A stretch of 64,000 nucleotides of DNA from an uncultured virus (IMG/VR IMGVR_UViG_3300031963_000086) (taxonomy: Duplodnaviria > Heunggongvirae > Uroviricota > Caudoviricetes), in IMG/VR virus record IMGVR_UViG_3300031963_000086; one strand, written 5' to 3'. Below, in pieces: positions 1-64,000 of this stretch; position 1 is the first letter of the stretch, and each line of letters begins with the position of its first letter. The position numbers were made by a program, and so were the translations under genes. The notes beneath the pieces are model-generated. The model worked only from the letters and a program-made list of their open reading frames with translations, was not told where the DNA came from and did not search any database.

Positions 1-33
1 CGGTCGCGGGTCGGTCGCGGGTCGGTCGCGGGT
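1..33 (+). repeat. 11-bp GC-rich tandem repeat (CGGTCGCGGGT x3), possibly continuing beyond the window edge
   Basis: Three exact copies read directly from position 1. Confidence 0.9.
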
Positions 34-125
34 GGGTGGCTCGTAACAAAAAGTAGTGAGGATTTGTTACGAAAGTCATTCGCGAGTTGTGGTGGGAAAT
101 GTGAATGCCGAGATTGTACCCCAAT

Positions 126-150
126 AAAAAACCCCGCACTATGGCGGGGT
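126..150 (-). terminator. Intrinsic terminator downstream of the DUF932 gene
   Basis: ACCCCGC/GCGGGGT stem with an A-run on + (U-tract on -), just past the stop at 158. Confidence 0.75.
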
Positions 151-157
151 GGGGTGA

Positions 158-946
158 TTAGATATATTGATAGGCGAGTTTGAATAACTTTTCGTTCAAC
201 TCAATGTCCTTTTTGAAATTCTTGATTGGCCTTGCCTTACGCACTCTTGATGAGTTGGGTCTTTTGGCGTAAAAATCCCCGTGTACCAATTTCTCTTGAA
301 TAGTGTTCAACACCGACCATAGGTCATTCCCGTTGTCTTCTAGACGCTTGGGGACTAACAATTGGTGTGCATCCACTACCGACTTCCCATTTTCGTAACG
401 AATACCTATCGCCTCCATAGCGAATTGGACTTTTTGCTCTTCAGTCAAGGTTACTTGGGTGAACTTGTTAAGGGTTTCTATCACTTGGGGCATACGCTTT
501 ACAAAATCCATAGTGATGGCTTGCACTTTCTCAAAGGAATACCCCTTGTGGCGCACGGACACCGACCCAAACTCTTCGGTACATATCACAAGACCATTTG
601 AGCATACTAAACGGAATATACCCGCTCTAAATTGAAATGATGACAACCCATCGTGTGAGTTGATGATTAGGAGTTGGGGACATACGTCATCACCATTCTT
701 ACTACGAATCATAAGATTGGGGTTACGGAAAGTCACCAAATGCTTTACATAGGGTACATTGTCGTTGTTGCGACACCTTACTTGCTTCGCGTCTACTACA
801 TCCCAACCAAGGGCCTTCATATCATCTATGAGAACGCTTGTGGGGACATGAATGTACTTTTCGGACAATTGGGGCTTAGAGGTCATTTGCATTACGCTTG
901 GGGCTACTCTAACGATTTCTTCGGTGGTCATAGGGGTGGTTTTCAT
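158..946 (-). CDS. DUF932/DUF945-family protein (early gene of phages and plasmids)
   Basis: Motifs APSV..SEKY..VPT, HLVTFR, LLIINSHDGLSSFQFRAGIFRLVCSNGLV; start set at ATG 946 after an A-rich leader. Confidence 0.85.
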   Translation of the reverse strand: MKTTPMTTEEIVRVAPSVMQMTSKPQLSEKYIHVPTSVLIDDMKALGWDVVDAKQVRCRNNDNVPYVKHLVTFRNPNLMIRSKNGDDVCPQLLIINSHDGLSSFQFRAGIFRLVCSNGLVICTEEFGSVSVRHKGYSFEKVQAITMDFVKRMPQVIETLNKFTQVTLTEEQKVQFAMEAIGIRYENGKSVVDAHQLLVPKRLEDNGNDLWSVLNTIQEKLVHGDFYAKRPNSSRVRKARPIKNFKKDIELNEKLFKLAYQYI

Positions 947-1062
947 TGTGTGTTTTATTTGACAACACGAACCTACAACCACTCACAACAAAATAAAAGT
1001 GGAAGTTTGTAAACGACCACTTTCTTTGGTAAACGAGTTTTACCTACGGAAATAACAATTGA

Positions 1063-1728
1063 TTAATAAACTTTGTATAAATTGAACAATTCCGTTTCTA
1101 CCGAATTAGATGTAGATGCACTACCCCATTGTAAGGTTATTTCCAAAGTGTTTGATATGGTAGTGTCAAAAGTGGTTGAGTTGGCAAAAAAGAAACTAAA
1201 AGTTTCGGCAAGATTATTTGAGTTTTTGTTATAGTTAAACCGCCCCGATGTTGCCACACTTGCAACTCCCGCTACACCAATGTTGCGAATGGTAAAATCA
1301 ATTTCCATATCCCATATTTTATTTGTGGTGGTCACTAAACTAATTATGCCCGTATCTAGCAAAGTAATACCACTTGACTTAATAAAAATTTCTATTGTCG
1401 CGTTGTTTAAAGACGATATAATACCCGAAAACTTTGCAACAAACGAATCTCCTATTTGAAAGCCATTTGCGGGAACGGACAAAGACCCCACGCCCCCATT
1501 AATGAGTGATGTGGGTGTAGTTGTATTTGTTATTGGTGTAGATTGTGACGTTTGAGAATAAAGCCCTCCCGATGAGGTTGTTGAAAATATATAATTGCTT
1601 ATTGGCTCAATAAACCCGTTGGTATCTTTCCATTTTGGTATGCCATCGGTGACATCTATAAAGGTACTTACACCATTAGCAAAAGGCACTTCTATGTCCG
1701 TGCGACTTGATTTGGTTATTTGGCTCAT
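1063..1728 (-). CDS. Putative virion spike/fibre protein, S/T/G- and beta-rich
   Basis: First ~47 aa align with the N-terminus of the 812-aa fibre at 21947-24385. Confidence 0.6.
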   Translation of the reverse strand: MSQITKSSRTDIEVPFANGVSTFIDVTDGIPKWKDTNGFIEPISNYIFSTTSSGGLYSQTSQSTPITNTTTPTSLINGGVGSLSVPANGFQIGDSFVAKFSGIISSLNNATIEIFIKSSGITLLDTGIISLVTTTNKIWDMEIDFTIRNIGVAGVASVATSGRFNYNKNSNNLAETFSFFFANSTTFDTTISNTLEITLQWGSASTSNSVETELFNLYKVY

Positions 1729-1832
1729 TTATAAGCAAATATAATCATCAATGCCGTATATATAAAATGCGGACAACCGCCCCAAAAACCACCTTTAACG
1801 CCCCCTCCATTTTTGGAAAAATTCATGCACTC

Positions 1833-1984
1833 ACCGAACGATGTAGTGAACGATTTAGTGAACGACCTACCGAATGATGTACCGAACGATAAGCCCAATG
1901 GAATCAATGTTTTTTGCCACTTTCACCGAACGATGTAGTGAACGACCTACCGAACGACCTACCGAACGATGTAGTGAACGCTAT
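1833..1984 (+). repeat. Two arrays of five degenerate 12-bp tandem repeats, consensus A(CC/GT)GAACGA(T/C)nT
   Basis: 1833-1892: accgaacgatgt agtgaacgattt agtgaacgacct accgaatgatgt accgaacgataa; 1925-1984: accgaacgatgt agtgaacgacct accgaacgacct accgaacgatgt agtgaacgctat. Confidence 0.9.
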
Positions 1985-2376
1985 CGCACCACTCTCACCA
2001 CGTCTTCTCGCACATACTTTCTTTGACCACTTGTCAAACCCCCTAGGCCATCCCCAAGTTGGATTAAATACCACTTGTAGTATTTACGACCTTTGCTATC
2101 GGATTTAGCAAGTTGTTGAATTGAATCATTGACTTGCTCAACGCTCTTTTTAAGAATTGGGTCTTGAGTTACACCAACCAACCTATTATTGACATTGCCC
2201 ATATCCGCAATTTTTTTGTCTTCGGCTAACCAATAGTCATCTACTACTTGAATGACTTTGCCCAAATATTTATTTTTTCCGTAAACGCGGATATATATGT
2301 TATTGATAAAGAAACCATTGTTGACCCAATTGTTGTTGCGAATATTGGTGGTTTCATTGATAGAGTAAACTTTCAT
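1981..2376 (-). CDS. Hypothetical protein (131 aa)
   Basis: ORF with a TATCTTTG box at 2381-2388 just upstream. Confidence 0.6.
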   Translation of the reverse strand: MKVYSINETTNIRNNNWVNNGFFINNIYIRVYGKNKYLGKVIQVVDDYWLAEDKKIADMGNVNNRLVGVTQDPILKKSVEQVNDSIQQLAKSDSKGRKYYKWYLIQLGDGLGGLTSGQRKYVREDVVRVVR

Positions 2377-2387
2377 AATTCAAAGAT

Positions 2388-2456
2388 AAAAAAAAAGGGC
2401 TTGTCTTCACACAAGCCCCCTTCTTGGTTGGTATTGAGCGACCAACCATAGTGATG
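2388..2456 (-). ncRNA. Candidate small RNA (~70 nt, two hairpins)
   Basis: TATATTTG box at 2462-2469 (-), hairpin 2425-2448, terminator hairpin 2397-2418 plus U-run; no ORF inside. Confidence 0.45.
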
Positions 2457-2597
2457 AGGTGCAAATATATCAAATTGCCCGCCAAAACCATAAATCGAGT
2501 AAAATTTTGTTATTCACTAAATAAAACCGCACATTTGCTAAAAAACGATTGTGTATCAATGATATATAACATTATTTTGTTTCGTAAAACAAACACT

Positions 2598-2957
2598 ATG
2601 GACACCGATAGAATTGCCAAAGAGATTAGCGAAGAACTCGTTCGCATTTGGAATGAATTTGAGAACAACGAAGATTTTTATGATTGCACCAAAGATGGTG
2701 TGGTTTTTGATTTCTTTAAATGTACGGAAAGACGCGTAGCGACTCTTGGTAGTTCGGTTATGTATTCTTTTAAAACGGCCGAAAAGAAAATCTATAAATT
2801 AGTATTACTTGACGCTTTCTCACAAGCATTGCTATCCATTCACGATACCGCCAAGGATTTAAAATCAACAATGGAAGACGAACAAATCGCTATCCACGTT
2901 GCGGGTCTTCGCACCCTACGGGAAATTGCTTTGCAACTTTCCGAGTCGTTAGATTAA
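2598..2957 (+). CDS. Hypothetical protein (MDTDRIAK...)
   Basis: ORF with an A-rich leader (aaaacaaacactATG). Confidence 0.6.
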   Translation: MDTDRIAKEISEELVRIWNEFENNEDFYDCTKDGVVFDFFKCTERRVATLGSSVMYSFKTAEKKIYKLVLLDAFSQALLSIHDTAKDLKSTMEDEQIAIHVAGLRTLREIALQLSESLD

Positions 2958-3143
2958 TCAATCCTCGTTCACCTTTTTAACCCGTGCCTTTTTGGTTGCG
3001 GGTTTTTTTGTGACTTTGGGGGTTTTTTCCTCTTCAATAGGCAATTCGGGCATTTTTACACCCAACTTCTTACCCAAGGTGGCCCATAGTTGCTTCAAGA
3101 TAGCAACGACTTGCTTTGATTGTAAAAGTTTTTTAATATCCAT
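2958..3143 (-). CDS. Small Lys-rich hypothetical protein
   Basis: 61-aa ORF closing the 5068->2958 minus-strand operon. Confidence 0.55.
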   Translation of the reverse strand: MDIKKLLQSKQVVAILKQLWATLGKKLGVKMPELPIEEEKTPKVTKKPATKKARVKKVNED

Positions 3144-3144
3144 G

Positions 3145-3816
3145 TTAACTATTTCTTTGTTTGCGTAGTGCCTCTTGTACCGCTTCGGAACTCACACTTG
3201 CCTTATCACTTTTGTAATACGATTGGTTGTATGCACGGCCATTGGTTGCATAAGGAATCCCTACACTTGACCAAATCTTCGCCACGTCCAAACTTGCCCG
3301 CTTTAAATTGGCTTCGTTATCTTCAATCTCTTTGTTAAGATACTTACGCAATATGGTTTTCTCATCAATGAGTGCATCCGCAATCGCTTGTTGGTTGCGT
3401 TCATCGTACATAGAATCTAGGTTCAATTTTGCTTTGCCATAAATGCCGAGTAAAGTGCTAGGAATCACTTGAAAATGCCCCGTAGCCCACAATTGGCCTT
3501 TACCCGACCTTGACATACTTTGATAGCCCATCACTTCGCCAATCGTCATGTCCGTTAATAATTTGGACGAGAATGGCAACGTGTCTTTGGCGTTAATTTT
3601 GGACTTCAAACCCGCACTTGTGTAGTAGTTGTAGTCATTAAATGTTTTGGCTTCACCCCTCAACACTATATCCCAAATCAATGGGTATTTGGTGTACCTC
3701 CATTTGCGGTTCATCCCGCGGAAACTAATAAGAGGAAAACCCGCAAGGTTTGCCCCAACCACGACTCCAAGCCCCAACACCGCAAAGGTGATTATCTTTT
3801 TATTTTGAGCGTTCAT
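3145..3816 (-). CDS. Membrane-anchored lysozyme-fold muramidase/transglycosylase (lambda-R/GH104-like)
   Basis: N-terminal TM; GE, LTDMTIGEV, ATGHFQVIPSTL, YDERNQQAIA, WSS motifs. Confidence 0.7.
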   Translation of the reverse strand: MNAQNKKIITFAVLGLGVVVGANLAGFPLISFRGMNRKWRYTKYPLIWDIVLRGEAKTFNDYNYYTSAGLKSKINAKDTLPFSSKLLTDMTIGEVMGYQSMSRSGKGQLWATGHFQVIPSTLLGIYGKAKLNLDSMYDERNQQAIADALIDEKTILRKYLNKEIEDNEANLKRASLDVAKIWSSVGIPYATNGRAYNQSYYKSDKASVSSEAVQEALRKQRNS

Positions 3817-4430
3817 ATAAATACCTTTTTTGCTACATAATTGGCAAATAGCGTTTGGCTTGACTTGGGTAAATGAAAACCATCCCCACCTACGCTTTTA
3901 GCCGTTACGTCTTCCCAACGCGGTACAACCACCGCATTTTGAATGTCCTTACTAATTAAATCTTGAATGCGCATATACTTCGCAATACCACCATAGTAAT
4001 TATCCGTTACATTTGGCTTCACCGCCTTGTCGTAATTGAATCCCGCAAGGACAATTGCTTTACCGCCTTTGTCACGAACCATGTCCACCATAGTTTGAAT
4101 GTTTTTAATCGTGTCCGCCTCTTTGGTTTGTCCGAAAGCATCGTTAGCCCCACCATAAATCAATACGATGTCGGCCGTTTTGCCATCCGCATAAAACTTC
4201 TTTAGGGTTTCTACCATCCAAGGAGTTGACTTGCCCGTAACGGCAAGGTTTTCCAATTGAAAATTGTACTTTGATGAAAGCGTGTCTTGCCATCCCCAAC
4301 CCTTACCCGCGGAATGAGAATCGCCAATAACGGCAACTCTCCTACCCTTCGGATTGATTTTGGTAAGCGTAGTAGCAAGGTAAATGCCGACTACTACACC
4401 AAGGGCGATGAACACGTTTCTTAAATCCAT
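3813..4430 (-). CDS. SGNH/GDSL esterase with N-terminal TM anchor
   Basis: Blocks GDSHS, AVTG, GGAND, DGFH. Confidence 0.85.
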   Translation of the reverse strand: MDLRNVFIALGVVVGIYLATTLTKINPKGRRVAVIGDSHSAGKGWGWQDTLSSKYNFQLENLAVTGKSTPWMVETLKKFYADGKTADIVLIYGGANDAFGQTKEADTIKNIQTMVDMVRDKGGKAIVLAGFNYDKAVKPNVTDNYYGGIAKYMRIQDLISKDIQNAVVVPRWEDVTAKSVGGDGFHLPKSSQTLFANYVAKKVFI

Positions 4431-5068
4431 TTGAGTTTTTGGAATATGTTGTTGGCGATGGCTTTGTTACCCACGGGATTCAAGTGGCACAACGGGTCAT
4501 TCTTTTGACAAAAGGTTTTGCGATTCGTTTGTAGCGTAGCCAAATCTTGAGGGCAACCACCCGTGAGTGTACGGGTAGGTACTACATAGTTTGCACCCGT
4601 GCGAAAAATGTCTTTGTACAAGATACTCGTTTGGGCTTCGTTCGCTTTGTTGCGGACACTCTCACCACGCAATGAATCGCAATGAAGGTTTACGACAATC
4701 GCCTTTCGTTGTTTGCCCAAACTTCCCAACCCGCCTTTGACTTTAGTGACCATCGCTTTGATATTATTGAATGCCGATACTCTAGCGGTTTCGGGCGGTA
4801 AACCCCCGTACATATCATTGTACCCACCCCATATAACCACATAGTCATACTTGGGATTAACGGCCAATTCTTTATTGAGTTCGGTAAGCATCCAAGTTGT
4901 TGGTGCGCCATTCTTTTGAATGATTTTGTAGTTGGTGAACCCAACCAAGTTTTTCAATTGATTGACATAGTTAGTCGCCATTGTGTTGGTTTGTGAGTCC
5001 CCCACGAATAACCACCGCCCGTTACTTGGCTTCAATGGGTCGTTTAATAGATTTGCAAAAAATCCCAT
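4421..5068 (-). CDS. SGNH/GDSL esterase
   Basis: Blocks GDSQT, NGA, GGYND, DPLCHLN. Confidence 0.8.
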   Translation of the reverse strand: MGFFANLLNDPLKPSNGRWLFVGDSQTNTMATNYVNQLKNLVGFTNYKIIQKNGAPTTWMLTELNKELAVNPKYDYVVIWGGYNDMYGGLPPETARVSAFNNIKAMVTKVKGGLGSLGKQRKAIVVNLHCDSLRGESVRNKANEAQTSILYKDIFRTGANYVVPTRTLTGGCPQDLATLQTNRKTFCQKNDPLCHLNPVGNKAIANNIFQKLKWI

Positions 5069-5162
5069 AAAGCAAATTTAATCATTTTATGTGATGAATA
5101 TTAACTTCAAAATCCGTTGCAAGATTGGTGAATTAGAAACCAAAATACAATATATTTGCCGT

Positions 5163-5230
5163 CCATCGATTTAGGGAGGCGGTATCTTGTAAACATTGCG
5201 CCATTTGTTCTTGGCCTCCCTTTATCTTTT
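5163..5230 (+). ncRNA. Candidate small RNA
   Basis: TATATTTG box 5151-5158; AGGGAGGC (5173-5180) pairs with GCCTCCCT (5214-5221), followed by a U-rich tail; no ORF. Confidence 0.4.
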
Positions 5231-5255
5231 CCAAAAATCTTCTTAAACCAAAAAC

Positions 5256-5318
5256 AAAAAGAGGGACAATTGCCCCTCCTTATTGCGTTTTCAAACGAAG
5301 CCCTCCCTAATGACTTAT
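5256..5318 (-). ncRNA. Candidate small RNA, convergent with 5163-5230
   Basis: TATATTTG box 5324-5331 (-); terminator hairpin 5261-5278 plus U-run. Confidence 0.4.
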
Positions 5319-5514
5319 GGGTGCAAATATAATGGGTTCTTTGTATTTATTGCTTAAAATCGTGTCAATTAGTTTCACATAGTTCTATTTTGTGTCACCG
5401 CAATTGACAACCAAATTCAAGTTGGTCGTCAACTCTAAATGAATTTTTCCCAATGTTTACAAGGGGTGACGCGGTGTTTTTGAAAATAATTTTTTGAAAC
5501 TAAAAAATGTAAAT

Positions 5515-5522
5515 TACTTTTG
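5515..5522 (+). promoter_or_regulatory. Bacteroidota-type -7 promoter element (TACTTTTG)
   Basis: Matches TAnnTTTG, 10 nt before ATG 5533. Confidence 0.6.
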
Positions 5523-5532
5523 CCCTCCCCCT

Positions 5533-6543
5533 ATGGCTAAAAAGAAACCAACACCCAAAAGACCATCCGTACCAAAGGTAGAAAATGCGGAAAGAAAGCG
5601 ACAATATGCCACAAAGTTGCTTGAAAAACTTGTACGACACACGACAAGAGAACTCAAAAAGCAAAAGTTATATGTTGACGACAAGCGAACGATGGAGTTC
5701 GTTAAACTTGAGGTATTGCCCGTTTTTCGCGGATTAAACCCAAGGGACGTTAAGGTAAAAGACATTCGGGAACTCGTAGCCGACTTGCTCAAGACCACCC
5801 CCACCATTCAATATTACAATCCGTTATTTATCCCTATCGGTGACATCACGGGGATTATGTGGGCCGACCTAGATGACTATTTGGATGTGGACTTACGGGC
5901 TATTGTAGACAACCAACCACTACGGGTAGATATTAACGCGGGTGTTTATGGCTCTACGGGTGTTTTCAACCTACAAGATTACCAATACGAAGCGACCCAA
6001 GTAAACGAAATTTACGAAGGGATTCGGGAGGTTGTTGACAACGACTCCAACGCGGAATGGAACGGCCGTGTGATGGTGAGAAAAGGTTTCCAAGACGATG
6101 GTAATGCCGAGAGTTATTTTTTGCAATTCGTTCTTAACGCGGGTGGTCAAGAGATTGAGCCAACCGAAACCTTTGAGGAAAGTATTGGTGTAGAAATCCC
6201 CAAAGAAACCCAAGAGCAAAGAAGGGCGCGATTGAAAGGCGTTATTGCCCGTAAAAAGGAGTTGGCGCAAGAGAGGCGCAAGAAGCAAAAGGAGAAATCC
6301 ATGCGCCTACGCGAACGGCCGAAGACCAAAGAAGCCCCCGCCACCGAGGTAAAAAGCGAAGCACTCCAACGTCAAGAGAACGTGAAGGAAATTATGGCCA
6401 CGCAACAAAAACTTATTGATGATGCGGAAAGGTTCTTTGATAAGGGTATTTACGATAAAAAGGAGTTCAAGGCCCGTATGAAAGAAATTACCGAGCAAAC
6501 CAACCTCGCTTTGAGTAAGTTCAAACGCGGTGGAGAAATCTAA
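5533..6543 (+). CDS. Hypothetical protein with a basic N-terminus and coiled-coil C-terminus, ending KFKRGGEI
   Basis: Long ORF; start at MAKKK after the promoter box. Confidence 0.7.
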   Translation: MAKKKPTPKRPSVPKVENAERKRQYATKLLEKLVRHTTRELKKQKLYVDDKRTMEFVKLEVLPVFRGLNPRDVKVKDIRELVADLLKTTPTIQYYNPLFIPIGDITGIMWADLDDYLDVDLRAIVDNQPLRVDINAGVYGSTGVFNLQDYQYEATQVNEIYEGIREVVDNDSNAEWNGRVMVRKGFQDDGNAESYFLQFVLNAGGQEIEPTETFEESIGVEIPKETQEQRRARLKGVIARKKELAQERRKKQKEKSMRLRERPKTKEAPATEVKSEALQRQENVKEIMATQQKLIDDAERFFDKGIYDKKEFKARMKEITEQTNLALSKFKRGGEI

Positions 6544-6551
6544 AATTCCAC

Positions 6552-6581
6552 TTGACAACCTACTTTAATATGTTATCTTTG
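6552..6581 (+). promoter_or_regulatory. Bacteroidota-type promoter (TTG ... TATCTTTG)
   Basis: TTGAC at 6552 and TATCTTTG at 6574-6581, upstream of ATG 6595. Confidence 0.7.
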
Positions 6582-6594
6582 AAAATAATTAGAG

Positions 6595-7365
6595 ATGACA
6601 AAGAAGAATCAAACACTTGAGGTCGTAACCCAAATTTTCAAAAAGAACGCTAACCCTTTGGTGTTGGTTGAAAAGTTAAAGAAAGCCAAAAAGGACTTTT
6701 ATTTTCGTAAGACCAACTACATGATAAGCGTAATTAGCGATGGTGTGGAGTATGTCTACAAATCCCGTGTTAAGACCGAATTGAACTTCCCTCCTAACCA
6801 ACTATGGATATTCAATGCGGTGAAGCGCGACACACTAGCCTTTTTGTCAAAAGACCCCAAACTTGAGTTACCTCAAAAGTTGCCCGTTAATGTAACTAAC
6901 TACGAATATGACGATAGTTATGGGATGGTAACGGGTACGGATGTCAATAGTGCCTATTGGGTTATTGCCTACAACCTTGGTATTATCACGCCATCACTCT
7001 ACGATAAGTGTAATGACCCCAAGTATAAAGTTGTGCGCCTTGCGTCACTCGCGGTTTTGGGTAGGAATTTTATCTATGAAAGTTATAAGGGCGGAGAAAA
7101 ATCCACCAACCTAATCATAGAAAGCGAAGATGCCCGCCTAAAAACCATTTACCGATGGATTCGCTACAAGTGTTACGAGATGATGGGGGAGTTGGCTATT
7201 TTGTTGGGAAATGACTTTGAAGCCTACCGCACCGATTGTATCTATTACCGCGATACCACGGAGAACCGCGTTAAGGTTTATGAGTATTTGAACGCACGGG
7301 GGTTTGAATACAAACAATTAGTGTACGATGACAAAGAAAATTCCGAAAACGATGCGGATTTGTAA
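6595..7365 (+). CDS. Compact family-B DNA polymerase-like palm protein, no exonuclease domain seen
   Basis: Motif A-like TDVNSAYW, motif B-like KVVRLASLAVLG, motif C-like YRTDCIYY in 256 aa. Confidence 0.55.
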   Translation: MTKKNQTLEVVTQIFKKNANPLVLVEKLKKAKKDFYFRKTNYMISVISDGVEYVYKSRVKTELNFPPNQLWIFNAVKRDTLAFLSKDPKLELPQKLPVNVTNYEYDDSYGMVTGTDVNSAYWVIAYNLGIITPSLYDKCNDPKYKVVRLASLAVLGRNFIYESYKGGEKSTNLIIESEDARLKTIYRWIRYKCYEMMGELAILLGNDFEAYRTDCIYYRDTTENRVKVYEYLNARGFEYKQLVYDDKENSENDADL

Positions 7366-7401
7366 AATAGTTGTATATTTGAATTGTTATTTTCAAAGAT
7401 A

Positions 7402-7821
7402 ATGGAACGCAATAGAAAAACTTTTGAACTCACCCCTTTCCCCCACGATAAATTCGTAGAGGCGGAAATTTTGTCCGCCATGAGCGAAGACGATAAAGCA
7501 TCATTTTTGTCCGATAACCGAGAGATATTTGAAGGGGGCAAAGAATTGTTGGTCAATGGCTATTACTACGGGATGATTTCTTTTATCGAAGGTGGTGAAG
7601 CATTCACACTTTTAACCCCTTTCCGCGCGTTTGTACCCAAGTACCCCAAAAAGAATTTTGGGTTTGGTGCTTACGACCATTCTATTAACCAACTCTTTAT
7701 GTTTTTTAACGGGGTGGCCACTACGGATAGTCGCTCTACGGCTATCCAAGTTTACAATTCATTGGTGCGCTATTGCCAAACCACGCACCCCGACCTAGAA
7801 CCATTCACAATCAAAATGTAA
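7402..7821 (+). CDS. Hypothetical protein
   Basis: ORF after a TATATTTG box at 7374-7381. Confidence 0.65.
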   Translation: MERNRKTFELTPFPHDKFVEAEILSAMSEDDKASFLSDNREIFEGGKELLVNGYYYGMISFIEGGEAFTLLTPFRAFVPKYPKKNFGFGAYDHSINQLFMFFNGVATTDSRSTAIQVYNSLVRYCQTTHPDLEPFTIKM

Positions 7822-7823
7822 CT

Positions 7824-8036
7824 ATGAAAAATATAACCTCCCTAATTGCCCGCTTTTTTAAGCAATCCGAAATTGAAATTCAAGAAGCCCCGCGCTTTGA
7901 AGATTGGTTTAACCAAATGTTCCCCAAGGACAATTACAATCCCGCAATGGATGAGTTTGGGAAAACGATGTTGGAGTTCAAACAAGACCAAAAACGTCAA
8001 CTCACTCAAAGAAATGGTCATTCACAAAGTTATTGA
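7824..8036 (+). CDS. Hypothetical protein (MKNITSL...)
   Basis: ATG 2 nt after the previous stop. Confidence 0.55.
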   Translation: MKNITSLIARFFKQSEIEIQEAPRFEDWFNQMFPKDNYNPAMDEFGKTMLEFKQDQKRQLTQRNGHSQSY

Positions 8037-8103
8037 TTTATTTTCTTGTTATTCTCAAAAATAACTTTACCTTTGAATCGTGTTAGAAAACAAAACAAAC
8101 GAT

Positions 8104-8523
8104 ATGAGTTCCACCCTAAAGGTGAAGGCCATCAAGATTGATGTTGCCTCACAAGAGATTTACGAGGTAGAGGTCGCCCAACAAGGACTTCAAGGTGTTT
8201 ATGACGCAATTGGTAATGGTTGCGAATTGGTTGAGGTTGCAATGAATTTTGCACCCCCAAGAAACCAACGATTCGGTGACTCCATGTGGGTTGACGAAGA
8301 GGCCCTCTTTAAAGGGGACAACATTGTTGGTGGTTTCATGGTTGGTAACACCCCCCACACCTTTTGTAACAACGCCCTCATTCTTGGGAATGTTGACAAC
8401 GGAGATGGTCAAGAAAAGACCAATTACACTTTACCGATTGAGTTGCTCAAGCAACACATCAAGTTTGTCGGTAAGGAGTTTTTTGAAAACTACGAACCTA
8501 CCATCGAGGTTACAAGTTGGTAG
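8104..8523 (+). CDS. DUF3846-like protein
   Basis: KAIKID..EIYEVE..LQGVYDAIG..VEV, MWVDEEAL, NALILG; TACCTTTG box at 8068-8075. Confidence 0.65.
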   Translation: MSSTLKVKAIKIDVASQEIYEVEVAQQGLQGVYDAIGNGCELVEVAMNFAPPRNQRFGDSMWVDEEALFKGDNIVGGFMVGNTPHTFCNNALILGNVDNGDGQEKTNYTLPIELLKQHIKFVGKEFFENYEPTIEVTSW

Positions 8524-8533
8524 TTTTTAAGTT

Positions 8534-8572
8534 AAAAATAGGGGGTGGGGTGGCTCTCCCACCCCCTTATTT
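8534..8572. terminator. Bidirectional intrinsic terminator
   Basis: AGGGGGTGGG/CCCACCCCCT stem (8540-8567) flanked by an A-run and a T-rich run. Confidence 0.75.
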
Positions 8573-8598
8573 ATTGACAACACGAACATTACGAACGC
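8534..8598 (-). ncRNA. Candidate small RNA, oriented opposite to the flanking genes
   Basis: TAAATTTG box at 8605-8612 (-), ends in the 8540-8567 hairpin; shares GTTCGTGTTGTCAA with the DUF932 leader. Confidence 0.4.
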
Positions 8599-8652
8599 AT
8601 TATTCAAATTTACCATTATCACCAACACGGAGATTGCCTAAAATACTATCAA

Positions 8653-8895
8653 ATGAAACGATACCGCTACTATTTTAACGATATGGATAAGCCGATAAGT
8701 ATTGAAGCGACCAACAAAATATCGGCTCGTGCAAAACTTGAAGATATTTGTAACGACCCCGCCTACATGGAACGGGGCTACAAGATTATGAATATTCGCT
8801 TGGAAACTACGGAAACCCTTGTAGTGGGGGTGTCCGAAAAAATCATAAACAATAAAAAAACGATTTGGAATGGAAACCAATGGATTGAAGGTTAG
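8653..8895 (+). CDS. Hypothetical protein
   Basis: 80-aa ORF overlapping the next gene. Confidence 0.55.
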   Translation: MKRYRYYFNDMDKPISIEATNKISARAKLEDICNDPAYMERGYKIMNIRLETTETLVVGVSEKIINNKKTIWNGNQWIEG

Positions 8896-9667
8896 TCAAT
8901 CAATGATGAAAGATTACGCCAACTACAAGCAAGGAGGCGAATGCGGACTTGTATTGAAGGCTAAGTATGTCAACAAAATAAATTTCCCATCTAGCGATGC
9001 TATGCGCCTTGGGCAATACTTTGAGTATGTGGCTACGGGCGGACTTCCCGCCTATGGCGATGGCACACCCCCCGAACCCGAATTGGTTTACAAGGGCAAA
9101 CCCAATGAGAAACTTTCCTCCGCCTACGAACGCGCCTACGGGAGTGCCGAGTTGTTCAACGCACTCATTAAGCAATTTGATATTGAGATTCTTGAGGTGG
9201 GTTGGAGAATGTTGAGCGATACCATGTCGGGAACGGCCGACTTACTTGTTAATTGGAACGGGCGTAAAGCGATTATTGACCTAAAGTATAGCGGGTTGGT
9301 AGATGACAAGTGGAACGATATGGGGTGGCATCAAGATTTCCTTTCCCAAAAAGACAAAATTATGATTCAAGGGGTGCATTATTCCATTCTTGCCGAAGAG
9401 ATATTGGGCGAACCCGTTGACTTTTACTTTTGGGTGTTTGCTACGCAAGACCCACGCGATATGCGCATATTCCATGAGATAATTGATGACACCAAAATTG
9501 AACTCCACAAACGCGGGGTTGAGAAAGTACGCGAGGGTATGACTTCGCTTATCGCCAACGATTCTTGGAAAGCCACGCCATCGCTACAAAAATGTATGGA
9601 TTGCCCCTTAGTGGACACTTGCCCAAGTGCTTTGTTATTGCCTACTATTGTACCAATTTACTATTGA
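8870..9667 (+). CDS. PD-(D/E)XK exonuclease, Cas4/RecB-like, probable 4Fe-4S ligands
   Basis: GTADLL..IIDLK, Q..HY, C-terminal CMDCPLVDTC plus an N-terminal Cys; upstream of RecT. Confidence 0.8.
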   Translation: METNGLKVSQSMMKDYANYKQGGECGLVLKAKYVNKINFPSSDAMRLGQYFEYVATGGLPAYGDGTPPEPELVYKGKPNEKLSSAYERAYGSAELFNALIKQFDIEILEVGWRMLSDTMSGTADLLVNWNGRKAIIDLKYSGLVDDKWNDMGWHQDFLSQKDKIMIQGVHYSILAEEILGEPVDFYFWVFATQDPRDMRIFHEIIDDTKIELHKRGVEKVREGMTSLIANDSWKATPSLQKCMDCPLVDTCPSALLLPTIVPIYY

Positions 9668-9668
9668 T

Positions 9669-9989
9669 ATGCGACAAATATCTACATCCAACATCATTCT
9701 AATAACTCTTTACCTACTAGGGTTTTTTGCGGTTTTATTCCTTGTGAATGCGTTTTTTGGCGAAATCACTACCCACTTGGGCAAGGTAAAAAGAAAGTAT
9801 GTAATCCAAAATGCTCAAGGGCAACTTTTTTATCGGGTGTCTATCGCCAACGATTCAAGTTTAATGGAAATTCAAACACAACCGAAGGACTACAAACAAA
9901 TCGAGGTTGGGGATTATGTGACCTACTATATCCGTAGGGGATTATTTAACAAACAAGTCATAGAACGATATAATGCAAAATTAAAATGA
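9669..9989 (+). CDS. Membrane-anchored hypothetical protein
   Basis: N-terminal hydrophobic helix followed by a small beta domain (KQIEVGDYV). Confidence 0.6.
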   Translation: MRQISTSNIILITLYLLGFFAVLFLVNAFFGEITTHLGKVKRKYVIQNAQGQLFYRVSIANDSSLMEIQTQPKDYKQIEVGDYVTYYIRRGLFNKQVIERYNAKLK

Positions 9990-10168
9990 GCGCACAAGAA
10001 TATTTTGAGGCACTTATGAGCCGTCACACCAAATTACAAGCGCGGGGCATAATTGAACACAAGTTGGTACAACTTGAAGCCAAAATGGATAAGCACGGGT
10101 TTACCCCCGAAGATTTAGCCGAAGAGCGACTATTAAAAGAAACGAAAAAACTAATCATAGAAAAATGA
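9986..10168 (+). CDS. Hypothetical protein
   Basis: Overlaps both neighbours by 4 nt. Confidence 0.55.
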   Translation: MSAQEYFEALMSRHTKLQARGIIEHKLVQLEAKMDKHGFTPEDLAEERLLKETKKLIIEK

Positions 10169-10932
10169 GCAAAGAAACCCTATCCCTATTGACCACCCAA
10201 ATGGATGCTTACGAGAAAAAAGTATTCAAGGACTTGTTGTCATCCCACAACATCAACACCGCCCAATTCAAACAAGTGGTGTTGACCGAGATTAAAAAGA
10301 ACCCGAAAATGATGGAAGCGTTTGTCAAGAACCCAACATCGCTTTTTGCTAGTATTATCTTTTGCGCTCAACTAGGCTTAATGCCGAGTGATGCTTTGGG
10401 TGAGTTCTATTTTGTTCCTTTCAAAGATTCTATCAAACCCATCATTGGCTACCAAGGTATCGTAACCATTTTGATGCGTAGCGGGTTTGTCCGTTCAATA
10501 AGCGCGGAGATAGTGTGTGAGGGCGATGAATTTGAGTATGAGTTGGGATTAGAGCCAAAGTTGATACATAAGCCCAAAGACCCCATTAGAAATGCGTTCA
10601 CGCTTACCTATGTGTATGTAGTGGCTACCTTATCCGATGGCACTAAACAATTCAAGGTGATGTCTAAAACGGAACTCCAACTACATATTGATTCGGGCAA
10701 GAACCCCAATGACTTGTATTGGAATATGAAAAAAGACCCGAACTTTTGGATGGTTAAAAAGATTGTTTTGAAGCAATTGTCAAAGTTGTTGCCAAAGGAC
10801 TATGTAGGTAAGATGGCGGTTAAGTATGACGATGCGGTAGAGGGCGGTAAGGTACTCTCACTTGATGACGATAACCAAATCGTTGTAGAAGAGCAAAAAG
10901 TTGTTACTATCTATGATAAAATGGAATCGTAG
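10165..10932 (+). CDS. recT: RecT-family single-strand annealing recombinase
   Basis: SLFASIIFCAQLGL.P, FYFVPF, IIGYQG, VCEGDEFEYELG, MVKKIVLKQLSKLLP. Confidence 0.9.
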   Translation: MSKETLSLLTTQMDAYEKKVFKDLLSSHNINTAQFKQVVLTEIKKNPKMMEAFVKNPTSLFASIIFCAQLGLMPSDALGEFYFVPFKDSIKPIIGYQGIVTILMRSGFVRSISAEIVCEGDEFEYELGLEPKLIHKPKDPIRNAFTLTYVYVVATLSDGTKQFKVMSKTELQLHIDSGKNPNDLYWNMKKDPNFWMVKKIVLKQLSKLLPKDYVGKMAVKYDDAVEGGKVLSLDDDNQIVVEEQKVVTIYDKMES

Positions 10933-10947
10933 TTGTAAATTTGCTCC

Positions 10948-11054
10948 GATGATACCAACAAAATTGGTAAAACCATTGAGTTAGATTGATTTAGTATTCT
11001 TTTGAATGGACTGTTCCTTCGCAAAAAAGCCACCCTTAAAAAAGGTGGTTTTTT
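10948..11054 (+). ncRNA. Candidate small RNA
   Basis: TAAATTTG box at 10936-10943 directly after the recT stop; ~100 nt without a credible ORF up to the terminator. Confidence 0.3.
11023..11054. terminator. Bidirectional terminator between converging early and structural modules
   Basis: AAAAAAGCCACC...GGTGGTTTTTT. Confidence 0.8.
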
Positions 11055-11056
11055 AT

Positions 11057-11419
11057 TTATACGGGGAAATCCAAACTACCAAACTCGTAATAATCCGAAC
11101 TCGTATAAATCGTTTGTAACGAACCAATCACCTCAAACCAAAACATACCCATGTTCAATTGGTTTAAGCCGTACACAAGCCCCGCAAATGAGCCATTCAT
11201 ATTACCTTGGATGGTATTGAATGTAGGCGCACCACTACGCTTCGCTTGAATCGTAAATGTGGCGTTAGCACCAAAGTTTACCAATGATGTGTCCCAAGTG
11301 TATAGCGTGTTTGCATTAACGCTATACCTATTAGGGTCTTGTAACCCACCAAACAACGAAATTTGCGTTGTAAACGATTGAGTATTCGTTATATTGATAT
11401 TGATTTGCTTGGTGGGCAT
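11057..11419 (-). CDS. Putative minor capsid/vertex protein
   Basis: N-terminal KQININITNT..FGG resembles QPYIINITNT..VLGS of the MCP candidate. Confidence 0.45.
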   Translation of the reverse strand: MPTKQININITNTQSFTTQISLFGGLQDPNRYSVNANTLYTWDTSLVNFGANATFTIQAKRSGAPTFNTIQGNMNGSFAGLVYGLNQLNMGMFWFEVIGSLQTIYTSSDYYEFGSLDFPV

Positions 11420-11422
11420 AGT

Positions 11423-14400
11423 TTATTGTACCTCCGTGATATTTAATGTCGCAACTACTTTTATAGTCAAGTTACCACCACCGCCAAAAGTGGGTGCGGT
11501 AAAGGTCATCACGAGTTCGTTCGATGCACCAACGCTATAACCCATTTGTGCCGAACTCATACCCGCATCCTCAAGTGCGATGGCACTATTTGGTGAACCC
11601 GAAAGTATTGTTGTTATTCCACCAACATTTTTAAGGCCAACTTCTTGTGTTTGAGTTTTAGAATCGTTGAGCAATACTCCCGTAGTTGTACCCGATGTGC
11701 CTACAACACGCGCACTATATTGAATCCGTATAGCCCATGTTTTAGCCGTAGGAGGAATAATCAAGTTGGTAGTACCCGTTCCATCCAACGAGAGAGTGAA
11801 TGTGCCTCCCGATACAATTGATGCACCCGCCCTTCTACTAATAAGCGTAGAAGTTTGAGAGTCACCTACAATGCTAAATTGACCACTAGATAAAGCGTTT
11901 TGAGCATAAAGATAAGAATAAGCATTAATACCAATGGTCGAAGAGAAACAAGATGTTGCGCAGTTACCATAACCACCTAATGCGGATGAACTATATGCGG
12001 ATGCCGTGTTACCACAACCCCCTAAAATTGCCGAGTAGCATCCCGATGATGTATTACCACATCCACCCAATACGGATGAATAAGCACCCGTGGCGCAGTT
12101 ATTTGTACCACCCCCAATGAATGCCCCCGTATTACCCGCGCAGTTAGAAAATCCACTTACTATACCACTATATAATGAAATAGCGCAGTTAAAAGCACCG
12201 CCAACAACTACTGACCTACCGCAACAAGTAATGTTTGAAAAACCCCCCAAAACTGCTGATTGGCAACCCAATGCAGAATTTCCTCTTCCTCCCGCAACAA
12301 TTGTATCTCCATTACTCGCTATGTTAGCAACACCCGCAAATACCGACCCATAGCAACCACTTGCGGTATTTGCATACCCTCCTCCTATAGTACTGATTTG
12401 ACCCGTAGCATTATTTGCGCCTCCTCCTAAAACTGAAGTATAATCATTTGAAGCAGTATTTGCCCTTCCTCCCGCTATAGTTGACCTACAACAAGAAGCA
12501 GTATTAAGAGTTCCTCCCCCAACAAAAGCAAAACGACACGTTGCTTTATTATCAGAACCTCCACCTACAAATGAATTATCACCCGTAGCACAATTGCTTT
12601 GTCCCGCTACTACTCCGCTATATGTACCCGTGGCAATGTTACAACGTCCACCTAATATCGATGCCCAACATCCGTTTAAAACTTGGTTAAGACAACCAAA
12701 TGCAATTCCCGAACCACAAGCGTTATTGCAAATTAAGTTACCTCTACCCGCACCAATAGTTGAATATTGAGCATTGCAACAGATACAGTTAAAACTACCA
12801 CCACTAATCGTTGAATTATAGTTAGTATTTCCGCAAATTATATTTAAAATACCACCACCAATAGTATTACCAACTGATTCTGTTTTATTACAATAACCAC
12901 CCGATATAGTTGAAGCCACAGTTGCATAATTACAACATCCACCACCTACTACCGCGAACCCCTCCGCACTATTTTTGAAACCACCACCAATACTTGGGAA
13001 GGAATATCCACTAAACGTAATATTGCCAACTCCACCACTTATTGTAGAAGCATAACTCCTCGACAAGTTTGCACAACCGCCTCCGACCATTGAGAAAACC
13101 CCCGTGGAGCAATTCGCACAACCACCAAGAACAGATGTCCAATCATTACTTGCTTGGTTACTTTGACCCCCACCTATAATTGAGCAATAACCACTTGCGA
13201 TGTTTAATACACCACCTACTACTACGGAGTTATCACCACTAACAGTATTTTGACAACCCGCACCAATAAATGCATTTGGACGAGTTGTGTTATTTAATTG
13301 TCCCGCAAAAATGTTTGATTGATTTGTTGTTTTGTTGCATTTACCCGCAAAAATAAAACTTCCCGCAGAAGGGTCAAAACCAACACCAATGGCGCAATTG
13401 CAACAACCACCACCAACTCCCGAATTATAACCACTTACAATATTACAACTACCACCTAAAATAAAAGACGCAAATCTTGCATCACCACAAATTCGGTTAG
13501 AAATACCTCCTCCTATAAACGCACCTTGTTGAGTAGTAATACTACCATCTACAAGGTTACTTAATCCACCTACAATTGTAATTCCTTGTTGATTGCCATC
13601 ATCATATCCGTTGCAAATAATATTACCCACACCACCTCCTATAAATGCATATAAAGAGTTTGTAGTTTTATTTGAAACACCACCAACAATTACACTACCA
13701 CATCTTGTTCCCGATACGCAATTATTTTGTCCCGCTACAACCGCACTATAAATGTTTGTGGCTTTGTTTGTCAAACCACCGCCTATAAACGAATAATTAC
13801 CCGATAATACATGACCTTGACCGCCAACTATAGATGAATGACATCCACAATTTATTGAACACCTACCTCCTACAATAATGCTATCTAGTGCGGTCGCGGA
13901 ATTGACTGAACCCGTACCAACAAATGAATAATCACCACTTGCGGTTATTGATGCCCCAGAACCTACAAACGAAAGAAGACCACAAGATACGTTTTGCGTA
14001 CCCCCAACAACAATTGAATAATCACAAGTTGCTTGATTAGAAAAACCACCTCCAATAAAAGAACGAGTACCACTCGCGGTACTACTACCACCATTAACTA
14101 CGCTACTTGCATAACCCGTTGCTCGGTTAGCGCAACCACCTACTACGTTTGAAAAAATGCCCGTGGCGCAGTTACCACAACCTCCAAGAACGGATGTCCA
14201 AGAACAACACGCTCGGTTACTTTGACCTCCACCAATAATTGAAAAGTAACCACTTGCCGTGTTTCCTTGACCTCCACCAACAAAAGAATATTGCGCACTT
14301 ACCGTATTTTGTAAACCACCAGAAATTGCGGAATAACAAGTGCTTGACACATTAGATTTTCCACCACCAATAAAATTAGCATATCCACTTGCGGTGTTAT

Positions 14401-16033
14401 TCGTACCCGCACCAACTAAGCCATATCTTCCACTTGAGGTGTTATTACGACCACCAACTACGGCTGAAAAATAATCCGAAGATGCCGTGTTAATTTCACC
14501 ACCAACAACAACATTTCCTTTTCCAACACAAGCCTTATTACACGCACCACCTCCAACAAAAGAACATACTCCTAAAGCATTATTTCCATTACCCCCACCT
14601 ACAAACGAGGAGATACCACTAGATAGGTTTGCGCAACCACCAACAACGCTTGAGAAAACTCCCGTAGCGCAGTTAACAAAACCACCTACTAAGGATGCAA
14701 AATCTCCACTACCAATGTTACTACAACCACCTACTACTAATGATGCACAACCACACGCTCTATTGTTTTGACCACTACCAATAAACGATAAACCTCCCGT
14801 TGTAATATTGGATTGTCCCGAACCAATGAATGAAGTAGTAGAACAACTTTGGTTATTAAATCCCGAAACGACACTTGAAAAAGTACCCGCGTTAGATATA
14901 CTATTACCATAGCCACCACTTATAGTTGACCAACTACCCGATGCCGTATTTTTTTGACCTCCTAAAATTGCACTACCACAAGTATTAGCCGTATTTTCTG
15001 CACCCCCACCTACGAACGTACAAACCTCACTTGCCCTATTATTCCGACCCCCACCAACAAATGAATTAGAAAGATTCGCGCAATTTGAAAAACCGCCAAC
15101 TACCGAACTAAATGCACCGATGGCTTGGTTAAGTTGACCACCACCTACTATGGAACAAGCACCACAAGCCCTATTCGATGAACCACCAACAACAATAGAA
15201 TTATTACCACTTGCGGTATTACAACATCCCGCACCTACAAAAACATATTGATTACTACTTGTATTTAAATATCCTCCCGAAATAGTGGAATATCCTCCCG
15301 AATTATTGTTACGAAAACCACCACCGACAACACCCGCAGTATTACTAACTATATTACAACCTCCTCCAATAATAGAACCCCATTTCCCCGTATTGTTATT
15401 TAATTGACCACCACCAATAATTGAATAGCAACTACTTATAGTATTGGTACTACCACCAACAACAACCGAGTAATTAGAACTTGTTAATGTATTCAAATCC
15501 CCCCCACCTAAGAAACTACTTCCGCTACAAATACCAACATTACAATATCCCGCACCAATAAATGTGTAAGCACTAAACGACAATTTATTTAAATAACCAC
15601 CACCAATTACACTTGGCCCCGCATTACCACCGCAAATTGTGTTAGCCATACCACCGCCAATAACACTCGCTTTTCTTCCCGCATTGCTAACTTGAGAAAT
15701 TGTATTGTTACAACCGCCACCAATAAAATGGTTAAAACCACAAGTAATTTGGTTAGATTCACCACCCGAAATACTACTAAATGGCACTAGAACGCTATTT
15801 GCGCAACCACCACCAATATTAGAAAAATTCCCCAATGCAATATTACCCGTACCCCTTAATTGAGCCGAGCAAGTTCCCGTACCATATTCATACGGAGTTT
15901 GGGAACTTACAAAGTCCCCTATACAAGCATTTTTAGTAATGTTTGCATCGCTATCCCATACGGGTAGTAAGTAACATGATTTTATATAGGCGGAGGATAA
16001 TGATGATAATCCCGCAATAGTTTTATTTGCCAT
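11423..16033 (-). CDS. Giant Gly/Cys/Asn-rich beta-helix spike/fibre (1536 aa)
   Basis: Dozens of ~15-aa repeats (S.I.GG..N.A.G..) with a non-repetitive C-terminal head domain. Confidence 0.8.
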   Translation of the reverse strand: MANKTIAGLSSLSSAYIKSCYLLPVWDSDANITKNACIGDFVSSQTPYEYGTGTCSAQLRGTGNIALGNFSNIGGGCANSVLVPFSSISGGESNQITCGFNHFIGGGCNNTISQVSNAGRKASVIGGGMANTICGGNAGPSVIGGGYLNKLSFSAYTFIGAGYCNVGICSGSSFLGGGDLNTLTSSNYSVVVGGSTNTISSCYSIIGGGQLNNNTGKWGSIIGGGCNIVSNTAGVVGGGFRNNNSGGYSTISGGYLNTSSNQYVFVGAGCCNTASGNNSIVVGGSSNRACGACSIVGGGQLNQAIGAFSSVVGGFSNCANLSNSFVGGGRNNRASEVCTFVGGGAENTANTCGSAILGGQKNTASGSWSTISGGYGNSISNAGTFSSVVSGFNNQSCSTTSFIGSGQSNITTGGLSFIGSGQNNRACGCASLVVGGCSNIGSGDFASLVGGFVNCATGVFSSVVGGCANLSSGISSFVGGGNGNNALGVCSFVGGGACNKACVGKGNVVVGGEINTASSDYFSAVVGGRNNTSSGRYGLVGAGTNNTASGYANFIGGGKSNVSSTCYSAISGGLQNTVSAQYSFVGGGQGNTASGYFSIIGGGQSNRACCSWTSVLGGCGNCATGIFSNVVGGCANRATGYASSVVNGGSSTASGTRSFIGGGFSNQATCDYSIVVGGTQNVSCGLLSFVGSGASITASGDYSFVGTGSVNSATALDSIIVGGRCSINCGCHSSIVGGQGHVLSGNYSFIGGGLTNKATNIYSAVVAGQNNCVSGTRCGSVIVGGVSNKTTNSLYAFIGGGVGNIICNGYDDGNQQGITIVGGLSNLVDGSITTQQGAFIGGGISNRICGDARFASFILGGSCNIVSGYNSGVGGGCCNCAIGVGFDPSAGSFIFAGKCNKTTNQSNIFAGQLNNTTRPNAFIGAGCQNTVSGDNSVVVGGVLNIASGYCSIIGGGQSNQASNDWTSVLGGCANCSTGVFSMVGGGCANLSRSYASTISGGVGNITFSGYSFPSIGGGFKNSAEGFAVVGGGCCNYATVASTISGGYCNKTESVGNTIGGGILNIICGNTNYNSTISGGSFNCICCNAQYSTIGAGRGNLICNNACGSGIAFGCLNQVLNGCWASILGGRCNIATGTYSGVVAGQSNCATGDNSFVGGGSDNKATCRFAFVGGGTLNTASCCRSTIAGGRANTASNDYTSVLGGGANNATGQISTIGGGYANTASGCYGSVFAGVANIASNGDTIVAGGRGNSALGCQSAVLGGFSNITCCGRSVVVGGAFNCAISLYSGIVSGFSNCAGNTGAFIGGGTNNCATGAYSSVLGGCGNTSSGCYSAILGGCGNTASAYSSSALGGYGNCATSCFSSTIGINAYSYLYAQNALSSGQFSIVGDSQTSTLISRRAGASIVSGGTFTLSLDGTGTTNLIIPPTAKTWAIRIQYSARVVGTSGTTTGVLLNDSKTQTQEVGLKNVGGITTILSGSPNSAIALEDAGMSSAQMGYSVGASNELVMTFTAPTFGGGGNLTIKVVATLNITEVQ

Positions 16034-16094
16034 CGTTAGTTAATTTCAAATTTAGGTTGGGCAACTCTTTGCCCCGTGAACAACTAATAACATA

Positions 16095-16241
16095 TTACGA
16101 GATAAGGATGAATCCCCCACTCGCCTCAATAATGAAAAAATCGGTAGGTGAGTTACTCCACAATAGTACATTGTCGGGCAACCCCCCACCAAAATTTTGT
16201 TGAAACCCAATCGCGTTGATAAATGCAAGTCCTATGGGCAT
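16095..16241 (-). CDS. Small hypothetical protein (48 aa, MPIGLAFINAIGF...), not in the ORF track
   Basis: Manually translated; A-rich leader; lies between the spike-base and fibre genes. Confidence 0.55.
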   Translation of the reverse strand: MPIGLAFINAIGFQQNFGGGLPDNVLLWSNSPTDFFIIEASGGFILIS

Positions 16242-16250
16242 AATTGTTTT

Positions 16251-16517
16251 TTAATAAACCGCAATAAAATTAGATGCGGTGGTGTCCGTTGACCATAACT
16301 TTTTAATTTGTATGGGCATGAATGTTCCACCTTGAACATTGGTAAATGTCACGATTTGACCACTTACCATAGTTACCTTTAAATTGCCCGTAGTTCCTAC
16401 ATACGGACAAACCCCATTGTCAAGTCCCTCAATAGGCAAACCACCCAAGGTGATATTGTTATTGTCATCGGGGGTAATGGTTTCGGCATTAAGTCCTTGG
16501 AGCGTATTAACGGGCAT
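16251..16517 (-). CDS. Head-spike base protein-like (RcGTA Rcc01079 family)
   Basis: YVGTTGNLKVTM.SG..VTF..V.GG.FMPIQIKKLWSTDTTAS pattern. Confidence 0.65.
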   Translation of the reverse strand: MPVNTLQGLNAETITPDDNNNITLGGLPIEGLDNGVCPYVGTTGNLKVTMVSGQIVTFTNVQGGTFMPIQIKKLWSTDTTASNFIAVY

Positions 16518-16521
16518 GGTA

Positions 16522-16833
16522 TTAAGGTTCTAAAGTTACGATGGTACAAGTTCCCGTACCGATAACCGCTTCAATTTGAGCGATACATTGGTTGGTGATG
16601 TCGGTCGCCAATTGAGTTCCCCAAAAGGTTTCCGCACTAATAGTCAATCCGCAACGTGATGGCAACTCTTGAATGTTCAAAGATTGCTTACCCGCCAAAT
16701 AATCCGCTTCGCTCTTGTAGTAAGCGATGTTAACCCACTGGTCGCCAATTAGATAGATAGATAGAAATCCGAAACACTCCGTGACGGCAAAACCCTCTTG
16801 GGTTACTAATGGTTTGTTAATTTGAATAGCCAT
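16522..16833 (-). CDS. Hypothetical fibre-associated protein
   Basis: 103-aa ORF; TATCTTTG box at 16870-16877. Confidence 0.6.
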   Translation of the reverse strand: MAIQINKPLVTQEGFAVTECFGFLSIYLIGDQWVNIAYYKSEADYLAGKQSLNIQELPSRCGLTISAETFWGTQLATDITNQCIAQIEAVIGTGTCTIVTLEP

Positions 16834-16878
16834 AATTTATAGTTTTATTTTTTTATTTGTTTGTTTGTTCAAAGATAA

Positions 16879-17328
16879 TTAAAAATCATTAATATAATCT
16901 TGGAGGAACTCTATGTCATCAAAGTTGGTTTGACCCGCCATTAAATCGTTTTGACCGAATGTTTCCACATCAATTCGATAGTTCACACTTGTATTGCCCT
17001 CAATAGATGCAAAGTACGCATTGTTACTATCAAAGATATAGTCAAGCCCCATTAACGATTGATTCAAAGATGATTGTTCTTGATATGGGTCAATCATCAT
17101 TTGTAGGTTCATTTCGTGCTTATCCCCATACTTGTTAAACTTTCTCAATTTAACGGGTTGTAGCAATTGCGAAAAACTTGATGCTTTTTGGTATATGTTC
17201 TTTACTAGGTAGTTGAACGATGTACCGATACTCGCTTGTATTTCCGCATAAGACGTACCACTCGCCCCCGTAACGCTTACGATAGGTGTTGCTTGGGTTG
17301 TGACGATAGGCGCAATACTAGTAGGCAT
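16879..17328 (-). CDS. Paralog of the major-capsid candidate (minor capsid protein?)
   Basis: YQKASSFSQLLQPV..FNKYGD..IDPYQEQSS versus YIQSASSTQLLETI..KDANGN..IDPYQQQST in 32367-33062. Confidence 0.65.
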   Translation of the reverse strand: MPTSIAPIVTTQATPIVSVTGASGTSYAEIQASIGTSFNYLVKNIYQKASSFSQLLQPVKLRKFNKYGDKHEMNLQMMIDPYQEQSSLNQSLMGLDYIFDSNNAYFASIEGNTSVNYRIDVETFGQNDLMAGQTNFDDIEFLQDYINDF

Positions 17329-17648
17329 TATTTGGTCATTAATACATCCGTGCCATCGGTAGTTCGGGCAACAAACTTACCATTTTTGGTCTTGAAAACC
17401 CGTAGCCCATACTCTTCGGCAAAGATGGAGTTCAACTTATCCAACTCCGCTTTCTTTTCTCCCGCTTCCATCGCATTCAAATACGCATCCAACACCACTT
17501 TGGCGTTATCCATATTTTTGAGTTTGCCATTGTCGGCTACCTTGGGGCTTCCTACGCCCTTTTTGTTACGGGGCAATAGAAAAAACAAACCCACGGCAAC
17601 AATGCCGACTATCAATAAGCCCTCTTTTACGTTTTGTGGGATATTCAT
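17328..17648 (-). CDS. Single-TM membrane protein
   Basis: N-terminal TM followed by basic residues. Confidence 0.65.
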   Translation of the reverse strand: MNIPQNVKEGLLIVGIVAVGLFFLLPRNKKGVGSPKVADNGKLKNMDNAKVVLDAYLNAMEAGEKKAELDKLNSIFAEEYGLRVFKTKNGKFVARTTDGTDVLMTK

Positions 17649-17649
17649 T

Positions 17650-18021
17650 TTACGCTTTTTTACGCCTAATTAATACGAAAGTCGCAACACCAAGCACCAA
17701 CACAAATACGCCCAACCCAATGTAAAGGGGTAAGCGTTTGCTTTTTTCCTTTTGCTTAATCGCATTTTCAATCAATGCAAGTTTGGCTTGTTTGTCTTGT
17801 GTCTTGAGCAATTGCTCGTTCAATTTGCGTTGCTCTTCAATAGTGAGCAAACCCAACTTCTCTTGTAGTTGAGTTTGTTGTTTAGCACTATAAACACCAA
17901 CCGCGGTGCTTCCTAGAGTGGCAAGTATTTGCCCTACTATTGGCCCGTAAGCCGAAACTTTTTGTGCGGTGTTAGCAATTTTTTCCGCCTTGTCAACATT
18001 GCTATTATTCTCGTTAGCCAT
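17650..18021 (-). CDS. Membrane protein with C-terminal TM + RRKK
   Basis: Coiled coil, C-terminal TM and basic tail. Confidence 0.65.
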   Translation of the reverse strand: MANENNSNVDKAEKIANTAQKVSAYGPIVGQILATLGSTAVGVYSAKQQTQLQEKLGLLTIEEQRKLNEQLLKTQDKQAKLALIENAIKQKEKSKRLPLYIGLGVFVLVLGVATFVLIRRKKA

Positions 18022-18293
18022 TAATTTTTTTCCTCCAATTTTGTTAATTTACCTCGTGTTTCTTGCTTAAAGTCCGAATACCCCTCTTTTAGGTATTCAA
18101 TATCCTTTCCTTGTTGCGCCATCATGACTTTCATTTCGTTGATGTTAACCATCAAACTTTTCAAATCTTGATATAGCGAAATCAATAAAAATGATACAAC
18201 GCCCATCATTACCCTTAAAAACCAAGTCCACAAAGTTGCGGTACTAAAATCGGCCTCCTTACGAATAGTCATAGTTCTATTAAGCAATAACAT
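18021..18293 (-). CDS. TM + coiled-coil protein (holin-like)
   Basis: One TM followed by heptads; start uncertain. Confidence 0.45.
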   Translation of the reverse strand: MLLLNRTMTIRKEADFSTATLWTWFLRVMMGVVSFLLISLYQDLKSLMVNINEMKVMMAQQGKDIEYLKEGYSDFKQETRGKLTKLEEKN

Positions 18294-18340
18294 AAAGTTA
18301 TCACAAAAATATACTATTCCATTGATTAAACAATACTACC

Positions 18341-18523
18341 CTATTTGGGTACTTTTTGCCATAATAACTCATGCGCTAGGTACAAAATGGGTTTCCATAA
18401 AAGTTCGGACATCCCCACCATTGCGCTAGTTTTAATCTCGCCCGTGAAAATATAAGTGATGGCAAATGTAGAAACACTACCTATCAAACGATAGGTAATG
18501 GTTTTGTAAATGGCTCTTTTCAC
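18341..18523 (-). CDS. DUF2061 membrane protein
   Basis: KRAIYKTITYRLIGS..TG......LYLAHE.LW; GTG start overlapping the upstream stop. Confidence 0.75.
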   Translation of the reverse strand: MKRAIYKTITYRLIGSVSTFAITYIFTGEIKTSAMVGMSELLWKPILYLAHELLWQKVPK

Positions 18524-18864
18524 AACCCCGCTTGTTTGCGTAATTCCGTTGCGGATATGGCTTTTATCTCTTCGGGGGCTTCGATATGCTCGATAGAATA
18601 CCCCACCTCGCGACCATAGCAAATAGCCATAATGTCGGGGATAATCATAATGCGCATCATTCCGTTTGATAAATGGTCAAAGAACTCTTTATTAAGCATT
18701 TGCACCACCTCTTCGGACGTAAAAGGGTTTTTCTCATCTACGGGTACATCCCTTACCGCTACCAATACGGGAATACCTTGATTGATTTTAGTTTCAAATA
18801 AATACCGATGACCCATATGGGGCATTTGGTATCTTCCTACGAATAGGGCATATTTCTTATTCAT
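18520..18864 (-). CDS. HIGH-motif nucleotidyltransferase (cytidylyltransferase-like)
   Basis: GRYQMPHMGH, NPF, ISATELRK. Confidence 0.8.
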   Translation of the reverse strand: MNKKYALFVGRYQMPHMGHRYLFETKINQGIPVLVAVRDVPVDEKNPFTSEEVVQMLNKEFFDHLSNGMMRIMIIPDIMAICYGREVGYSIEHIEAPEEIKAISATELRKQAGL

Positions 18865-19346
18865 CTCTTTATATATTTAATATTTGACTTATATATTTCA
18901 ACAACTTCCCGCAAACACACCTCCTCATTTTTATCCCCCGTATTGATGGAGTAAACATTCTCTTCGCCAATGGGTTCTTCAAAGTCCTCTACCCAAAATT
19001 TCTCACGACCACGATTTTCCGCTTTGTCGTAATGTAAATAGATAAAGATAACATTCTCACCCAACGACCTTAAATGCTCTCTCGCTTCTTTGTAGGGATA
19101 TACGAAAGCCATAACAACAATGTCATTCAACGACTTTTCGTATTTAGCAATATTACTCGCAAGGGTAAGGTTTTGCATCCTACCCTCGCGTGTGTAACTT
19201 TTGTTTTGAAAGATTAAACGCAACTTATCGCCATCAATGTAGTGTGTACGCACGGGGAAATTGCTCTTGGTTCTTATCCAAGAGAAAAATGCTTTGCACA
19301 ATGTGGTTTTCCCACTTGTGGGTTGCCCGAAGAACACAATTATCAT
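18861..19346 (-). CDS. cysC: Adenylylsulfate (APS) kinase-like
   Basis: GQPTSGKTT P-loop, IDGDKLR, YTREGRMQN, FVYPY, FEEP. Confidence 0.8.
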   Translation of the reverse strand: MIIVFFGQPTSGKTTLCKAFFSWIRTKSNFPVRTHYIDGDKLRLIFQNKSYTREGRMQNLTLASNIAKYEKSLNDIVVMAFVYPYKEAREHLRSLGENVIFIYLHYDKAENRGREKFWVEDFEEPIGEENVYSINTGDKNEEVCLREVVEIYKSNIKYIKR

Positions 19347-19723
19347 TCCGCGTCTAATTCGGTTTCGGGATTAACGGGCGTAACCGCTTCGGTGGCTTCT
19401 ACTTTCGCTTCTTCTACGATAGTACCAACGATGGCTATAATTTCACCATTTTCGTTTTGGCGAACATCAAAATGCTCTCCCTTTAACAACATATGGTGAT
19501 TGTAAAGTCCACTAGGAACTATACCACTCCAACTACTTACCGAACACATAGCGTTAAAATGGTCTACGGCAAACACTTCGCCCTCCTCCATTTTTTCAAA
19601 ATTGTGTTCACCATCATAGGCGGGTTTTATCTCACCTACTATTACGCGCCATCTCTTTGGCGAATTTTCGGGGTAGTCCATATTGAAACGAACCAACACC
19701 ACTTTATTTTCTAATGTTATCAT
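19343..19723 (-). CDS. Hypothetical protein
   Basis: Overlaps both neighbours within the operon. Confidence 0.6.
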   Translation of the reverse strand: MITLENKVVLVRFNMDYPENSPKRWRVIVGEIKPAYDGEHNFEKMEEGEVFAVDHFNAMCSVSSWSGIVPSGLYNHHMLLKGEHFDVRQNENGEIIAIVGTIVEEAKVEATEAVTPVNPETELDAE

Positions 19724-20541
19724 TTTGAGTATCTAAAATAATCGTAAAACCATCGGTAATTATCAAAAATCCAATTCGTCACATCGCGACCCAACACTTG
19801 CTTCGCATCGCTAATCAATGGCTCAACCTTATGGCGAATCGTATGTAACCCCGCTATGCCGTACGCTTGGTCGTCTTCTTGCGTGATTTGAGGGATATTA
19901 TCAAAGTCATATTTAAAATGCGGAATACCTAAAAATTCCTCAATTCGGTACAACTCGTTTTCGGGGCGTAAACACAAATCCTCGTATTTAACGAACAATA
20001 TTTTACTATCGTATCCTTGGCGTATAATCTCCGCCAATCGTTCAATGGCAAGACCAATAGGTTGGCTATTTGCCCATATGTCAATTCGCTTGGGTGTACT
20101 TGTACCCGTCATGTTCGCGTGATTAACAATATTGTCATGCTTGTCGGGGTTTTTACGGAAAATCTTCTCGTATGAATTAAATACATCGCGTAGGTCACGA
20201 ACCATGCAAATCACTTTCGGATTTTCTACAAAAGTTTCAAGGAATGGGCGGTATATGCCCCAACCTCTACTCTTTGAAACGACATACTTTTTGTCCGTAA
20301 CCGCATTATACCATCCGTAAATACCATCGTGGCAAAATCGCGCAAATCCTTTGCGCATTAACTCCGCATCTTGGGCTTTAAATTCGGGGCTTTCCGAATA
20401 TGTTGCGCGGGATGAATATACTAACTCCAATGTGCCATCCGTAGGCGTAACGTACATATCATCTCTTGTTCCAAGGATGTTTTGAATCAAAGTCGACCCA
20501 CTTCGGGGTAGGCTCGAATTAAAAAAAATTTCTTCTACCAT
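19720..20541 (-). CDS. PAPS-dependent sulfotransferase
   Basis: SLPRSGSTL (5'-PSB loop), MVRDLRDVFNS (3'-PB), VKYEDL. Confidence 0.9.
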   Translation of the reverse strand: MVEEIFFNSSLPRSGSTLIQNILGTRDDMYVTPTDGTLELVYSSRATYSESPEFKAQDAELMRKGFARFCHDGIYGWYNAVTDKKYVVSKSRGWGIYRPFLETFVENPKVICMVRDLRDVFNSYEKIFRKNPDKHDNIVNHANMTGTSTPKRIDIWANSQPIGLAIERLAEIIRQGYDSKILFVKYEDLCLRPENELYRIEEFLGIPHFKYDFDNIPQITQEDDQAYGIAGLHTIRHKVEPLISDAKQVLGRDVTNWIFDNYRWFYDYFRYSK

Positions 20542-20544
20542 AAA

Positions 20545-21420
20545 TTACAATTTTTCTACGGCCTCAATCAAAACATCCGCATCGAATATCTCAGATTCAT
20601 TGTTGTAGGGAATTTCAAGCGGGTTTCCGCTAATGTCAAACAACCCAAGGTAAGCGTTTCTCAATTCGGGTTTCTTTGTCCAAGGGTTAGATTTGATGTT
20701 GGTATGAGTATCATAACCGAAGCACCCCTCGCTATTGCCTATCCAACAAACCACGGATGGTAAATGAAGCGCAGCACAAGCGTGTTGAGCGAATGAATCA
20801 ATCAATAACCTCTTTTGAGATACCATCAACAATACGCAAAGAGAACGGAAATTATCCGACACTTGAATAGTATTATTCAATGCGGGTTGGTCATCTCTAC
20901 GAATATGGCAAATCAAATAATCTTTGGCAAAATGGTCAACTACCTTTTGGGCGGTCGCTTGTGGAATATCTCTTGCCCATGAATACTTTGTTTCTTGATT
21001 AGGCGCACCTCCATTGGTTTGAATAACCATAATGGGTCTATCCGAAGCCCACTTTTGAGCAAAGAACTCCTTTTCGCGATTGGTAAAGTAAAGTTGTGGG
21101 TACTCACCATTGTATTGATAGCCGAACATCTTAGCCCAAGTTTTGAGCAAGTGTTCGCTACGTTGAATGTGAGCCGTTTCCAAATAAGGGTTGTGGGCGT
21201 GAACCTTAACCTCTTGGTTGGCAATAAACTCTTCGTAAAAGTATTGTTGTTGCCCGAAAGCGTAAGTTCTATCAACCCAAGGGTTGTTAATAAACGCCTC
21301 TGGATAGCCACTAACGACAATTAGTCGTGCTTCGGGGTGGTGTCTTTTGATTGTTTCGCAAACGGCCGTAGCCATAATGCACTTACCCAATCCCCCATCA
21401 ATTTGAAAGATAATATTCAT
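20545..21420 (-). CDS. GT-B glycosyltransferase (GT9/heptosyltransferase-like)
   Basis: GGLGKCIM, NNPWVD, IDSFAQHACAAL..PSVV.W. Confidence 0.75.
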   Translation of the reverse strand: MNIIFQIDGGLGKCIMATAVCETIKRHHPEARLIVVSGYPEAFINNPWVDRTYAFGQQQYFYEEFIANQEVKVHAHNPYLETAHIQRSEHLLKTWAKMFGYQYNGEYPQLYFTNREKEFFAQKWASDRPIMVIQTNGGAPNQETKYSWARDIPQATAQKVVDHFAKDYLICHIRRDDQPALNNTIQVSDNFRSLCVLLMVSQKRLLIDSFAQHACAALHLPSVVCWIGNSEGCFGYDTHTNIKSNPWTKKPELRNAYLGLFDISGNPLEIPYNNESEIFDADVLIEAVEKL

Positions 21421-21597
21421 ATTTGAAACATTTGATGTCGCAAGTTATGAATAAGTTAGAAAGTGTGCAAGTAGTATTTGAGAATATAAAACAACAAAAC
21501 CCACAATGTTTTCACAAGGTGGGCGATTGTCGCATATAAATTATTGGCTAAGGTTGGTTATTTGGTGTTATTTCACCAAAGTCAAGATGGCGTTATA

Positions 21598-21924
21598 TTA
21601 ACTCCAAGGCAAAGGTGTCACTTGAGGCGACACGGGGGGATTGATTTGAGAATTAATTTGTCCTTGAATACACGCTTCAATGGAGATAATTCCGTTTTCA
21701 CCCAACTCTTGCTTAATCCAACCAATAACGATGTCATTAGTCAAATCTTCGTAAGGGATGAAAGGAGAAACACTCGCGGTTGAGAATTGCGCGGTATTAG
21801 AAAGAGATGAGGTGTAAGCACCATCAACTCCCGTTACATTGTAAGAAGCGATTACTACATAATCGGTGTTCCCATCAATTGTTTGTGTCCAAAGGGTATC
21901 TACTACCCAAGTAAAAATTGTCAT
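21598..21924 (-). CDS. Fibre-associated small protein
   Basis: FTW......YVV..., FIPYEDLT.DIVIGWI pattern often found next to phage fibre genes. Confidence 0.65.
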   Translation of the reverse strand: MTIFTWVVDTLWTQTIDGNTDYVVIASYNVTGVDGAYTSSLSNTAQFSTASVSPFIPYEDLTNDIVIGWIKQELGENGIISIEACIQGQINSQINPPVSPQVTPLPWS

Positions 21925-21946
21925 ATTGCTAATTTAGTTATTTTTT

Positions 21947-24385
21947 TTATGCTAATAATACTTTTTGTGTTACTCCATTAATAACGACCTCCCAATACTT
22001 TGTAGAGGTGTTGACTTGTGATACTACGCTACCCGCGTTTGTTGTTGAACTACCGACTACAAATTGGTTGGAAGCGGTTGCAGTTGCTCCTCTACCTAAA
22101 ATAGTTGAACCACAAAAATTGTTAGATGAAGTTTCAACACCCAAAGCACTATTTGAATTTCCCGTTGTGTTTCCACTAAGTGCTTGTTCACCTAATGCCA
22201 CGTTAAAACTTCCCGTTGTATTGCCCAACATTGCAAAACGTCCCAATACATTATTAAATTCACCTGTTGTATTTGCCCTTAAAGAATCATCACCTATAGC
22301 GTTATTAAATTGTCCATCAGTATTACTGAACATTGATTCGTGACCGATGGCTATATTTGCTTGTTGTGTATTAGTATTACTTAAAGCAGAATTTCCAATT
22401 GCTATATGGTTATAACCCATAGTATTACCCGAAAGAGCATTAACACCAATCGCAATATTATTATTTCCCGTAGTATTTGCTCTTAAAGCACAAGTCCCAA
22501 TTGCCGTATTCCCGCTACCCAAACAATTACTAAATCCCGCTTGGTTTCCAACAAAAGCATTACTTGTTCCAATAGTATTGTTAAATCCCGCTTGATACCC
22601 TACGGCCGTAATGTAGTCCGCGTTATTAAAATTCAACGCTTGATACCCGACGGCCACACTACCCGTTGCCGTTGTGTTGCCAAAAAGAGCATCCACACCA
22701 ACACCCGTATTTTGCGAACCACTTGTGTTACAAATAAGAGAGCGATAACCTAGACCCGTGTTATTCGAGTTGGTATTGTTTTGAAGCGCGATGTAACCCA
22801 ATGCCGTATTACCCGTTCCCGTAGAGTTCAAATTAAAGGCACAAGTACCAATAGCGGTGTTACCACCACCCGTGGTATTTGTACGACCCGCATTAGAACC
22901 GAAGAATGAGTTGTTAACGGCGGTTGTGTTTGAATATCCCGCTTGATAACCAACGGCGGTGTTACAAGATGCGGTTGTTGTTGCAAACAAAGATTGAGTA
23001 CCAATTGCGGTGTTATTTGAACCCGTTACCGTATTAATCATTGATGAGCGACCTATCGCAACATTGCTATTACCCGTTGTAAGCCCATATAAAGCATCTG
23101 TACCCACTCCCGTGTTGCTACATCCGCAAATATTAAATCGTAATGCTGATGTGCCTAATCCCACATTGTCATTGCCACAAAAATTATTTTCAATCGCCGA
23201 AGCCCCAACAGCAACATTGCTATTTCCCGTCCTATTTAATGGCAATGAACTTATTCCAATTGCCGTATTAAATGCTCCCGTGATATTACACAAAAGTGCA
23301 GCATTACCAAAGGCAACATTATAAGAGCCACTTGATGTCGCTTCTAATGCTCTACATCCAAAAGCACTATTTTGATTACCTGTCGTATTAAATTTCAAAG
23401 TGTCATTACCAATAGCGGTATTACCACCACCCGTGGTATTTGAAAATAAAGAATTTACACCGATAGCGGTATTATTACTACCCGTACTATTGCACTTTAA
23501 AGCATCATTACCAAATGCACTCAATCCACAACCCGTAGTATTTCTATACAACGAGTTAGTACCAACGGCGGTGTTATTAATCCCCGTCGTATTGCAATAC
23601 ATTGCACGATACCCAACCGCACTATTACAAGAAGCGGTGTTAAAGAATAGTGATTGTGTACCAACAGCGGTATTATTACTACCTATTGAGTTACAAAATA
23701 TGGCTTGTGAGCCACCCGCGAAATTATTACACCCCGTAGTGTTATTGCGTAAGTTTTGCGCTCCTACGCCCGTATTTCTACAGCCAGTAATAGAGGCCCT
23801 CAAAACGTGAGAACCTATAGCGGTATTATAACTTGAGGTAGTATTTTGTCGAAGTGTTTGTGAACCAACCGCAGTATTGTCTTGACCCGTTGAATTATTA
23901 CATAGTGACGCAAACCCAAATCCCACGTTTTGAGTTCCCGTTGTATTACACATCAATGTAGATGTACCAAACGCGGAATTATTAAAAGCGGTGGTATTGC
24001 AATTCAATGAGTAATACCCAAATGCGGTCAATCCCGAACCCGTCGTATTTGCGGATAATGCAAATTCTCCAAACGCGGTATTTGTAAGACAATTATTATT
24101 GCCCTTGTTGGTTATAAAGCAAGTAGATAATTGTAATGGGCTAATATTCCCACAACTATCGCTAATACAAGTGAGCGAAGAGGTTAAAGGTTGGCAATTG
24201 AAAGTCCGTAAAGAACCATCTACGCCACCACCTCCACCACCGCCCGTATAGTCGGTTATAGGTTGTACGACACCATTGGTATCTTTTAATTTTAATAGAC
24301 CATCGGTATCGTCAACGAAAGTTGATAATCCGTTGGCACTTAATACCTCTATGTTTCCCGCGAGTGTTTTGGTTACTTGTGTCAT
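21947..24385 (-). CDS. Beta-helix (YadA/Hep-Hag-like) spike/fibre protein, 812 aa
   Basis: Many ~17-aa repeats NTAIG..AL..NTTG; N-terminal domain shared with 1063-1728. Confidence 0.8.
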   Translation of the reverse strand: MTQVTKTLAGNIEVLSANGLSTFVDDTDGLLKLKDTNGVVQPITDYTGGGGGGGVDGSLRTFNCQPLTSSLTCISDSCGNISPLQLSTCFITNKGNNNCLTNTAFGEFALSANTTGSGLTAFGYYSLNCNTTAFNNSAFGTSTLMCNTTGTQNVGFGFASLCNNSTGQDNTAVGSQTLRQNTTSSYNTAIGSHVLRASITGCRNTGVGAQNLRNNTTGCNNFAGGSQAIFCNSIGSNNTAVGTQSLFFNTASCNSAVGYRAMYCNTTGINNTAVGTNSLYRNTTGCGLSAFGNDALKCNSTGSNNTAIGVNSLFSNTTGGGNTAIGNDTLKFNTTGNQNSAFGCRALEATSSGSYNVAFGNAALLCNITGAFNTAIGISSLPLNRTGNSNVAVGASAIENNFCGNDNVGLGTSALRFNICGCSNTGVGTDALYGLTTGNSNVAIGRSSMINTVTGSNNTAIGTQSLFATTTASCNTAVGYQAGYSNTTAVNNSFFGSNAGRTNTTGGGNTAIGTCAFNLNSTGTGNTALGYIALQNNTNSNNTGLGYRSLICNTSGSQNTGVGVDALFGNTTATGSVAVGYQALNFNNADYITAVGYQAGFNNTIGTSNAFVGNQAGFSNCLGSGNTAIGTCALRANTTGNNNIAIGVNALSGNTMGYNHIAIGNSALSNTNTQQANIAIGHESMFSNTDGQFNNAIGDDSLRANTTGEFNNVLGRFAMLGNTTGSFNVALGEQALSGNTTGNSNSALGVETSSNNFCGSTILGRGATATASNQFVVGSSTTNAGSVVSQVNTSTKYWEVVINGVTQKVLLA

Positions 24386-24786
24386 TATTCAAATAGTTTT
24401 GCGATAGGGCATACTCTTTTATTAGTACCACCATCATATATCGCAACACCTATTTGTTCGTCCTTGGCAAAGAGATACACGCTAAACTTTTCCGCGTCTA
24501 TTTCTAATTCTCGGCATTGTTTAACCATGCTTTGTAGAATTACGGGTGTCACCATCGCTTCTTGACCCAACAAATCCATGTTGATATTCATGATGCGTCT
24601 ATAAGTAACTTCCCCGTCGGGTTGCCAATTAAAGCACTTTTGAAACTTAATTGGCGACTCTTCAATCCCACTAAACGTCAAACGAATTTGAACATTTGTG
24701 TACTCAACATTTTGTGTGGTCGCAATTGACTTGATGCCCTTGATAAAGTCTTTTGCAATTTTTACTCCGAATATTTCTCCTAACAT
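24385..24786 (-). CDS. Hypothetical protein
   Basis: 133-aa ORF; TATATTTG box at 24805-24812. Confidence 0.65.
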   Translation of the reverse strand: MLGEIFGVKIAKDFIKGIKSIATTQNVEYTNVQIRLTFSGIEESPIKFQKCFNWQPDGEVTYRRIMNINMDLLGQEAMVTPVILQSMVKQCRELEIDAEKFSVYLFAKDEQIGVAIYDGGTNKRVCPIAKLFE

Positions 24787-24814
24787 ATAATTTGATATTT
24801 ACTACAAATATAGA

Positions 24815-25318
24815 TTATCCGTAGTATGTATCGTATAGCGATTTTAACTCTTTGCCCGTAGTTGAAAAACGAACGGGAATAGAGGTAAACCCAAACAAGG
24901 TTTTAACCTTGAAAGTTCCAACAAAGTCCAATGGCAAATCTTTTGTAGTCAATGCACTTGCTACCAAAGTTTTCCAATTATTGAAAACCGCCTTGGGGTC
25001 AAAAGTTATTGTCATCTTAACGCGTGACTTTCCGTTCGCCTCAATAGTGGTTTCTTGTGGTTCGGTAATTGAACCGATTTGAGCATTTGATGAGAACACC
25101 TTAATATCCAAATCCTTAATGACCGCTTTAAAGTTGCTCTTATTAATGAAAGTCAAGTACACCACACCTTTTGCTTGTGGGGTAACTTGGGTCAATACAA
25201 ATCCATCTACGGAATAATCCCATTGGTTTGCAAGTAGGACATTACGATAGATATATCGTGCAAGGGCGACACCCGCAAGTGATGCACCCGTAATTAATAA
25301 AACCTTGTTCGCTTTCAT
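24815..25318 (-). CDS. Membrane-anchored LEA_2-like beta-sandwich protein
   Basis: N-terminal TM; F.NKSNF..VIKDLDIKV....IG.I......IEANGKS.V. Confidence 0.6.
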   Translation of the reverse strand: MKANKVLLITGASLAGVALARYIYRNVLLANQWDYSVDGFVLTQVTPQAKGVVYLTFINKSNFKAVIKDLDIKVFSSNAQIGSITEPQETTIEANGKSRVKMTITFDPKAVFNNWKTLVASALTTKDLPLDFVGTFKVKTLFGFTSIPVRFSTTGKELKSLYDTYYG

Positions 25319-25584
25319 TAGTCGGTAATTAAGTTATAGGCAAGGTATGTCAACCCCACCACGATGAAATAATAAGTAAATGAGTTGGGAATACCCAACA
25401 CAACGGGTTGTTTGGCGTTCAAACGCTCACTACGCATTTTCATTTCCTCAACCGCACTCCCAAATTCGGGTTGAAAGGTTTCTTGGAATTTCAATCCAAA
25501 ACTTTTGGCTTTGGCTACATCTTGGTTGAACTTTTCTTCGTCAACACCCGTGCTTTGGAAAAATGATTCAAATTGGTCTACCAT
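25318..25584 (-). CDS. Small membrane protein
   Basis: C-terminal TM. Confidence 0.55.
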   Translation of the reverse strand: MVDQFESFFQSTGVDEEKFNQDVAKAKSFGLKFQETFQPEFGSAVEEMKMRSERLNAKQPVVLGIPNSFTYYFIVVGLTYLAYNLITD

Positions 25585-26345
25585 TAGTTGTTCTTTTTAA
25601 ATAGCATATATGCACCTACAACCACTACAAGCCCAATAATACCATAGGTGAGGTATTTTGAACCCCCTTTGGTAATCGTACCCGCCAACGCATCAATTTG
25701 CGCTTGTACCGATTTTTTTTCTTCGGGCGTTTTAGCGTTTATGAGTTGGTCGTTCAACGATTTCATTTTGGCAATTCTTTCGGCTTCGGCTTTTGCATCG
25801 GCATCGGCTTGGGCTTTCGCTTTTGCATCCGCATCCGCTTTTTCTTTTAAAGCAACCGCTTTAGCAATAGCGGTTTGTAGTTCGGGAATTATATTTTGAT
25901 TTAATGCACGGATGTTTGCTTTTGCCTTACCCGCTTGTTGTAGAGTGTTTATTTCCGAAGCATCAAGTGAGTTTGAATAGCGTATTGAGTTTTGACCACT
26001 ATTCTCATTATTTTGCCATTGACCTAATTCATAATTTGCTTTTTCCAATAATGAATTTAACACATCCAACGATGTTTTTGCATCATACTTAAATATCCCA
26101 TTATAATATGATTTAGCATTTGTTTGCATTGAAGTTGTAGGTTCGGTAAGTATTTCCCACTTTTTGTTTTTTGCCGAAAGAGGATTAAGATTTCTAAAAC
26201 GACTTTTTAGTGTTTTGTCATCTATAATTGTATTGTCACCCGTTGCGCTCAAAAAGTCATCACCCGCTTCCAACATTATTAAGTTATCCTTTGAAGCGAC
26301 ACCGCTAAAGTTGTCCCATTCACTATTTGTCCAAGTTAATCTCAT
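25584..26345 (-). CDS. Virion membrane protein (coiled coil, C-terminal TM + KK)
   Basis: WDNFSG and FLSATG motifs, Ala/Lys repeat, C-terminal TM. Confidence 0.65.
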   Translation of the reverse strand: MRLTWTNSEWDNFSGVASKDNLIMLEAGDDFLSATGDNTIIDDKTLKSRFRNLNPLSAKNKKWEILTEPTTSMQTNAKSYYNGIFKYDAKTSLDVLNSLLEKANYELGQWQNNENSGQNSIRYSNSLDASEINTLQQAGKAKANIRALNQNIIPELQTAIAKAVALKEKADADAKAKAQADADAKAEAERIAKMKSLNDQLINAKTPEEKKSVQAQIDALAGTITKGGSKYLTYGIIGLVVVVGAYMLFKKNN

Positions 26346-26348
26346 GGC

Positions 26349-26876
26349 TTATTTTTTGAATTTTCTATACATCAAGAACCCTACAAGACCAACGACCAAT
26401 ACCCCGCCAATAACAAGGGCGTAAGTACCCGTTTTGCTAGTATCGGTGCTACCCGTAACGCCTTCTAACAACTTATTGAACTCGCTATTCTCCTTTTCGG
26501 TTTTGGCAAGTTCACATCCCGCATCATTGTATGCGTTCTTGAAAAAGTCCAAACGCTTTTTGTAAAGGTTTAAGTATTCTTGCTTAACACGCTTGTCACC
26601 CGCTTTGTAGGTAGACATATTCTTTTCTTCCGTGGAAATAGTACGCTCTAACGCGGAAATTTTACTCTCCAACACTTTGCAATCTTTTTTATCGGCATCC
26701 GTTAACGGCCACCACTTTTCTACATCGCCTTCACGACCCGTAGCGTAAGAATAATCTACATCGGGAAAACCATAATCGGCCTTCTTTGAGAACGCATATT
26801 CATCGGTTCGTGGTGCTTCGCTACCCGTAAATCCGAACGACATATCATCGTTTTGGTAAAATACATCAATTTCCAT
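26349..26876 (-). CDS. Virion membrane protein (C-terminal TM + RKFKK)
   Basis: FGFTG and YSYATG motifs, coiled coil, TM. Confidence 0.65.
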   Translation of the reverse strand: MEIDVFYQNDDMSFGFTGSEAPRTDEYAFSKKADYGFPDVDYSYATGREGDVEKWWPLTDADKKDCKVLESKISALERTISTEEKNMSTYKAGDKRVKQEYLNLYKKRLDFFKNAYNDAGCELAKTEKENSEFNKLLEGVTGSTDTSKTGTYALVIGGVLVVGLVGFLMYRKFKK

Positions 26877-26889
26877 TTTGTTTTTTTTA

Positions 26890-27411
26890 TTAGCCTTCCC
26901 AAGGGAATTTGTTTGTGTTTGGGTTAGTGTTCGTGTCCTTCACATTGAAGAAAGTCAACCATTTATCAATATCCGTAGTTTTAGTCAATGGCAACAAATC
27001 CAATTTGCCATAGTTACTCGCTACATATAGCATCGCTTTAGTGGTTTCTTGCCCCGCTAATCCATCGGTAGTTATTTTTGGATAACCACCACCTAATGAA
27101 GCAATTCGTTGATTTAACAAGGTTTGTACCCTTGCCACTTTTGCTTTGAATGCGCTATCGGTTTTTGCACTTGCAATAGCATCAAACGATGGTAAATATT
27201 TGCTTGGGATTTTTGAACCCCAAGTCAAACCTTCTACACCCAACGGCAAAGTTGCCAAATACTTATCGGTATAAACCACTTCTTTTTCGGGGGTCGGTGT
27301 ACCATCGCCACCCTTGCTATTTTGAACAAGTTTGATTACGATGTATGTGGCAAGTAAAGCCCCACCAAAGTATAAAGCATATTTTGTATTCTTATCTATT
27401 TTCATTTTCAT
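26890..27411 (-). CDS. Membrane protein with a possible peptidoglycan-binding motif
   Basis: N-terminal TM; VARVQTLLN...ITTDGLAGQETTKA resembles PG_binding_1. Confidence 0.55.
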   Translation of the reverse strand: MKMKIDKNTKYALYFGGALLATYIVIKLVQNSKGGDGTPTPEKEVVYTDKYLATLPLGVEGLTWGSKIPSKYLPSFDAIASAKTDSAFKAKVARVQTLLNQRIASLGGGYPKITTDGLAGQETTKAMLYVASNYGKLDLLPLTKTTDIDKWLTFFNVKDTNTNPNTNKFPWEG

Positions 27412-27415
27412 AATT

Positions 27416-27835
27416 TTATATTGCTATTACAAAATAAGGGTTAATAAGTACATCCGATTCAAAACTACCGAAGCCAAAAAAATTGCCTCCAACCTCTTCA
27501 TCGCGAACTATAATATATCCATCTTTTCTTACCCCTTTTACATATTCTTTTGAATACAACTTGCCTTGTCGGACATTATAAGTATTGCCTAAAGACCCAT
27601 CACTTTTCAAAACCCTAATCGTTGTTGGTTTAAAAACATTTAAACCCGCTTTCATAGCACTAATCTTTTGTTTTGCATTAGTAACTCTACCACTATCATT
27701 TTGACGAAGTGATTCTTCGGGCGTAGGTTCTACGGGGGCGTTATCATCGCCCTTTTTGCTTTTAATTGACAACATCAAAATGCCTCCCGCTATAGCAACT
27801 CCAATGAGGGGGTATATGTATTTATTGACTTTCAT
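27416..27835 (-). CDS. Single-TM membrane protein
   Basis: N-terminal TM + basic residues. Confidence 0.6.
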   Translation of the reverse strand: MKVNKYIYPLIGVAIAGGILMLSIKSKKGDDNAPVEPTPEESLRQNDSGRVTNAKQKISAMKAGLNVFKPTTIRVLKSDGSLGNTYNVRQGKLYSKEYVKGVRKDGYIIVRDEEVGGNFFGFGSFESDVLINPYFVIAI

Positions 27836-28017
27836 TTCTTTTCCTCCGAAATCTTTTTAATCAAGGTTTCCATTTCCGCATCCAAATTATCGGTTTTTGC
27901 ATTTGAAGTGTATGCCCCTTTACTACTTTTGTACTTGCGATAAGCAACGGCACTAACTATTCCTACCACTAATCCTAGCGATACATAGGTCAATATCTTT
28001 TTTGTATTATCGGTCAT
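27832..28017 (-). CDS. Small single-TM protein
   Basis: TM followed by YRKYK. Confidence 0.6.
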   Translation of the reverse strand: MTDNTKKILTYVSLGLVVGIVSAVAYRKYKSSKGAYTSNAKTDNLDAEMETLIKKISEEKK

Positions 28018-28478
28018 TTGCTTTTAATTAATTCATAACCCCTATACCCTAAATAGCCCAAGGACAAAGCCAATGCTCCATAAATAATTACTTTTAATGT
28101 AGTACCCTTGCCTCCAAATACACTTGCAATACTATCTCCTATACCCGATATAACATTTGATGTGTCATCAAGTATTTCTATACCACTACCCGCTATATTT
28201 AACACTTGTGGTATGAATGGAATCTTAACACTTGCATAAGTATCTAATCCCTCGGCTCTTGCGTAAGAGCGAAATGCGCTATTGAATGTTCGGCAATCCC
28301 AATGACCCGAAAAGTCACTACCTTGAGCGTAGGCGTAATTCCAAATAAGTTTCGCGCGTTCCGCACCGAAATGCGCTTTCAAACGCTTGTGCCACGCTAT
28401 CCATTCGTCACAATTCCACCAACTGTCACTACCCCATCGGTCGTAGTCGGGAACGATATTCCATGTGTTTACCGCCAT
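28014..28478 (-). CDS. Trp-rich membrane protein with C-terminal TM
   Basis: 154-aa ORF in the operon. Confidence 0.6.
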   Translation of the reverse strand: MAVNTWNIVPDYDRWGSDSWWNCDEWIAWHKRLKAHFGAERAKLIWNYAYAQGSDFSGHWDCRTFNSAFRSYARAEGLDTYASVKIPFIPQVLNIAGSGIEILDDTSNVISGIGDSIASVFGGKGTTLKVIIYGALALSLGYLGYRGYELIKSK

Positions 28479-28482
28479 CTCT

Positions 28483-29271
28483 TTATTGTATTACCATGTT
28501 CATTTTTTCAAAGTCGTTAATGAACTTGTTAATCAAGTCGTAACGCGCTTTGTTTTGTTGTGTGGGCTTTTCCTTAAAGGTTTCCAAGAACGCTTGGTAC
28601 GCTTCAATCCTTGGGTAGCCCAACCCAAGATAAATTAACAATCCGTTCAAATCCGCTTCCATTTCATCATCAATACGCTCATTGAGGTAAAAATGTGAGA
28701 ACTCATGTAACAAGATAGCCATTCGCATAGGAATGGTGAACTTATCAAACGCGGTCTTTGAAACTTGAATCATACCGCTCTTGCGACCGATACGCGCGGG
28801 TGTCGTTAACACTTGACCATTTTGACCAACGATGGTTTTAACATAGTTGATGAAATAGTTTCCGTCATCACTTTGGTAAGTGGTGTTGGTAGCCAAAGTC
28901 CCCGCATTGAATGAGAACTTTTGTGCAAAGTCCACAAAATTGCGAATTTGCGCGTTCCCAATATCGCTCAAGTCAATTCTCCGCTCTAGTGGTGCTTTAA
29001 CAACCGAATCAATGGTGAATGATTTTTCGTCATCTTTTTTCACACCTTGACCTAATCTATCGCTATATGCTTCGATAATAGTCACATCGGGCGTAAGGGG
29101 CATACGAATATGGAAAGTTTCCGTTCCATTTATCGTTTTCCAACGCTCGGTGAACTTTCTCTCATAGTTGGAAGAGTCATACACCTTAATGTGAATCTTT
29201 TCCGCTTTTGGCGTAGTGATTTTCACAATCAAAGTGAGGGGCGCATAATCCGTAGTTACTCTATATTTCAT
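28483..29271 (-). CDS. Zincin metallopeptidase (HExxH), candidate maturation protease
   Basis: AILLHEFSH...EMEAD. Confidence 0.75.
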   Translation of the reverse strand: MKYRVTTDYAPLTLIVKITTPKAEKIHIKVYDSSNYERKFTERWKTINGTETFHIRMPLTPDVTIIEAYSDRLGQGVKKDDEKSFTIDSVVKAPLERRIDLSDIGNAQIRNFVDFAQKFSFNAGTLATNTTYQSDDGNYFINYVKTIVGQNGQVLTTPARIGRKSGMIQVSKTAFDKFTIPMRMAILLHEFSHFYLNERIDDEMEADLNGLLIYLGLGYPRIEAYQAFLETFKEKPTQQNKARYDLINKFINDFEKMNMVIQ

Positions 29272-29477
29272 ACCGCTTTCCTAACTTCTTCGGGGGTTGC
29301 TTTCACATCCACACCACCAACTTTCAATTTATTTAATGCTCGCGTAATCGCATCTCCGTTACCATTATCGGCATCCAAAGGTGCTTTAACGGGATTCAAA
29401 GTCCCCCTATTAGAATAGATGACTATTGCTACACCCGCAACAACGAGTAGGGTTACTATGTCCTTCTTTTTAAGCAT
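29268..29477 (-). CDS. Small single-TM protein
   Basis: N-terminal TM. Confidence 0.55.
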   Translation of the reverse strand: MLKKKDIVTLLVVAGVAIVIYSNRGTLNPVKAPLDADNGNGDAITRALNKLKVGGVDVKATPEEVRKAV

Positions 29478-29757
29478 TGTTTTTATATGTCTTGTACAAA
29501 AAATACACGCCTACGGCTACAACTCCTATGATAAGAAGATTTTTTCCAATGACGCTACCAACCTCAATCTTCTTCTTAAAAAAGTCGCCTCCATCCGCAA
29601 TAGCAGTATCTTCACCACCATCCGCGTTGTTAAATTCTTCTTGTGCTTGAATATTAGGTATAAACTCACCTTTGGCTTTCTCCCTTTCTAACCAATCTTT
29701 GAATGGCAAATTAGAGCCACTACTTTTCCATAGACGATTTGCGCTTATCATAGTCAT
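29470..29757 (-). CDS. Small membrane protein (LWKSSGSNLPFKDW, FNNADG)
   Basis: C-terminal TM + YKTYK. Confidence 0.6.
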   Translation of the reverse strand: MTMISANRLWKSSGSNLPFKDWLEREKAKGEFIPNIQAQEEFNNADGGEDTAIADGGDFFKKKIEVGSVIGKNLLIIGVVAVGVYFLYKTYKNNA

Positions 29758-29761
29758 TTAA

Positions 29762-30232
29762 TTAAGGTCTATTCCAAGAGCGAACAAGGTTTTCTAAGCG
29801 AAGACCGCCCATATCACCATCGAAAGGTTTGAATACCAAACCACCGCTCAAGCCCGTAGACATTTGAGATTGTGATACGCTACCCGTGCTATATGTAGGG
29901 GTTGCACTACCACCTTGACTAATTGGAACGATACCGCCCGTGTTACTAACACCTACGCCCGATTGCGCACCCACACTTGTGGATGAAGTTGAAGCGGGGG
30001 TTGGTGTAGTGTCTTTCTTAAACAAAGTCCCATCAATGACACGCCCTTGATTGGGATTTACAATCGGAGGAATTGGAGGCAAAGGAGGCATTGGGCCAAT
30101 AGGGCCAAAACCACCACCACCGCCACCGCCACCTTGCTCTTCTTGACCTTGGGGCTTTTTAGTGTATCGGTTGTACAAAAAGATTGCACCAACGGCAACC
30201 GCACCATACAATAACAAATTATTATTATTCAT
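29762..30232 (-). CDS. Membrane protein with poly-Gly and Pro-rich linker
   Basis: Start at MNNNN; N-terminal TM. Confidence 0.6.
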   Translation of the reverse strand: MNNNNLLLYGAVAVGAIFLYNRYTKKPQGQEEQGGGGGGGGFGPIGPMPPLPPIPPIVNPNQGRVIDGTLFKKDTTPTPASTSSTSVGAQSGVGVSNTGGIVPISQGGSATPTYSTGSVSQSQMSTGLSGGLVFKPFDGDMGGLRLENLVRSWNRP

Positions 30233-30309
30233 CTTTTCAAAAATAAGGTTTTTTAAATTAAAAATTAGGGTGAGCAAAAACCCACCCTAACCTTAACGAT
30301 TCGTTCTAA

Positions 30310-30399
30310 TTAAGCCTCGGTTTTTGGCTTCTTGAAAACGAAGTAAAGTACACCCGCAACTACGGCAAGGGTCAATACAGTTTTAGTGGTTTTGTTCAT
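30310..30399 (-). CDS. 29-aa single-TM protein (MNKTTKTVLTLAVVAGVLYFVFKKPKTEA), not in the ORF track
   Basis: Manually translated; same TM+KK design as its neighbours. Confidence 0.65.
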   Translation of the reverse strand: MNKTTKTVLTLAVVAGVLYFVFKKPKTEA

Positions 30400-30403
30400 A
30401 GTA

Positions 30404-30622
30404 TTATTTTTTTAAGTTGTTTAAGTTTAATGTGCGCGTTGACGGAAACACATTTTCTACCGCCATATCCGCATAAGAGTCGTCCTCACCCGAAAAATTA
30501 TCAAATGATTCACCTTTGTTGTTTGACGCACTATCAAGTACCCCATCCTTTTGGGAAATCAAGTAGAGGGCAACACCCGCTAAAATTATTCCACCAATCC
30601 AATATTCTTTTTTCATATTCAT
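30404..30622 (-). CDS. Small single-TM protein (FDNFSG motif)
   Basis: N-terminal TM. Confidence 0.6.
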   Translation of the reverse strand: MNMKKEYWIGGIILAGVALYLISQKDGVLDSASNNKGESFDNFSGEDDSYADMAVENVFPSTRTLNLNNLKK

Positions 30623-30623
30623 A

Positions 30624-30848
30624 TCAATCTTTGTAAAATAGAAAGTAGTTCACTACACCTCCACCAACCGCACCTAAAATAGCGGTCACATAAAGGTTCT
30701 TTTTGTAGTACCAACCATACATAAGACCTACAACCACTCCAACCGCGCTACCTTTAATGGTACTACGGGTTTTTTGGATGAATGTATCGTGAGCATCTTG
30801 ACTTTTCAAGGTTTTCACATTGTCTAGTGCATCTTGGAACTCGCTCAT
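30624..30848 (-). CDS. Small two-TM protein
   Basis: Two Gly-rich hydrophobic helices. Confidence 0.6.
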   Translation of the reverse strand: MSEFQDALDNVKTLKSQDAHDTFIQKTRSTIKGSAVGVVVGLMYGWYYKKNLYVTAILGAVGGGVVNYFLFYKD

Positions 30849-31156
30849 TATTTTGTTGTTACGACTTTATAAACGATATATCCCAATATGGCAAGTGCGC
30901 CATAAAACAAGAAACTACCTTTTTGTTGTTTGGTAATTGCCGTGTTTTGTGGTGCATCCATAATCAATTCTACATCCGTTCCAACTATTAACTTTTTACC
31001 ATTATAATTTACCTCTTTTATTACACCCCCAAGAGGGGCTTCAACCTCTATAATTTGACCTTCTCTAATTTGGCCACCCGTAATGCTATTAATTTCGACC
31101 CCACCCAATTTATTATTAGAAAGAGGATAGAAAGATTTTAATACCTTGGCTCTCAT
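30848..31156 (-). CDS. Membrane protein with C-terminal TM
   Basis: ORF in the operon. Confidence 0.6.
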   Translation of the reverse strand: MRAKVLKSFYPLSNNKLGGVEINSITGGQIREGQIIEVEAPLGGVIKEVNYNGKKLIVGTDVELIMDAPQNTAITKQQKGSFLFYGALAILGYIVYKVVTTK

Positions 31157-31159
31157 AGA

Positions 31160-31786
31160 TTATTTCTTTTTGTAGAAGTAAACGGCTACACCAATTAAAG
31201 CAATTGCACCCACACCAATCAATACCATAGTGGTTGTGCTAATACCTCTTGTTTGTGGCGGTTGTTGATTCAACTCCCCACGACCTAAGTCAATATCCGA
31301 ACCTACATTTGAAGCGGGTTGACCCGTTTGCTTGATACTCCAAACATTCAAACCCGTGTTAATACCACTTTGAATAGTTTCGGGCGTGAATACGCTTGAA
31401 AGGAAACCACCAAAGGCGGTATCTTTAAAACTCTTTTTTGAAGAAGTAGTAATAGGTTTTGAAGTTGATGTAATAGGATTTGGGATATTTGACAAGTTTA
31501 CATTTGAACTAGTTCCGCCTATACCACGACCCGATGGCAAATCGTCACCAACCGCATTAGAATAACTTTCCATTGCTACACCACCCGCCAATTTAGCGAA
31601 GTCGTTACGGAATGGCTCACTCTTTGGCAACAAACTACCAAAGGCGGTTTCAATTTGCTTTTTAGTTGGGTTTGCGGGTAGCATCACTCCGTGCTTACGG
31701 ATAATGCGAACTACCTCGTTTGGCTTCTCATCAATGGTTAATGCCGTAATAGCATAAACTTGCTTCGGTGATAATTGTTGGTTCAT
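31160..31786 (-). CDS. Virion membrane protein (YSNAVG, C-terminal TM + KKK)
   Basis: 208-aa ORF. Confidence 0.65.
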   Translation of the reverse strand: MNQQLSPKQVYAITALTIDEKPNEVVRIIRKHGVMLPANPTKKQIETAFGSLLPKSEPFRNDFAKLAGGVAMESYSNAVGDDLPSGRGIGGTSSNVNLSNIPNPITSTSKPITTSSKKSFKDTAFGGFLSSVFTPETIQSGINTGLNVWSIKQTGQPASNVGSDIDLGRGELNQQPPQTRGISTTTMVLIGVGAIALIGVAVYFYKKK

Positions 31787-32178
31787 TTCTTTGATACGAT
31801 TATGGCTGCAGCGATGATTATCGTAGCAGCGATTAACATTGCATTGGTTTGCATAGCGAGTTTCGTACTATCGCTTTGCATTTGTTGTTGGTTGTTACCT
31901 AAAACCGCACTTGTAAGTGTAGCATCCGCGCCCAAAAACGATTCGCCTTTCTTTTTGCATCCGCAATCCCCATCTTTGGGGGCGAACACCTCAAGAATCA
32001 AATCTTTATCGGGGTGCAATTCGGCAATTGCTCGTAATGCGGGTTCACCTTCTTGCGCGACCAACATACGAAGATTATCACCCATTCGTCTACCATCTAC
32101 GACACGATAGCCGAATTGTTGTATGACCGATTTAGCCCCTACGGGGTTGGCCTTTGCGATATATTCGTAAAAATTCAT
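31783..32178 (-). CDS. Virion membrane protein (HPDKD, CGC, FLGADA, C-terminal TM)
   Basis: 131-aa ORF. Confidence 0.65.
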   Translation of the reverse strand: MNFYEYIAKANPVGAKSVIQQFGYRVVDGRRMGDNLRMLVAQEGEPALRAIAELHPDKDLILEVFAPKDGDCGCKKKGESFLGADATLTSAVLGNNQQQMQSDSTKLAMQTNAMLIAATIIIAAAIIVSKK

Positions 32179-32300
32179 TTGTTTTTATAGATTATGTATG
32201 CGCCTATGACAATTAATGCAAATGCCACACCGCTAGTGTGAAGTCGCATTAACCACTTGGTTTGGCCCTCAAGTTTATCCAATCTTTCCTCGGTAGTCAT
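32175..32300 (-). CDS. 41-aa single-TM protein (MTTEERLDKLEG...), not in the ORF track
   Basis: Manually translated; ATGA overlap with the next gene. Confidence 0.6.
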   Translation of the reverse strand: MTTEERLDKLEGQTKWLMRLHTSGVAFALIVIGAYIIYKNK

Positions 32301-32312
32301 TTTGTTAGCAAT

Positions 32313-32345
32313 AAAAAAAGGGTGGGCGAAATACACCCACCCTTT
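32313..32345 (-). terminator. Strong intrinsic terminator after the MCP candidate
   Basis: AAAGGGTGGG/CCCACCCTTT stem plus a 7-nt U-tract on -. Confidence 0.8.
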
Positions 32346-32366
32346 CTATTTGGTTGTTGGTTAAAA

Positions 32367-33062
32367 TTAACCTACCAATTTAACGGGTTGTGAACGCACG
32401 ATTCCAGGACTTGCGTAGTCACGAGAAACGGCCTTACCTGCCAATCCACGAGCCAAATTGATGTTGTCACTTGGGTACAAGTACAATTTAACGCTAGTTG
32501 AAGCCAATACCGAGTTAAGAATCAATTTGGTGTAACCATCGATTCTATACCCGTACCGCATCGCAAGGACTGTCGACTGCTGCTGGTAAGGGTCAATAGT
32601 GGGGATGAGGGGCTTTTGTGCCAAGTTACCATTTGCGTCTTTAGTTTGAACGCTAATAGTTTCCAACAATTGAGTTGAAGAAGCGGATTGAATATAAGTC
32701 AAACCAATAGAGAACGGGTTGTTCATGAATTGGTACAACATCTGTTGGTAAGTCACGTTAGGGATGGCACTAGAAATAGTAACCGCGCCCGTAACATAGT
32801 TACCGCTAGTGTTGAAGTTAGCCGAACTAATATACTCATAAGAACCCAACACATCAAAACTATTCACGGCAGAACCAGTGTTAGTGATGTTGATGATGTA
32901 AGGTTGTGAAGTTGGTGCAGAGGCGGACATAACGTCACCATTTGCACTCATGAAATCTTCCGAAGCGGTGAATGACAAATCATCGTCAAAGAAACCATCG
33001 GCATTTACGAAACCCTCGTGCGCATTTCTTTGTGCGTCTGCGAGATACTTGCGAATAGACAT
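32367..33062 (-). CDS. Candidate major capsid protein (jelly-roll-like, 231 aa)
   Basis: Beta-rich, no TM, own promoter and terminator, next to the packaging ATPase, has paralogs; fold not verified. Confidence 0.5.
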   Translation of the reverse strand: MSIRKYLADAQRNAHEGFVNADGFFDDDLSFTASEDFMSANGDVMSASAPTSQPYIINITNTGSAVNSFDVLGSYEYISSANFNTSGNYVTGAVTISSAIPNVTYQQMLYQFMNNPFSIGLTYIQSASSTQLLETISVQTKDANGNLAQKPLIPTIDPYQQQSTVLAMRYGYRIDGYTKLILNSVLASTSVKLYLYPSDNINLARGLAGKAVSRDYASPGIVRSQPVKLVG

Positions 33063-33098
33063 AATTATTGTTTTTGTGTTTTTAAAGTTTAAAATAAA

Positions 33099-33224
33099 TT
33101 AAGGTTGTGTCGGTGACGATACACGGGCTTTATCAATGGCCTTTTGAATTTGATTGGCTACTAATACACCCACTACAATCGTGGTTACACCATAAGCGAG
33201 TTTTTTGATTGATTCAATGTTCAT
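33099..33224 (-). CDS. 41-aa membrane protein co-transcribed with the MCP candidate, not in the ORF track
   Basis: MNIESIKKLAYGVTTIVVGVLVANQIQKAIDKARVSSPTQP; A-rich leader. Confidence 0.65.
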   Translation of the reverse strand: MNIESIKKLAYGVTTIVVGVLVANQIQKAIDKARVSSPTQP

Positions 33225-33275
33225 TTTCTTTGTTCTTTTTCCTTGCATAGGCACAGACCATTCGCAAGTCGAAAG

Positions 33276-33283
33276 CAAATTTA
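33276..33283 (-). promoter_or_regulatory. -7 promoter element (TAAATTTG) of the MCP transcription unit
   Basis: TAnnTTTG ~50 nt upstream of ATG 33224. Confidence 0.6.
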
Positions 33284-33321
33284 TTTTATATAAATTAGTA
33301 GTAACCTACGAGGTTAACAAT

Positions 33322-33356
33322 AAAAGAAAATCGCAAGTAGTATTTTACTTGCGATT
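33322..33356 (-). terminator. Terminator after the packaging ATPase
   Basis: AATCGCAAGTA/TACTTGCGATT 11-bp stem plus U-rich tail on -. Confidence 0.65.
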
Positions 33357-33396
33357 AATTATTAAAAGATAATAAGAATGGGGGTTTGCGTACTAT

Positions 33397-34209
33397 TTAC
33401 TTTAAGTACATCTTTTTCAATCGACCCAACTCGTGAGCGATAGCCGTATCGTGAGTGTATTTCTTTTTAGACCCAACACCACGAATTTGCAATAATGGAC
33501 TAATTACTTTTCGATAATTCTCATTTAAATAATCTTTACACGCTTCGGTAAATAATTTCTCATCTACCTTTCCTTGTAATTTCATATTCTCACAATCTAC
33601 ATATTGGTAGAACCGCTCGTTGCCACCAAAGTATTGACTATTCACCATGATTTCGGTTATACGAATTAACTCATATTTGTCTTCATATTTCCGTTGGTGT
33701 CTTTGCGCACTTTCCGTGATTTTGTGAAAGCGTAACCAATTGATGTTTTGCCACACCTTTGGCCCTATACGACCGATACCTTGGTAGTGTAAGATAATGT
33801 CCAAATCGCGGTGGCGGTTTGTAGCGATAGCCCCCATCAAATCTTGAGGCATCATATCACTCACGAATCGGTTAATATCTTCAATCAATAATAGCCCACC
33901 ACTAAATGTATCTAGAATAATGTTTAGTGATTGCGCTAAGTCATCCAAGGTCATTTTTTTACCATCGGGATGAAAGGGGCGCACCCTACGAGCCTCAACC
34001 GCGGGGTGAACCGAAAACCTTATCAAATCTCTTAACCCAATTGCTTTAATGTGGGTGTACTCATCGTTTACATCCAAAATAAGGGCCTTACGACCCAAGA
34101 TACCACTTGCGGGGTTTCCCGCAACATAATTGGCTATTACTTTGTCGGTTGTCCATGACTTTCCTACGCCCTTACGGCCAATGGCAACACCCAATAGTGG
34201 CTCTCTCAT
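33397..34209 (-). CDS. A32/P9-like (FtsK-HerA superfamily) genome-packaging ATPase
   Basis: Walker A GRKGVGKS near the N-terminus, Walker B LLLIED, Arg-finger/sensor NRHRDLDIILHYQ; 270 aa. Confidence 0.8.
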   Translation of the reverse strand: MREPLLGVAIGRKGVGKSWTTDKVIANYVAGNPASGILGRKALILDVNDEYTHIKAIGLRDLIRFSVHPAVEARRVRPFHPDGKKMTLDDLAQSLNIILDTFSGGLLLIEDINRFVSDMMPQDLMGAIATNRHRDLDIILHYQGIGRIGPKVWQNINWLRFHKITESAQRHQRKYEDKYELIRITEIMVNSQYFGGNERFYQYVDCENMKLQGKVDEKLFTEACKDYLNENYRKVISPLLQIRGVGSKKKYTHDTAIAHELGRLKKMYLK

Positions 34210-35219
34210 TATTTTTTCCTCCTACCCCTTGGCTTTACATCACCCTTGGCAATATCTTCCATTTGTTGTAAAATGGCTTCATCACCGAATTGGGGTGCGG
34301 GTCGTCTTTGACGGCTTCTTTTAATTGGCTCGTCTACTACAATCGCCTCTTGAATTGGCTCTTCTTTTATTACTACAACCTCTTCGGGTTCAACATACTC
34401 ACGCTCTTGTTTTGCCTCTCTTTTGGGTTGGGGTGCGGGTTCTTCATATTGTTGAGTAGGTTGTGTGGGTTGTGTAGGTTGACTTGGTGGTGGGGTACTA
34501 CGGGGCGCACCGCCACTCATATCCTTTAATGCTTCCAACAATGAAGCGTTTTGTTTACGCAAACCATATATAGTTGCACCTTTGGTCAAAATGTCCACAC
34601 CGAAATAGTAAGCCAACAATTGCTCATCGGTCATACCGATACCGCGCTTCATCAATACGCGAATCAATACGGGTCTTACCTTATCAATAAATTCGGGGCT
34701 TACCGAAATTACATCCTTGGTTTGGGAATTGTATTCGTTTACATAGTCAAGAATACCGATGTTTTGCCCATTGATTGGCAAAGTGATGTTGGGGTCTATT
34801 TCCCCTTTGCGCATCAAGTCCTCAATCTTGTTTGCGTCAAATTGAATCAACTTGTTACCAAAGCCGTTCAATTGAGAATACCCATCAAGTACGGCATCGG
34901 CTAGAGCGGAACTCGCAGCCTTTTGGTCTTTTCTATCCAATTGCTCTACATAAGGGTTCGCGCTACCCATGTCCTCATCGGATTGACCCCATACTTTTCT
35001 ATCGTCAATATTAGCACCTTGTCCTCCACTATTTTGTGCATCAAACCCACTTTGCAATTCCTCAAAAGTTGGGGGTGTAAAAATAGGTTCGGCAATAGGG
35101 GTCGCATCCACAACCTCAACATTGGGTCGCGTATAAGGTCGTTGCTTTACATTCTCTTGTAACGGGTTATAGTCCGCTTGGAACTCCGCATTAGTTTCAA
35201 ATGATGTCGTATTTTCCAT
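34209..35219 (-). CDS. Hypothetical protein coupled to the packaging ATPase (acidic, Pro/Gln-rich, basic C-terminus)
   Basis: 336-aa ORF, stop overlaps the ATPase start. Confidence 0.7.
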   Translation of the reverse strand: MENTTSFETNAEFQADYNPLQENVKQRPYTRPNVEVVDATPIAEPIFTPPTFEELQSGFDAQNSGGQGANIDDRKVWGQSDEDMGSANPYVEQLDRKDQKAASSALADAVLDGYSQLNGFGNKLIQFDANKIEDLMRKGEIDPNITLPINGQNIGILDYVNEYNSQTKDVISVSPEFIDKVRPVLIRVLMKRGIGMTDEQLLAYYFGVDILTKGATIYGLRKQNASLLEALKDMSGGAPRSTPPPSQPTQPTQPTQQYEEPAPQPKREAKQEREYVEPEEVVVIKEEPIQEAIVVDEPIKRSRQRRPAPQFGDEAILQQMEDIAKGDVKPRGRRKK

Positions 35220-35239
35220 ATTTACTTATTTATTCGTTA

Positions 35240-35689
35240 TTAAATTTTTTCCGCGAAATCGTTCTTTTCTAAATACTTACCCAAGTTTTTTCTACTAGTT
35301 AGTAGTTTTTCGTGAATTTTTTTGTCAAACGTGGTTTCGTTGGGGTAATCTTCTATTAGTTGCTTGGCCTTGCTAATAGTTGACATTGATGAGTGTGTGT
35401 ATGCGCTCAAGTCCGATAAGCCATAGTTTAGGTCAACATAGCAAATGTAAACCCAACACGCAAAGGCATATTTCCTTGGGTACTTACGACTCTTCCCGAA
35501 TAGAACCTCCGTTGGTATGTCATACGCTTCGCATACGGCCTTGGCCACCAATGATAGGTCACTTTTCCAAAGAACCCCTTGACTTCCTTTTTTTAAAATA
35601 GAAATGGTTTGAATAAGACCGACCTCCGAGAGTGTATCGCTTATTGCGGAGAAAAGGTTTTCAATTTCCCGTATTTTCGTTGTTGTCAT
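35240..35689 (-). CDS. DnaA C-terminal HTH-like DNA-binding protein
   Basis: VAKAVCEAYDIPTEVLFGKSRK..R.....Y......LSDLS......STIS. Confidence 0.65.
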   Translation of the reverse strand: MTTTKIREIENLFSAISDTLSEVGLIQTISILKKGSQGVLWKSDLSLVAKAVCEAYDIPTEVLFGKSRKYPRKYAFACWVYICYVDLNYGLSDLSAYTHSSMSTISKAKQLIEDYPNETTFDKKIHEKLLTSRKNLGKYLEKNDFAEKI

Positions 35690-36059
35690 TGTCAATAAAT
35701 ATTATTTTACCCTCTTCGCCCCATATTTTTTTTGCCACTATGGAGTGAATACCTTGGTCGCCTTGCGGACACAACACGTCAAACACCGCTTTCAACATAT
35801 TGTCTATGTCGGGTTTTACTTGATGTGGCTTTCCATTCATCGCCAAACGCTTTTTGTTTGACCATGAACTCGGCATTGGCAATACAAATATAACATTTAC
35901 ATCGTCTTTTAACACAAATTTGTGCATTAAAGCGTATGCTTCAATTCCTTGCTTCACAAGGCGATATTTAAGTATCGGGGTTCGGGGTGGCTTTAGCCAT
36001 TTGTCCCGTTGCGTCATACGGGGTTTACCCATTGGGGTAACTAAAAACTCATAGTCCAT
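35661..36059 (-). CDS. rusA: RusA-family Holliday junction resolvase
   Basis: PMGKPR, KPDIDNMLKAVFD, D..I, KKIWG. Confidence 0.85.
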   Translation of the reverse strand: MDYEFLVTPMGKPRMTQRDKWLKPPRTPILKYRLVKQGIEAYALMHKFVLKDDVNVIFVLPMPSSWSNKKRLAMNGKPHQVKPDIDNMLKAVFDVLCPQGDQGIHSIVAKKIWGEEGKIIFIDNDNNENTGN

Positions 36060-36696
36060 ATTTGGTCGTAAATTCTTTTGATTGAGCAATTGCTTTTGCG
36101 CAAAACACCCCAAAGTCATTATCGCTTGGAAAGTGTAAACCCAAAAACATTCTACTAATCATTATATCGTGTGTCAAGTTTTTTAAGAACTCATAATGTT
36201 CGGGATATTTATTCCCAAGGAGTTCGGTAAACAATCGGGCTTGAAAAGAGTGTCCGCTCGGATAAGAGGGGCTTATAGCCGTAATGCTTTTGTATGGAAA
36301 CAACTTCGCCTTGTAATATTGAGCCACTTGATAAGGGCGAGGTCGTTGGTAATGAAATTTTAATTTGAGTAGGAGAAATTTAGAATCTTCATTTAGTTCG
36401 TCAATTTCTTTGTCAAGGTTTACGCCAATCTTTTCGGTTGCGTATTTTTTAAAAATGCCCACCAAGTCATCGTTGTAAGCGATGTACCTCCCTAAAAGTT
36501 TTTCGTCTTGTTGTTCGGGGGTATTTTGATACGCGATTAATTCGCGCAACTCATCTTGTGTTGCTTCGCTATCGTTGGGTGAGAAAGGGTAGTCCTTTAA
36601 ATTTTCGTAAACGGATTGATACGCCCCATTTTTTAAATAGGGCAAAAATTCATCTACGGGGTTTCCATACGTTACGTTGTTAATCCAAGGATTCAT
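36049..36696 (-). CDS. PAP2-superfamily phosphatase
   Basis: K...RPRP, PSYPSGH, SR..LGLHFPSD. Confidence 0.85.
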   Translation of the reverse strand: MNPWINNVTYGNPVDEFLPYLKNGAYQSVYENLKDYPFSPNDSEATQDELRELIAYQNTPEQQDEKLLGRYIAYNDDLVGIFKKYATEKIGVNLDKEIDELNEDSKFLLLKLKFHYQRPRPYQVAQYYKAKLFPYKSITAISPSYPSGHSFQARLFTELLGNKYPEHYEFLKNLTHDIMISRMFLGLHFPSDNDFGVFCAKAIAQSKEFTTKYGL

Positions 36697-37036
36697 ACTT
36701 ATCGCCCATTGTCTTTTTGACATTCATCTTTATTTCGTTGATGTCTTTTCTCATATCGGCATCGTCTTTGTCCAATTTGAGCATGGTTTTGCGATTTGTT
36801 AGAATTTGCATGATTAACGAGGTAAGTGTCAACCCGATAATACCAATCGCTATCCATTGACCCCAATCTTGAGAGCCATCGTTTTTGGTTTCGGGGGCTT
36901 GTTCACCACCATCGTTTGTATTCCCCCCTTGGGCCATTTCCGTTGCCGAAGGTACGGGCGTTGGCGGTACTACGGGATTTGCCACTTGGGTAGCGTTCAT
37001 CGCTTCACCCGTTGCCACTTGTGTTGTTGCTTCCAT
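36680..37036 (-). CDS. Membrane protein (MAQGG, TM, coiled coil)
   Basis: 118-aa ORF. Confidence 0.6.
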   Translation of the reverse strand: MEATTQVATGEAMNATQVANPVVPPTPVPSATEMAQGGNTNDGGEQAPETKNDGSQDWGQWIAIGIIGLTLTSLIMQILTNRKTMLKLDKDDADMRKDINEIKMNVKKTMGDKYESLD

Positions 37037-37530
37037 TATGCTATAAATTTAATGATGTTACCTCTTCGCATTACCGACCGATATTGACCATTCTTTACGG
37101 GTTGTGATTTTCCCGTAAATTCAACTTTGGGTTCGGTTGCTTGGATAACCTCTCTTTTAATCTCCTTGATGTCCTTTTTGTAGTTTCGGTAGATAACACC
37201 TATCACCGCCCCCGCACCAACTACGAGTAACCCAATCTTGGCTTTATCGCGAACATCGCCCTTTGTGTAATACATTGCACCCAATACTAGTGTCCACCAA
37301 ATTGGGTTGTAGAGGTAATACGCACTTGCGGTTCGTGACCAATACTTTTGTGGGGTTATTTCCCCCGCTTTCCATTTGTCACGGAGTTTCTTTTCCGTGT
37401 GAAAATAAAGAGCGTCTGCGGGAGTCGGGATAATATCGGACAATATCAATCCAACCGCCCCCGCATAGAGTACGCCATTGGAGTATTTCCCCTCGGTAGA
37501 TTTAACGATTTCGGAAAATACCTTGTGCAT
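37036..37530 (-). CDS. Multi-TM membrane protein
   Basis: Three hydrophobic segments. Confidence 0.6.
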   Translation of the reverse strand: MHKVFSEIVKSTEGKYSNGVLYAGAVGLILSDIIPTPADALYFHTEKKLRDKWKAGEITPQKYWSRTASAYYLYNPIWWTLVLGAMYYTKGDVRDKAKIGLLVVGAGAVIGVIYRNYKKDIKEIKREVIQATEPKVEFTGKSQPVKNGQYRSVMRRGNIIKFIA

Positions 37531-37533
37531 CGC

Positions 37534-37644
37534 TTACGCTTTTTTCCACGCTTTACCCGCTACATAAAATGTAACATAGATAACGCCCAAACTCAAGGCA
37601 AGTCCTAGAACCGCCATTGGCCAATTAGTTTTTTGAGTGTCCAT
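37534..37644 (-). CDS. 36-aa single-TM protein (MDTQKTNWPMAVLG...), not in the ORF track
   Basis: Manually translated; TM + WKKA. Confidence 0.6.
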   Translation of the reverse strand: MDTQKTNWPMAVLGLALSLGVIYVTFYVAGKAWKKA

Positions 37645-37645
37645 A

Positions 37646-37822
37646 TTATTTTTTCTTTTTGGTTTTTGCTACTTTGACAATCTTTGCATCCATTGCCTTG
37701 AACGCACTTGTGTTGGTCTTAGCCCCTACCACCGCGTAATACTTGGCGGTCTTTGCTTCCTTTTCCGATGTGAATACTTCACCGAAATAGTTTTTATTAC
37801 CCGACTTTACTATGTATGGCAT
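37646..37822 (-). CDS. 58-aa basic protein (MPYIVKSG...), not in the ORF track
   Basis: Manually translated; fills the gap exactly. Confidence 0.55.
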   Translation of the reverse strand: MPYIVKSGNKNYFGEVFTSEKEAKTAKYYAVVGAKTNTSAFKAMDAKIVKVAKTKKKK

Positions 37823-38046
37823 TATTTTTCCGTATTAGGTGTGTCAATTTTACTTGCACCAAAGTAGTAACTTACAATCATAGTCACCACCGATAATACG
37901 CCACCACTAATGGTGTAGTAAATATCTTTTTGGTCGCTTGGGAAATCCCAAAAAATGATAGAGAATAAAACGCTAAAGCCCAATAGCAAAATCAAAAATG
38001 CGATAATCGGGGTTGCGTATTTGGTTAATAGTTCAAGAAATTTCAT
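37822..38046 (-). CDS. Two-TM holin-like protein
   Basis: Two TMs ending in SYYFGAS. Confidence 0.55.
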   Translation of the reverse strand: MKFLELLTKYATPIIAFLILLLGFSVLFSIIFWDFPSDQKDIYYTISGGVLSVVTMIVSYYFGASKIDTPNTEK

Positions 38047-38057
38047 ATTGTTAATTT

Positions 38058-38333
38058 TTATTCAGCGTTTTCAATATACCAATCTTTAAAAGACAATTTA
38101 CTACCCGATTGCTTCCATAAGTTTTCATACTTAGCACGTTTCGATTCCAAAAGTGTTTTAACCTTAGCCATAGAATCATCGCTAATGTCTTTTGGAATAA
38201 GTGGTACGGGCTGACCATCGGGAGTACGAATTGTATTATCTAATGTATTTTTACCTTTCACTAGTTTATACACCACAAATATAGATACCGCACCGATGGC
38301 AATATAAATTAGTGTCTTTTGATTGTTGGTCAT
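38058..38333 (-). CDS. Single-TM protein (LWKQSGSKLSFKDW)
   Basis: Start at MTNNQK after a TATATTTG box at 38338-38345. Confidence 0.6.
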   Translation of the reverse strand: MTNNQKTLIYIAIGAVSIFVVYKLVKGKNTLDNTIRTPDGQPVPLIPKDISDDSMAKVKTLLESKRAKYENLWKQSGSKLSFKDWYIENAE

Positions 38334-38348
38334 ATTACAAATATACAA

Positions 38349-38780
38349 TTACTTTTTATATAGGCGATAGAACTCAAAATCGGACTCCCCACCATTCTTT
38401 TTATACTCAAGCCACTCTTCATACAAAGGCCCCGCCAACTTAGCCTCTTCGGGTTCTCCAACTATTACTCCCGTATCTAATCCGACCTCAATCATCCGCG
38501 CGGAAAATACCTCTACTTTGGCTTCAACAACTTTTAATTCTTCGGTTGCTTTTTCTAAATTTTCTTTGAGTTCTTTTTTCTCTTGAACTTTGCTCTCTAC
38601 AAGTTTTTCGCCTTGGGCTTTTGCCACCGATGTAACGGCCGATGCAAGTTGGAGATTGCCCTCAATTTTTTTAAGCATTTGCTCAACTTCATCCACGGGC
38701 GGTTGGTTCACCGCACCCAATGGCATGAATATTTCAAACCCAATAATTATGGCTAGGAAAATAAATAGAATGTGTTTCAT
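38349..38780 (-). CDS. TM + coiled-coil protein (spanin-like?)
   Basis: N-terminal TM and long coiled coil, in the lysis cluster. Confidence 0.45.
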   Translation of the reverse strand: MKHILFIFLAIIIGFEIFMPLGAVNQPPVDEVEQMLKKIEGNLQLASAVTSVAKAQGEKLVESKVQEKKELKENLEKATEELKVVEAKVEVFSARMIEVGLDTGVIVGEPEEAKLAGPLYEEWLEYKKNGGESDFEFYRLYKK

Positions 38781-39061
38781 AATTTTTTCATGGTGTTAAT
38801 AATACGGAGTTCGGTAATAGCGGATGCAAGTGCCGAATCGGACTTTTTTAGCGCATACGCTAGTTTGTCAATTTTAGTATCAAGAGCATCAATTTTCTTG
38901 TTACTATTTTCAAGTTGTTCGGTGTATGATGACTTCACATCATAATACAAGTACGAAACCCCCACCAAGGCAAGGAACGCTACACCCGCTACGGGGTTCT
39001 TCCTAAATTGTTCAAACGAAATGGGGAGTGGGTTTGCGGTTGGTTTTTTAATTGCACTCAT
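38777..39061 (-). CDS. TM + coiled-coil protein
   Basis: 94-aa ORF. Confidence 0.55.
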   Translation of the reverse strand: MSAIKKPTANPLPISFEQFRKNPVAGVAFLALVGVSYLYYDVKSSYTEQLENSNKKIDALDTKIDKLAYALKKSDSALASAITELRIINTMKKL

Positions 39062-39063
39062 TT

Positions 39064-39822
39064 TTATACTAATCTTTGCTTTTGAACATCAAGGAAACCA
39101 TTTACACCCATAAGTTTAACTATGTAATCTTCGGATGTCTTGATTCCCAATTGGTTTACAAGCGTTGTAGTATCGGCCGTCAATAAATTTGTATTCTTAA
39201 TCTTAGAGGTGTAGCGACCACTTCCCGCATTGTACATCACAATAATGTGGTCAAGTCGGGGTTGTCCGCTATCTCTTATGGTTTTAGCGAATAGTTGCGC
39301 AAGGTGAACCGCCCCTATCATAGTTGCGAAACCAACATCGGAAATGAGTTTGTTTCTTATGATTGGGCTACTCGTTTCAACACTCTTTAATTGCAAATAG
39401 TCACTCGCGGGATTTTGCCTAATCTTCGCGTTATTATTACTCCAAAAGTTTTGGGGCAATGGTTTTTTAATGGTAAAAACCGATGGGATAAAATTGTATA
39501 AAGGGTAAAACTTGCCAATAGTAACACCCTCTCTATCAAGTTGGTCTTTAAGAGTTTGCCATGCGGTTGTAGGGTTAATTTGCATGATTGATGGAGTTGC
39601 GTTCGTCAAAGTTTCATTCTTTGCACCCCCACTCTCTACCGAAGCAAAACCCACCAAAATCATAACGGGGACACCACTATAATTACTCGCTTGAATCATT
39701 TGTGGCATATAGTTACTCTTAACCTTTTTCACGATGGAAATGGCTTGGTCTTTCCAAGCGGGTTGCCCCGATGGAACTTGGTGTTGCTTGGTTGTAGCGG
39801 GAATTTTTATCGCGTAACTCAT
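39064..39822 (-). CDS. Lytic transglycosylase (SLT-like)
   Basis: ASVESGG (catalytic E), IMQINP.TA, MYNAG. Confidence 0.75.
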   Translation of the reverse strand: MSYAIKIPATTKQHQVPSGQPAWKDQAISIVKKVKSNYMPQMIQASNYSGVPVMILVGFASVESGGAKNETLTNATPSIMQINPTTAWQTLKDQLDREGVTIGKFYPLYNFIPSVFTIKKPLPQNFWSNNNAKIRQNPASDYLQLKSVETSSPIIRNKLISDVGFATMIGAVHLAQLFAKTIRDSGQPRLDHIIVMYNAGSGRYTSKIKNTNLLTADTTTLVNQLGIKTSEDYIVKLMGVNGFLDVQKQRLV

Positions 39823-39971
39823 ACAATTTCAATTTGTTTTATTTGAGCAATGTCTTCTTCGTTTACTCCTTGAATAGGGGTACTCTTTCTACGGAAATAG
39901 AAATACCCCACCCCACCCGCTAATAGGAGAACAAAAGAAACCAATGCTATGGTTTTTTGATTTTGGGTCAT
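39819..39971 (-). CDS. 50-aa single-TM protein (MTQKSKTIAL...), not in the ORF track
   Basis: Manually translated; ATGA overlaps at both ends. Confidence 0.6.
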   Translation of the reverse strand: MTQNQKTIALVSFVLLLAGGVGYFYFRRKSTPIQGVNEEDIAQIKQIEIV

Positions 39972-40546
39972 ACTACGGGGGGATTGGCAATAGCGATGTC
40001 GTTGCTATTAATCAAAGTGTAAGTGAAACGATTGCCTTGAATAGCCATTGCTTTTTTGCAAATTTCCATAAACTCGTTAAAGTCCTTTTCACGCTTGAAT
40101 ACTTGGCAACCCTCACTCCAATTGTTCACTTGAACGCTATCCGCACCCGCTTTGTGGATGTTAATACCGAACACGCCCTCTTGGATTTTTGTTTCATCAT
40201 ATACGCCATCCGCAACATAATCGCGGTAAACCTTAATTGGTCTATCTTGACAAACCGCGTCATACTTACCTTGGTGCTTACGAATGATGTGAGAGCCACG
40301 ATATTGCCCCTCAACTACACGAGCCGTACCCGCACCATTGTCGGTTGTGCAAGGCCACTCATGGTATTTCCATACGCCATTTTCCAAATAGGAAATGGTC
40401 ATCCAATCATCGAATGCGTTGGTTACACGCTTACCCGTTGCGCTATTGCGCACTCCTACAATGTTAACATTGTACTCACCCGCTACAAAGAACATATATC
40501 CTTTGTTAACTAATGTTTTTTCAATTTTGTCGTTATTAAAATTCAT
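39968..40546 (-). CDS. Putative endolysin, L,D-transpeptidase (YkuD)-like
   Basis: NIVGVR, N.FDD, TTD.G, FGINIH..G....NWSEGCQV (His/Cys). Confidence 0.7.
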   Translation of the reverse strand: MNFNNDKIEKTLVNKGYMFFVAGEYNVNIVGVRNSATGKRVTNAFDDWMTISYLENGVWKYHEWPCTTDNGAGTARVVEGQYRGSHIIRKHQGKYDAVCQDRPIKVYRDYVADGVYDETKIQEGVFGINIHKAGADSVQVNNWSEGCQVFKREKDFNEFMEICKKAMAIQGNRFTYTLINSNDIAIANPPVV

Positions 40547-40558
40547 ACTCTTATTGTT

Positions 40559-41107
40559 TTACTTGTAATTAAATACATATCCTTTAACCGAATGAAACTT
40601 GGGGTCTTTATTCATGTGCTTGATAAGATTAGACAAATCAACCCCCAATTCCCGTTTCACATCCGACATACAACCCCATTCTTTAATAAAACAACCATTT
40701 TTATCATATTGAATAATTGCTCTTGCATTTTTATTTTTAATTCCAAAAAACCGAGGTATTCTATCATTTTGCAAAGCGTGTTGTATATTTTCAGAATGTG
40801 TAACCCACTCTAAATTATCAATGCAGTTATTTAATTTATTGCAATCTTTATGATTTACACACCGCTTATTATCAATGTTTGGTATAAATGCTTTCGCTAC
40901 TAATCTATGTATTTCGTAGTTTTTAGAATATATAGAAATAGCGTAATAAGGGTTGTTATGTCTTGGCTTTAACATTATAGATGGGAAAATCCTTTTTCTC
41001 CCGTCTTTCATTACCCTCAACCTTTCCATAGATTTCACACGCCCCAAATTACTCACTTGGTATTCGCCATTTGTGAAATCAATATCCTTCCAAATTTCTT
41101 CCATCAT
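40559..41107 (-). mobile_element. NUMOD4-HNH-NUMOD1 homing endonuclease gene
   Basis: EEIWKDI..YQVSNLGRVKS, HRLVA.AF, VNHKDCNKLNN..NLEWVT..EN; visibly AT-richer than its flanks. Confidence 0.9.
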
Positions 41108-41424
41108 AAAGCAAGTATTAATAATGTTAACCCCCAAAGTAATTTATCGGCAAAAAAACCGCGACTACCCGCGACCTTTCTATCTTTATCGTGTCGAGTT
41201 TTGTACAATTTCCTACGCTTTTCGGCCGTTCCTTTTGGAACTTGACCGCGTTCCTCCAACCTTTTAAAAGTTGGATAGTCGTTATAACCGATAGCCCCTA
41301 CCGATGCTACTTTTTTACCGCCCTTTATGACATCTATCTTTTTCCCTTTCACGGAAGATGGCTTCACGCTAACACCAAGTTTTTTGGCTTGGGCTTTTGT
41401 ATAGTTAGTTATCTTGTACGGCAT
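41104..41424 (-). CDS. Basic protein, DUF5754-like
   Basis: KKIDV..VG.IGYNDY..RRKLYKTRH..S.GFFADKLLW. Confidence 0.55.
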   Translation of the reverse strand: MPYKITNYTKAQAKKLGVSVKPSSVKGKKIDVIKGGKKVASVGAIGYNDYPTFKRLEERGQVPKGTAEKRRKLYKTRHDKDRKVAGSRGFFADKLLWGLTLLILAL

Positions 41425-41620
41425 GATAGTTCTTATGATAATTAATCCCGTTGTAAAAAATGGTTGCAAACCCAACCGCAATAAGAGAGAATTTTATTGC
41501 GGGGTCAAAGTTGCCCTCAACTCCCGCATAAATAATTAACGGCCCTACAAATACCACATCCAACAACCGAACGGGTTGCGGGTCAAAAAGGTGATATACT
41601 TGATTAGCCGTTACTTCCAT
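41405..41620 (-). CDS. Small two-TM protein
   Basis: Q.VRLLDV.FVGP..IYAG, TIFYNG. Confidence 0.6.
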   Translation of the reverse strand: MEVTANQVYHLFDPQPVRLLDVVFVGPLIIYAGVEGNFDPAIKFSLIAVGFATIFYNGINYHKNYHAVQDN

Positions 41621-42048
41621 TACTTACTACGCATTGTGTTTACCGCACCCATTGTGATAGCCAAAACCGCAACTCCAAGAATGATACCACCTAGACCCAT
41701 TCCCTTTTTCTTCGGGGCGGGTTCATCCGTTCGTTTCGGCATTGGAGGTTTGTTTTTGCTTTCCTCTTCTTCTTTTGCCTTCTTTTCCGCTTGGGCTTTT
41801 TTCTCATTTACATCTTCATTCCAAGTTTCAATCATGTCGCAAGTTTCAAGAACGAAATCTTCATAGAAATTTCCGATGTCATCCAACTTCTCTTTTTCTT
41901 CTTCGGTTGGGTTCTCATCATACTCTTTTTGGGCTTCGTCTACTTGACTTGCAAGTTTCTTGATAGATTCGATTCTCTCTTGGAATGGCTTAGGCAAGTC
42001 GGTGATGCCACACCCGATGTTTGCCAATACTTCGTTAATTCTATTCAT
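41620..42048 (-). CDS. Acidic coiled-coil protein with C-terminal TM
   Basis: 142-aa ORF. Confidence 0.65.
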   Translation of the reverse strand: MNRINEVLANIGCGITDLPKPFQERIESIKKLASQVDEAQKEYDENPTEEEKEKLDDIGNFYEDFVLETCDMIETWNEDVNEKKAQAEKKAKEEEESKNKPPMPKRTDEPAPKKKGMGLGGIILGVAVLAITMGAVNTMRSK

Positions 42049-42060
42049 GTTGTCTTATTT

Positions 42061-43176
42061 TTAATCTTCAAATTTAATCATTTTTTCGTCATACTTACTC
42101 TTGTCAACGTACATATCGTAAGCGAGTTTATACCTATCCGACAAAACGTCTTTGGCTTCGGCTTGTGCCTCTCTATCGCCTCTATCCGCTTTATCCATAA
42201 GTTGACTTAAATATAACAATTTGCTTGCATCCAAAGTCCTATCCTTGTATGCAAAATGCGATGCTTGGTTTAGCAACTTCATACGCTTTGTCTTAATTTG
42301 AACCTCTACGGCCACACCTTCAAACAAAGTGATAAAGTGGTACGCCATATACCCCGCTTTGGGGTTTTCGTAATAGTCCTTAAACTCAAATATATCACCG
42401 ATAGCACCCGCAAGTATTTTCTTTTTCAAAGCGTCTAGTGAGCGGAAATTGTCTACCAAAATAGTTGTTCCCACCAAATCCGTTAATCCCTCTACATCAC
42501 CTTGGTTGGTGGTTTCAAGATTATTCATCTTTTTGTTTACCAACTTGTTCAAGATTGAATATGGAGTTTTGGTACGGGCGATGATTTTTGAACCTTTGGG
42601 AGCAATCTTTTTCAATCGCTCTACAATATCCATCATTGGCTTTCTTATCATCTTTTGATTCTCAATGACATTTTCTAGAACCTCCGAAAATTTGACTTGC
42701 TCAATGCTTTTCTCATCTCCCGTCTTGTATGGATTCGGGTCATCGACATTTTTGATACCATCTTTGTCAAAATCCCCAAAAACCGCGCGGTATTGCCCTT
42801 TGTCGTAAACCTTTTCATTTACGCTAACGACAACCTCCCCACCTTTGGCATAATATCCGCCCTCTAATAGCCCTTCCATCAATTCTTGAGCGGGGATAGG
42901 GTCAAAGTACATATCGCGCTCAAATCGTAGCCCAAAAGGGGGTAATTTGGCGTTTTCAATAGCACTCTTGCGGAAAAACCCCAACTTGATGTCTTTGTTG
43001 GTTTTTTCTATTGCAAAGATTTTTTCGGGGTCGTTTGGGTCTTGGTTTACTACATAGTAAAACACCCTACGCATAGGTTCAAAAATCTTAACAAATACCA
43101 TTTGGGATTTTAGGTCACTTCCGAAACCCCATTGGCTTTGTAATTTTACTTGGTCGGCTTTTGTAAATAGTTTCAT
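42061..43176 (-). CDS. DUF2958 - YAKGG linker - RelA/SpoT-type nucleotidyltransferase (small alarmone synthetase-like)
   Basis: N-part VKIF.P...LGFF..FERDMYF; C-part RTKT.YS..NK, D..G, DY.ENPK.GY.AYH, EVQIKT, H.AYK; TAATG coupling at 43176. Confidence 0.8.
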   Translation of the reverse strand: MKLFTKADQVKLQSQWGFGSDLKSQMVFVKIFEPMRRVFYYVVNQDPNDPEKIFAIEKTNKDIKLGFFRKSAIENAKLPPFGLRFERDMYFDPIPAQELMEGLLEGGYYAKGGEVVVSVNEKVYDKGQYRAVFGDFDKDGIKNVDDPNPYKTGDEKSIEQVKFSEVLENVIENQKMIRKPMMDIVERLKKIAPKGSKIIARTKTPYSILNKLVNKKMNNLETTNQGDVEGLTDLVGTTILVDNFRSLDALKKKILAGAIGDIFEFKDYYENPKAGYMAYHFITLFEGVAVEVQIKTKRMKLLNQASHFAYKDRTLDASKLLYLSQLMDKADRGDREAQAEAKDVLSDRYKLAYDMYVDKSKYDEKMIKFED

Positions 43177-46100
43177 TATTTCATTGCTTTTGCACGTTGT
43201 AAAGCATCTTTCCATGCTTCACCCTCTTTGCGTATTTGTTTTGCTTTTGTGAAAATATCCACCCCACGCTTTTCTTTGGTATTCATATTTGGGTTCTTGA
43301 TAACCTCCGCCCAAATGTTTTCCCATCCGTTTGCTTTGGCTACCGCATAAGTAGAGTTGCCATCGTACACGCGATACTTACCTTGGCTCTTGTAAAGAGT
43401 GATAGGCTTGCGCTTATCCATTTTGCCATCGTAAGCCATCTTCATATATTTCTCGGCATTAGCGATACCCTCCGCACGCGCGCGAAGCGGAATTATGTTC
43501 GACATAGGAATAACCTTTGTACTACGGGTCTTGATGAAATACTTGCCCAAATCTTCGGGGAGTTCGCCTCCGTGTTCCATCTTGGCAAGTTGTTGGCGAT
43601 ACACTTTTGACGCTACTTTTTTTCCAACTTCCTTGGCTTCTTTTTTGTCGTAGGTTTTACCATACTCATCTTGATATTTGGGGGCTACCTTTTTGCCTTC
43701 GTAATTCTTGGCAACCTTATTAGAAAGTCCCTCAAATCCAATTTTGCCACCTTCGGCAAATGGCACTATTGGCAAATCCACATTTTTTGGATTCCAATTA
43801 GACGTGTAGCCAAACTTAGCCTTACCTTCTTCAAACATTTTAACGTAGTTTTTGTACTCCGCTTCACCATTGTAGCCACGCAAGGCAAGGTAGTTTCTTA
43901 AACTATGCTCATTCTCATCGGTAAGCACATCGCTTACTTTTTTCCTTTCGGCTTTGGTAAGTTGCTTGTAAATTTTATTAATCCCCAACCTTTGATACTC
44001 ATCGGCTAAATCTTGTTGCAAGGTGTCGGATGCGTAAATTTCACTTCCGCTTTGAATTGATAATTTGTCCCACGCTTCATTAGATAATGCGGTCAATTGG
44101 TTGGCAACCTCATTCTTGTCAAACTTGGCTTTTGTTTCATTCATCCCCGCATCTACAAGTGCTTTTTTGCTCACCCAAAATCCATTCTTAGGCTTGAACT
44201 CAATAGTTTCTTTGTTGTTGCTATCACGATATACCACTTGATTAACATCGGCTCTTTTGATGTAGGTGTAGCCTTTTGACAAACTACCACCATCTTCCAT
44301 TTTGTGCAACCCGTCAAGGAAATCCTTTTTATCAATTGTTAAATAATCCTTTGACCCGCTCTTATTGGGGTTTTTAATAACGATTAATTTCAAGTCCCTT
44401 CTATTGGTGTAATCGCCCGTTGGTTTTTTTGCATTTTTATTCGCAAAATACAGATATGATTCTTTGTAAGCATAATCAATACTTATCGGCTTACCACCAC
44501 GTCTACCATTTTTAAAATATTGTGTTCTATCAGCATATGGATTGTATTTTGCTTTGTACATAATATTATCCTCTCCCCAATACGGGCTTCTTACATCGGG
44601 AAGTGTTTTCTTAAATTCTTCTAAGGACATTATTTGCCCACCTTTGGCGTATTCCTCATCCTTGAAAAACTCCAACTCTTCCGCGGAATATGTCTTTTCC
44701 GAACCATCGGGGAATTTCAAATGAAATCTACGACCATAAGGCTTAATGACATAACCCATTTTGTTTTCTTCTATCACCAATGCTTTGTCACCCACAAACA
44801 CATCTTGCCATTTAACTTTACCACCATCGGCCATGTAGCCACCTTTGGCATACTCCCCCTCCCTTGTGTGATTCGCAAATCTATTTTTAATGTCTTTGTC
44901 CAACCCTTTCCAATCGGAATTGTATGCTTCAATAATTTCTTTATTCTTTAATTCTTCATCTCCGCGATACGCTTCAATAATATCTCGGTGGTCATACAAA
45001 AAATGTTGTCTTTGAGATTTTGTCAAGTTGTTCCAAATGTCTTCGGGGGTTCTACCATCATATTGGTCTACGATTTTACCACCTTTGGCCATTTTGTAAT
45101 AGTCATCTTTGAAATCTTCATAAGCATTTTCCCACGCCTCAATTTCATTATTCCCATATTTGGCCATCGCAATTTTGCTACCTCCATTATACCACCATTT
45201 AGTAAATTTCTCGTGAACTCCCGATTTTCTATCTCGGTCTAAATATTTGGCTTCTATGGTAGAATCAATTTTTGCAAAATCTTCCGCATCTAAATAACCT
45301 TTTGACTCAAAAGCATTATTGTAATCTTCTTCAGTCAATTGACCACCATCGGCCATATAGCCACCATTCATGAAACTACGATACATCGTTATACCCTTTT
45401 CGTCTTCAACAACGATGCGGGTATTACTCGGCATTACATTACGCTTTAACGAAGCGAAAACCATAGCCGTTTCAAAGTCGGGGAAAGTGTTGTGTACTCT
45501 TCTTGAACCATCCCCTTTGATTTCAATAACGGAATACTTTTCTTGAAACTTATCGCTTGGGTGAATCAATCCACCATCTTCTAACCAAGGTTTAGAGCCA
45601 TAGGTGGGGGCTTTTCTATCAATGCGGTTTTCGCGATACTCATAGTACCTACGACCTCCTTTTGACTTGCCGTATTGGTTACTCCAACCCTTTTGAGAAA
45701 CTCTCCTACCGCTCTCGCGTGCCTTTCTTTCGCTATCAATCAATGGGTCACTCTTTCCACCACCTTTGCTTCTTCTAGCACTATTAAAGTCCTTGAATAA
45801 AGGGTCGTTGGCAATCGTGTCCATCAAAGAATCCAACTTGCTCTTTGTCGCTTGAGCAACTTGCTTTTTTTGAGCGGGGGTTTTAGGCTTTGCGGGTTCT
45901 TCGGTCTTGAAAATGTCCGCATTTTTTGCCTTTGCTTTCGCTATAAATACATCCAATAACTTTTCGGCCTTGGCTTGGTTTTCTTCGTTCTTGTCATTGT
46001 TAAGTGCTTTCTCAATTTTGGCAAGTAAATCTTTTGACTCTTGTACCTTGATTTTTGATTTATCAATGGAGTCAAGTTTCTTTTTGGTTGATTCTTTCAT
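43176..46100 (-). CDS. Polyvalent protein (974 aa) with ~10 [MFYL]xxGG linkers and a C-terminal ParB/Srx-like domain
   Basis: MADGG/YAKGG/MEDGG/FAEGG/MEHGG repeats; KPITL..YRVYDGN near the end. Confidence 0.7.
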   Translation of the reverse strand: MKESTKKKLDSIDKSKIKVQESKDLLAKIEKALNNDKNEENQAKAEKLLDVFIAKAKAKNADIFKTEEPAKPKTPAQKKQVAQATKSKLDSLMDTIANDPLFKDFNSARRSKGGGKSDPLIDSERKARESGRRVSQKGWSNQYGKSKGGRRYYEYRENRIDRKAPTYGSKPWLEDGGLIHPSDKFQEKYSVIEIKGDGSRRVHNTFPDFETAMVFASLKRNVMPSNTRIVVEDEKGITMYRSFMNGGYMADGGQLTEEDYNNAFESKGYLDAEDFAKIDSTIEAKYLDRDRKSGVHEKFTKWWYNGGSKIAMAKYGNNEIEAWENAYEDFKDDYYKMAKGGKIVDQYDGRTPEDIWNNLTKSQRQHFLYDHRDIIEAYRGDEELKNKEIIEAYNSDWKGLDKDIKNRFANHTREGEYAKGGYMADGGKVKWQDVFVGDKALVIEENKMGYVIKPYGRRFHLKFPDGSEKTYSAEELEFFKDEEYAKGGQIMSLEEFKKTLPDVRSPYWGEDNIMYKAKYNPYADRTQYFKNGRRGGKPISIDYAYKESYLYFANKNAKKPTGDYTNRRDLKLIVIKNPNKSGSKDYLTIDKKDFLDGLHKMEDGGSLSKGYTYIKRADVNQVVYRDSNNKETIEFKPKNGFWVSKKALVDAGMNETKAKFDKNEVANQLTALSNEAWDKLSIQSGSEIYASDTLQQDLADEYQRLGINKIYKQLTKAERKKVSDVLTDENEHSLRNYLALRGYNGEAEYKNYVKMFEEGKAKFGYTSNWNPKNVDLPIVPFAEGGKIGFEGLSNKVAKNYEGKKVAPKYQDEYGKTYDKKEAKEVGKKVASKVYRQQLAKMEHGGELPEDLGKYFIKTRSTKVIPMSNIIPLRARAEGIANAEKYMKMAYDGKMDKRKPITLYKSQGKYRVYDGNSTYAVAKANGWENIWAEVIKNPNMNTKEKRGVDIFTKAKQIRKEGEAWKDALQRAKAMK

Positions 46101-46104
46101 CGGG

Positions 46105-48072
46105 TTAAAATTCTAAGTTATCTAAATCTTCTTCGTTTAGGTCAAACTCCAAAGAGTCGTCATTTAATTGTTGTTCTAATAAGTCCAAATCTACTTCATC
46201 TTCGGTGATTTCGGAAATGGGTGGTTCTTGAGAAACTTCGGGTTCATCGCTTGGTATTTCACCAACTTTTGTCCAACGCTGAACCCCGCTTTTCGTAATT
46301 GTAACACGCCATTCGTTTCCATCGTTTCCAAATCGCTTAGTTCCCACAGGGTAAATAGTTGCGCTCTCGCTAGGTGATGGTCTTAAACTTGACGCTTTTT
46401 GTTTTTGGGCTTCTTCAAATTTTAATTGAGTTAGCAATTCGCTTCCTTTAGTGTCTATGTAATATTCCCTACCAAAAGTATTTGTTTGGCTTTTGACCAA
46501 CCCCATGCCTTCCATGACTTGTAAATCTTTTTCTAAAGTCGGCTCACCACTCAAACCATATTCGGTGTAAGTTATGGGGACAATCACATCGTATAGTTGC
46601 CTATAAAGTTCACTAATTGTTACATAATCATGTGTTTTGCTAATTACTTCGGATAGTTGTTTTAGAATACCCTCCATTCGGTGTTGAGGCAAAATATATT
46701 GTGGTGGTTGTGATTGTGTTTTCAAACCATCAAGTACGTCTTTACCTTGTTGACTTAAACGATAGGTGTAACCTTTTATACCAATACTTGCAAATCTAAA
46801 TTCTAAATACCCTTGGGCATACAACAAATCCAAATCTTGTTGTAAACTTGGGCTAGTGGGAGTTAAATCGTCTTGATACACCGAATAATTTTTGGGCATC
46901 ATTTCCCTAATGTACCCCGAAATTTCATTTATTGAAACGAACCCATCACCTATTTTTGTTGCGCTCGCTTCTTGCACCGCTTCTAAAATGCTTATTTGCA
47001 AATCGGTTAATTGTGGTTCACTCGGCTCTACTTCGGGATTTAAGGCTAATAAATCTTGACCTTTAGGACTTACATTATACTCGTTGCGTACTCTTGTGAC
47101 CAAACCTCTTTTTTCTAAATCATCCAATATCGTGTTTTGAGCATCAATGTATTCTTGTTTTGTAAGCACATTGGGAACACCCTTTTCTTTTAAAATGTCT
47201 TCAATAGTCACCCAATCGCCTTTTTCCCCTTTCAATTTTTTAATCATTCGCAAATATGGAACGTCTAAATTTTCACTCGGCTCTTCTTCGTTTGGATTGA
47301 CTTCAAATTGTCCATCTTCGGGCAAATTCTCCTCAAACCAATTCATTGCCGTGTCGTAGCCTTTGTTGGTTAAGCGAATAGAGTCGGTATTCTTGCTTGG
47401 GTCGGTTTCAACAAGCCTATCCGACAACAACTTTACTACAATACCAAAAAATTTGTTGCGGGGTATGTCAAATTGATGTTTAACCGCGTTTGTGGTTAAA
47501 TCATCTTGGCTCAATAACTTATAGTCACCACCATCGTAATAATCGGCCATCCGTAGTAACATTTCCAATTTGAGGTCTTCATCACTTGGGCCTATTTCCT
47601 CAACTTGTTTGTTTTGCAATTCATAACTATTAATATATTCTTGACCCGCATTAGTAATTTTATATATAGAACCCGCTACTCTTGACACTAAATCTAGCGC
47701 TTCTAAATCATCAAGTTTCTCTTGCACATACGATTCAAAGTTTTTTAGAAGAGAAATATCATCTTCCAAACCCACTTCATTCATAATAGTGCGGACAATA
47801 TTATTACTTGTAACCGCATTCACTTTGGTCAAAGTTAATATTTCCATTCTTTTAAGAAAGGCATAATCGGATTCCTTTCTAATAGGAGTTGGCTTTTTGT
47901 CAACTACCTCAATTGGTTTTTGAATAATAATGTCCTCTCCACCAAACTTTTTGGCCAACAAATTAAGGGCTTTTGATATAGCACTATACAAAGGGGGATT
48001 GTCCACCTTGATTTGCTCTAATTTCTCTTGATTGACATTTTGCCAACCGCCTAATGCTTCTAAAACTCCCAT
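46105..48072 (-). CDS. Tandem winged-helix repeat protein with an acidic tail
   Basis: Five L...GLV....Y.LT..G...L-type units; RPSP..SAT..PVGT...GNDGN.W......GV.RW motif. Confidence 0.65.
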   Translation of the reverse strand: MGVLEALGGWQNVNQEKLEQIKVDNPPLYSAISKALNLLAKKFGGEDIIIQKPIEVVDKKPTPIRKESDYAFLKRMEILTLTKVNAVTSNNIVRTIMNEVGLEDDISLLKNFESYVQEKLDDLEALDLVSRVAGSIYKITNAGQEYINSYELQNKQVEEIGPSDEDLKLEMLLRMADYYDGGDYKLLSQDDLTTNAVKHQFDIPRNKFFGIVVKLLSDRLVETDPSKNTDSIRLTNKGYDTAMNWFEENLPEDGQFEVNPNEEEPSENLDVPYLRMIKKLKGEKGDWVTIEDILKEKGVPNVLTKQEYIDAQNTILDDLEKRGLVTRVRNEYNVSPKGQDLLALNPEVEPSEPQLTDLQISILEAVQEASATKIGDGFVSINEISGYIREMMPKNYSVYQDDLTPTSPSLQQDLDLLYAQGYLEFRFASIGIKGYTYRLSQQGKDVLDGLKTQSQPPQYILPQHRMEGILKQLSEVISKTHDYVTISELYRQLYDVIVPITYTEYGLSGEPTLEKDLQVMEGMGLVKSQTNTFGREYYIDTKGSELLTQLKFEEAQKQKASSLRPSPSESATIYPVGTKRFGNDGNEWRVTITKSGVQRWTKVGEIPSDEPEVSQEPPISEITEDEVDLDLLEQQLNDDSLEFDLNEEDLDNLEF

Positions 48073-48383
48073 TACATTACTATTAATTCGTTCGCTTCAA
48101 TTGGGGTGCATTCGCCCAAGAAAGTGTATCGCTCGTAGATATTCTTGAACACATCGTTCAACACAACCAACTCGCCCGTATCTTGTATTTCTACAATATT
48201 GATTTCCAATCTCCTATCTTTTACCAAGCCAAATTGCTTGTCATATTTTACAAATATGGACGTGGGGAAATTTGGATTTGTCATTATCATTAAGTTGGTA
48301 ATGCTACCATATAGATTAGCAAAGGTGGCAATATTAGCCATCAATTTTTTTAATCCAATTTCTTGTGCTTGAGTAATTTCCAT
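48072..48383 (-). CDS. Hypothetical protein
   Basis: 103-aa ORF in the operon. Confidence 0.6.
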   Translation of the reverse strand: MEITQAQEIGLKKLMANIATFANLYGSITNLMIMTNPNFPTSIFVKYDKQFGLVKDRRLEINIVEIQDTGELVVLNDVFKNIYERYTFLGECTPIEANELIVM

Positions 48384-48387
48384 TTTT

Positions 48388-50025
48388 TTAACTTCTCAAT
48401 TTTATATCATTATATAGCAATTCCGCTCTCTCATCCAATCGGCTAATAGTTTCATCATCGGTAGCAAACAAAGGTTGACTTGCGTAAGTAGTTGCATCTT
48501 GAATAATTCTATTCAAATAGTTCTCATAATTATACTCGCGATTGAAATTTGTAGATAGCCCTTCTTCGGCAAGAATTGAATTTACCAAATTATTTTGAAT
48601 GATGTCATTTTTTATAGCCATTTCAAGAGCGTTGTTTTGCAAGGTTTGGTCTACAACAATTGTTAAATAAGAATTTATATCATCAATACTTATTCTCAAT
48701 TCATCTATGATTTTTTGCATCTCTTTACGTGGCTCTTTCGCATTCATAACCATCAAGGTATCACGACATCTCCCCGCACATATTTTCATCCACCATTCAA
48801 AAAATGTTCTCGCAACAACACTATTTTCAAGAATGTCTTTCCAATCACCATTTACTTGAATATTAGAATTGTTTCTTATAGCGGATGTAAAAATTCTTCT
48901 CGTACTTGATAAATAACTTCTTATGCTTTGAGAGTGGAAAAACAATTGGGAATCCTCTTGAATTTCTTTACTCTTCCAAATTCCCGCTTGGACATAAACT
49001 TGGTATTTCTCCTTGTACCGCGCAAATGCTTCCAAATATCTTTCTTGCGTTTGGTCGGGGAATCCATAAGGGTCAATATTTCTCTCAAGTTCCATTCTCA
49101 TCATGTGATTGACAATTGGTTGGTACAAATTGCCTGAATTGTTTTGACTTACCGATAGCGATGACACCCAATCTAAATCTTGTCCAAAATCTTTTACAAT
49201 TATCGGGGCAAAAATGAAATCGTTAGTAGATGATGCCCTTCCCATCATTTTAACTAATTCCCTATACATCGGCAACTCGGCATTTGTTAATCTATCGTAT
49301 TGTCTTAAATTAACGGACTCCCGAGGATTACAAAACCTTGTCATATAAACTCTTGTTTTAATACCTATTGACTCAAAATATTGAGCGGTCATTAGTGCGG
49401 GTAATTGGCGAATGGCATACTCATCTTCACCCTCCAACGAGGTAAAATAAAATAAACTATAAATTTCCGCATACTTGACTTTTCCACCCGTTCGTTTGAA
49501 TTTCAAATAAACATCCTTGGTGGTTGTAGCAAATTTTAATTTAGCATCTTTGTCCCCATCTTGTAAAGCGGTCGTGCCTTTTTGTCTTTTATCCAATACA
49601 TAGGTTTTGCCATTGTATGTGTAGACAAAACTTTTAATACCACCGATGGTGACATTATCTACAAGGTTAGGAGGCACTACCCCCGATGGTAACTCAAAAC
49701 TTGCAAATAAATCGGGATAATCCGTTTCAAGTTCTTGCGAATAATATTCTTGAACTCGGTATAATCCCTTACTCGCTAACGAAAAATCAAAAACCCCAAT
49801 TGGGCGTGATGTAGTTTCAAGACGACTTTTATCTTGCTCACCTCCCAAGTTGAACTTCATACCCATATCAAAAATGATAGGGCCTATTTCACTTTCATAA
49901 ATAGTTCGGTATTCATCTACCTTTTGTTTATATAGAGTTTCGCCAATAGCATTTTGCCACGCTTCGGGCGTGTCATAAGCCCAACATAATATTGGGACTC
50001 CCCTCCAACTACTGAAAAACCCCAT
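48388..50025 (-). CDS. Putative partner of the MoxR ATPase (degenerate VWA-like?)
   Basis: 545 aa, directly downstream of the AAA+ gene; canonical MIDAS not seen. Confidence 0.45.
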   Translation of the reverse strand: MGFFSSWRGVPILCWAYDTPEAWQNAIGETLYKQKVDEYRTIYESEIGPIIFDMGMKFNLGGEQDKSRLETTSRPIGVFDFSLASKGLYRVQEYYSQELETDYPDLFASFELPSGVVPPNLVDNVTIGGIKSFVYTYNGKTYVLDKRQKGTTALQDGDKDAKLKFATTTKDVYLKFKRTGGKVKYAEIYSLFYFTSLEGEDEYAIRQLPALMTAQYFESIGIKTRVYMTRFCNPRESVNLRQYDRLTNAELPMYRELVKMMGRASSTNDFIFAPIIVKDFGQDLDWVSSLSVSQNNSGNLYQPIVNHMMRMELERNIDPYGFPDQTQERYLEAFARYKEKYQVYVQAGIWKSKEIQEDSQLFFHSQSIRSYLSSTRRIFTSAIRNNSNIQVNGDWKDILENSVVARTFFEWWMKICAGRCRDTLMVMNAKEPRKEMQKIIDELRISIDDINSYLTIVVDQTLQNNALEMAIKNDIIQNNLVNSILAEEGLSTNFNREYNYENYLNRIIQDATTYASQPLFATDDETISRLDERAELLYNDIKLRS

Positions 50026-50028
50026 ACC

Positions 50029-51420
50029 TTAAATAACCCGTGTAAGTTGAGTTGCTTCGTAATTAGCAATCATTTGATTGGCTTCATCAACCTCTTGTTG
50101 AGTGTTGAAATTTGGCGCACTTGGGTCGTAAGGCATTTTGTCCTTTTCGGCTACAATACGCTTAAAGGCATCAATATCCAATTCGGCAATCAATGCTTGA
50201 CGAGTAGATGGCTTGAAAAGTTCAAAGAAAGTATTTAATGAGTCGATTAGTGTTTTTGGGTTGGTGATGACAGTTGCAACGCCTTTTTCTAGTTTCTCTT
50301 TTTCAATACGATATACCTCGTAAGTGGACTTCAAATTTTGCATCAAACGAATAGATACAAACGCTTGGTTTGTAGCATTCAAACGAATGATGGCCTCACG
50401 GAGTTTTGTTCCAAATATCCAAATAAAGGCGAATCCTTTCATAATTGAACCAAACTCATACCCATAGTCAACAAATACCTTGTATGTGCTACCGATGAAT
50501 CGGTCTTGTAAAGACAAATCTTGCTTAAAGTTGGCTTCGTAGTCGGGGTCGATGGTGTTCAATGGCACGTTACCTGCAGCCATGATGAAGACATTCCCTT
50601 TATACTTACGCTCACCACGACCATTCAAAATAGATGGTGGCAACTTTTGTCCCGTATTAGGGTCAAAGTCATATTCTTTAATTTTTGCCAAACCTTCGTT
50701 CAACAAACCCGCAGTATTGGGGTCAATTTTTGGCAACTCATCCAACAACAATACACAACCATCAACTTTGGTCATATTGCCATTGTCATCAATAATCTCA
50801 TTTGACCAAGCCATCGTGAATTTACCTTCTTGATACCCATCAATAGTTTGACCACCAATAATATCAATCGGAGATGTAAATTGGTTACAATTGATTGTGA
50901 TGATTGACCAACCCAAGATTTTTGCAATACCCCCCGCACTAAAGGTTTTACCCGTTCCCGCACCACCATACAAATAAACATTGTTTTCCGCTTGCATATC
51001 ACTCAATATCTTTTGAATGATAGGGCGTGTCAAAAAATCGTTATTAGTAGTAGTCGTGGTCTTAACCGATGCGATGTTGCGGATAGTCAATTCAACCTTA
51101 CGGGTTGAGTTCAACAACGCTTTCAAACTATCGGAAAGGTCATTGAAATTGATTTTGCGCTTGGCTAACTCATCAATAACAACTTGTCTAATGTCATTAA
51201 GATTGGCAACACCACCGCCTTGTACGGCCATGTTCAAGGCATCCAATACCGCTTGTACTTCGGGGTCTAATCCCGTAACACCCGCGTTTGCGGATTGAAC
51301 TTGAACGCTTCCGATGGATGCAAGTTTTTCTAATTCTTTTTGTGCTTGTTCACGCACGAGCGGTACGGGAGAATTTTTTGCCAAATCCTCTAATCTCGCT
51401 ATGTTTGATTGATTATCCAT
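50029..51420 (-). CDS. MoxR/CbbQ/CobS-like AAA+ ATPase
   Basis: YGGAGTGKT, LLLDE, AAGN, D.SLQDRF, VSIR. Confidence 0.85.
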   Translation of the reverse strand: MDNQSNIARLEDLAKNSPVPLVREQAQKELEKLASIGSVQVQSANAGVTGLDPEVQAVLDALNMAVQGGGVANLNDIRQVVIDELAKRKINFNDLSDSLKALLNSTRKVELTIRNIASVKTTTTTNNDFLTRPIIQKILSDMQAENNVYLYGGAGTGKTFSAGGIAKILGWSIITINCNQFTSPIDIIGGQTIDGYQEGKFTMAWSNEIIDDNGNMTKVDGCVLLLDELPKIDPNTAGLLNEGLAKIKEYDFDPNTGQKLPPSILNGRGERKYKGNVFIMAAGNVPLNTIDPDYEANFKQDLSLQDRFIGSTYKVFVDYGYEFGSIMKGFAFIWIFGTKLREAIIRLNATNQAFVSIRLMQNLKSTYEVYRIEKEKLEKGVATVITNPKTLIDSLNTFFELFKPSTRQALIAELDIDAFKRIVAEKDKMPYDPSAPNFNTQQEVDEANQMIANYEATQLTRVI

Positions 51421-51438
51421 TTGATTTTTTTTTGCTAA

Positions 51439-52356
51439 TTATGAATTTCTTACTTCTTGATATACCTCTTGTGCTAGTTGGTATGCGGTCTTATTTGTTC
51501 CCAATCTATTTTGTAATTCTTTGAAATTAATTCCCGATAAGAAATTTACCGCTAAATTAACACTTCTAAAGTTATTTTTTACTATATCTTGGTCAATACC
51601 ACTCACCTCGGAAATTACCCGTACTCTATCGCTTAGAATTTCGTTTTGAATTTCGGGTGGCGTATTATCTCCTTCCCCTCCTTCATTTGGGCCTTCGGGC
51701 GGTGGGCCTTGAGGTGGTTGCGGAGGACCTTGCGGACCATCGGGCGGTGGGCCTTCGGGTGGCGGACCTTGCGGACCATCGGGTGGCGGGCCTTCGGGTT
51801 GTTTAGGAATAATAAAATATCCATCCTTGCCATCTTTATCCAATTTGGATAATTTTATTAGAATGGCTTCAAAGTTCTCCCCATTGACAAATATTTCCGT
51901 TTCAAAAGTGTCGTCACTACTTAAATTGATTTTGCTATTGCTAACAATAAACCCTTCCGCCAAAACCTCATCCCCTACTTGCAAAGTTCCATCAACCTCT
52001 CTAAATTCTACTTGGTTGGTCTTCTTGTTTTTTAAAAGTATTGGTATTTTTTGGTCTTCGGGTGGAGGGGGTGGTGGCGGTGATTGTGAATCCTCTTCAT
52101 TCAACAAATCTTGAAATTTAGCATACGCATCAAATGGATTGCTAAACATTTCCGCAACCATACTCTCTATGGAATTACCCGCGCTTGGAATACCCCCCTT
52201 CATTACATAATAGAAATCTTGGTTGTATTTGGCATCTTTATCCAAAACCATGATAGTGGCTTTGTTTTCATAAGTCCAAGTTTTTGCGGTCAACGAAAAC
52301 CCATCAAGGGTATATGACACGATAGAACTCTCTAAATTATTTTTATCTAATAACAT
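51439..52356 (-). CDS. Hypothetical protein with Pro/Gly-rich repeats
   Basis: PEGPPPDGPQGPP repeats. Confidence 0.7.
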   Translation of the reverse strand: MLLDKNNLESSIVSYTLDGFSLTAKTWTYENKATIMVLDKDAKYNQDFYYVMKGGIPSAGNSIESMVAEMFSNPFDAYAKFQDLLNEEDSQSPPPPPPPEDQKIPILLKNKKTNQVEFREVDGTLQVGDEVLAEGFIVSNSKINLSSDDTFETEIFVNGENFEAILIKLSKLDKDGKDGYFIIPKQPEGPPPDGPQGPPPEGPPPDGPQGPPQPPQGPPPEGPNEGGEGDNTPPEIQNEILSDRVRVISEVSGIDQDIVKNNFRSVNLAVNFLSGINFKELQNRLGTNKTAYQLAQEVYQEVRNS

Positions 52357-52358
52357 GA

Positions 52359-55300
52359 TTATTTATTAATTAAACCCCCCTTAGCCATCAAGAAACCTTG
52401 GTTGGCGGAATATAGCATTTTGCTTCTTTGATTACTTGCAAGTTTTGTTTGGTTCGGGAAGAATGTAGTCCATACCTCCGTTTGATATTGGTTGCCCGTT
52501 GCTTGTGGGTTATTCTCATAAAAATGAAATCCATCATAAACACCTTGCGCTTTGATTGCTTCAATAGCCCTTGGGGAGTTACGGATGTAAGCCCAAACTT
52601 CCATTGGTGGCACATTTGGTTGTAAAAAACGTGCATCAAAACCTAATTGCTCGGCCGTTTGACCCGTCTTGACAAATAAGTAGTCAAAGAAATCTTTTGG
52701 TTCTATTTTATCAATACCAAAATAGGTCATATCCAATGGGTTTCTAATGTTCAAGAAAAATGGCAATACATATCCTTGAGTTGCATTCCTTTGCCCCTTA
52801 ATCGTAGCAAACCATTCGGCATAATCGGGATTGACCGCAAAATACGATGTTGGAAAAGAATCAAACCTTTCACGCTCAAACGCTCTACCTAATCCTTGAT
52901 AAACCACAAGTGGCTCATAACCTTCGGTCATCACTTTACTCACGGGTACGATATTATCATATCCCGACAATCCCTTAAAGTCATATGCACTTGCAAAATC
53001 ACCAAACCACTCTTTAAAAATTGTGGTTTGAGCCAAATCATAATTGTATTTATCCAACAATGTTTCTTGACCATTTGGTTGAAAACCATCGCCATATGGG
53101 GGCGTGAAATCGGGCCTATCTCTCAAAGTGACACTATCGGCATCAAGCATTGTTTGTATAATAGCCATAGCGTATTTCCCGTCATAATTTGCGCTTGAGG
53201 ACTTTATCAAATCTTGGGAGTTTTCGGTAGCGTAAATGATGTCTTTTAGTTTTTGGAACTCGGTCAATTGTTGACGCAACTTCATTTTTACCTCAAAGTC
53301 AAAATCCGATGTTATAGAGATAAGATATTGCAAGTCGTAAATATTCTTGTCCAACTCGCTCTTGTTACCCAAAGGCTTTTTGTTTTTGCCCACGGGTGGT
53401 TTTTTGCTTTGAACTTCTTGCGGTTTTTCCAATTCCACCACATCACTTGCCTCTAACAAAACCAAATCTTTGGCTTCCCATTCTCCTTTTAATTCACCAA
53501 CTTTGTCGGGGACAAAATACCGAATTGTGTACATATTGCCTTCGGGATTTGCGGGTCTTTTCATTGCGGGTACGGAACGGATTCCAATTACTTCACCACG
53601 CAATAAATCAAGATTTTCATCACGACCTTGGAAACCCACAATTTGCATTTCTTGTTCCGAAATTTCCACTTTGTCACCAACTTTCAAGTTTTGCTCAATT
53701 CGTACCTCCATACTTCCCTTCGCCTTGGATGTTTGGCTCACATAGTTGGCTCTATAATAAAGCACACTAACCATAAGCCAATTGTACCATATAGTACCTT
53801 CATATATTTTTAATTCAAAGTCATCAAAATCTAATACCATTTTGACATCCTCTATCATCATTGGCTCTTCATCAATATTGTAAATTGGCCTTATGATAGG
53901 AAAATCATTTTCATTGCAAAATCTCGCCAATAAATAGCCAACTACTCTACAATAATCATCTATTGATAATTTGATGTTGAAATCAATTATTCCACTTTCA
54001 AACCACTTCTTCCAAGTTGTTGGGTCATTGTAAAACTGATAACCCATTTTATCGAATAAATAGTAAAGTATATTTGCGCCACCTAAATTTTCTACTCTAT
54101 CTATAATTAATTTTGGAACTCCATATTGTTGTTTTTTGTTTAACAATAATGTTCTTGATGGTTGACTTGTAATCATTTCTAGATTACGCATACCTATTCT
54201 TGGGTCAAACGACATTTCAATACCCGTATTTTTTTGAATTGTTACCAATTCTTTTACGGGTATATCCAAGTATCGGTCTTCATAAAAAGGTGCGTTTGGA
54301 TTATTTATATCGGTAGTGTAATATTCCCTTACAATTTTACTTATTAAATCAACTAAAGAATTATTGCCGTCATTTTTTACTAGTTTATTATTGTATGCTT
54401 TAATATCATAACTACTACCAAATTTTAATGATTTAACACCATATTGGAACTTGTCTTCTTTTTTGGCGCGGGTCACTTTCTTTTTAACACCTTCTTGATA
54501 AACAAAATTTGGCTCTAATGCTTCATACTCATTAAAAAACTCTAATATTTGATTTTGAAAATCGCGATTGCTCACAAGCCATTCAAATTTAGTTCTTGTA
54601 TCCGTATTATATTGAGATGGCACACTTTGTAGGCCATTGTCCAAAATGGCCGTAAACCTATCATACATGGCCATAGTGCCTTGCATCCGAGGTATAAGCA
54701 TGGATTTTTTCGGTATTTGACTAAATGTCCTTGGAGAACCATAAGTAGCACTCGTGTCTTGTGGTTCAATTAAAGTCAAAAAATCCTTTCGGTTGTAGTA
54801 TTGATAACTCGTCTTTGCAACAAATTCAAGTTTTGACCATTTTGTAAATCTCTTAAAAACTGGTCTACCGCTATATTTATTATAAATTTCCGCTCTAAAT
54901 ATTTGCAAATCTTCGGGATTGTCAAATATGTTGACATAATAAAACTCTTCAACCCCTTTTGTTGGGAATACAATCTTATTTTTTAATTTGAAATCGGTCA
55001 CATCGCCACCATACTCAAACTCTATTTCATCCATTTCTCCCATTTCATCAAGTTCTCCACCCAAGGCCATTTCGCTCAAAATATCGTGGTCGGACATCAT
55101 TCTACCCCCGTAGTTGTATTGATTTCCACTCGCCATAATTTCGCCACCATCCTCAAACGATACACCACCCCCGCTTTGGTTAATACGAGAGAGTATTTCT
55201 CGGTTGGTAAGCATTTCACCTTCAAATTCGCGTGTAGTGCCATCGGACACGGCATTGCGTGTGATAACGACTTCCCCGCCTTCCATTTCCAAGGGTTGTC

Positions 55301-57815
55301 CCGTTGCTTTGTTGATTGCTTTGATTCCGCCTTCGGAATGTCTACGACCTACTAAATATCCACCCGCTTTTCCCATCGTGTGTTTTACTTCTTTGTCCAT
55401 ATTACTTAAATTACCACGAATATCCTTATTTTTTGCGACTACTTCGCCACCTTGCTCATACTTCAATAAGTCATCGTCTTGAATATATGCGCTTTTAACC
55501 TTCACGCCCGCCTTCTTCAACAAGAATTTATTCAACCTTGCCAAGCCCCACGCTTGTCGTGAATTAGGCGCACCGCCACCGATAGTTGGTCGATGCGATT
55601 TTGAATATGCCCCCATACCTCTACGAACCACCGCTTTTGCGGTTGACAAACTAACCTTGTCGCTTGGGTGCTTTTCATTGTATTCATCAACCTTGTTCTC
55701 AATGGCTTTTTCTAGCGCATCGTTGAACTTAATTGATTTAGCATTTTGACTATCGCTTGCGCTTCCTTTGGTGTTGGTTTTGCTACCATACCTTCTATCG
55801 GATGCGGGTGCGGGTGTTTGTGCTATTGTGCGACCGCCTTTGTCAAATCTAATATCGGGGTTGCCACTATCAAATGTGGTATTCGTTCCATCGGCAAGTT
55901 TAATTTGGTTTGGTTCAAAAACGCCATAATTTAAGTTAGGTTTTGATTGATTGTTGACTTGTTCGTATGTAATAAATCCATTGTAATTGTTTGATTTTAA
56001 ATAATCTTGCATTACTTCTAACTCTACGACCCCCCAACTTGAATCGGTTTTAGTTAATATGTAAAATAAAAAATCTTCATCCGACATATTACTATCATAT
56101 TTAGATTTCCATTCATCCAAGCCATCCAAATAATTGTACTCTATAAAATCTTGTACTACACTTTCGTTAAAAATAGAACGAATCTTTTTTGACTCACTTA
56201 TTGAAAGTGATTTCGGGTCAAACAATTTAATGGCTTTTAGGAAAAATGGTTTGACACTACCCGTGGTAAAAGTATATCTTTTAGCGTGTTCATATCCTTT
56301 TGAAAAGAAAAACGCTTTGACATTTTCCTCGTCAATCGCATCTAAGTCAAACTCGTAAAATTCTTGGGTATATTTTGTCCCGTGATAAACCACCATTGGC
56401 TCACCATTTTCATCCACTACCTTACTTGCGGTTTTTGGGTCGTTTTCCCAATCTCCAAACCACGCCTTAAATTCGCGTGTACGCACTAACTTGTATTGTT
56501 CGGGCGTTAAGTTACTTTCCTTTCCGTTGGGTGCAATTAAACCACCCTTATCAAATCTAATATCGGGGTTGTTCACGACCTTGTAAAAATCATTGTTGCC
56601 CTCACATATTTCATATCCGTTACTTTGTAGCCAATTTTTAATCATAGCAACATCATCCAAATTTGATTCTATTGAATCATCTTTTGAAAAAGATGCTTTT
56701 TGTGTAATATGACCAAACATTACATCGTGTCCATTTTCTATAGCAAAATCATTCAGATACTTCAAAACCTTTTTACCAATACCTTTTAATCTTTGATTTT
56801 CGGAAATAAATATAGTTTGAATGTACAAAGGATTTTCGGATTTAAGCCCATACAAATTTGCGTGTTTAGGTGTGGTTGGATATACTTTAAGTTCAATTTC
56901 ACCTTGGTCTATTAAATTTTCTATTTCCCCACCTTTGGCAAACCGAATATCGGGATTGTTGCCATCAAAGGTTGTGTTACTACCATCGGCTAACTTGATT
57001 TCATTTGGAGATAGCGCAATAAACGATTTGCCTTTCCCCTCGTATTTGTTGTTGTACACAAACCCGACCGAACTACCATATTTTGATTTAATGTAGTCCC
57101 TAATGATAGCATTATCTTCTCGACTATATAAAGATAAAAACCCTTTTTGTTTTGCAACTTTTTCTTCAATAATGTTATCGGATATTAACTCATCAATATA
57201 TCGTTGTGGATATTGCCATTCTCCCGCATCACTCATTTCAAATAAAACTCTTATGTTTAGGAAAAATGAATTGACGATTGATTTTCTTTTTGGCAAAACT
57301 CCTTTACTTTCTACTCTATTTTTTGCTTGTTCTTTCGTGCCAAAATGAAAACCTAAATCCGCTTTTTGGTAATCAAATATATCAAAGTTGGTTTCAACAA
57401 TAGCCCCATGATGTACCACCAATGGCTCACCATTCTCATCCACTACCTTACTCGCATTTTTTGGGTCGTTTTCCCAATCGCCAAACCACGCCTTAAATTT
57501 GGGTGTGCGAACTAAATGCCATTGTTCGTGTGTTAGGTTACTTGGTTTCCCGTTGGGTGCTAAATGCTTTGACATATCACCACCTAAGTGCATTTTCTCA
57601 ATGTTATCCAATCGGTCATAATAGTCGGGGAACTCTACCAAGTGGTCAAGTGCTATTCGCCTTGCTTCGGCAACGCTCTCGGTGTGTTCAAGTTCGTGTT
57701 TAATACCCTTTTTTAATTGGTGCTTTAATTGCTCGGCATTCATATTGTGTAGTTTTGCTACTTGAGCCAAAGTCATGCCCTCGCTTTTGCCCCCTTTTAA
57801 GTATTTATTTACCAT
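52359..57815 (-). CDS. Giant polyvalent protein (1818 aa): DUF5661-like N-terminus, three ADP-ribosyltransferase-like modules, GNAT, other modules, >=11 [MFY]xxGG linkers
   Basis: FKAWFGD..SKVVDENGEP.VV.HG..F..FL..IK modules; QRLKGIGKKVL GNAT motif; ELEHT..IALDHL.E.PDYY. Confidence 0.75.
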   Translation of the reverse strand: MVNKYLKGGKSEGMTLAQVAKLHNMNAEQLKHQLKKGIKHELEHTESVAEARRIALDHLVEFPDYYDRLDNIEKMHLGGDMSKHLAPNGKPSNLTHEQWHLVRTPKFKAWFGDWENDPKNASKVVDENGEPLVVHHGAIVETNFDIFDYQKADLGFHFGTKEQAKNRVESKGVLPKRKSIVNSFFLNIRVLFEMSDAGEWQYPQRYIDELISDNIIEEKVAKQKGFLSLYSREDNAIIRDYIKSKYGSSVGFVYNNKYEGKGKSFIALSPNEIKLADGSNTTFDGNNPDIRFAKGGEIENLIDQGEIELKVYPTTPKHANLYGLKSENPLYIQTIFISENQRLKGIGKKVLKYLNDFAIENGHDVMFGHITQKASFSKDDSIESNLDDVAMIKNWLQSNGYEICEGNNDFYKVVNNPDIRFDKGGLIAPNGKESNLTPEQYKLVRTREFKAWFGDWENDPKTASKVVDENGEPMVVYHGTKYTQEFYEFDLDAIDEENVKAFFFSKGYEHAKRYTFTTGSVKPFFLKAIKLFDPKSLSISESKKIRSIFNESVVQDFIEYNYLDGLDEWKSKYDSNMSDEDFLFYILTKTDSSWGVVELEVMQDYLKSNNYNGFITYEQVNNQSKPNLNYGVFEPNQIKLADGTNTTFDSGNPDIRFDKGGRTIAQTPAPASDRRYGSKTNTKGSASDSQNAKSIKFNDALEKAIENKVDEYNEKHPSDKVSLSTAKAVVRRGMGAYSKSHRPTIGGGAPNSRQAWGLARLNKFLLKKAGVKVKSAYIQDDDLLKYEQGGEVVAKNKDIRGNLSNMDKEVKHTMGKAGGYLVGRRHSEGGIKAINKATGQPLEMEGGEVVITRNAVSDGTTREFEGEMLTNREILSRINQSGGGVSFEDGGEIMASGNQYNYGGRMMSDHDILSEMALGGELDEMGEMDEIEFEYGGDVTDFKLKNKIVFPTKGVEEFYYVNIFDNPEDLQIFRAEIYNKYSGRPVFKRFTKWSKLEFVAKTSYQYYNRKDFLTLIEPQDTSATYGSPRTFSQIPKKSMLIPRMQGTMAMYDRFTAILDNGLQSVPSQYNTDTRTKFEWLVSNRDFQNQILEFFNEYEALEPNFVYQEGVKKKVTRAKKEDKFQYGVKSLKFGSSYDIKAYNNKLVKNDGNNSLVDLISKIVREYYTTDINNPNAPFYEDRYLDIPVKELVTIQKNTGIEMSFDPRIGMRNLEMITSQPSRTLLLNKKQQYGVPKLIIDRVENLGGANILYYLFDKMGYQFYNDPTTWKKWFESGIIDFNIKLSIDDYCRVVGYLLARFCNENDFPIIRPIYNIDEEPMMIEDVKMVLDFDDFELKIYEGTIWYNWLMVSVLYYRANYVSQTSKAKGSMEVRIEQNLKVGDKVEISEQEMQIVGFQGRDENLDLLRGEVIGIRSVPAMKRPANPEGNMYTIRYFVPDKVGELKGEWEAKDLVLLEASDVVELEKPQEVQSKKPPVGKNKKPLGNKSELDKNIYDLQYLISITSDFDFEVKMKLRQQLTEFQKLKDIIYATENSQDLIKSSSANYDGKYAMAIIQTMLDADSVTLRDRPDFTPPYGDGFQPNGQETLLDKYNYDLAQTTIFKEWFGDFASAYDFKGLSGYDNIVPVSKVMTEGYEPLVVYQGLGRAFERERFDSFPTSYFAVNPDYAEWFATIKGQRNATQGYVLPFFLNIRNPLDMTYFGIDKIEPKDFFDYLFVKTGQTAEQLGFDARFLQPNVPPMEVWAYIRNSPRAIEAIKAQGVYDGFHFYENNPQATGNQYQTEVWTTFFPNQTKLASNQRSKMLYSANQGFLMAKGGLINK

Positions 57816-58018
57816 CGGATTTTACTTGATATTGCTAAATTTTGTTTTCAATTATATATGTTTATCAACAATGATTATCTCTTGTAAATCAATTACATAC
57901 TATGCTAATTAATTTATCAACATCAAAATAATTGACAATAAGATAAAATCATAGTGCAAGTTAGTTATTGTTTGAGCATATTTGTATGTCAAATATAAAT
58001 CATTTGACACAAACTAAA

Positions 58019-58123
58019 ATGACAGGTTTCTTAGACATCAAATCTCCTAATTTCCTTGGCGGTACTAACGTACACTCTTTGGTTATTATCGGATTGCTCG
58101 GCTACATCATCTACAAGAAGTAA
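58019..58123 (+). CDS. 34-aa single-TM protein (MTGFLDIKSPNFLGGTNVHSLVIIGLLGYIIYKK), not in the ORF track
   Basis: Manually translated; A-rich leader and its own terminator. Confidence 0.7.
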   Translation: MTGFLDIKSPNFLGGTNVHSLVIIGLLGYIIYKK

Positions 58124-58169
58124 TTCTTGTTAGGGATGTTTGTCTGCGCAAACCCAAGATTGGGAAGTC

Positions 58170-58201
58170 GGGCGATACGGAATGTGTCGCCCTTTTCTTT
58201 T
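58170..58201 (+). terminator. Intrinsic terminator
   Basis: GGGCGATAC/GTGTCGCCC stem plus TTTTCTTTT. Confidence 0.75.
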
Positions 58202-58320
58202 ATACGAAAAAAGGGAGTCCAACACCCCCCTTTATTCGATATTAAGAAATGATTAATTTATCCAAACAGTACATGGAACTTTGAATCCCCAAGTGATTCG
58301 GGTTATTGTTGGCTAACCTT

Positions 58321-58394
58321 TGGTGCGGGGGTAGAAATCGAATCTACTACCTCGTGGTTATGAGCCACGGATGCAACCATTACACCACCCCGCA
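58321..58394 (-). tRNA. tRNA-Met(CAT), initiator-like acceptor stem
   Basis: Cloverleaf: TGCGGGG/CCCCGCA acceptor, CGTGG-CTCATAA-CCACG anticodon arm, GTAGA-TTCGATT-TCTAC T-arm. Confidence 0.9.
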
Positions 58395-58401
58395 CTCTTA
58401 T

Positions 58402-59169
58402 TTAGAAGAAACGCAATTTCTCGCCCCTCTCCTTAAAGTTGTATATTTCCTCCAACAAAGTTAAGTAACCTTTCGTATCGGTGCAATCAACTAATTTAGT
58501 TTGTTGGTATTGCAACTTTGCGACAAGTTGTTTGAAGTCGAATTGACGATTTGAATACAACTTGGAAAGCGCATTGATAAAAGACCTCCGCTTTACGCCA
58601 CCATACATCGGTTCTATTTGTTTAACCCAACCCGCCACAACCGCACCTCTTCCTTTATTTGGCAAGGTCATTTTACCATCCATAATGTTTTGCGCTTTGT
58701 CACCACCCATGTTTGAAAGTAATTGTACGGAGTTTGTCATTCCCAATTTGTGTTCCTTGATAAAAGAACGCAAGAATAAATACTCTTCTTTGCCCATGTC
58801 GCAATAGCCATCTACATAGTCCTCCAATCTCCAATTTTTCATATTGGCGTTTAACATTTGTACCTCGCGCAAACCATACCCAACCTTGAGTATGTAATGA
58901 ATTGGCTTTTTGAGTTCTTTGCACACCTCAAATCGGTGTTGGCCATCAATAATCTCAAAGTTTTCATTCACCAAAATTGGATTGGTTTCGGTCAAATCCG
59001 TTTCGGCAATTGACTTTTTCAACCTCTCTTGGTGCATTTTGTTGAGTTGGCGGTTTCCTTGAATAAAAGAAAACCTTTCGTAGTTGGTGGTGCGGTAAAC
59101 TTGGCTTACCACAACATCCCGCACTTGAGTACCTTCCGTTCTCATTGGTGCATCTTCTTGGTTTAACAT
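58402..59169 (-). CDS. ParB/Srx-like N-terminal domain protein
   Basis: GNR, NPILVNENFEIIDGQHRF; TACCTTTG box at 59192-59199. Confidence 0.8.
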   Translation of the reverse strand: MLNQEDAPMRTEGTQVRDVVVSQVYRTTNYERFSFIQGNRQLNKMHQERLKKSIAETDLTETNPILVNENFEIIDGQHRFEVCKELKKPIHYILKVGYGLREVQMLNANMKNWRLEDYVDGYCDMGKEEYLFLRSFIKEHKLGMTNSVQLLSNMGGDKAQNIMDGKMTLPNKGRGAVVAGWVKQIEPMYGGVKRRSFINALSKLYSNRQFDFKQLVAKLQYQQTKLVDCTDTKGYLTLLEEIYNFKERGEKLRFF

Positions 59170-59258
59170 ATTGAATATTTGTTTGACAATTCAAAGGTAA
59201 TGTTATCTCTAAAAATAACAAGAACTTTTTGAAAAAACTTTGTGAATGACCGATTCCT

Positions 59259-59402
59259 TTATTCTATGGTCGCATTATAGAACGAATTGTACATTGGTCG
59301 CTTCTCTTTTATCTTTTCACAAGCCTCTTCGTAGGTATTGGCTTTTACCAAAACCAAGTTGGTGGGGCTATCAACCCCACAACCTATTAAATAGTAGTTC
59401 AT
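59259..59402 (-). CDS. 47-aa hypothetical protein (MNYYLIGCG...), not in the ORF track
   Basis: ATGA overlap with the glycosyltransferase stop. Confidence 0.45.
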   Translation of the reverse strand: MNYYLIGCGVDSPTNLVLVKANTYEEACEKIKEKRPMYNSFYNATIE

Positions 59403-60661
59403 AATTTGAGCAATCGTTTAATTGACAATTTCCATTGGTCGGCAATCTTATCCCAATTGTACTCCGCAAACTTATGCTCGTAATTTTTAATACTCACCTT
59501 ACGCGTGGCACTATCTTTCCAAGCGTTTATCATTTGTTCGCAAACGCTTTTTGGGTGCAATACCAACCGCACATTCTCGGCATCTTCTATTTGAAAGTGA
59601 GGCACTAGGTCATTTACGATATAAACCAAATCGCCATTATCGGTTATCTCGGTCAAAGAGGTGTGGTTGCCACAAATAATTGGCAAACCTACGCTCATCG
59701 CTTCGGTGATGGTCAATCCCCACCCTTCGGCCGTGGTCGTAGACACGAAACAATCCAAACAATTGTACACCTCATTCATCTCTTGAGTCGAATAGGAGTT
59801 GCTATTGTATTTGTCCTCTATCGGCAAAAACACATCCTTGCCAATTACCAATCCAAGTCGCTCACACGCTACATACACTTTAATGCCCGTTTTGTCGGAG
59901 TGATAACAATGCAAGTATAATCCAACTTTTGATGGTCGGTTGGGGGTTACGGGTTGGCTCTCAAACCATTGCTTAAATTCCGCAAACGCTAACAAGGTTG
60001 TACCGATGTCTTTGCGCGGTTGGTTCTTATTGATGTTTCCGAATACAAACATATCTTGAGGGATGTCGTATTTGGCTCTCAATGATTGTTTATCAAACAA
60101 TGGTTGAAACTCGTATCTATCCATTCCGTGCGGGATAATACCAATTTTCATTTTGCGGTTATTAACTTTTTGAAATGCTTTTTCCGCTTCCCTACGCCCA
60201 TAATCGGTGTAAGTGAACACTTCATCCCATACATCCAAATCTTTGAAATATCGCGCAAAGGGTACGCTATCAATCGGGGTGTACATCAACATTTTGAACT
60301 CCTTTTGTTTTTGGAATTGCTTTTGTTGACGGACATGGCGTAAGATTGGCGACATCGGCCCAAGTACGGGTACATCATTCATAGCCCACAATAGGTCGTA
60401 ATCGCCCACTTGCAACATTTTTAACACACCATCGCGATAATAGTAATCCTCTTCGTTACGCGCAAACATACGCGGGTTAACGGCCATGATTTGCTCGTTA
60501 TACACTTCGCTTTGGCGGTTTCCAAAATTCAAACACGCTACATCTACTTCTACGCCCACCCGCTTGAACCAAGGTGTCAATCTATCCATTACGTTGTGGG
60601 AAACAGTTCCGAAGCCCGTAGGACACATAAAGTCCATGTACGCTAATATCTTTTTTGTCAT
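59399..60661 (-). CDS. GT4-family glycosyltransferase
   Basis: PTGFG.V, IPHG, N.NQPRK, EGWGL..TEAM..G.P. Confidence 0.85.
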   Translation of the reverse strand: MTKKILAYMDFMCPTGFGTVSHNVMDRLTPWFKRVGVEVDVACLNFGNRQSEVYNEQIMAVNPRMFARNEEDYYYRDGVLKMLQVGDYDLLWAMNDVPVLGPMSPILRHVRQQKQFQKQKEFKMLMYTPIDSVPFARYFKDLDVWDEVFTYTDYGRREAEKAFQKVNNRKMKIGIIPHGMDRYEFQPLFDKQSLRAKYDIPQDMFVFGNINKNQPRKDIGTTLLAFAEFKQWFESQPVTPNRPSKVGLYLHCYHSDKTGIKVYVACERLGLVIGKDVFLPIEDKYNSNSYSTQEMNEVYNCLDCFVSTTTAEGWGLTITEAMSVGLPIICGNHTSLTEITDNGDLVYIVNDLVPHFQIEDAENVRLVLHPKSVCEQMINAWKDSATRKVSIKNYEHKFAEYNWDKIADQWKLSIKRLLKL

Positions 60662-60665
60662 ATGT

Positions 60666-61727
60666 CTATTGTAATATTGTATTGTAAATATTCTCTGCTA
60701 CTGATTTCATCATCAAAGGAGGTACACTTCTTCCTAACCTTTCCCATTGTTGCGCATAATTCCCCGTCAATATGTAATCTTTGGGAAACGAGCATATCAC
60801 TTTCAACTCATCAATCGTGAACCTATTTGTATCATCCGACTTCATTTTGCTGATTTCCATGTCGGTTTTATCATCGTAAAAACCTTTCCGCTTTATTCGA
60901 TAAACTCTTGTAGCACCTAATCCCCTTGTTAGTATTGTAAAAGAAACATCATCTAGTCCAAGCGTAGTTATTTGCCCCCATTTAGCAAACCCATCACTAC
61001 ATATCATTTTTTCAATTTCGCCTCCAAATGCCTTTCCCAAGGTATTAATTTCTTGATTGGGTTTCGGGAATGATATTTTCTTTTCTAGGTCATTCCTTAC
61101 TCCAATAAATATTGTCCTTTCCCGCGATTGGGGAACATTGTAATTTTTGGCATTTAAAACCATAAAGCGAACATTGTAGCCACAATTTACAAGCGAGTGG
61201 TAAATGGTGCTATCTTGACTATCAAACATATCAAATTGGTCACTACCCAACAACTTACTTGATGCCCCTTGGGTTAATCCCTTCACATTTTCAGCAACAA
61301 AAACTTTGGGTTGAATCTCTTTCAACAATCGTGCAAATTCAAAAAACAAGTCATCTACCCTTTGCTCGGTGCTTGAGTATTTTTTCACTTGCCCCCACAT
61401 TTTCTCTTTTTTACCCGCAGTTGAAAATGATGCGCATGGCGGTGAACCATCCAATATATCCAACTCACCACGCTTTAATCCGATTTGGTTTAATATCATA
61501 TCCCCCGTCAATTCACGAATGTCTTGTTTGAAAATATGAGTATCGGGATAGTTGGCTTGGTAGGTGTCTTGCGCTTCTTGTAAAAATTCATTAATCGCCA
61601 ACACTTTGCCTCCCGCAAGTTTGTAACCCGTACTACTACCACCCGCCCCCGCGAATAAACTAACGACATTGAATAACTCCTTTTGAGATTGTTCATGTAC
61701 CAATCTCATATCGTAGTTCGTGTTCAT
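60666..61727 (-). CDS. C5-cytosine DNA methyltransferase fold; predicted carboxymethyltransferase
   Basis: FAGAGG (I), GSPPC (IV), ENV (VI), QSRER (VIII); motif X is GRSVPP instead of GN(S/A)VPP. Confidence 0.85.
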   Translation of the reverse strand: MNTNYDMRLVHEQSQKELFNVVSLFAGAGGSSTGYKLAGGKVLAINEFLQEAQDTYQANYPDTHIFKQDIRELTGDMILNQIGLKRGELDILDGSPPCASFSTAGKKEKMWGQVKKYSSTEQRVDDLFFEFARLLKEIQPKVFVAENVKGLTQGASSKLLGSDQFDMFDSQDSTIYHSLVNCGYNVRFMVLNAKNYNVPQSRERTIFIGVRNDLEKKISFPKPNQEINTLGKAFGGEIEKMICSDGFAKWGQITTLGLDDVSFTILTRGLGATRVYRIKRKGFYDDKTDMEISKMKSDDTNRFTIDELKVICSFPKDYILTGNYAQQWERLGRSVPPLMMKSVAENIYNTILQ

Positions 61728-61972
61728 AATTCCGTTTGGATTTCTACTGAATCCGTGTGTATTCTTAAATAAAGAGATGTGCCGAACATTCCAAGGGTGT
61801 TGTTGTATTTCTTTTTTGTCAACTCGAATGCCTCCTTGTTTTCATAGGGCTTATTGGTTGCATCTTTAACGATGCCAATACGCTTTGATAATTTCCTACG
61901 CTCGTTTAATAATTGAATAATTTGGTCATCAATTTCACTCAATTCGTTTCGCAATATTTCTAAACTTTCCAT
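61724..61972 (-). CDS. Chorismate mutase (AroQ, type II)
   Basis: LEILRNELSEIDDQIIQLLNERRKLSKRIGIVK. Confidence 0.75.
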   Translation of the reverse strand: MESLEILRNELSEIDDQIIQLLNERRKLSKRIGIVKDATNKPYENKEAFELTKKKYNNTLGMFGTSLYLRIHTDSVEIQTEL

Positions 61973-61973
61973 A

Positions 61974-62624
61974 TTATTTAACCGCTAAGTAACCAATGAA
62001 ATTAAAAGATTGCCAAAAGGTCGTAACCTTTTCAAAACCCGCATCTTTGAGCATCTTTAAAATCTCGACATTTGTATTTGGCTTCATGATTGAGCGCAAA
62101 TCTTTTTCTTTTGAATAAATTGTCGATGGAGAAAAGTTATTCTCTTTATAATCGTAGTGACTGAATGAAAAAACCTCTTGAAACCACCCATGCTTTTGAT
62201 AGATTTTTTCGCATAAAAACAATGCCCCGCCATCTACAAGCCCTTCATAAATGGTTTCCAAATAATTACTCCTTTCACTCTTTTTAAGAAATTGCATGGT
62301 GAAAATACTATACACTATACACGCATCATCTATATCCCAAAAATTTGTATTCAAATCTTCGCTAAGAAAAGATATTGGTTCATCATTGTCCTTTGGTAGC
62401 AAGTTTATACTTAGGTCAATACCTACCTTGGAGTTTTCATAAGGTAATGACTTCAATAATTTGCCCGTAGAACAACCAAGGTCATAAATTGTGGTGTCTT
62501 CCACTACAAAATAAGAACTCATACTATGAATCATATTCCATAGAATATCGTAGTTAGGTATAGATTGGAGAATGTGTTGGTCGAAATCTTGAATTGTATC
62601 AAAACTGAATTTTTCGTTTGTCAT
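61974..62624 (-). CDS. cmoA: CmoA-like carboxy-S-adenosylmethionine synthase
   Basis: FSFD...FD.HI..SIP.Y, YDLGCSTG, FTMQFL...R, L..GG.L.L.EK, AGF....FWQ.FNF....A.K. Confidence 0.8.
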   Translation of the reverse strand: MTNEKFSFDTIQDFDQHILQSIPNYDILWNMIHSMSSYFVVEDTTIYDLGCSTGKLLKSLPYENSKVGIDLSINLLPKDNDEPISFLSEDLNTNFWDIDDACIVYSIFTMQFLKKSERSNYLETIYEGLVDGGALFLCEKIYQKHGWFQEVFSFSHYDYKENNFSPSTIYSKEKDLRSIMKPNTNVEILKMLKDAGFEKVTTFWQSFNFIGYLAVK

Positions 62625-62644
62625 AATCTAGGGAGGGGTAATAT

Positions 62645-62944
62645 TTACAACATTTGGATTTTGGGTTTTGCTTCCGCGTTCTCTAGCGGAAACTTTTGGG
62701 CTTGAACTTCGCAAGTTTGAATGAACACCAACTTGCCATCGTTTTCCAACGCAATCAACGCGCGGGTGCAATGTGTTGTGCAATGCTCGTAGACGGGTAC
62801 AAAATCTCCCGTTAGTTGGTTTGGTATAATGTTAGCACCTACTTTATGGCACTTGCAAGGCTGACCATCCTTGAGTAACATTTTACCTCCTTTGATTGTG
62901 TTGTACTCTCCTATTGAGTATTTATGAATATATTCTAGTGACAT
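62645..62944 (-). CDS. Hypothetical Cys/His-containing protein
   Basis: 99-aa ORF after a TATATTTG box at 62950-62957. Confidence 0.6.
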   Translation of the reverse strand: MSLEYIHKYSIGEYNTIKGGKMLLKDGQPCKCHKVGANIIPNQLTGDFVPVYEHCTTHCTRALIALENDGKLVFIQTCEVQAQKFPLENAEAKPKIQML

Positions 62945-62979
62945 ATATGCAAATATAGATTATTTTCAAAAATAACAAA

Positions 62980-63696
62980 CTATTGCACCAAATAAATATC
63001 CCCATATTTATCCTCACCCCAATAATGAACCCAATCGGGGTATTGAGTAGGTAGCAATTCCGCAATCCTTGGTGTGTTCAAAGCACTTGCAATAGCAAGG
63101 GGCGCACTTTGGTTTCCCATAAACCTATTGCTTTTTGCAATGTATGTAAACCAATCCTCCATCGTTTGTGGAACGACCAATTGACACATATCCTTTAGTG
63201 GGAATAAATCGTAATCGTGTTGGCTTCCAAGGAATATGGTTTTTTCGTGTTGTTGAATTTGCATCAAATAAGAATCGCGAATATGGTCGCTCATCGGGTT
63301 TTTGTATCTCCGATTAATGACAAGGGTGTCATTCCAATCACGAACTTCATTGTAAGTCATCCAAGCACCACTTACGGGTTCATCATTCGGGAAAAAGGTA
63401 AGCGACATTATTTCAGTCCAACACCTCCGATACAAATGCGGACTTGTTCTAAACAAAGTCGTATTGTACTCGATAGGTTGACCTTCCCAAATTTCAAATC
63501 CTTCATTCCCCTTTTGTTGACGAATTATCGGCCTTAACTCCTTTCGGGTATTGTGAACACCATTCTCAAAAGGCTCTACAACTTCGGTAATGTAAATCTT
63601 TGACCTTTGCCCGTGGCGAACCCACAAATGGTTCGCCACATACATAGAGTGAATCAAATCACCCAACTTGCCACTTACTAAAATGCTACTTGCCAT
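62980..63696 (-). CDS. GT9-like glycosyltransferase
   Basis: SGKLGDLIHS, FMGNQSAP.AIA.AL..PR. Confidence 0.65.
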   Translation of the reverse strand: MASSILVSGKLGDLIHSMYVANHLWVRHGQRSKIYITEVVEPFENGVHNTRKELRPIIRQQKGNEGFEIWEGQPIEYNTTLFRTSPHLYRRCWTEIMSLTFFPNDEPVSGAWMTYNEVRDWNDTLVINRRYKNPMSDHIRDSYLMQIQQHEKTIFLGSQHDYDLFPLKDMCQLVVPQTMEDWFTYIAKSNRFMGNQSAPLAIASALNTPRIAELLPTQYPDWVHYWGEDKYGDIYLVQ

Positions 63697-63937
63697 ACAT
63701 TTTACTATCGCCTTGCTTGTAAAGTTTTTGTTGCTCTCCTTTGGCAATGGCGTTCATCTCTTCGTCAATGGCTTGGATTAAGTCATTCCGTTGTTGGTTG
63801 GCAATGTTTGTGGTGCGCGTGGCCTTCGCAATATCGGCATCCGTTGCTTTGGGGTCGCGCTTTATATCCTCGGCCATCCAAATCTTGATGTTTACGATGG
63901 ATAGTTGGTCAATCAAGTTTCCTATGGTCACTTTCAT
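63686..63937 (-). CDS. Small helical protein of the type found in glycosyltransferase clusters
   Basis: TIG.LID.LSI..IKIW..ED....N.QRN.LI..ID. Confidence 0.6.
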   Translation of the reverse strand: MKVTIGNLIDQLSIVNIKIWMAEDIKRDPKATDADIAKATRTTNIANQQRNDLIQAIDEEMNAIAKGEQQKLYKQGDSKMYGK

Positions 63938-64000
63938 TTCAAGTCCTCCTTGGTGTAAATTCTAAATTGTGGGCAAGGAACGATGAACGCGCCTCCTTTT

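Follow-up and report, generated by a model that had tools for sequence, protein, structure and literature searches.

How does the virus that carries this locus build its particle? The window, a 64,000-nucleotide stretch of an uncultured bacterial virus from lake water, contains at 24815-42048 a block of minus-strand genes that combines a packaging ATPase, a small coat candidate of jelly-roll type and about 25 small membrane proteins. Such a gene set is typical of tailless, membrane-lined viruses. We put at roughly 65% the probability that this block is the virion-assembly module of a widespread lineage of uncultured freshwater and marine bacterial viruses, and that the lineage, known here from its genes alone, builds its particles in the manner of PRD1, PM2 and the sphaerolipoviruses and not in that of tailed phages. 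A sequence-only reading had recognized a tailless membrane-virus gene set at this locus. Checked item by item, that observation was borne out with corrections, and neither a search for tailed-phage hallmarks nor a test of the identity of the ATPase and coat candidate refuted the interpretation placed on it.

The ATPase (33397-34209) is a 270-aa, single-domain member of the FtsK/HerA superfamily, of B204/A32-like type. Its closest structural match is the viral packaging NTPase B204 of STIV/STIV2 (Turriviridae), the solved representative of the A32-like branch, and not VirB4 or TraD, which agrees with the earlier assignment; HerA and VirB4 come next, within 3 Z units, and terminase structures are absent from the 50 best structural matches. 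The protein is without a nuclease domain and is the sole packaging-type ATPase found. It shares only 15 to 18% identity with B204, with no sequence-level match, and has about 55 additional C-terminal residues, which are helical. In profile comparisons (hhalign), the P23-77 packaging ATPase ORF13 matched with 85% probability over 151 columns (E 6.3e-6), and the matches to PRD1 P9 and PM2 P9 were confined to the Walker A region. STIV itself differs in having an archaeal rather than a bacterial host, a double jelly-roll capsid protein and a genome that those of the window lineage exceed 5 to 7 times. Searching 50,697 phage records with the ATPase and coat candidate (tblastn) revealed no cultured relatives.

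Downstream of the ATPase gene, beyond a terminator-like hairpin (33329-33356; an 11-pair stem followed by a T run), lies the gene for a beta-rich protein of 231 aa (32367-33062), which we infer to be the major capsid protein. Fold prediction, proposed earlier as a check, gave an N-terminal helix, a disordered arm (residues 17-40) and one jelly-roll-like beta-sandwich (approximately residues 50-210), with a pLDDT of 85.8. This is the most conserved gene among the four genomes compared (the window and its relatives G004, G001 and G006), and it is matched by 1212 clusters at E <= 1e-3 (identity is 65 to 97% for the 120 best of them) and by 621 representatives at the 50% level. Foldseek found no structural relatives in the PDB at E <= 1e-3, every match in BFVD had a TM score of 0.30 or less, and TNF, C1q and fibre-tip domains scored equally with capsid proteins. 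The capsid proteins of PRD1, PM2, P23-77 and SSIP-1 show no sequence or profile similarity to it. A 149-aa paralogue (16879-17328, minus strand), kept in all three relatives, corresponds to the last two thirds of the coat candidate (hhalign of family profiles: probability 98.5%, E 2e-15, 118 columns) and may act as a second capsid protein or at the vertices.

The interval between ATPase and coat genes holds a small single-pass membrane ORF (33099-33278, from translation and hydropathy), which probably starts at one of two ATG codons, 33248 (49 aa) or 33224 (41 aa). Its position is that of PRD1 gpi/P20, PM2 P7 and P23-77 ORF14. Directly 3' of the coat gene is a strong intrinsic-terminator-like hairpin (32305-32347, stem 32347-32315; 14 pairs, 7 of them G-C, plus a T run). 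A candidate -7 promoter box, TAAATTTG (33276-33283, from a motif scan and the sequence), of a consensus that we take to be Bacteroidota-type, may serve the capsid transcription unit. Because this box lies upstream of the small membrane ORF, the unit comprises two genes; the coat gene, earlier called a stand-alone ORF with its own promoter and terminator, is thus real, beta-rich and terminated, but not strictly stand-alone. RNA-library contigs from three lake or freshwater studies cover 32282-33262, with 5' ends at 33258-33262 in three runs and contig ends at 32282-32296 in three studies; a single contig of 775 nt corresponds to 32296-33070.

Genes for small membrane proteins lie all around the ATPase and coat genes. 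At least one hydrophobic segment is present in 27 of the 37 ORFs of at least 45 aa within 24815-42048, but in only 15 of the 59 in the rest of the window (Fisher p 6.5e-6). The 27 probably include two or three false calls, such as the SLT protein described below, which brings the count closer to 25 than to the 30 or so suggested before. Ten are anchored at the C-terminus, with short basic tails, and 14 at the N-terminus; several are indeed shorter than 60 aa (32175-32336, 39819-39971 and the ORF preceding the coat gene). By hydropathy, these genes fall into a mostly single-pass run at 25584-32336, with several members kept in G004, G001 and G006 (for example 30624-30848 and 31783-32178), a second run at 36680-39061, and two more genes at the end of the block (41405-42048).

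Enzymes and other conserved proteins are interspersed with these runs. The LEA_2-domain protein noticed earlier is present, N-terminally anchored and kept in all three relatives (24815-25318; PF03168, E 1.5e-10), as is the PAP2-superfamily phosphatase (36049-36723; PF01569, E 1.4e-10; 57, 41 and 43% identity to G004, G001 and G006, respectively, the order used below), for which no membrane segment was predicted. Only one of the several transglycosylases expected from the earlier reading was found, an SLT-domain lytic enzyme at 39064-39822 (PF01464, E 7.8e-5, 22.7 bits against a cut-off of 21.3; PHROG 4067 'transglycosylase', E 8.5e-5). Breaking the first membrane gene run is a conserved 262-aa protein (28483-29271; 63, 50 and 53% identity) with an HExxH motif (LLHEFSHF) and no Pfam, PHROG or PDB sequence match; the motif makes it a candidate zinc metalloprotease. 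Upstream of the ATPase is a conserved 336-aa protein (34209-35219; 50, 34 and 36% identity) that is acidic at its N-terminus, contains a region rich in Pro and Gln, and ends in a basic tail. It matches no Pfam or PHROG family, and a scaffold or DNA-binding role would be a guess. The block also contains a RusA-like Holliday-junction resolvase (35661-36119; Pfam RusA, E 5.2e-12; PHROG 140, E 8.5e-20) and a small, basic, highly conserved protein (41104-41481; 71, 60 and 59% identity) with a weak, below-cut-off Pfam match to DUF5754 (E 8e-4). The window further encodes DUF932, ParB and a polyvalent protein with an ART domain (Pfam/PHROGs), and a winged-helix protein with a weak Replic_Relax match (E 2.2e-5).

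The order of ATPase, small membrane ORF, coat gene and membrane genes is shared with PRD1 (P9-gpi-P20-P3-P22), PM2 (P9-P7-P2-P3-P4-P8) and P23-77 (ORF13-ORF14-VP15-VP16-VP17). PRD1 (Tectiviridae) is also similar in its virion transglycosylase (P7) and its linear genome with inverted terminal repeats. However, the capsid proteins of PRD1 and PM2 (Corticoviridae) are double jelly rolls of 269 to 395 aa, their genomes measure 10 to 15 kb, and the protein-primed PolB and terminal protein of PRD1 were not found here. P23-77 and the sphaerolipoviruses (Helvetiavirae) combine single jelly-roll capsid proteins with an FtsK/HerA ATPase. The window resembles P23-77 in a coat candidate of single rather than double jelly-roll size, a second related beta protein, a transglycosylase and lysis enzymes. 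It differs in that its two beta proteins are encoded 15 kb from each other instead of side by side and show no similarity to VP16 or VP17, and in that P23-77 is circular whereas the window lineage is linear with a genome 5 to 8 times larger. SSIP-1 is tailless and membrane-containing and is said in a review (PMC6356626) to have two capsid protein types. It infects a halophilic Bacteroidota host and its genome has almost no database similarity; its ORFs have no detectable similarity to the window ATPase or coat profiles, and its 43.8-kb genome is circular, in contrast to the linear 80 to 132 kb of the window lineage from fresh and marine water.

The lineage's genomes are linear and about 80 to 132 kb long. 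CheckV estimates five IMG/VR contigs, 79.7 to 102.2 kb in length, to be 94 to 100% complete, and the contig G006:C9 (132,486 bp) is bounded by inverted terminal repeats made of 11-nt arrays. A similar array, 3.4 copies of the 11-nt unit CGGTCGCGGGT, occupies positions 1-37 of the window, which by analogy probably begins at, or close to, a physical end of the genome. The few Shine-Dalgarno sites (an SD-like core precedes only 7 of 86 genes) and the TAnnTTTG promoter boxes (10 of 38 on the coding strand intergenic, against 0 of 19 on the other strand, with intergenic DNA making up 5.4% of the sequence) give moderate support to a Bacteroidota host. Counter to this, the MAG labels of 13 related contigs span many phyla, with only four being Bacteroidota or Ignavibacteria.

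Could the block belong instead to a very divergent tailed phage (Duplodnaviria), with hallmarks beyond profile reach and the ATPase and membrane proteins merely accessory? We regard this as improbable. Searches for TerL, portal, HK97 capsid, tube, sheath, tape measure and baseplate found nothing in 72 window ORFs (Pfam and PHROGs) or in 19 further ones (Pfam only), as the earlier reading had stated for the block. Extended to whole relatives, PHROGs detected no TerL, portal or HK97 in G004 (84.7 kb, 108 of 108 ORFs), G001 (101.2 kb, 144 of 144) or G006:C9 (132.5 kb, 137 of 162 ORFs of at least 100 aa); protease, tube, sheath and tape measure were likewise missing from these sets, and protease also from the 72 window ORFs. 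HMM searches can overlook very divergent portal or HK97-fold proteins, and several large conserved proteins (545, 974 and 336 aa) have no fold or family assignment. Yet six-frame Pfam searches for Terminase_6N, Phage_capsid and Phage_portal, negative in all four IMG/VR genomes and on G006:C9, found all three families on C29, a prophage contig in the same MAG as C9, which serves as an internal positive control. The ATPase homologues do match phrog_2666 'terminase large subunit' weakly (E ~1e-5), but the protein lacks a nuclease domain.

What the earlier statement missed are fibre- or spike-like genes just outside the block: a repeat-rich 812-aa protein (21947-24385, minus strand; PHROG 23837 'virion structural protein/tail spike', E 5e-109; PHROG 4636 'tail spike', E 4.6e-87), a PHROG 'tail fiber' ORF (16251-16517, E 1.4e-8) and a Gly-rich repeat protein of 1536 aa (11423-16033, minus strand), a probable fibre that has no Pfam or PHROG match and aligns over 1213 aa, at 36% identity, with a 1233-aa protein of G001. 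The relatives have tail fiber/tail spike matches too, giant collagen-like fibre genes, and, in G006:C9, 'baseplate hub' domain matches on enzyme-sized ORFs of 175 and 213 aa. None of these tail-labelled matches concerns tail-tube machinery: they fall on lysozyme or peptidase domains and on repeats of collagen-like or beta-helix type. Somewhat less unlikely, though still doubtful, is a membrane-bearing virus of non-icosahedral build, pleomorphic and vesicle-like or enveloped, in which the membrane proteins form the envelope, trimers of the 231-aa protein serve as TNF/C1q-like spikes or fibre knobs, and the ATPase acts in delivery or assembly some other way. The abundant fibre genes, the many membrane proteins and the coat candidate's equal matches to non-capsid domains fit this idea. 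Several points argue for an icosahedral particle: PRD1, PM2 and P23-77, which share the gene order, are icosahedral; B204 packages DNA into an icosahedral, membrane-lined capsid; and the coat candidate has an N-terminal helix and disordered arm, as in many capsid jelly rolls, no collagen or coiled-coil shaft, and conservation above all other genes, unusual for receptor-binding tips. Least likely by far is a conjugative or plasmid-like element whose ATPase and membrane proteins transfer DNA. The DUF932, ParB, ART-domain and Replic_Relax matches would suit it, but a Pfam scan of window ORFs found no relaxase, VirB6/8/9/10 or Bacteroidota Tra family, and a single-domain ATPase nearest B204, lysis enzymes, fibre genes, a highly conserved and strongly terminated structural-type gene, linear genomes with terminal repeats, and 57 related loci within a viral contig collection all speak for a virus.

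For the virus of the window we infer a tailless particle with an internal membrane. The 231-aa protein would form the capsomers of an icosahedral shell, with the paralogue as second capsid or vertex protein, and the small membrane proteins would populate a lipid vesicle beneath it. Procapsids would be assembled first and then filled by the ATPase, which may occupy a unique vertex and pump the linear DNA across the membrane. Entry could take place at the vertices with the help of the fibre or spike proteins and the SLT transglycosylase, and the PAP2 and LEA_2 proteins may work on or in the membrane. The earlier description of the genome as unusually large holds: the relatives measure 79.7 to 132.5 kb, against 43.8 kb for SSIP-1, 17.0 kb for P23-77, 14.9 kb for PRD1 and 10.1 kb for PM2. 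Thus, the lineage would have a genome several-fold larger than that of any tailless, membrane-lined phage cultured to date.

The strongest argument for the tailless virus proposed by the sequence-only reading is the combination of a gene order shared with known tailless viruses and the fold of the ATPase. This enzyme, a 270-aa FtsK/HerA-type protein encoded at 33397-34209 (-), gave weak family matches to DUF87/HerA and AAA_22 (both E 0.0033), and sequence and profile searches of the PDB returned only the Walker-A stretch of ClpB (E 0.011). Of 684 homologues found, 29 were aligned, and the AlphaFold2 model built on them reached a pLDDT of 90.5 and a pTM of 0.85. The first twelve matches listed for the model by Foldseek were to B204, the packaging NTPase of STIV2/STIV (E 5.8e-9 to 7.5e-7), followed by the Zot N-terminal domain (9.6e-6) and HerA (3.5e-5); in structure comparison, HerA and VirB4 trail B204 by at most 3 Z units. 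The family profile (A1) aligned with ORF13, the packaging ATPase of P23-77, over 151 columns in hhalign (probability 85%, E 6.3e-6), where hmmsearch found nothing, and the alignments with PM2 P9 and PRD1 P9 were confined to the surroundings of Walker A. Because B204 leads the fold matches and the P23-77 profile aligns, we place the enzyme, as modelled, among small single-domain FtsK/HerA types, nearest the viral packaging branch. The earlier call of an A32-like packaging ATPase therefore holds, with B204 as the nearest fold. Nor does it look like a conjugative ATPase, which would be large and multi-domain: it is a single domain of 270 aa, and in structure B204 is nearer to it than either VirB4 or TrwB.

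We compared gene orders using the annotated records of four tailless membrane-containing viruses, PRD1, PM2, P23-77 and SSIP-1. PRD1 has P9 ATPase, gpi, P20, P3 capsid and P22; PM2 has P9, P7, P2 capsid, P3, P4 and P8; and P23-77 has ORF13 ATPase, ORF14, VP15, VP16 and VP17. In the window, the ATPase is followed by a membrane ORF of 41 to 59 aa, then by the coat candidate (231 aa, 32367-33062 (-)), a putative major capsid protein, and then by a string of small membrane ORFs. PMC8328091 defines Varidnaviria by single or double jelly-roll capsid proteins and describes FtsK/HerA packaging ATPases as common to most of them. Two marks of a Varidnaviria-type module are present here: an FtsK/HerA-family (A32/B204-like) packaging ATPase, and an ATPase gene beside a capsid-candidate gene amid small membrane-protein genes (34209-31160). 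Such a module also has a major capsid protein with a vertical jelly roll, one double or two single, for which the window offers a jelly-roll-like candidate, and an internal lipid membrane in the virion, on which the hydrophobic segments of 27 of 37 block ORFs bear only indirectly. The lineage probably works like a PRD1/P23-77-type virus.

Wherever membership of an existing family can be tested, it fails. In hmmsearch against every ORF of SSIP-1, PRD1, P23-77 and PM2, profiles A1, A2 and A4 had no match with an E below 0.9, and no profile similarity to the coat candidate was found for P23-77 VP16 and VP17. In Helvetiavirae/Halopanivirales two single-jelly-roll capsid genes stand side by side after the ATPase; the window has one candidate in that place and a truncated paralogue, putatively a capsid gene, 15 kb away. 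In place of the double jelly roll of Tectiviridae/Kalamavirales, the model of the 231-aa coat candidate shows one sandwich, about 165 residues long, and profile and PHROG searches yielded no second candidate. SSIP-1, according to PMC6356626, has PRD1-type architecture with two capsid protein types. The lineage had also been called unusually large, and it is: its genomes span 80 to 132 kb, against 10.1, 14.9, 17.0 and 43.8 kb in the records compared.

The coat candidate belongs to a large protein family. At E <= 1e-3 we recovered 1212 relatives among 1560 candidates (90%-level clusters), and an exhaustive search gave 621 50%-level representatives at the same threshold, 308 of them at E <= 1e-10. 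None of the best 120 relatives (65 to 97% identity) carries a Pfam domain or an informative name. In the model, from a 71-sequence alignment (pLDDT 85.8), a helix at the N-terminus and a disordered arm (residues 17-40) precede one beta-sandwich (residues 50-210, pLDDT > 90), which is predicted to be jelly-roll-like. This much of the expected fold stood; a specific structural relative, sought with Foldseek and in BFVD, did not emerge. The PDB yielded no match below E 0.4 by profile and none at E <= 1e-3 by Foldseek, and none of the 19 BFVD matches at E <= 1e-3 had a TM above 0.30. P23-77 VP16 and VP17 and PRD1 P3 were absent among the 50 matches listed by VIA-align, and the top ESM Atlas score, 0.81, is a level reached by shuffled sequences. 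Given such generic results, the fold by itself is no proof of a capsid role. We assign the protein a probable major structural role because of its conservation, its place after the ATPase and a tiny membrane ORF, and its strong terminator: it is the most conserved gene across four genomes (78, 61 and 60% identity), equalled only by the ATPase, and a terminator with a 14-pair stem closes it. Its disordered arm contains FVNADG and FMSANG (residues 18-23 and 37-42), and a small membrane protein at 29470-29757 has FNNADG at residue 42; a loose pattern for this motif, [FY]x[NGS][AVIM]xG, showed no enrichment within the block (1.24 per 1000 aa, versus 1.14 elsewhere in the window).

A 149-aa ORF at 16879-17328 (-) matches coat residues 92-211 in profile-profile comparison (hhalign, probability 98.5%, E 2e-15), which identifies it at the sequence level as a true paralogue of part of the coat candidate. 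It is found in all three relatives used for comparison, and a near-identical copy (99%) lies on an 80,181-bp contig. The coat candidate adjoins the ATPase, and the truncated paralogue, whose capsid role is only putative, lies 15 kb off. Another ORF (120 aa, 11057-11419) was rejected as a coat paralogue (hhalign E 0.13) despite a similar-looking N-terminal motif.

RNA-library contigs from three lake or freshwater studies cover the coat unit (32282-33262), although such cover is no measure of expression level. One of them, of 775 nt, corresponds exactly to 32296-33070. The 5' ends fall at 33258-33262, 14 to 18 nt downstream of the TAAATTTG box, and the 3' ends at 32282-32296, 17 to 31 nt past the T run of the terminator. 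This gives a weak hint that the coat unit is a discrete transcript; the parts of 28000-37000 left uncovered by RNA-library contigs (X15, X16, X18) say nothing about silence of the genes there.

Nearly all genes from about 11 kb to the window end lie on the minus strand, and the block 24815-42048 holds 37 minus-strand ORFs of at least 45 aa. Searches of the 72 minus-strand ORFs of 11-64 kb with Pfam and PHROGs named few of those in the block: LEA_2 (24815-25318 (-), E 1.5e-10), a RusA resolvase (35661-36119 (-)), PAP2 (36049-36723 (-), E 1.4e-10), an SLT transglycosylase (39064-39822 (-), E 7.8e-5) and an HNH endonuclease (40559-41137 (-)). The LEA_2-like protein and PAP2 phosphatase of the sequence-only reading are thus confirmed, and its plural transglycosylases reduce to the one SLT protein. 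By a crude hydropathy scan, 27 of the 37 block ORFs contain one or more hydrophobic segments, versus 15 of 59 elsewhere in the window (Fisher p 6.5e-6); ten block ORFs have a C-terminal anchor with a short Lys/Arg-rich tail and 14 an N-terminal anchor. The abundance of membrane ORFs is real, but since two or three of these calls are probably spurious, about 25 is a fairer count than the roughly 30 first proposed.

Two further conserved proteins lie within the block. One, of 262 aa (28483-29271 (-)), sits amid membrane-protein genes and has a beta-rich N-terminal part and an HExxH motif. It keeps 50 to 63% identity in the three relatives, and family and PDB sequence searches found no match; a role as a zinc protease, in the virion or in maturation, is possible. 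The other (41104-41481 (-)) is small and very basic, and ranks with the lineage's most conserved proteins (59 to 71% identity); it has a sub-threshold DUF5754 match and may be a DNA-condensing or core protein.

Tailed-phage hallmark genes were sought in relatives as well as in the window. The coat gene search returned 57 IMG/VR loci on contigs of up to 102 kb, and CheckV estimates five long IMG/VR contigs to be 94 to 100% complete. From about window position 3.2 kb to 51 kb, the window is colinear, in reverse, with G004 (a relative of 84.7 kb), and so contains most of its own genome. With PHROGs we scanned all 108 ORFs of G004 (its giant ORF up to residue 5000 of 5338), all 144 of G001 (101.2 kb), and, on G006:C9 (a MAG contig of 132.5 kb with 247 ORFs of at least 45 aa), 137 of the 162 ORFs of at least 100 aa, the 25 omitted all being at most 109 aa. 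No terminase, portal, HK97 capsid, prohead protease, tube, sheath or tape measure was found in the ORFs scanned. Likewise, six-frame searches with the Pfam families Terminase_6N, Phage_capsid and Phage_portal came back empty for four of four IMG/VR genomes and for G006:C9, and found all three families on C29, another contig of the same MAG, which served as positive control. The window and its relatives therefore lack a recognisable Caudoviricetes trio of TerL, portal and HK97 capsid, bearing in mind that HMMs may miss very divergent forms. The earlier statement that the block has no such genes agrees with all of these searches, and looking beyond the block, in the relatives, did not overturn it.

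Several matches in the relatives do carry tail labels. They comprise collagen-like repeats, beta-helix spikes, two enzyme-sized ORFs (175 and 213 aa) matching only parts of 'baseplate hub' families, and one 163-aa 'short tail fiber' match; in addition, ATPase homologues weakly match phrog_2666 ('terminase large subunit', E ~1e-5). The collagen-like proteins include a single 5338-aa ORF in G004 (52323-68339), almost all repeats, which matches PHROG tail-fibre families at E 0; a 1536-aa Gly-rich protein is its counterpart in position in the window. As for a conjugative element, Pfam searches of the window for relaxase and the Tra/VirB families of type IV secretion gave nothing above cut-off.

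At both ends of the contig G006:C9 (132,486 bp, with a uniform 30 to 35% G+C), in bases 1-90 and in the last 190 bases, the 11-nt unit GGGAATTTCGT forms tandem arrays that are inverted relative to each other, and the subterminal sequence next to them is G-rich. These inverted terminal arrays indicate that the contig is a linear genome, complete and bounded by inverted terminal repeats. The window begins, at bases 1-37, with 3.4 copies of another 11-nt unit, CGGTCGCGGGT, so that its first base probably lies at an end of the genome; in G001 a motif related to the arrays occurs close to one tip. Protein-primed PolB (PF03175) was found in none of the four IMG/VR relatives and not on G006:C9, the sole match being on another contig of the MAG. 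The window, beyond which about 10 to 20% of its genome lies, also has none; such a polymerase, with a terminal protein, is a Tectiviridae/Kalamavirales hallmark. No protelomerase was found on G006:C9 or in the four relatives.

Directly after the assembly block, 42061-43215 (-) may encode an alarmone synthetase: its 384-aa product contains a RelA/SpoT nucleotidyltransferase domain (E 7.5e-14), and G006 has a related part within a 1178-aa fusion protein. A cluster at 18520-21420 (-), mostly conserved in G001 and G006, encodes cytidylyltransferase-like and APS-kinase-like proteins, a sulfotransferase (E 4.9e-16) and a 291-aa protein, and suggests sulfation of a glycan or virion component. A MoxR/AAA_5-type ATPase (463 aa) and a 545-aa protein form a pair (48388-51420 (-)) conserved in all three relatives. 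For the 545-aa protein no family could be named from the Atlas, whose own model of it is poor (pLDDT 0.34). The 1818-aa product of 52359-57815 (-) is a polyvalent protein of the type that phages and conjugative elements carry to take over a host; it combines DUF5661 with an ART-PolyVal ADP-ribosyltransferase domain (E 7e-32). One tRNA gene, for tRNA-Met (CAT), lies at 58322-58394 (-).

Bacteroidota typically have few SD cores, A-rich upstream regions and TAnnTTTG boxes. In the window, SD-like cores are rare (7 of 86 genes), A makes up 46% of the upstream regions, and 10 of the 38 TAnnTTTG boxes on the coding strand fall in the intergenic 5.4% of the sequence, versus 0 of 19 on the other strand. 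A search with a 12-sequence alignment found 13 related MAG contigs, four labelled Bacteroidota or Ignavibacteria and the others scattered across phyla, as would be mis-binned virus contigs. One ATPase relative is labelled Maribacter. Sequencing runs containing the block come from lake, freshwater and 'fungus metagenome' samples. The ATPase and coat candidate had no match in 50,697 phage records (tblastn), and a full-text literature search found no published tailless phage lineage of such size.

A more far-reaching reading, which we put at slightly below even odds (roughly 0.45), is that among tailless viruses with a membrane this lineage forms a deep branch, as yet unclassified, which has kept a single-jelly-roll capsid protein and a truncated paralogue. 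At 80 to 132 kb, its genomes would overlap the smallest 'giant virus' genomes and be two to three times the size of the largest cultured phage of such build. They would be linear and capped by inverted 11-nt repeat arrays, with neither protein-primed polymerase nor protelomerase, so that replication of their ends would call for a mechanism so far undescribed in phages. The lineage would be common in lakes and seas and wholly missing from culture collections.

If this reading is correct, an abundant phage type would be escaping standard virome pipelines and culture collections, the coat gene having 1212 clusters at the 90% level and no match in 50,697 phage records. Telomere-like ends without a known end-replication enzyme pose a separate question about replication. 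Known tailless membrane-lined phages have small genomes (10 to 44 kb in the records compared), which has led to the view that prokaryotic members of the realm are small and that large size arose only in eukaryotic ones. This divide would not survive a bacterial lineage that is widespread and has genomes of 80 to 132 kb. With its ATPase, small jelly-roll coat candidate and membrane proteins, it would be a test case for capsid scale-up, and would test whether single-jelly-roll shells came before double ones.

What the first reader, a model, noticed from the sequence alone, without database searches (positions are those of the whole stretch)
42061..57815. Viral polyproteins with domains punctuated by [MFY]xxGG linkers: candidate protease-processed effector cargo
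Seen: 1818-aa ORF has YLKGG, MHLGG, FAKGG, FDKGG x2, YEQGG, FEDGG, YNYGG, MALGG, FEYGG, MAKGG; 974-aa ORF has LEDGG, FMNGG, MADGG x2, MAKGG, YAKGG x2, MEDGG, FAEGG, MEHGG; also YAKGG (42061 ORF), MAQGG (36680) and terminal FKRGG (5533). Many fall at recognisable domain edges (ART-like, GNAT, ParB, RelA/SpoT). Established: adenovirus and ASFV proteases cut after GG in virion (poly)proteins, and phage polyvalent proteins carry such effector domains. Inference: cargo packaged as polyproteins and cut into host-takeover enzymes, with the motif possibly also a packaging tag. No GG-specific cysteine protease was recognised in this window.
Basis: partly seen in the sequence, partly recalled or inferred. 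Interest (0 to 1): 0.85.

Follow-up and report, generated by a model that had tools for sequence, protein, structure and literature searches.

The report
Conserved GG joint motif in viral effector proteins
Two giant multi-enzyme proteins of an uncultured bacterial virus have a short conserved peptide (bulky residue, two variable residues, then two glycines) at nearly every joint between their enzyme modules; this may mark where a viral zinc protease cuts them apart, but no cutting has been shown.

Summary
All listed [MFY]xxGG sites exist. They are enriched in the 1818-aa protein (11 of 19 GG, p=1.5e-6) and the 974-aa protein (9 of 15, p=9e-6), but not in the other ORFs (12 of 106 against 12.2 expected).

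- **Position:** the sites sit in disordered linkers (9 of 10 in pLDDT<50 segments). They fall where homology to mosaic relatives starts and stops.
- **Conservation:** they are kept far better than their flanks (GG 89% against 47-50% identity).
- **Lineage:** the motif is not general to ART-PolyVal polyvalent proteins. It marks one viral lineage, with 5.8 sites per 1000 aa against 0.9 elsewhere.
- **Host virus:** the lineage lacks detectable tailed-phage genes.
- **Protease candidate:** the lineage always encodes a 262-aa zinc-peptidase candidate, at 28483-29271 in the window. It has an invariant HEFSH and an M48-like fold (BepA Z 8.9).
- **Absent:** no Ulp1-like cysteine protease and no in-cis MPTase domain were found.

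Cleavage and virion packaging remain untested. Conserved copies 2-4 residues from C-termini fit a recognition tag as well as a cut site.

Earlier notes of this scan had flagged this viral group and its zincin on other DNA. They had not flagged the GG motif.

The parts
52359..57815 (-). P0001, an 1818-aa polyvalent protein. Modules in order: DUF5661 (18-74), ART-PolyVal 1, a GNAT-like stretch (about 327-373), ART-PolyVal 2 (468-648), an unassigned module, a GG-rich stretch (786-937), a large unknown domain, and ART-like 3 (about 1580-1805). It has 11 [MFY]xxGG sites, at window 57789-57803, 57579-57593, 56928-56942, 56541-56555, 55833-55847, 55446-55460, 55143-55157, 55104-55118, 55056-55070, 55005-55019 and 52374-52388.
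43176..46100 (-). P0002, a 974-aa mosaic protein of about 9 small modules with no Pfam family. One domain has a ParB/sulfiredoxin-like fold; I infer it is the C-terminal module. It has 10 sites (9 [MFY], 1 L-type), at window 45570-45584, 45360-45374, 45342-45356, 45078-45092, 44838-44852, 44820-44834, 44637-44651, 44286-44300, 43746-43760 and 43566-43580.
42061..43215 (-). P0003, 384 aa. An N-terminal domain is followed by the linker LLEGGYYAKGG (window 42838-42870) and a RelA/SpoT nucleotidyltransferase domain (214-326). Its reading frame overlaps the end of P0002.
28483..29271 (-). Candidate trans-acting protease, 262 aa. It has an N-terminal beta-sandwich (1-96) and a C-terminal zincin domain with invariant H189-E190-x-x-H193, E203, E205 and D207. 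It has no transmembrane segment visible by eye.
50029..51420 (-). AAA_5 (MoxR-like) ATPase, 463 aa, encoded between the two polyvalent genes and conserved in all 4 relatives compared. It is a possible handling factor for the polyvalent proteins (inference only).
48388..50025 (-). 545-aa protein of no known family, next to the AAA_5 ATPase and conserved in 3 of 4 relatives.
6520..6534 (+). FKRGG, 2 residues from the C-terminus of ORF 5494-6543 (349 aa). The tail is conserved as FKRGGEI and FKDGGVV in two relatives.
32367..34209 (-). Core block that places the finding in its virus. It holds a 231-aa beta-rich, highly conserved coat-protein candidate (32367-33062) and a 270-aa Walker A/B ATPase with a weak HerA/DUF87 match (33397-34209).
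   Evidence: leads.

Best explanation
The [MFY]xxGG peptide is a conserved short linear motif. Its fuller consensus is [YFM]-[A/K/E]-[K/D/E]-G-G-x-[IVLM], often doubled as [YF]xxGG-[YM]-MAxGG. It marks the joints, and often the ends, of interchangeable modules in the polyvalent effector proteins of one lineage of uncultured bacterial viruses of about 60-100 kb.

The most likely reading is that a trans-acting factor recognises it and cuts the multi-enzyme proteins into separate modules. The best candidate for that factor is the lineage's own stand-alone zinc metallopeptidase (window 28483-29271). These polyvalent proteins lack the in-cis MPTase peptidase domain that other polyvalent proteins carry.

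Shown here:
- the motif is real;
- it lies in disordered linkers;
- it coincides with the joints where modules are shuffled;
- it is under purifying selection at the protein level;
- it is specific to this lineage;
- it co-occurs with the zincin.

Inferred only:
- that the zincin is an active protease;
- that it, or any protease, recognises the motif;
- that cutting happens;
- that the products are virion cargo.
For: 1. Enrichment. P0001 has 11 of 19 GG preceded by M/F/Y and P0002 has 9 of 15. The other ORFs sit at the chance level.

2. The motif is pervasive in relatives. It accounts for 1170 of 2208 GG (53%) in 119 P0001 homologs and 1218 of 1792 GG (68%) in 150 P0002 homologs. Chance would give about 12%.

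3. Joints of homology. For P0002, 128 of 231 internal HSP starts and 164 of 218 internal HSP ends lie within 8 residues of a motif, where only 15.5% of the sequence lies. For P0001 the figures are 425 of 835 and 515 of 831, against 8.7%.

4. Flexibility. 9 of 10 P0002 sites lie in pLDDT<50 segments, which make up 21% of the residues (p=7e-6).

5. Selection. 115 of 136 aligned P0002 sites are retained. GG identity is 0.89 and a hydrophobic residue at -3 is kept in 0.93 of cases, against 0.50 elsewhere and 0.47 in the 8-residue flanks. The codons differ between sites.

6. A protease candidate. The zincin has an invariant HExxH and acidic residues across 56 sequences. Its model has pLDDT 90.8. 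Its C-terminal domain matches BepA (Z 8.9, 116 residues aligned), a putative Zn peptidase 3c37 (Z 6.8) and Ste24 (Z 6.3). Members give sub-threshold Pfam matches to PhageMetallopep (11 of 56), M56 (8 of 56), M48 (7 of 56) and SprT (6 of 56).

7. Co-occurrence. The zincin is found in 11 of 78 viral records that hold ART-PolyVal relatives. Motif density is 5.76 per 1000 aa in those 11 and 0.91 in the other 66 that have a marker ORF (Mann-Whitney p=2e-7). The two exceptions are fragments estimated 17% and 26% complete.

8. No in-cis MPTase-PolyVal domain in 5 relatives or in the window proteins. Iyer et al. 2017 propose MPTase-driven processing of polyvalent proteins (PMC5512222, passages read).
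Against: - No cleavage product, proteome or virion data exist for this uncultured lineage.
- The co-occurrence with the zincin is confounded by ancestry, because it rests on a single clade.
- The zincin's specificity is unknown, and the M48-type relatives it resembles are not known to me as GG-specific (recalled).
- Conserved motifs lie 2-4 residues from C-termini: MAKGGLINK in P0001 is kept in 11 of 12 aligned homologs, 19 homologs have exactly 4 residues after their last GG, and ORF 5494-6543 ends in FKRGGEI. Cutting there would separate nothing.
- Small stand-alone single-module proteins keep the motif on both sides.
- In 108 of 114 doublets the second motif starts with Met, and 8 homologs begin exactly with MxxGG. 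That points to gene fusion and fission, or to internal starts, rather than to protease preference.
Confidence: 0.38

Rival explanations
1. The motif is a recognition or docking tag that is not cut. Each module carries short peptides that bind a common partner. That partner could be the capsid interior or membrane, the zincin's beta-sandwich domain, or the MoxR-like AAA+ ATPase and its 545-aa neighbour encoded between the polyvalent genes. The binding would serve to load, unfold or localise the proteins, and many copies would add avidity.
For: - Conserved copies lie 2-4 residues from C-termini and 4-6 residues from N-termini.
- Stand-alone 125-170-aa proteins keep flanking motifs.
- Tandem doublets occur 110 times at 6-residue spacing in 150 P0002 homologs.
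- The AAA_5 ATPase is conserved in 4 of 4 relatives, inside the polyvalent gene cluster.
- A conserved motif is also present in a non-polyvalent protein (ORF 5494-6543).
Against: - A single tag per protein would be enough for packaging, yet the motif sits at almost every joint.
- No partner has been identified.
- The termini are only modestly enriched. 15 and 25 of 119 P0001 homologs have a motif at the N- or C-end against 8.1 expected. For P0002 homologs there is no enrichment (21 and 6 of 150 against 17.8 expected).
Confidence: 0.25
2. The motif is a structural hinge and shuffling joint only. It is a preferred inter-module linker with a hydrophobic cap, a Gly-Gly swivel and a hydrophobic first residue of the next module. 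It travels with each cassette as modules are recombined, fused and split. No factor recognises it.
For: - Homology blocks begin and end at the motif.
- The same modules occur in many orders and protein lengths.
- 8 homologs start exactly with MxxGG.
Against: - The position-specific conservation is much stronger than in the flanks. In P0002 homologs, -3 is Y, M or F in 72% of sites and -2 is Ala in 52%. Retention is 0.89-0.93 against 0.47 in the flanks. This holds across modules of unrelated folds.
- The codons differ between sites, so similarity at the DNA level does not maintain the motif.
- Other ART-PolyVal polyvalent proteins manage without it.
Confidence: 0.25
3. The Met-type motifs (MAKGG, MADGG, MEDGG and similar) are internal translation starts. 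Individual modules would then be made directly from the long mRNA alongside the fusion protein, with no protease involved.
For: - 645 of 2388 motifs start with Met.
- The second member of a doublet is Met-type in 108 of 114 cases.
- 8 homologs begin with MxxGG.
- In P0002 the five Met-type sites each precede a module.
Against: - Most motifs (985 Y, 758 F) cannot be starts.
- Met alternates with F, Y and L at orthologous sites.
- No initiation signal was examined.
Confidence: 0.06

Closest known systems
Polyvalent proteins of phages and conjugative elements (Iyer, Burroughs, Anand, de Souza, Aravind 2017, PMC5512222)
   Same: Many unrelated effector domains sit in one polypeptide of a mobile element (ART-PolyVal, GNAT, ParB-like, RelA/SpoT). 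That paper predicts delivery with the DNA and processing into separate units.
   Different: That paper assigns processing to an in-cis MPTase zincin domain. No such domain is found here. The text has no occurrence of 'linker' or 'glycine'. A conserved joint motif and a stand-alone zincin are the new elements. The host virus also lacks detectable tailed-phage genes.
Adenovirus adenain and ASFV pS273R processing of core proteins or polyproteins at Gly-Gly sites
   Same: Virion or core precursors carry many short consensus sites ending in GG. The viruses are tailless and icosahedral.
   Different: Those enzymes are clan CE cysteine proteases, and none was detected here. The adenain consensus, as I recall it, puts the hydrophobic residue at P4 ((M/I/L)-x-G-G). 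Here it would be at P5. The candidate enzyme here is a metallopeptidase.
Prohead-protease processing of packaged internal proteins in T4 (gp21, capsid-targeting sequences) and phiKZ-like phages (recalled)
   Same: One morphogenetic protease trims many packaged proteins at a short consensus. Short N-terminal targeting peptides are removed. The YLKGG at residues 5-9 of P0001 would fit that pattern.
   Different: Those are tailed phages with serine-type prohead proteases and sites ending in Glu. No packaging has been shown here.
M48/M56-type zincins (BepA, Ste24, BlaR1) and Pfam PhageMetallopep
   Same: The C-terminal domain of the 262-aa protein shares the fold (BepA Z 8.9, rmsd 3.9, 116 residues) and has HExxH plus downstream acidic residues.
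   Different: No Pfam model reaches its threshold. The protein has no membrane segments that I can see. It carries an N-terminal beta-sandwich. Its substrates are unknown.

Membership tests
Polyvalent proteins (Iyer et al. 2017) | Two or more distinct effector-type domains in one polypeptide | tested here: met
   P0001 has three ART-PolyVal stretches (E 7e-32), DUF5661 (E 4.5e-15) and an acetyltransferase PHROG match (4.8e-5). The P0002 model has about 9 separate modules.
Polyvalent proteins (Iyer et al. 2017) | Encoded by a virus or conjugative element | tested here: met
   The window and its relatives are viral contigs.
Polyvalent proteins (Iyer et al. 2017) | MPTase zincin domain in the same protein (frequent, and proposed as the processing agent) | tested here: not met
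   No MPTase-PolyVal match in P0001-P0003 or in 5 whole relatives at E<=0.1.
Polyvalent proteins (Iyer et al. 2017) | Delivered into the host together with the DNA | not testable with these tools
   No virion proteome exists, and the lineage is uncultured.
Clan CE GG-site maturation system (adenain, pS273R, Ulp1-like) | A C48- or C5-type cysteine protease gene in the genome | tested here: inconclusive
   No Pfam peptidase hit in the 66 window ORFs scanned. Peptidase_C48 was found in 0 of 5 whole relatives at E<=0.1. A very divergent member could be missed.
Clan CE GG-site maturation system (adenain, pS273R, Ulp1-like) | Consensus with a hydrophobic residue at P4: (M/I/L)-x-G-G (recalled) | tested here: not met
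   The enriched position is -3 from the first Gly, which would be P5. The -2 position is Ala, Lys or Glu.
Clan CE GG-site maturation system (adenain, pS273R, Ulp1-like) | Cleavage after GG | not testable with these tools
   Needs proteomics or an in vitro assay.
Zincin metallopeptidase (M48-like), for ORF 28483-29271 | HExxH motif, invariant | tested here: met
   H189, E190 and H193 are invariant in 56 of 56 sequences.
Zincin metallopeptidase (M48-like), for ORF 28483-29271 | A third metal ligand (Glu or Asp) on a following helix | tested here: inconclusive
   E203, E205 and D207 are invariant, on helix 203-216. Which of them binds the metal was not determined.
Zincin metallopeptidase (M48-like), for ORF 28483-29271 | Zincin fold | tested here: met
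   VIA-align: 6sar_A BepA Z 8.9 (residues 125-256), 3c37_B Z 6.8, 4il3_B Ste24 Z 6.3. Foldseek found nothing at E<=0.001.
Zincin metallopeptidase (M48-like), for ORF 28483-29271 | Reaches a curated family threshold | tested here: not met
   Only sub-threshold Pfam matches (best E 0.0021). No sequence match to solved structures.
Tailed phages (Caudoviricetes) | Large terminase, portal, HK97-type capsid protein and tail genes | tested here: not met
   None was found in the window (62 ORFs against PHROGs; 66 ORFs against Pfam). None in relative G001, 94% complete (89 of 91 called ORFs against Pfam). None in G003, 100% complete (91 ORFs of 90 aa or more against PHROGs).
Tailless membrane-containing viruses with jelly-roll coat and FtsK/HerA-type packaging ATPase | Small packaging ATPase of the FtsK/HerA type | tested here: inconclusive
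   The 270-aa Walker A/B protein matches DUF87 only weakly (E 0.0033 in the window, 0.00018 in G001). No match to solved structures.
Tailless membrane-containing viruses with jelly-roll coat and FtsK/HerA-type packaging ATPase | Jelly-roll major capsid protein | not tested
Sequence and atlas searches gave nothing. Earlier scan notes claim this for other genomes.

The most novel reading that the evidence does not exclude
A large, tailless-type bacterial virus packs a set of multi-enzyme host-takeover polyproteins and matures them with its own virion zinc protease. The protease would cut at hydrophobic-x-x-Gly-Gly joints that also serve as loading tags. This would be a bacterial, metalloprotease-based counterpart of the Gly-Gly polyprotein processing of adenovirus and African swine fever virus. 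It would also be the trans-acting solution to the processing problem that other polyvalent proteins solve with a built-in peptidase.
Probability: 0.18. Interest if true: 0.85.

Novelty: new variant of a known kind. Interest (0 to 1): 0.64.

Why it matters
Polyvalent proteins are thought to be the first weapons a mobile element brings into a cell. How their many enzymes are separated and aimed has only been guessed at.

This lineage offers a simple, testable handle: a five-residue joint motif, thousands of natural variants, and a single stand-alone zincin to test against it. If the link holds, three things follow:
- it would define a cleavage or loading code for effector cassettes;
- module boundaries could be read directly from sequence in thousands of unannotated metagenomic proteins;
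- it would add a maturation system to a large, undescribed group of apparently tailless freshwater viruses.

If the link fails, the motif is still a useful marker of cassette boundaries and of this viral lineage.

Tried and rejected
- **HExxH in DUF5661.** HELEH at residues 40-44 of P0001 looked like a built-in mini-peptidase. The first His is kept in only 40 of 76 aligned copies, so it is not a zincin motif. The conserved pattern is E-x-E-H-T ... H-L-x-E ... Y-Y.
- **Joints kept by DNA identity.** I rejected this as the main force because the codons for the same peptide differ between sites.
- **Close relatives in reference phages.** The search found none for the region 40000-60000 and none for P0002. 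P0002 also has no relative in the viral contig collection by the close-relative scan.
- **Going beyond the window end.** A metagenome locus (L001) added 10 kb with no protease and no structural gene.
- **Zincin with a 50-residue P0002 linker segment and zinc.** The complex prediction returned no verdict (score 0.12, mark 0.32). It is neither support nor evidence against.
- **Foldseek on the zincin model.** Nothing at E<=0.001. The N-terminal beta-sandwich dominated the list.
- **Coat-protein candidate and ATPase.** Profile searches against solved structures, and one atlas look-up, gave nothing usable.
- **Literature.** Searches for NPDIR, cargo-protein processing in crAss-like phages, large tailless Bacteroidota viruses and the motif strings YAKGG, MAKGG, MADGG and FAKGG returned no relevant paper among the listings I saw.
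- **One family with the [FY]xN[AF]xG virion motif?** I considered whether the GG motif and the motif of the earlier notes form one family. They share A-D-G in some copies (YMADGG, FNNADGG), but the register of the aromatic residue differs. I left this as a lead.

Full report
**What is there**

The region 42061-57815 lies in one long run of minus-strand genes. It contains:
- P0001 (52359-57815, 1818 aa);
- a 305-aa proline-rich protein;
- an AAA_5 (MoxR-like) ATPase (50029-51420);
- proteins of 545, 103 and 655 aa;
- P0002 (43176-46100, 974 aa);
- P0003 (42061-43215, 384 aa).

Pfam finds three ART-PolyVal stretches and DUF5661 in P0001, and RelA/SpoT in P0003. It finds nothing in P0002. PHROGs adds an acetyltransferase match at residues 327-373 of P0001. 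These are polyvalent proteins in the sense of Iyer et al. 2017 (PMC5512222; I read the passages returned by a term search).

**The observation**

M, F and Y together make up 11.5% of the residues in the window's ORFs. Against that background:
- P0001: 11 of 19 GG are preceded by M/F/Y at -3 (p=1.5e-6).
- P0002: 9 of 15 (p=9.3e-6).
- The other 82 ORFs: 12 of 106, against 12.2 expected.

The glycine-rich ORF 11423-16033 scores 18 formal matches, but they belong to a different repeat, F[IV]GGG.

**The motif is a family trait**

P0001 has at least 3077 relatives at E<=0.001 among the 8000 candidates scored. P0002 has 1469 among cluster representatives.
- In the 119 listed P0001 homologs, 1170 of 2208 GG carry M/F/Y at -3 (53%).
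- In the 150 listed P0002 homologs, 1218 of 1792 do (68%). Chance would give about 12%.
- The fuller consensus is [YFM]-[A/K/E]-[K/D/E]-G-G-x-[IVLM].
- After ART modules the motif is preceded by N-P-D-I-R.
- A doublet at 6-residue spacing, such as YAKGGYMADGG, occurs 110 times in the P0002 set.
- Across the two homolog sets together, the second member of a doublet starts with Met in 108 of 114 cases.

**Where the motif sits**

The relatives are mosaics, and blocks of similarity to P0002 and P0001 begin and end at the motifs.
- P0002: 128 of 231 internal HSP starts and 164 of 218 internal HSP ends fall within 8 residues of a motif GG. Only 15.5% of the sequence lies that close.
- P0001: 425 of 835 starts and 515 of 831 ends, against 8.7%.

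An AlphaFold model of P0002 was built from 90 aligned sequences (mean pLDDT 74). It shows about nine confident modules separated by low-confidence segments. Nine of the ten motifs lie in pLDDT<50 segments, which hold 21% of the residues (p=7e-6). The tenth, MEHGG at 841, ends a helix next to a dip in confidence.

A Foldseek search of that model gave ParB, Noc and sulfiredoxin folds. For example, 6ky4 scored E 4.7e-3, probability 1.00, and TM-score 0.64 normalised to the target. It also gave weak Tudor-like matches, and nothing at E<=0.001. That the ParB-like part is the C-terminal module is my inference from the sequence.

In P0001 the motifs separate:
- DUF5661 from ART 1;
- ART 1 from the GNAT-like module;
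- the GNAT-like module from ART 2;
- ART 2 from the next module.

Four more motifs crowd residues 887-937, and one sits at each end of the protein.

**Selection**

In pairwise alignments of P0002 with 19 homologs, 115 of 136 aligned sites keep the pattern. GG identity is 0.89 and a hydrophobic residue at -3 is kept in 0.93 of cases. Identity is 0.50 at all other aligned positions and 0.47 in the 8-residue flanks. For P0001 with 16 homologs, 115 of 119 sites are kept. M, F, Y and L swap at the same site, and the middle residues vary. The codons for the same peptide differ between sites. Selection therefore acts on the peptide, not on the DNA.

**The motif belongs to one viral lineage**

A scan of viral contigs gave 78 loci that encode ART-PolyVal relatives. 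Using simple ART markers to pick the polyvalent ORFs, motif density falls into two classes.

A conserved 262-aa protein of the window (28483-29271) is found in 11 of the 78 records (10 of 50, 1 of 28).

| Records | Density per 1000 aa | Share of GG with the motif |
|---|---|---|
| 11 with the 262-aa protein | 5.76 (per-locus range 4.3-10.2) | 50% |
| 66 others with a marker ORF | 0.91 (median 0.81) | 18% |

The difference gives Mann-Whitney p=2e-7. One locus had no marker ORF. The only two high-density exceptions are fragments estimated 17% and 26% complete. This is one clade, so the link may be no more than shared ancestry.

**The 262-aa protein is a zincin candidate**

I found it by aligning core genes of the window with four relatives whose whole records I fetched.
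- It has more than 1384 homologs, all without a Pfam domain.
- In 56 aligned sequences H189, E190, H193, E203, E205 and D207 are invariant.
- The model is confident (pLDDT 90.8, pTM 0.89). It shows a beta-sandwich (1-96) and an alpha/beta-plus-helical C-terminal domain.
- An all-against-representatives structural search puts E. coli BepA first (Z 8.9, rmsd 3.9, 116 residues, model residues 125-256). A putative Zn peptidase 3c37 (Z 6.8) and Ste24 (Z 6.3) follow.
- Foldseek alone gave nothing at E<=0.001.
- Members give only sub-threshold Pfam matches, all to zincin families: PhageMetallopep 11 of 56, M56 8, M48 7, SprT-like 6.

Peptidase_C48 and MPTase-PolyVal are found in 0 of 5 whole relatives.

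**What kind of virus**

No terminase, portal, HK97-type capsid or tail gene was detected in any of these sets:
- the window;
- relative G001, 94% complete (89 of 91 called ORFs, Pfam);
- relative G003, 100% complete and with inverted terminal repeats (91 ORFs of 90 aa or more, PHROGs).

The conserved core (window about 24-41 kb) holds:
- many small proteins;
- a PAP2 membrane protein and an SLT transglycosylase;
- a 270-aa Walker ATPase with a weak HerA/DUF87 match;
- a very conserved 231-aa beta-rich protein.

I had reached a tailless-type reading before looking at earlier notes. Those notes, written on other genomes, say the same. They also mention the zincin and a second motif, [FY]xN[AF]xG, in coat and membrane proteins. 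In this window that second pattern occurs 13 times against 3.8 expected from composition, including twice in the arm of the coat candidate. I did not test the coat fold.

**How it most likely works**

The data show a conserved, exposed, lineage-specific peptide at cassette joints. They do not show what reads it.

I rank cutting by a trans-acting protease first (0.38), for four reasons:
- the modules are unrelated enzymes that should act on different targets;
- this lineage has lost, or never had, the built-in peptidase of other polyvalent proteins;
- it always carries a stand-alone zincin among its particle genes;
- consensus-site trimming of packaged proteins is established in T4-like and phiKZ-like phages, adenovirus and ASFV (recalled).

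Several findings count against this reading:
- MAKGG lies 4 residues from the end of P0001 and is kept in 11 of 12 aligned homologs.
- 19 homologs have exactly 4 residues after their last GG.
- FKRGGEI ends ORF 5494-6543 and is conserved at 45% overall identity.
- Single-module proteins keep the motif on both sides.

These fit a docking or loading tag (0.25). The AAA_5 ATPase and its neighbour inside the gene cluster are possible readers of such a tag. They also fit a pure hinge and shuffling joint (0.25). The Met-type second member of the doublets, and 8 proteins that begin with MxxGG, suggest fusion and fission at these points, or possibly internal starts (0.06).

**Compared with what is known**

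The proteins are members of the polyvalent class. The joint motif and the trans-acting zincin are not in the 2017 paper, whose text has no 'linker' or 'glycine'. The listings of four literature searches showed nothing relevant. The system is not a member of the clan CE GG-processing systems, because the enzyme was not detected and the spacing of the hydrophobic residue differs. It may nevertheless work like them.

**Limits**

- The relatedness of the sequences inflates all the conservation counts.
- The marker-based choice of polyvalent ORFs is crude.
- The zincin's activity, the packaging of the polyvalent proteins and the type of virion are all inferences.

Noticed in passing
window 24000-41000 (core block), with relatives G001 and G003: No terminase, portal, HK97-type capsid or tail gene was detected in the window or in two near-complete relatives. 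Instead there is a 270-aa Walker ATPase with a weak HerA/DUF87 match (33397-34209), a highly conserved 231-aa beta-rich protein (32367-33062), PAP2, SLT, LEA_2 and many small proteins. This looks like a large tailless, membrane-containing type of virus.
   Followed up: partly
window 57594-57764 (P0001 residues 18-74); L002:5395-6663: DUF5661 has an invariant pattern G-x3-E-x-E-H-T ... A-x2-I-A-L-x-H-L-x-E ... Y-Y in 76 copies, which suggests a small metal-binding helical domain. The first His of HELEH is not conserved. In Vibrio phage vB_VpaM_VPs20 the same domain sits inside a DUF2213 head-module protein, between the terminase gene and a DUF2184 protein.
   Followed up: partly
window 11423-16033 (-): A 1536-aa glycine-rich ORF with 105 GG and 14 copies of F[IV]GGG, in a stretch with GC skew -0.35. 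A relative (G002) has a 41% identical counterpart over 1061 aa. It may be a fibre or spike protein.
   Followed up: no
window 1-40; ends of G003: The window opens with tandem CGGTCGCGGGT units, which may mark a genome or contig end. Relative G003 has identical inverted ends of at least 80 bases whose sequence looks like the 3' part of a tRNA gene.
   Followed up: no
window 18520-20541 and 59399-62624; L001:3348-10057: The virus carries an unusually rich sugar and modification toolkit: a sulfotransferase, an APS-kinase-like and a cytidylyltransferase-like protein, several glycosyltransferases, FkbM- and TylF-type methyltransferases, a GDP-mannose dehydratase-type enzyme, and a C5 cytosine methylase. 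This suggests glycosylated or sulfated virion proteins, or modified DNA.
   Followed up: no
window 32367-33062, 25584-26345, 29470-29757, 30404-30622, 31160-31786: A second short motif, [FYW]x[NGS][AF]xG, occurs 13 times in the window ORFs against 3.8 expected. Two copies are in the N-terminal arm of the coat candidate (FVNADG, FMSANG). The 95-aa protein at 29470-29757 has FNNADGG and AIADGG, which resemble the MADGG of P0002.
   Followed up: partly
window 48388-51420 (-): A MoxR-like AAA_5 ATPase and a 545-aa partner of no known family are embedded between the polyvalent genes. The ATPase is conserved in 4 of 4 relatives and the partner in 3 of 4.
   Followed up: no
window 40559-41137 (-): A NUMOD4 plus HNH_3 homing-endonuclease-like ORF. 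Its best counterparts in relatives lie at other genome positions, as expected for a mobile insertion.
   Followed up: no
G001 (L083-L084), relative of the window: The relative carries five motif-rich large proteins. One is an 1828-aa protein with 23 [MFY]xxGG sites among 29 GG and no Pfam family. Another has a Zeta-toxin/AAA_33 module. The effector set therefore differs between relatives while the joints stay the same.
   Followed up: partly

What the first reader, a model, noticed from the sequence alone, without database searches (positions are those of the whole stretch)
60666..62624. Complete predicted pathway to 5-carboxymethylcytosine DNA: chorismate mutase + CmoA + C5-MTase with Asn->Arg in motif X
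Seen: three tightly coupled genes, cmoA-like (61974-62624), chorismate mutase (61724-61972) and a C5-cytosine MTase (60666-61727) whose motif X reads LGRSVPP (Arg codon 60729-60731) instead of GN(S/A)V. Established: chorismate mutase makes prephenate; CmoA converts prephenate + SAM to carboxy-SAM; the engineered motif-X change N374K in M.MpeI turns it into a carboxy-SAM-using DNA carboxymethyltransferase. No CmoB tRNA enzyme is seen in the window. Inference: the virus diverts shikimate-pathway flux to make its own cofactor and writes 5cxmC as an anti-restriction mark. I recall natural phage carboxymethyltransferases being reported, so the novel parts may be the dedicated chorismate mutase and this viral lineage. 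Caveat: by my recollection of E. coli CmoA (KR199SMLE), the Arg here is shifted four residues (KEKDLR).
Basis: partly seen in the sequence, partly recalled or inferred. Interest (0 to 1): 0.95.

Follow-up and report, generated by a model that had tools for sequence, protein, structure and literature searches.

The report
Phage carboxymethylcytosine operon with chorismate mutase
An uncultured phage carries the enzyme pair, published in 2025, that puts carboxymethyl groups on DNA cytosines, plus a small chorismate mutase wedged between the two genes that probably makes the precursor the chemistry consumes.

Summary
Three tightly packed minus-strand genes encode:
- a CmoA-type carboxy-SAM synthase (61974-62624);
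- an 82-aa AroQ chorismate mutase (61724-61972);
- a C5-cytosine transferase (60666-61727) with the SPPC catalytic motif, in which Arg333 (codon 60729-60731) replaces the motif-X Asn.

The core is already published. The transferase's best solved relative is SpCmoX of Synechococcus phage S-B43 (PDB 8YF3, E 2e-69). Arg333 aligns with SpCmoX Arg350, the residue that binds the carboxymethyl group (Yang et al., Nat Commun 2025, PMC12783734).

The chorismate mutase is the part I could not find in print. The paper never mentions one and calls prephenate supply an open question.

The link recurs. Among 68 non-redundant phage or metagenome cmoA loci, 14 carry a chorismate-mutase domain inside the cassette. 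Nine are stand-alone and five are fused to DAHP synthase. All 14 fall within the 39 loci where an SPPC-type cmoX follows cmoA.

Caveat: this mutase family lacks the Glu52 equivalent of the E. coli enzyme, and no activity was measured here.

No amide ligase (CmoY) is in the window, so plain 5cxmC is the predicted product. This scan noted the same add-on before in other phages.

The parts
61974..62624 (-). cmoA: carboxy-SAM (Cx-SAM) synthase, 216 aa
   Evidence: TIGR00740 CmoA E 2.2e-30. E. coli CmoA structures 4IWN/4GEK E ~1e-22 over the full length. 36.8% identity to validated SpCmoA of phage S-B43. Shares 46 invariant columns with SpCmoA and four other phage CmoA sequences, including K172 E173 L176 R177.
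61724..61972 (-). AroQ-class chorismate mutase, 82 aa (predicted prephenate supplier)
   Evidence: PF01817 E 3.5e-10. A family profile hits 1YBZ at E 9e-15 and 1ECM at E 3e-11 over the full length. The model has pLDDT 94.9 with three helices. All top Foldseek matches are AroQ mutases or PchB, TM 0.75-0.86. Homodimer model ipSAE 0.80 against best control 0.00.
60666..61727 (-). cmoX: DNA cytosine C5-carboxymethyltransferase, 353 aa
   Evidence: PF00145 E 2.6e-53. Best PDB hit is 8YF3 SpCmoX, E 2.1e-69, residues 4-352 against 4-369. 40.4% identity to S-B43 CmoX.
60729..60731 (-). Arg333 codon (AGA) in motif X, predicted to bind the Cx-SAM carboxylate
   Evidence: Read directly. Aligns with SpCmoX R350 in GRMVPP, and with the Asn of GNAVP in M.HaeIII. 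The role of R350 comes from the paper.
61434..61436 (-). Cys98 codon of the GSPPC motif IV (catalytic nucleophile)
   Evidence: Position computed. Aligns with the SPPC of SpCmoX, where the paper names Cys98 as the nucleophile.
58402..59169 (-). ParB-like protein, 255 aa, a frequent companion of cmoX cassettes (role unknown)
   Evidence: phrog_12305 ParB-like, E 3.1e-33. Relatives sit beside cmoA in L056 and about 2 kb upstream in L060, L062 and L063. The paper reports 1660 ParBc proteins on CmoX contigs.
59399..60661 (-). GT4 glycosyltransferase, 420 aa, directly downstream of cmoX. Link to the DNA modification not supported
   Evidence: PF00534 E 2.1e-10; phrog_2170. Among the 110 related loci it appears only in the window's twin L034. 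Phage relatives are annotated glycosyltransferases in unrelated siphophages.

Best explanation
This is a phage DNA-hypermodification operon of the published CmoA-CmoX type, extended by its own precursor-supply enzyme.

Proposed mechanism:
1. The AroQ chorismate mutase, acting as a homodimer, converts host chorismate to free prephenate. This bypasses the host's fused, feedback-controlled mutases. (Inferred.)
2. CmoA uses prephenate plus SAM to make carboxy-SAM. (Inferred from homology to the validated SpCmoA.)
3. CmoX attacks cytosine C6 with Cys98 and transfers the carboxymethyl group to C5. Arg333 holds the cofactor's carboxylate, and the product is 5-carboxymethylcytosine in phage DNA. (Inferred from homology to crystallised SpCmoX.)

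No CmoY-type amide ligase is present in the 64 kb, so the predicted end product is plain 5cxmC rather than the glycine amide of S-B43. The mark most likely protects the DNA from host restriction. The target motif is unknown.
For: Transferase (CmoX):
- 8YF3 is the top solved relative, E 2.1e-69, full length. GSPPC is present and Arg333 aligns with SpCmoX R350.
- The paper shows that wild-type SpCmoX accepts only Cx-SAM and that R350 contacts the carboxymethyl group (Results section, read).
- Every full-length SPPC-type cmoX beside cmoA whose C-terminal motif I could read has G-R there. L028 could not be read because its ORF has a long C-terminal extension.

CmoA:
- Closest phage relative is the validated SpCmoA, with the same K-E-K-x-L-R pattern.
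- SpCmoA itself scores only 115.6 bits on TIGR00740, under the 193.3 cut-off, much like the window's 106.1.

Mutase:
- Supported by the full-length profile match to solved AroQ mutases, the fold and the dimer model. The dimer model scored 0.80 against a best control of 0.00. That mark was reached by 20 of 30 proteins solved as pairs and 1 of 23 solved as single chains. The runs shared at least 98% of contacts and partner pLDDT was at least 84. The pass may come from memory of solved AroQ dimers.
- Residues aligned with EcCM R11, R28, K39, S84 and Q88 are kept as R8, R25, K36, S75 and Q79, and are invariant or nearly so in 19 relatives.

Linkage:
- 110 cmoA loci (30 viral, 80 metagenomic) collapse to 68 clusters at 95% or more CmoA identity.
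- 14 of the 68 carry a mutase domain. All 14 fall within the 39 clusters where SPPC-type cmoX follows cmoA, and none within the other 29 (my count).
- The domain always lies inside the cassette: between cmoA and cmoX in 13, and just after cmoX in L041.
- Five are DAHP synthase-mutase fusions (Pfam for L005, L009 and L021; the other two by BLASTP and my own HMM). The DAHP synthase model scores E 9.4e-39 against 1.4e-8 for KDO8P synthase.
- Presence is scattered on the CmoA tree among near neighbours, which indicates repeated gain or loss.
- The complete S-B43 genome has no PF01817 match, while the same search hit 13 of 14 control genomes.
Against: - No activity was measured.
- The window's mutase lacks equivalents of EcCM D48, R51 and E52, which read N45, A48 and F49. 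None of the 14 cassette mutase domains has Glu at the E52 position. Eight of 14 keep the R51 Arg and nine of 14 keep the D48 Asp. The catalytic roles of those E. coli residues are recalled, not tested here.
- Pfam matched only the first 49 of 80 profile positions in the single-sequence scan.
- 25 of the 39 comparable cassettes, and phage S-B43, manage without any mutase. The gene is therefore an optional booster, not a requirement.
- CmoA scores below the NCBIfam equivalog cut-off.
- The contexts of the mutase's nearest relatives (P0124-P0127, 36-61% identity) could not be retrieved, so I cannot show that this mutase clade is confined to cmoA cassettes.
- The split of the CmoA tree into a mutase-bearing clade (14 of 37 rows) and a mutase-free clade (0 of 20 rows) is weakly supported, at 79/83.
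Confidence: 0.72

Rival explanations
1. The 82-aa AroQ-like protein is not an active mutase. Instead it binds prephenate or chorismate, acting as a regulator or delivery subunit for CmoA, or as a PchB-like lyase. The cassette then relies on host prephenate.
For: No Glu at the EcCM-E52 position in any of the 14 cassette domains. In the window's subgroup the D48 and R51 equivalents are also replaced. Isochorismate-pyruvate lyase PchB structures are also matched, more weakly (E 2e-5; TM 0.67-0.80). Top Foldseek hits include the entry titled 'chorismate mutase like domain' of B. subtilis DAHP synthase.
Against: Five core binding or catalytic positions (R8, R25, K36, S75, Q79) are conserved. Mutases score far better than PchB. 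Sister cassettes fuse the domain to DAHP synthase, a fusion type that NCBIfam annotates as bifunctional DAHP synthase/chorismate mutase.
Confidence: 0.17
2. The final base is not plain 5cxmC. An unrecognised enzyme in this phage, outside the known CmoY ligases, elaborates the carboxyl group further.
For: In S-B43 only the glycine amide was found in virion DNA, not 5cxmC (paper). The paper describes 5cxmC as a handle for hypermodification. Many window ORFs have no family match. A GT4 gene follows cmoX after 4 nt.
Against: No Asn-synthase-type ligase in the 76 ORFs scanned or by tblastn. Most sister cassettes are cmoA directly followed by cmoX, with nothing between them. The GT4 is not linked to cmoX in any other locus.
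Confidence: 0.15
3. The transferase is an ordinary SAM-dependent 5mC methylase, and CmoA serves something other than DNA, such as tRNA or a small molecule.
For: CmoA is a tRNA-pathway enzyme in bacteria (paper introduction, passages seen). PHROGs labels the family 'tRNA methyltransferase'.
Against: No CmoB in the window. Arg replaces the motif-X Asn exactly as in SpCmoX, which accepts only Cx-SAM. cmoA and cmoX are adjacent across dozens of loci.
Confidence: 0.04

Closest known systems
CmoA-CmoX(-CmoY) system of Synechococcus phage S-B43 (Yang et al., Nat Commun 2025, PMC12783734; SpCmoX structure PDB 8YF3)
   Same: Same two core enzymes in the same order and on the same strand. CmoX has SPPC and the Arg that replaces the motif-X Asn. 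CmoA has the phage-type K-E-K-x-L-R pattern. A ParB-like gene lies nearby, as the paper reports for many contigs.
   Different: Identity is only about 37-40%. The window has no CmoY ligase. A chorismate mutase occupies the slot between cmoA and cmoX where S-B43 has cmoY. S-B43 has no mutase anywhere in its genome. The target motif is not known here; it is GC in S-B43.
Engineered M.MpeI N374K carboxymethyltransferase (as cited in PMC12783734; the original paper was not read here)
   Same: A basic residue replaces the motif-X Asn, which lets a C5-MTase fold use Cx-SAM (paper discussion).
   Different: The window's enzyme is natural, not engineered. It has Arg rather than Lys and is a different MTase lineage. 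M.MpeI targets CG.
E. coli chorismate mutase domain EcCM (AroQ, PDB 1ECM) and Pyrococcus furiosus mutase (1YBZ)
   Same: Three-helix AroQ fold and predicted helix-1-mediated homodimer. Equivalents of R11, R28, K39, S84 and Q88 are present.
   Different: It is about 10 residues shorter and stands alone in a phage. The D48, R51 and E52 equivalents are replaced, and a His (H72) that is universal in the phage family sits at the I81 position.
Type I-beta DAHP synthase with a C-terminal chorismate mutase domain (bacterial bifunctional enzymes; NCBIfam NF009239/TIGR01361)
   Same: Five sister cassettes carry exactly this two-domain protein between cmoA and cmoX.
   Different: The window has only the mutase and no DAHP synthase. 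The phage fusions sit in a DNA-modification operon, not an aromatic amino-acid operon.

Membership tests
CmoX (DNA cytosine C5-carboxymethyltransferase, Yang et al. 2025) | C5-cytosine methyltransferase fold and family | tested here: met
   PF00145 E 2.6e-53 over 323 of 324 profile positions. 8YF3 E 2.1e-69.
CmoX (DNA cytosine C5-carboxymethyltransferase, Yang et al. 2025) | SPPC motif with the catalytic Cys (one of the paper's two search criteria) | tested here: met
   GSPPC with Cys98, aligned to the SPPC of SpCmoX.
CmoX (DNA cytosine C5-carboxymethyltransferase, Yang et al. 2025) | Arg at the position of SpCmoX R350 / M.HhaI N304 | tested here: met
   R333 in LGRSVPP aligns with R350 in VGRMVPP. 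M.HaeIII has GNAVP there. The codon was read.
CmoX (DNA cytosine C5-carboxymethyltransferase, Yang et al. 2025) | Genomic association with cmoA | tested here: met
   cmoA lies 250 nt upstream in the same operon.
CmoX (DNA cytosine C5-carboxymethyltransferase, Yang et al. 2025) | Cx-SAM-dependent formation of 5cxmC in DNA | not testable with these tools
   Needs LC-MS of DNA, or an in vitro assay.
CmoA (carboxy-SAM synthase) | Score above the NCBIfam equivalog cut-off (TIGR00740, 193.3 bits) | tested here: not met
   106.1 bits. The biochemically validated SpCmoA also fails, at 115.6 bits, so the cut-off does not separate active phage enzymes.
CmoA (carboxy-SAM synthase) | Full-length homology to a validated Cx-SAM synthase, with shared conserved residues | tested here: met
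   E. coli CmoA 4IWN E 5.8e-22, residues 12-216. SpCmoA 36.8% identity, E 1e-37. 46 invariant columns in the six-sequence alignment.
CmoA (carboxy-SAM synthase) | Prephenate + SAM to Cx-SAM activity | not testable with these tools
   Needs an enzyme assay.
AroQ chorismate mutase (PF01817) | Pfam gathering score | tested here: met
   40.4 bits against a cut-off of 27, though only profile positions 1-49 aligned. The family profile aligns over the full length to 1YBZ and 1ECM.
AroQ chorismate mutase (PF01817) | Three-helix fold forming an intertwined homodimer | tested here: met
   Model pLDDT 94.9 with helices 4-39, 46-60 and 62-81. Foldseek TM 0.75-0.86 to AroQ structures. Dimer model 0.80 against best control 0.00, possibly from memory of solved dimers.
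AroQ chorismate mutase (PF01817) | Active-site residues equivalent to EcCM R11', R28, K39, S84 and Q88 (roles recalled from the literature) | tested here: met
   R8, R25, K36, S75 and Q79.
AroQ chorismate mutase (PF01817) | Equivalents of EcCM D48, R51 and E52 (roles recalled from the literature) | tested here: not met
   N45, A48 and F49 in the window. None of 14 cassette domains has Glu at the E52 position.
AroQ chorismate mutase (PF01817) | Chorismate to prephenate activity | not testable with these tools
   Needs an assay or genetic complementation.

The most novel reading that the evidence does not exclude
Phages that write carboxymethylcytosine have repeatedly recruited shikimate-pathway enzymes into the modification operon itself. 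The recruit is either a stand-alone, feedback-free chorismate mutase or a whole DAHP synthase-mutase fusion. Either way the virus rewires host aromatic metabolism to make a nucleic-acid cofactor rather than amino acids. The mutase family involved works without the canonical Glu52, perhaps using the family-wide His72 instead. If true, this answers the prephenate-supply question that the discoverers of CmoX left open, and it supplies a ready-made three-gene module for host-independent DNA carboxymethylation.
Probability: 0.6. Interest if true: 0.62.

Novelty: new variant of a known kind. Interest (0 to 1): 0.52.

Why it matters
The CmoA-CmoX discoverers wrote that prephenate availability across hosts needs investigation (Discussion). 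This window and 13 further non-redundant cassettes show that many phages answer that need with their own chorismate mutase or DAHP synthase-mutase fusion.

If CmoX here targeted GC sites as SpCmoX does (not tested), this 64-kb stretch alone would need 5,204 carboxymethyl groups per copy. Each group costs one prephenate and one SAM. A supply enzyme is therefore plausible.

On the practical side, the three-gene module could raise 5cxmC yields in heterologous hosts used for the sequencing and DNA-labelling methods built on this base.

For annotation, small "hypothetical" AroQ genes next to cmoA can now be named.

Tried and rejected
Searches that found nothing:
- Near-identical DNA in GenBank phages: none for 58000-64000.
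- Mutase relatives in GenBank phages by tblastn: none at E <= 1e-3.
- The same search at E <= 10 gave 15 records. None of them is among the 30 listed rows of the 70 cmoA-bearing records (the other 40 rows were not listed).
- Close relatives of the mutase or of CmoA in IMG/VR by single-protein query: none.
- Contexts of the nearest mutase relatives P0124 and P0126: none found.
- No whole genome is held for the window.
- In one search, L034, L037 and L040 were not held and so were not searched.
- The prokaryote genome scan gave one 1,080-bp contig, so there is no host call for the window's clade.

Searches with limited return:
- The word-index protein search found only 2 mutase relatives.
- The exhaustive HMMER search found 27 at E <= 1e-3 among 1.84 billion representatives.
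- The mutase alignment A2 was too variable for a locus scan.

Ideas tested and dropped:
- The 76-aa gene upstream of cmoA in S-B43 might have been a hidden mutase. There is no similarity.
- The GT4 gene after cmoX might have been part of the modification pathway. I rejected this for lack of any recurrence.

Rows left out:
- Eleven of the 68 CmoA clusters were left out of the tree because they were truncated or short: L033, L036, L050, L052, L066, L070, L071, L075, L093, L107 and L110.
Full report
**The observation.**

- The 353-aa product of 60666-61727 matches the C5 DNA methylase family end to end (PF00145, E 2.6e-53).
- The 82-aa product of 61724-61972 passes the Pfam cut-off for type II chorismate mutase (40.4 against 27 bits). 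In that scan only the first 49 of 80 profile positions aligned.
- The 216-aa product of 61974-62624 matches the CmoA equivalog model at E 2.2e-30, but scores below its cut-off (106.1 against 193.3 bits).

Reading the DNA shows a tightly coupled operon. The cmoA TAA is followed by one base and then the mutase ATG. The mutase stop overlaps the transferase start as ATGA. The Arg codon AGA sits at 60729-60731 within E-R-L-G-R-S-V-P-P.

**The core system is already published.**

A full-text search for 5-carboxymethylcytosine returned Yang et al., Nat Commun 2025 (PMC12783734). I read its abstract, Results and Discussion. The paper reports the following:
- In Synechococcus phage S-B43, a phage CmoA makes carboxy-SAM.
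- A C5-methyltransferase homolog, CmoX, transfers the carboxymethyl group to cytosine in GC sites.
- Arg350 replaces Asn304 of M.HhaI and contacts the carboxymethyl group in the 1.9 Å structure 8YF3.
- Wild-type CmoX accepts only Cx-SAM.
- An Asn-synthetase-like ligase, CmoY, adds glycine.
- The authors' bioinformatics found 5,615 CmoX, 4,257 CmoA, 2,251 ligases and 1,660 ParBc proteins.

**The window's transferase is a CmoX.**

- Its best solved relative by far is 8YF3 (E 2.1e-69, residues 4-352 against 4-369). The next hit, M.HaeIII, is at E 2.5e-20.
- In that alignment GSPPC aligns with the SpCmoX SPPC.
- Arg333 aligns with Arg350, which I checked by counting back from the alignment end at residue 369.
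- M.HaeIII has G-N-A-V-P at the same place.
- Identity to S-B43 CmoX is 40.4%.

- E. coli CmoA structures match over the full length (E about 1e-22).
- The nearest cultured-phage relative is S-B43 CmoA (36.8% identity, E 1e-37). The paper showed this enzyme to be a tenfold faster Cx-SAM synthase than the E. coli enzyme.
The window reads K-E-K-D-L-R and the validated SpCmoA reads K-E-K-E-L-R. K172, E173, L176 and R177 are invariant across six phage CmoA sequences.
- SpCmoA also falls under the TIGR00740 cut-off (115.6 bits), so that cut-off does not exclude active phage enzymes.

**The chorismate mutase.**

The protein belongs to a small, isolated family:
- The word-index search found two close relatives, at 96% and 85% identity.
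- The exhaustive HMMER search found 27 proteins at E <= 1e-3 among 1.84 billion representatives.

Profile, fold and dimer evidence all point to AroQ:
- A profile built from 19 of these relatives matches solved AroQ mutases over their whole length (1YBZ E 9.3e-15; 1ECM E 3e-11).
- The AlphaFold model is confident (pLDDT 94.9) and has three helices.
- Its top Foldseek matches are all AroQ mutases or the related lyase PchB, with TM-scores of 0.75-0.86. Foldseek E-values stay above 1e-3, as expected for a short helical protein.
- A homodimer model scored 0.80, against 0.00 for the best of three controls. That mark was reached by 20 of 30 proteins solved as pairs and 1 of 23 solved as single chains. 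The runs shared at least 98% of contacts and partner pLDDT was at least 84. Because AroQ dimers have been solved, the pass may reflect likeness only.

Active-site residues, using 1ECM numbering taken from the alignment coordinates:
- Kept: R8, R25, K36, S75 and Q79 align with R11, R28, K39, S84 and Q88. The catalytic roles of those E. coli residues are from my recollection of the literature.
- Not kept: N45, A48 and F49 stand where EcCM has D48, R51 and E52.
- Among the 14 cassette mutase domains, none has Glu at the E52 position. Eight keep the Arg and nine keep the Asp.
- A His (H72, at the EcCM I81 position) is universal in the family.

This is the main reason my confidence in mutase activity is not higher.

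**Is the mutase linked to the system, or a chance neighbour?**

I aligned 40 CmoA relatives and used the alignment to fetch 30 loci from IMG/VR and 80 of 96 matches from metagenome contigs. One of them, L034, is a 100% twin of the window region. I then searched all stop-to-stop ORFs of these loci with an HMM built from the mutase alignment, and with BLASTP using the window's proteins.

Results:
- Every mutase hit lay inside a cmoA-cmoX cassette on the same strand, and none lay elsewhere in the loci.
- Collapsing to 68 clusters at 95% or more CmoA identity, 14 clusters carry a mutase domain.
- Nine are stand-alone proteins of 82-107 aa. Eight sit between cmoA and cmoX, and one (L041) sits just after cmoX.
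- Five are the C-terminal domain of a roughly 320-aa protein whose N-terminal 245 residues are a DAHP synthase. Pfam PF00793 plus PF01817 confirmed this for L005, L009 and L021. L049 and L111 were assigned by BLASTP and my own HMM.
- NCBIfam favours DAHP synthase (E 9.4e-39) over KDO8P synthase (1.4e-8) for the fusion.
- By my count, all 14 fall among the 39 clusters in which an SPPC-type cmoX follows cmoA. None falls among the other 29.
- On a CmoA tree of 57 representatives, the mutase-bearing rows are scattered among near neighbours that lack the gene, for example L037 against L004 and L040 against L010. All lie in the 37-row half that contains the window, but that split is weakly supported at 79/83.

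Three different architectures at the same operon position, with a patchy distribution, argue for repeated recruitment for a shared purpose. The only prephenate user in sight is CmoA.

**What else occupies the cmoA-cmoX slot.**

Six of the ten intervening ORFs I tested are Asn-synthase-like CmoY candidates (L021, L028, L031, L033, L053, L073). L069 has a UDG-family gene there. L021 reads cmoA, DAHP synthase-mutase, cmoY, cmoX. S-B43 has cmoY in the slot. It has no PF01817 match anywhere in its 213,993 bp, while the same search found the family in 13 of 14 control genomes.

**What the window lacks, and its wider context.**

- No CmoY, DAHP synthase or CmoB was found, so plain 5cxmC is the predicted product.
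- A ParB-like gene lies 1.5 kb downstream (phrog_12305). This matches the ParBc association the paper reported.
- The window itself looks like an uncultured tailed phage. It has a tail-spike or virion-protein PHROG, RecT, DUF932 and a polyvalent ART protein. It has no near match in GenBank phages.

**Novelty.**

The following checks found no published link between a chorismate mutase and the phage CmoA-CmoX system:
- The paper's main text has no occurrence of "chorismate" or "mutase".
- Its four held supplementary files have none of "chorismate", "mutase", "DAHP", "prephenate" or "PF01817".
- No paper in the library combines chorismate mutase, CmoA and phage.
- The five papers that combine chorismate mutase and carboxy-SAM concern tRNA or rRNA hydroxylation, anaerobic ubiquinone synthesis or enzyme engineering. 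I judged this from their titles and abstract beginnings only.

Subscription-only papers are not covered by these searches.

Earlier agents of this scan reported the same add-on in four other phage genomes. None of the indexed notes mentions the DAHP synthase fusion inside cmoA-cmoX cassettes.

**Verdict.**

The core is already known. The mutase or DAHP synthase add-on is a new, recurrent variant, supported by comparative genomics but untested biochemically.

Noticed in passing
L089:1662-2792; also L055:5606-6820, L020:1352-2332 and about 30 further loci: A second C5-methyltransferase-like family is linked to cmoA. It usually lies directly upstream of cmoA; in L055 it lies downstream. It has G-F-P-C or S-F-P-C instead of SPPC in motif IV, but again G-R in motif X (ERCGRTITI or NIAGRSICV). 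The paper's SPPC filter would have missed these candidate carboxymethyltransferases. None of them has a mutase.
   Followed up: partly
L002:3848-4234 (Proteus phage PM2); L003:3860-4237 (Morganella phage Rgz1): T4-like Straboviridae carry a roughly 128-aa chorismate-mutase-like gene immediately upstream of the gene annotated as thymidylate synthase/dCMP hydroxymethylase or as putative deoxycytidylate. No cmoA is nearby. This is a different and unexplained pairing of an AroQ domain with a DNA-modification gene.
   Followed up: no
window 59399-60661 (-): A GT4 glycosyltransferase starts 4 nt after the cmoX stop. It recurs in none of the other cmoA loci except the twin L034. Its phage relatives are glycosyltransferases of Tetrasphaera phage TJE1 and Synechococcus siphophages.
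   Followed up: partly
window 18520-20541 (-): A run of a cytidylyltransferase-like gene, an APS-kinase-like gene, an unknown ORF and a sulfotransferase. This may be a phage-encoded sulfation module.
   Followed up: no
window 52359-57815 (-) and 42061-43215 (-): An 1818-aa polyvalent protein with three ART-PolyVal stretches and DUF5661, and a 384-aa protein with a RelA/SpoT nucleotidyltransferase domain.
   Followed up: no
L069:1030-1566: A uracil-DNA-glycosylase-superfamily gene sits between cmoA and cmoX in one cassette (PF03167, E 2.3e-24).
   Followed up: no
L114 (1,080-bp contig): The only hit in the 185,579-species genome collection is a tiny contig in a Candidatus Fonsibacter lacus MAG (43% identity, same range as the upstream-methylase group, 42-47%). 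It may be a phage fragment binned with a freshwater SAR11 relative, so it is a weak host hint for that other clade only.
   Followed up: no
window 62645-63937 (-): Upstream of cmoA lie a 99-aa ORF with no match, a 255-aa ORF with a faint heptosyltransferase-like tail (E 0.0015) and an 83-aa DUF4254 protein. All recur only in the twin locus L034.
   Followed up: no
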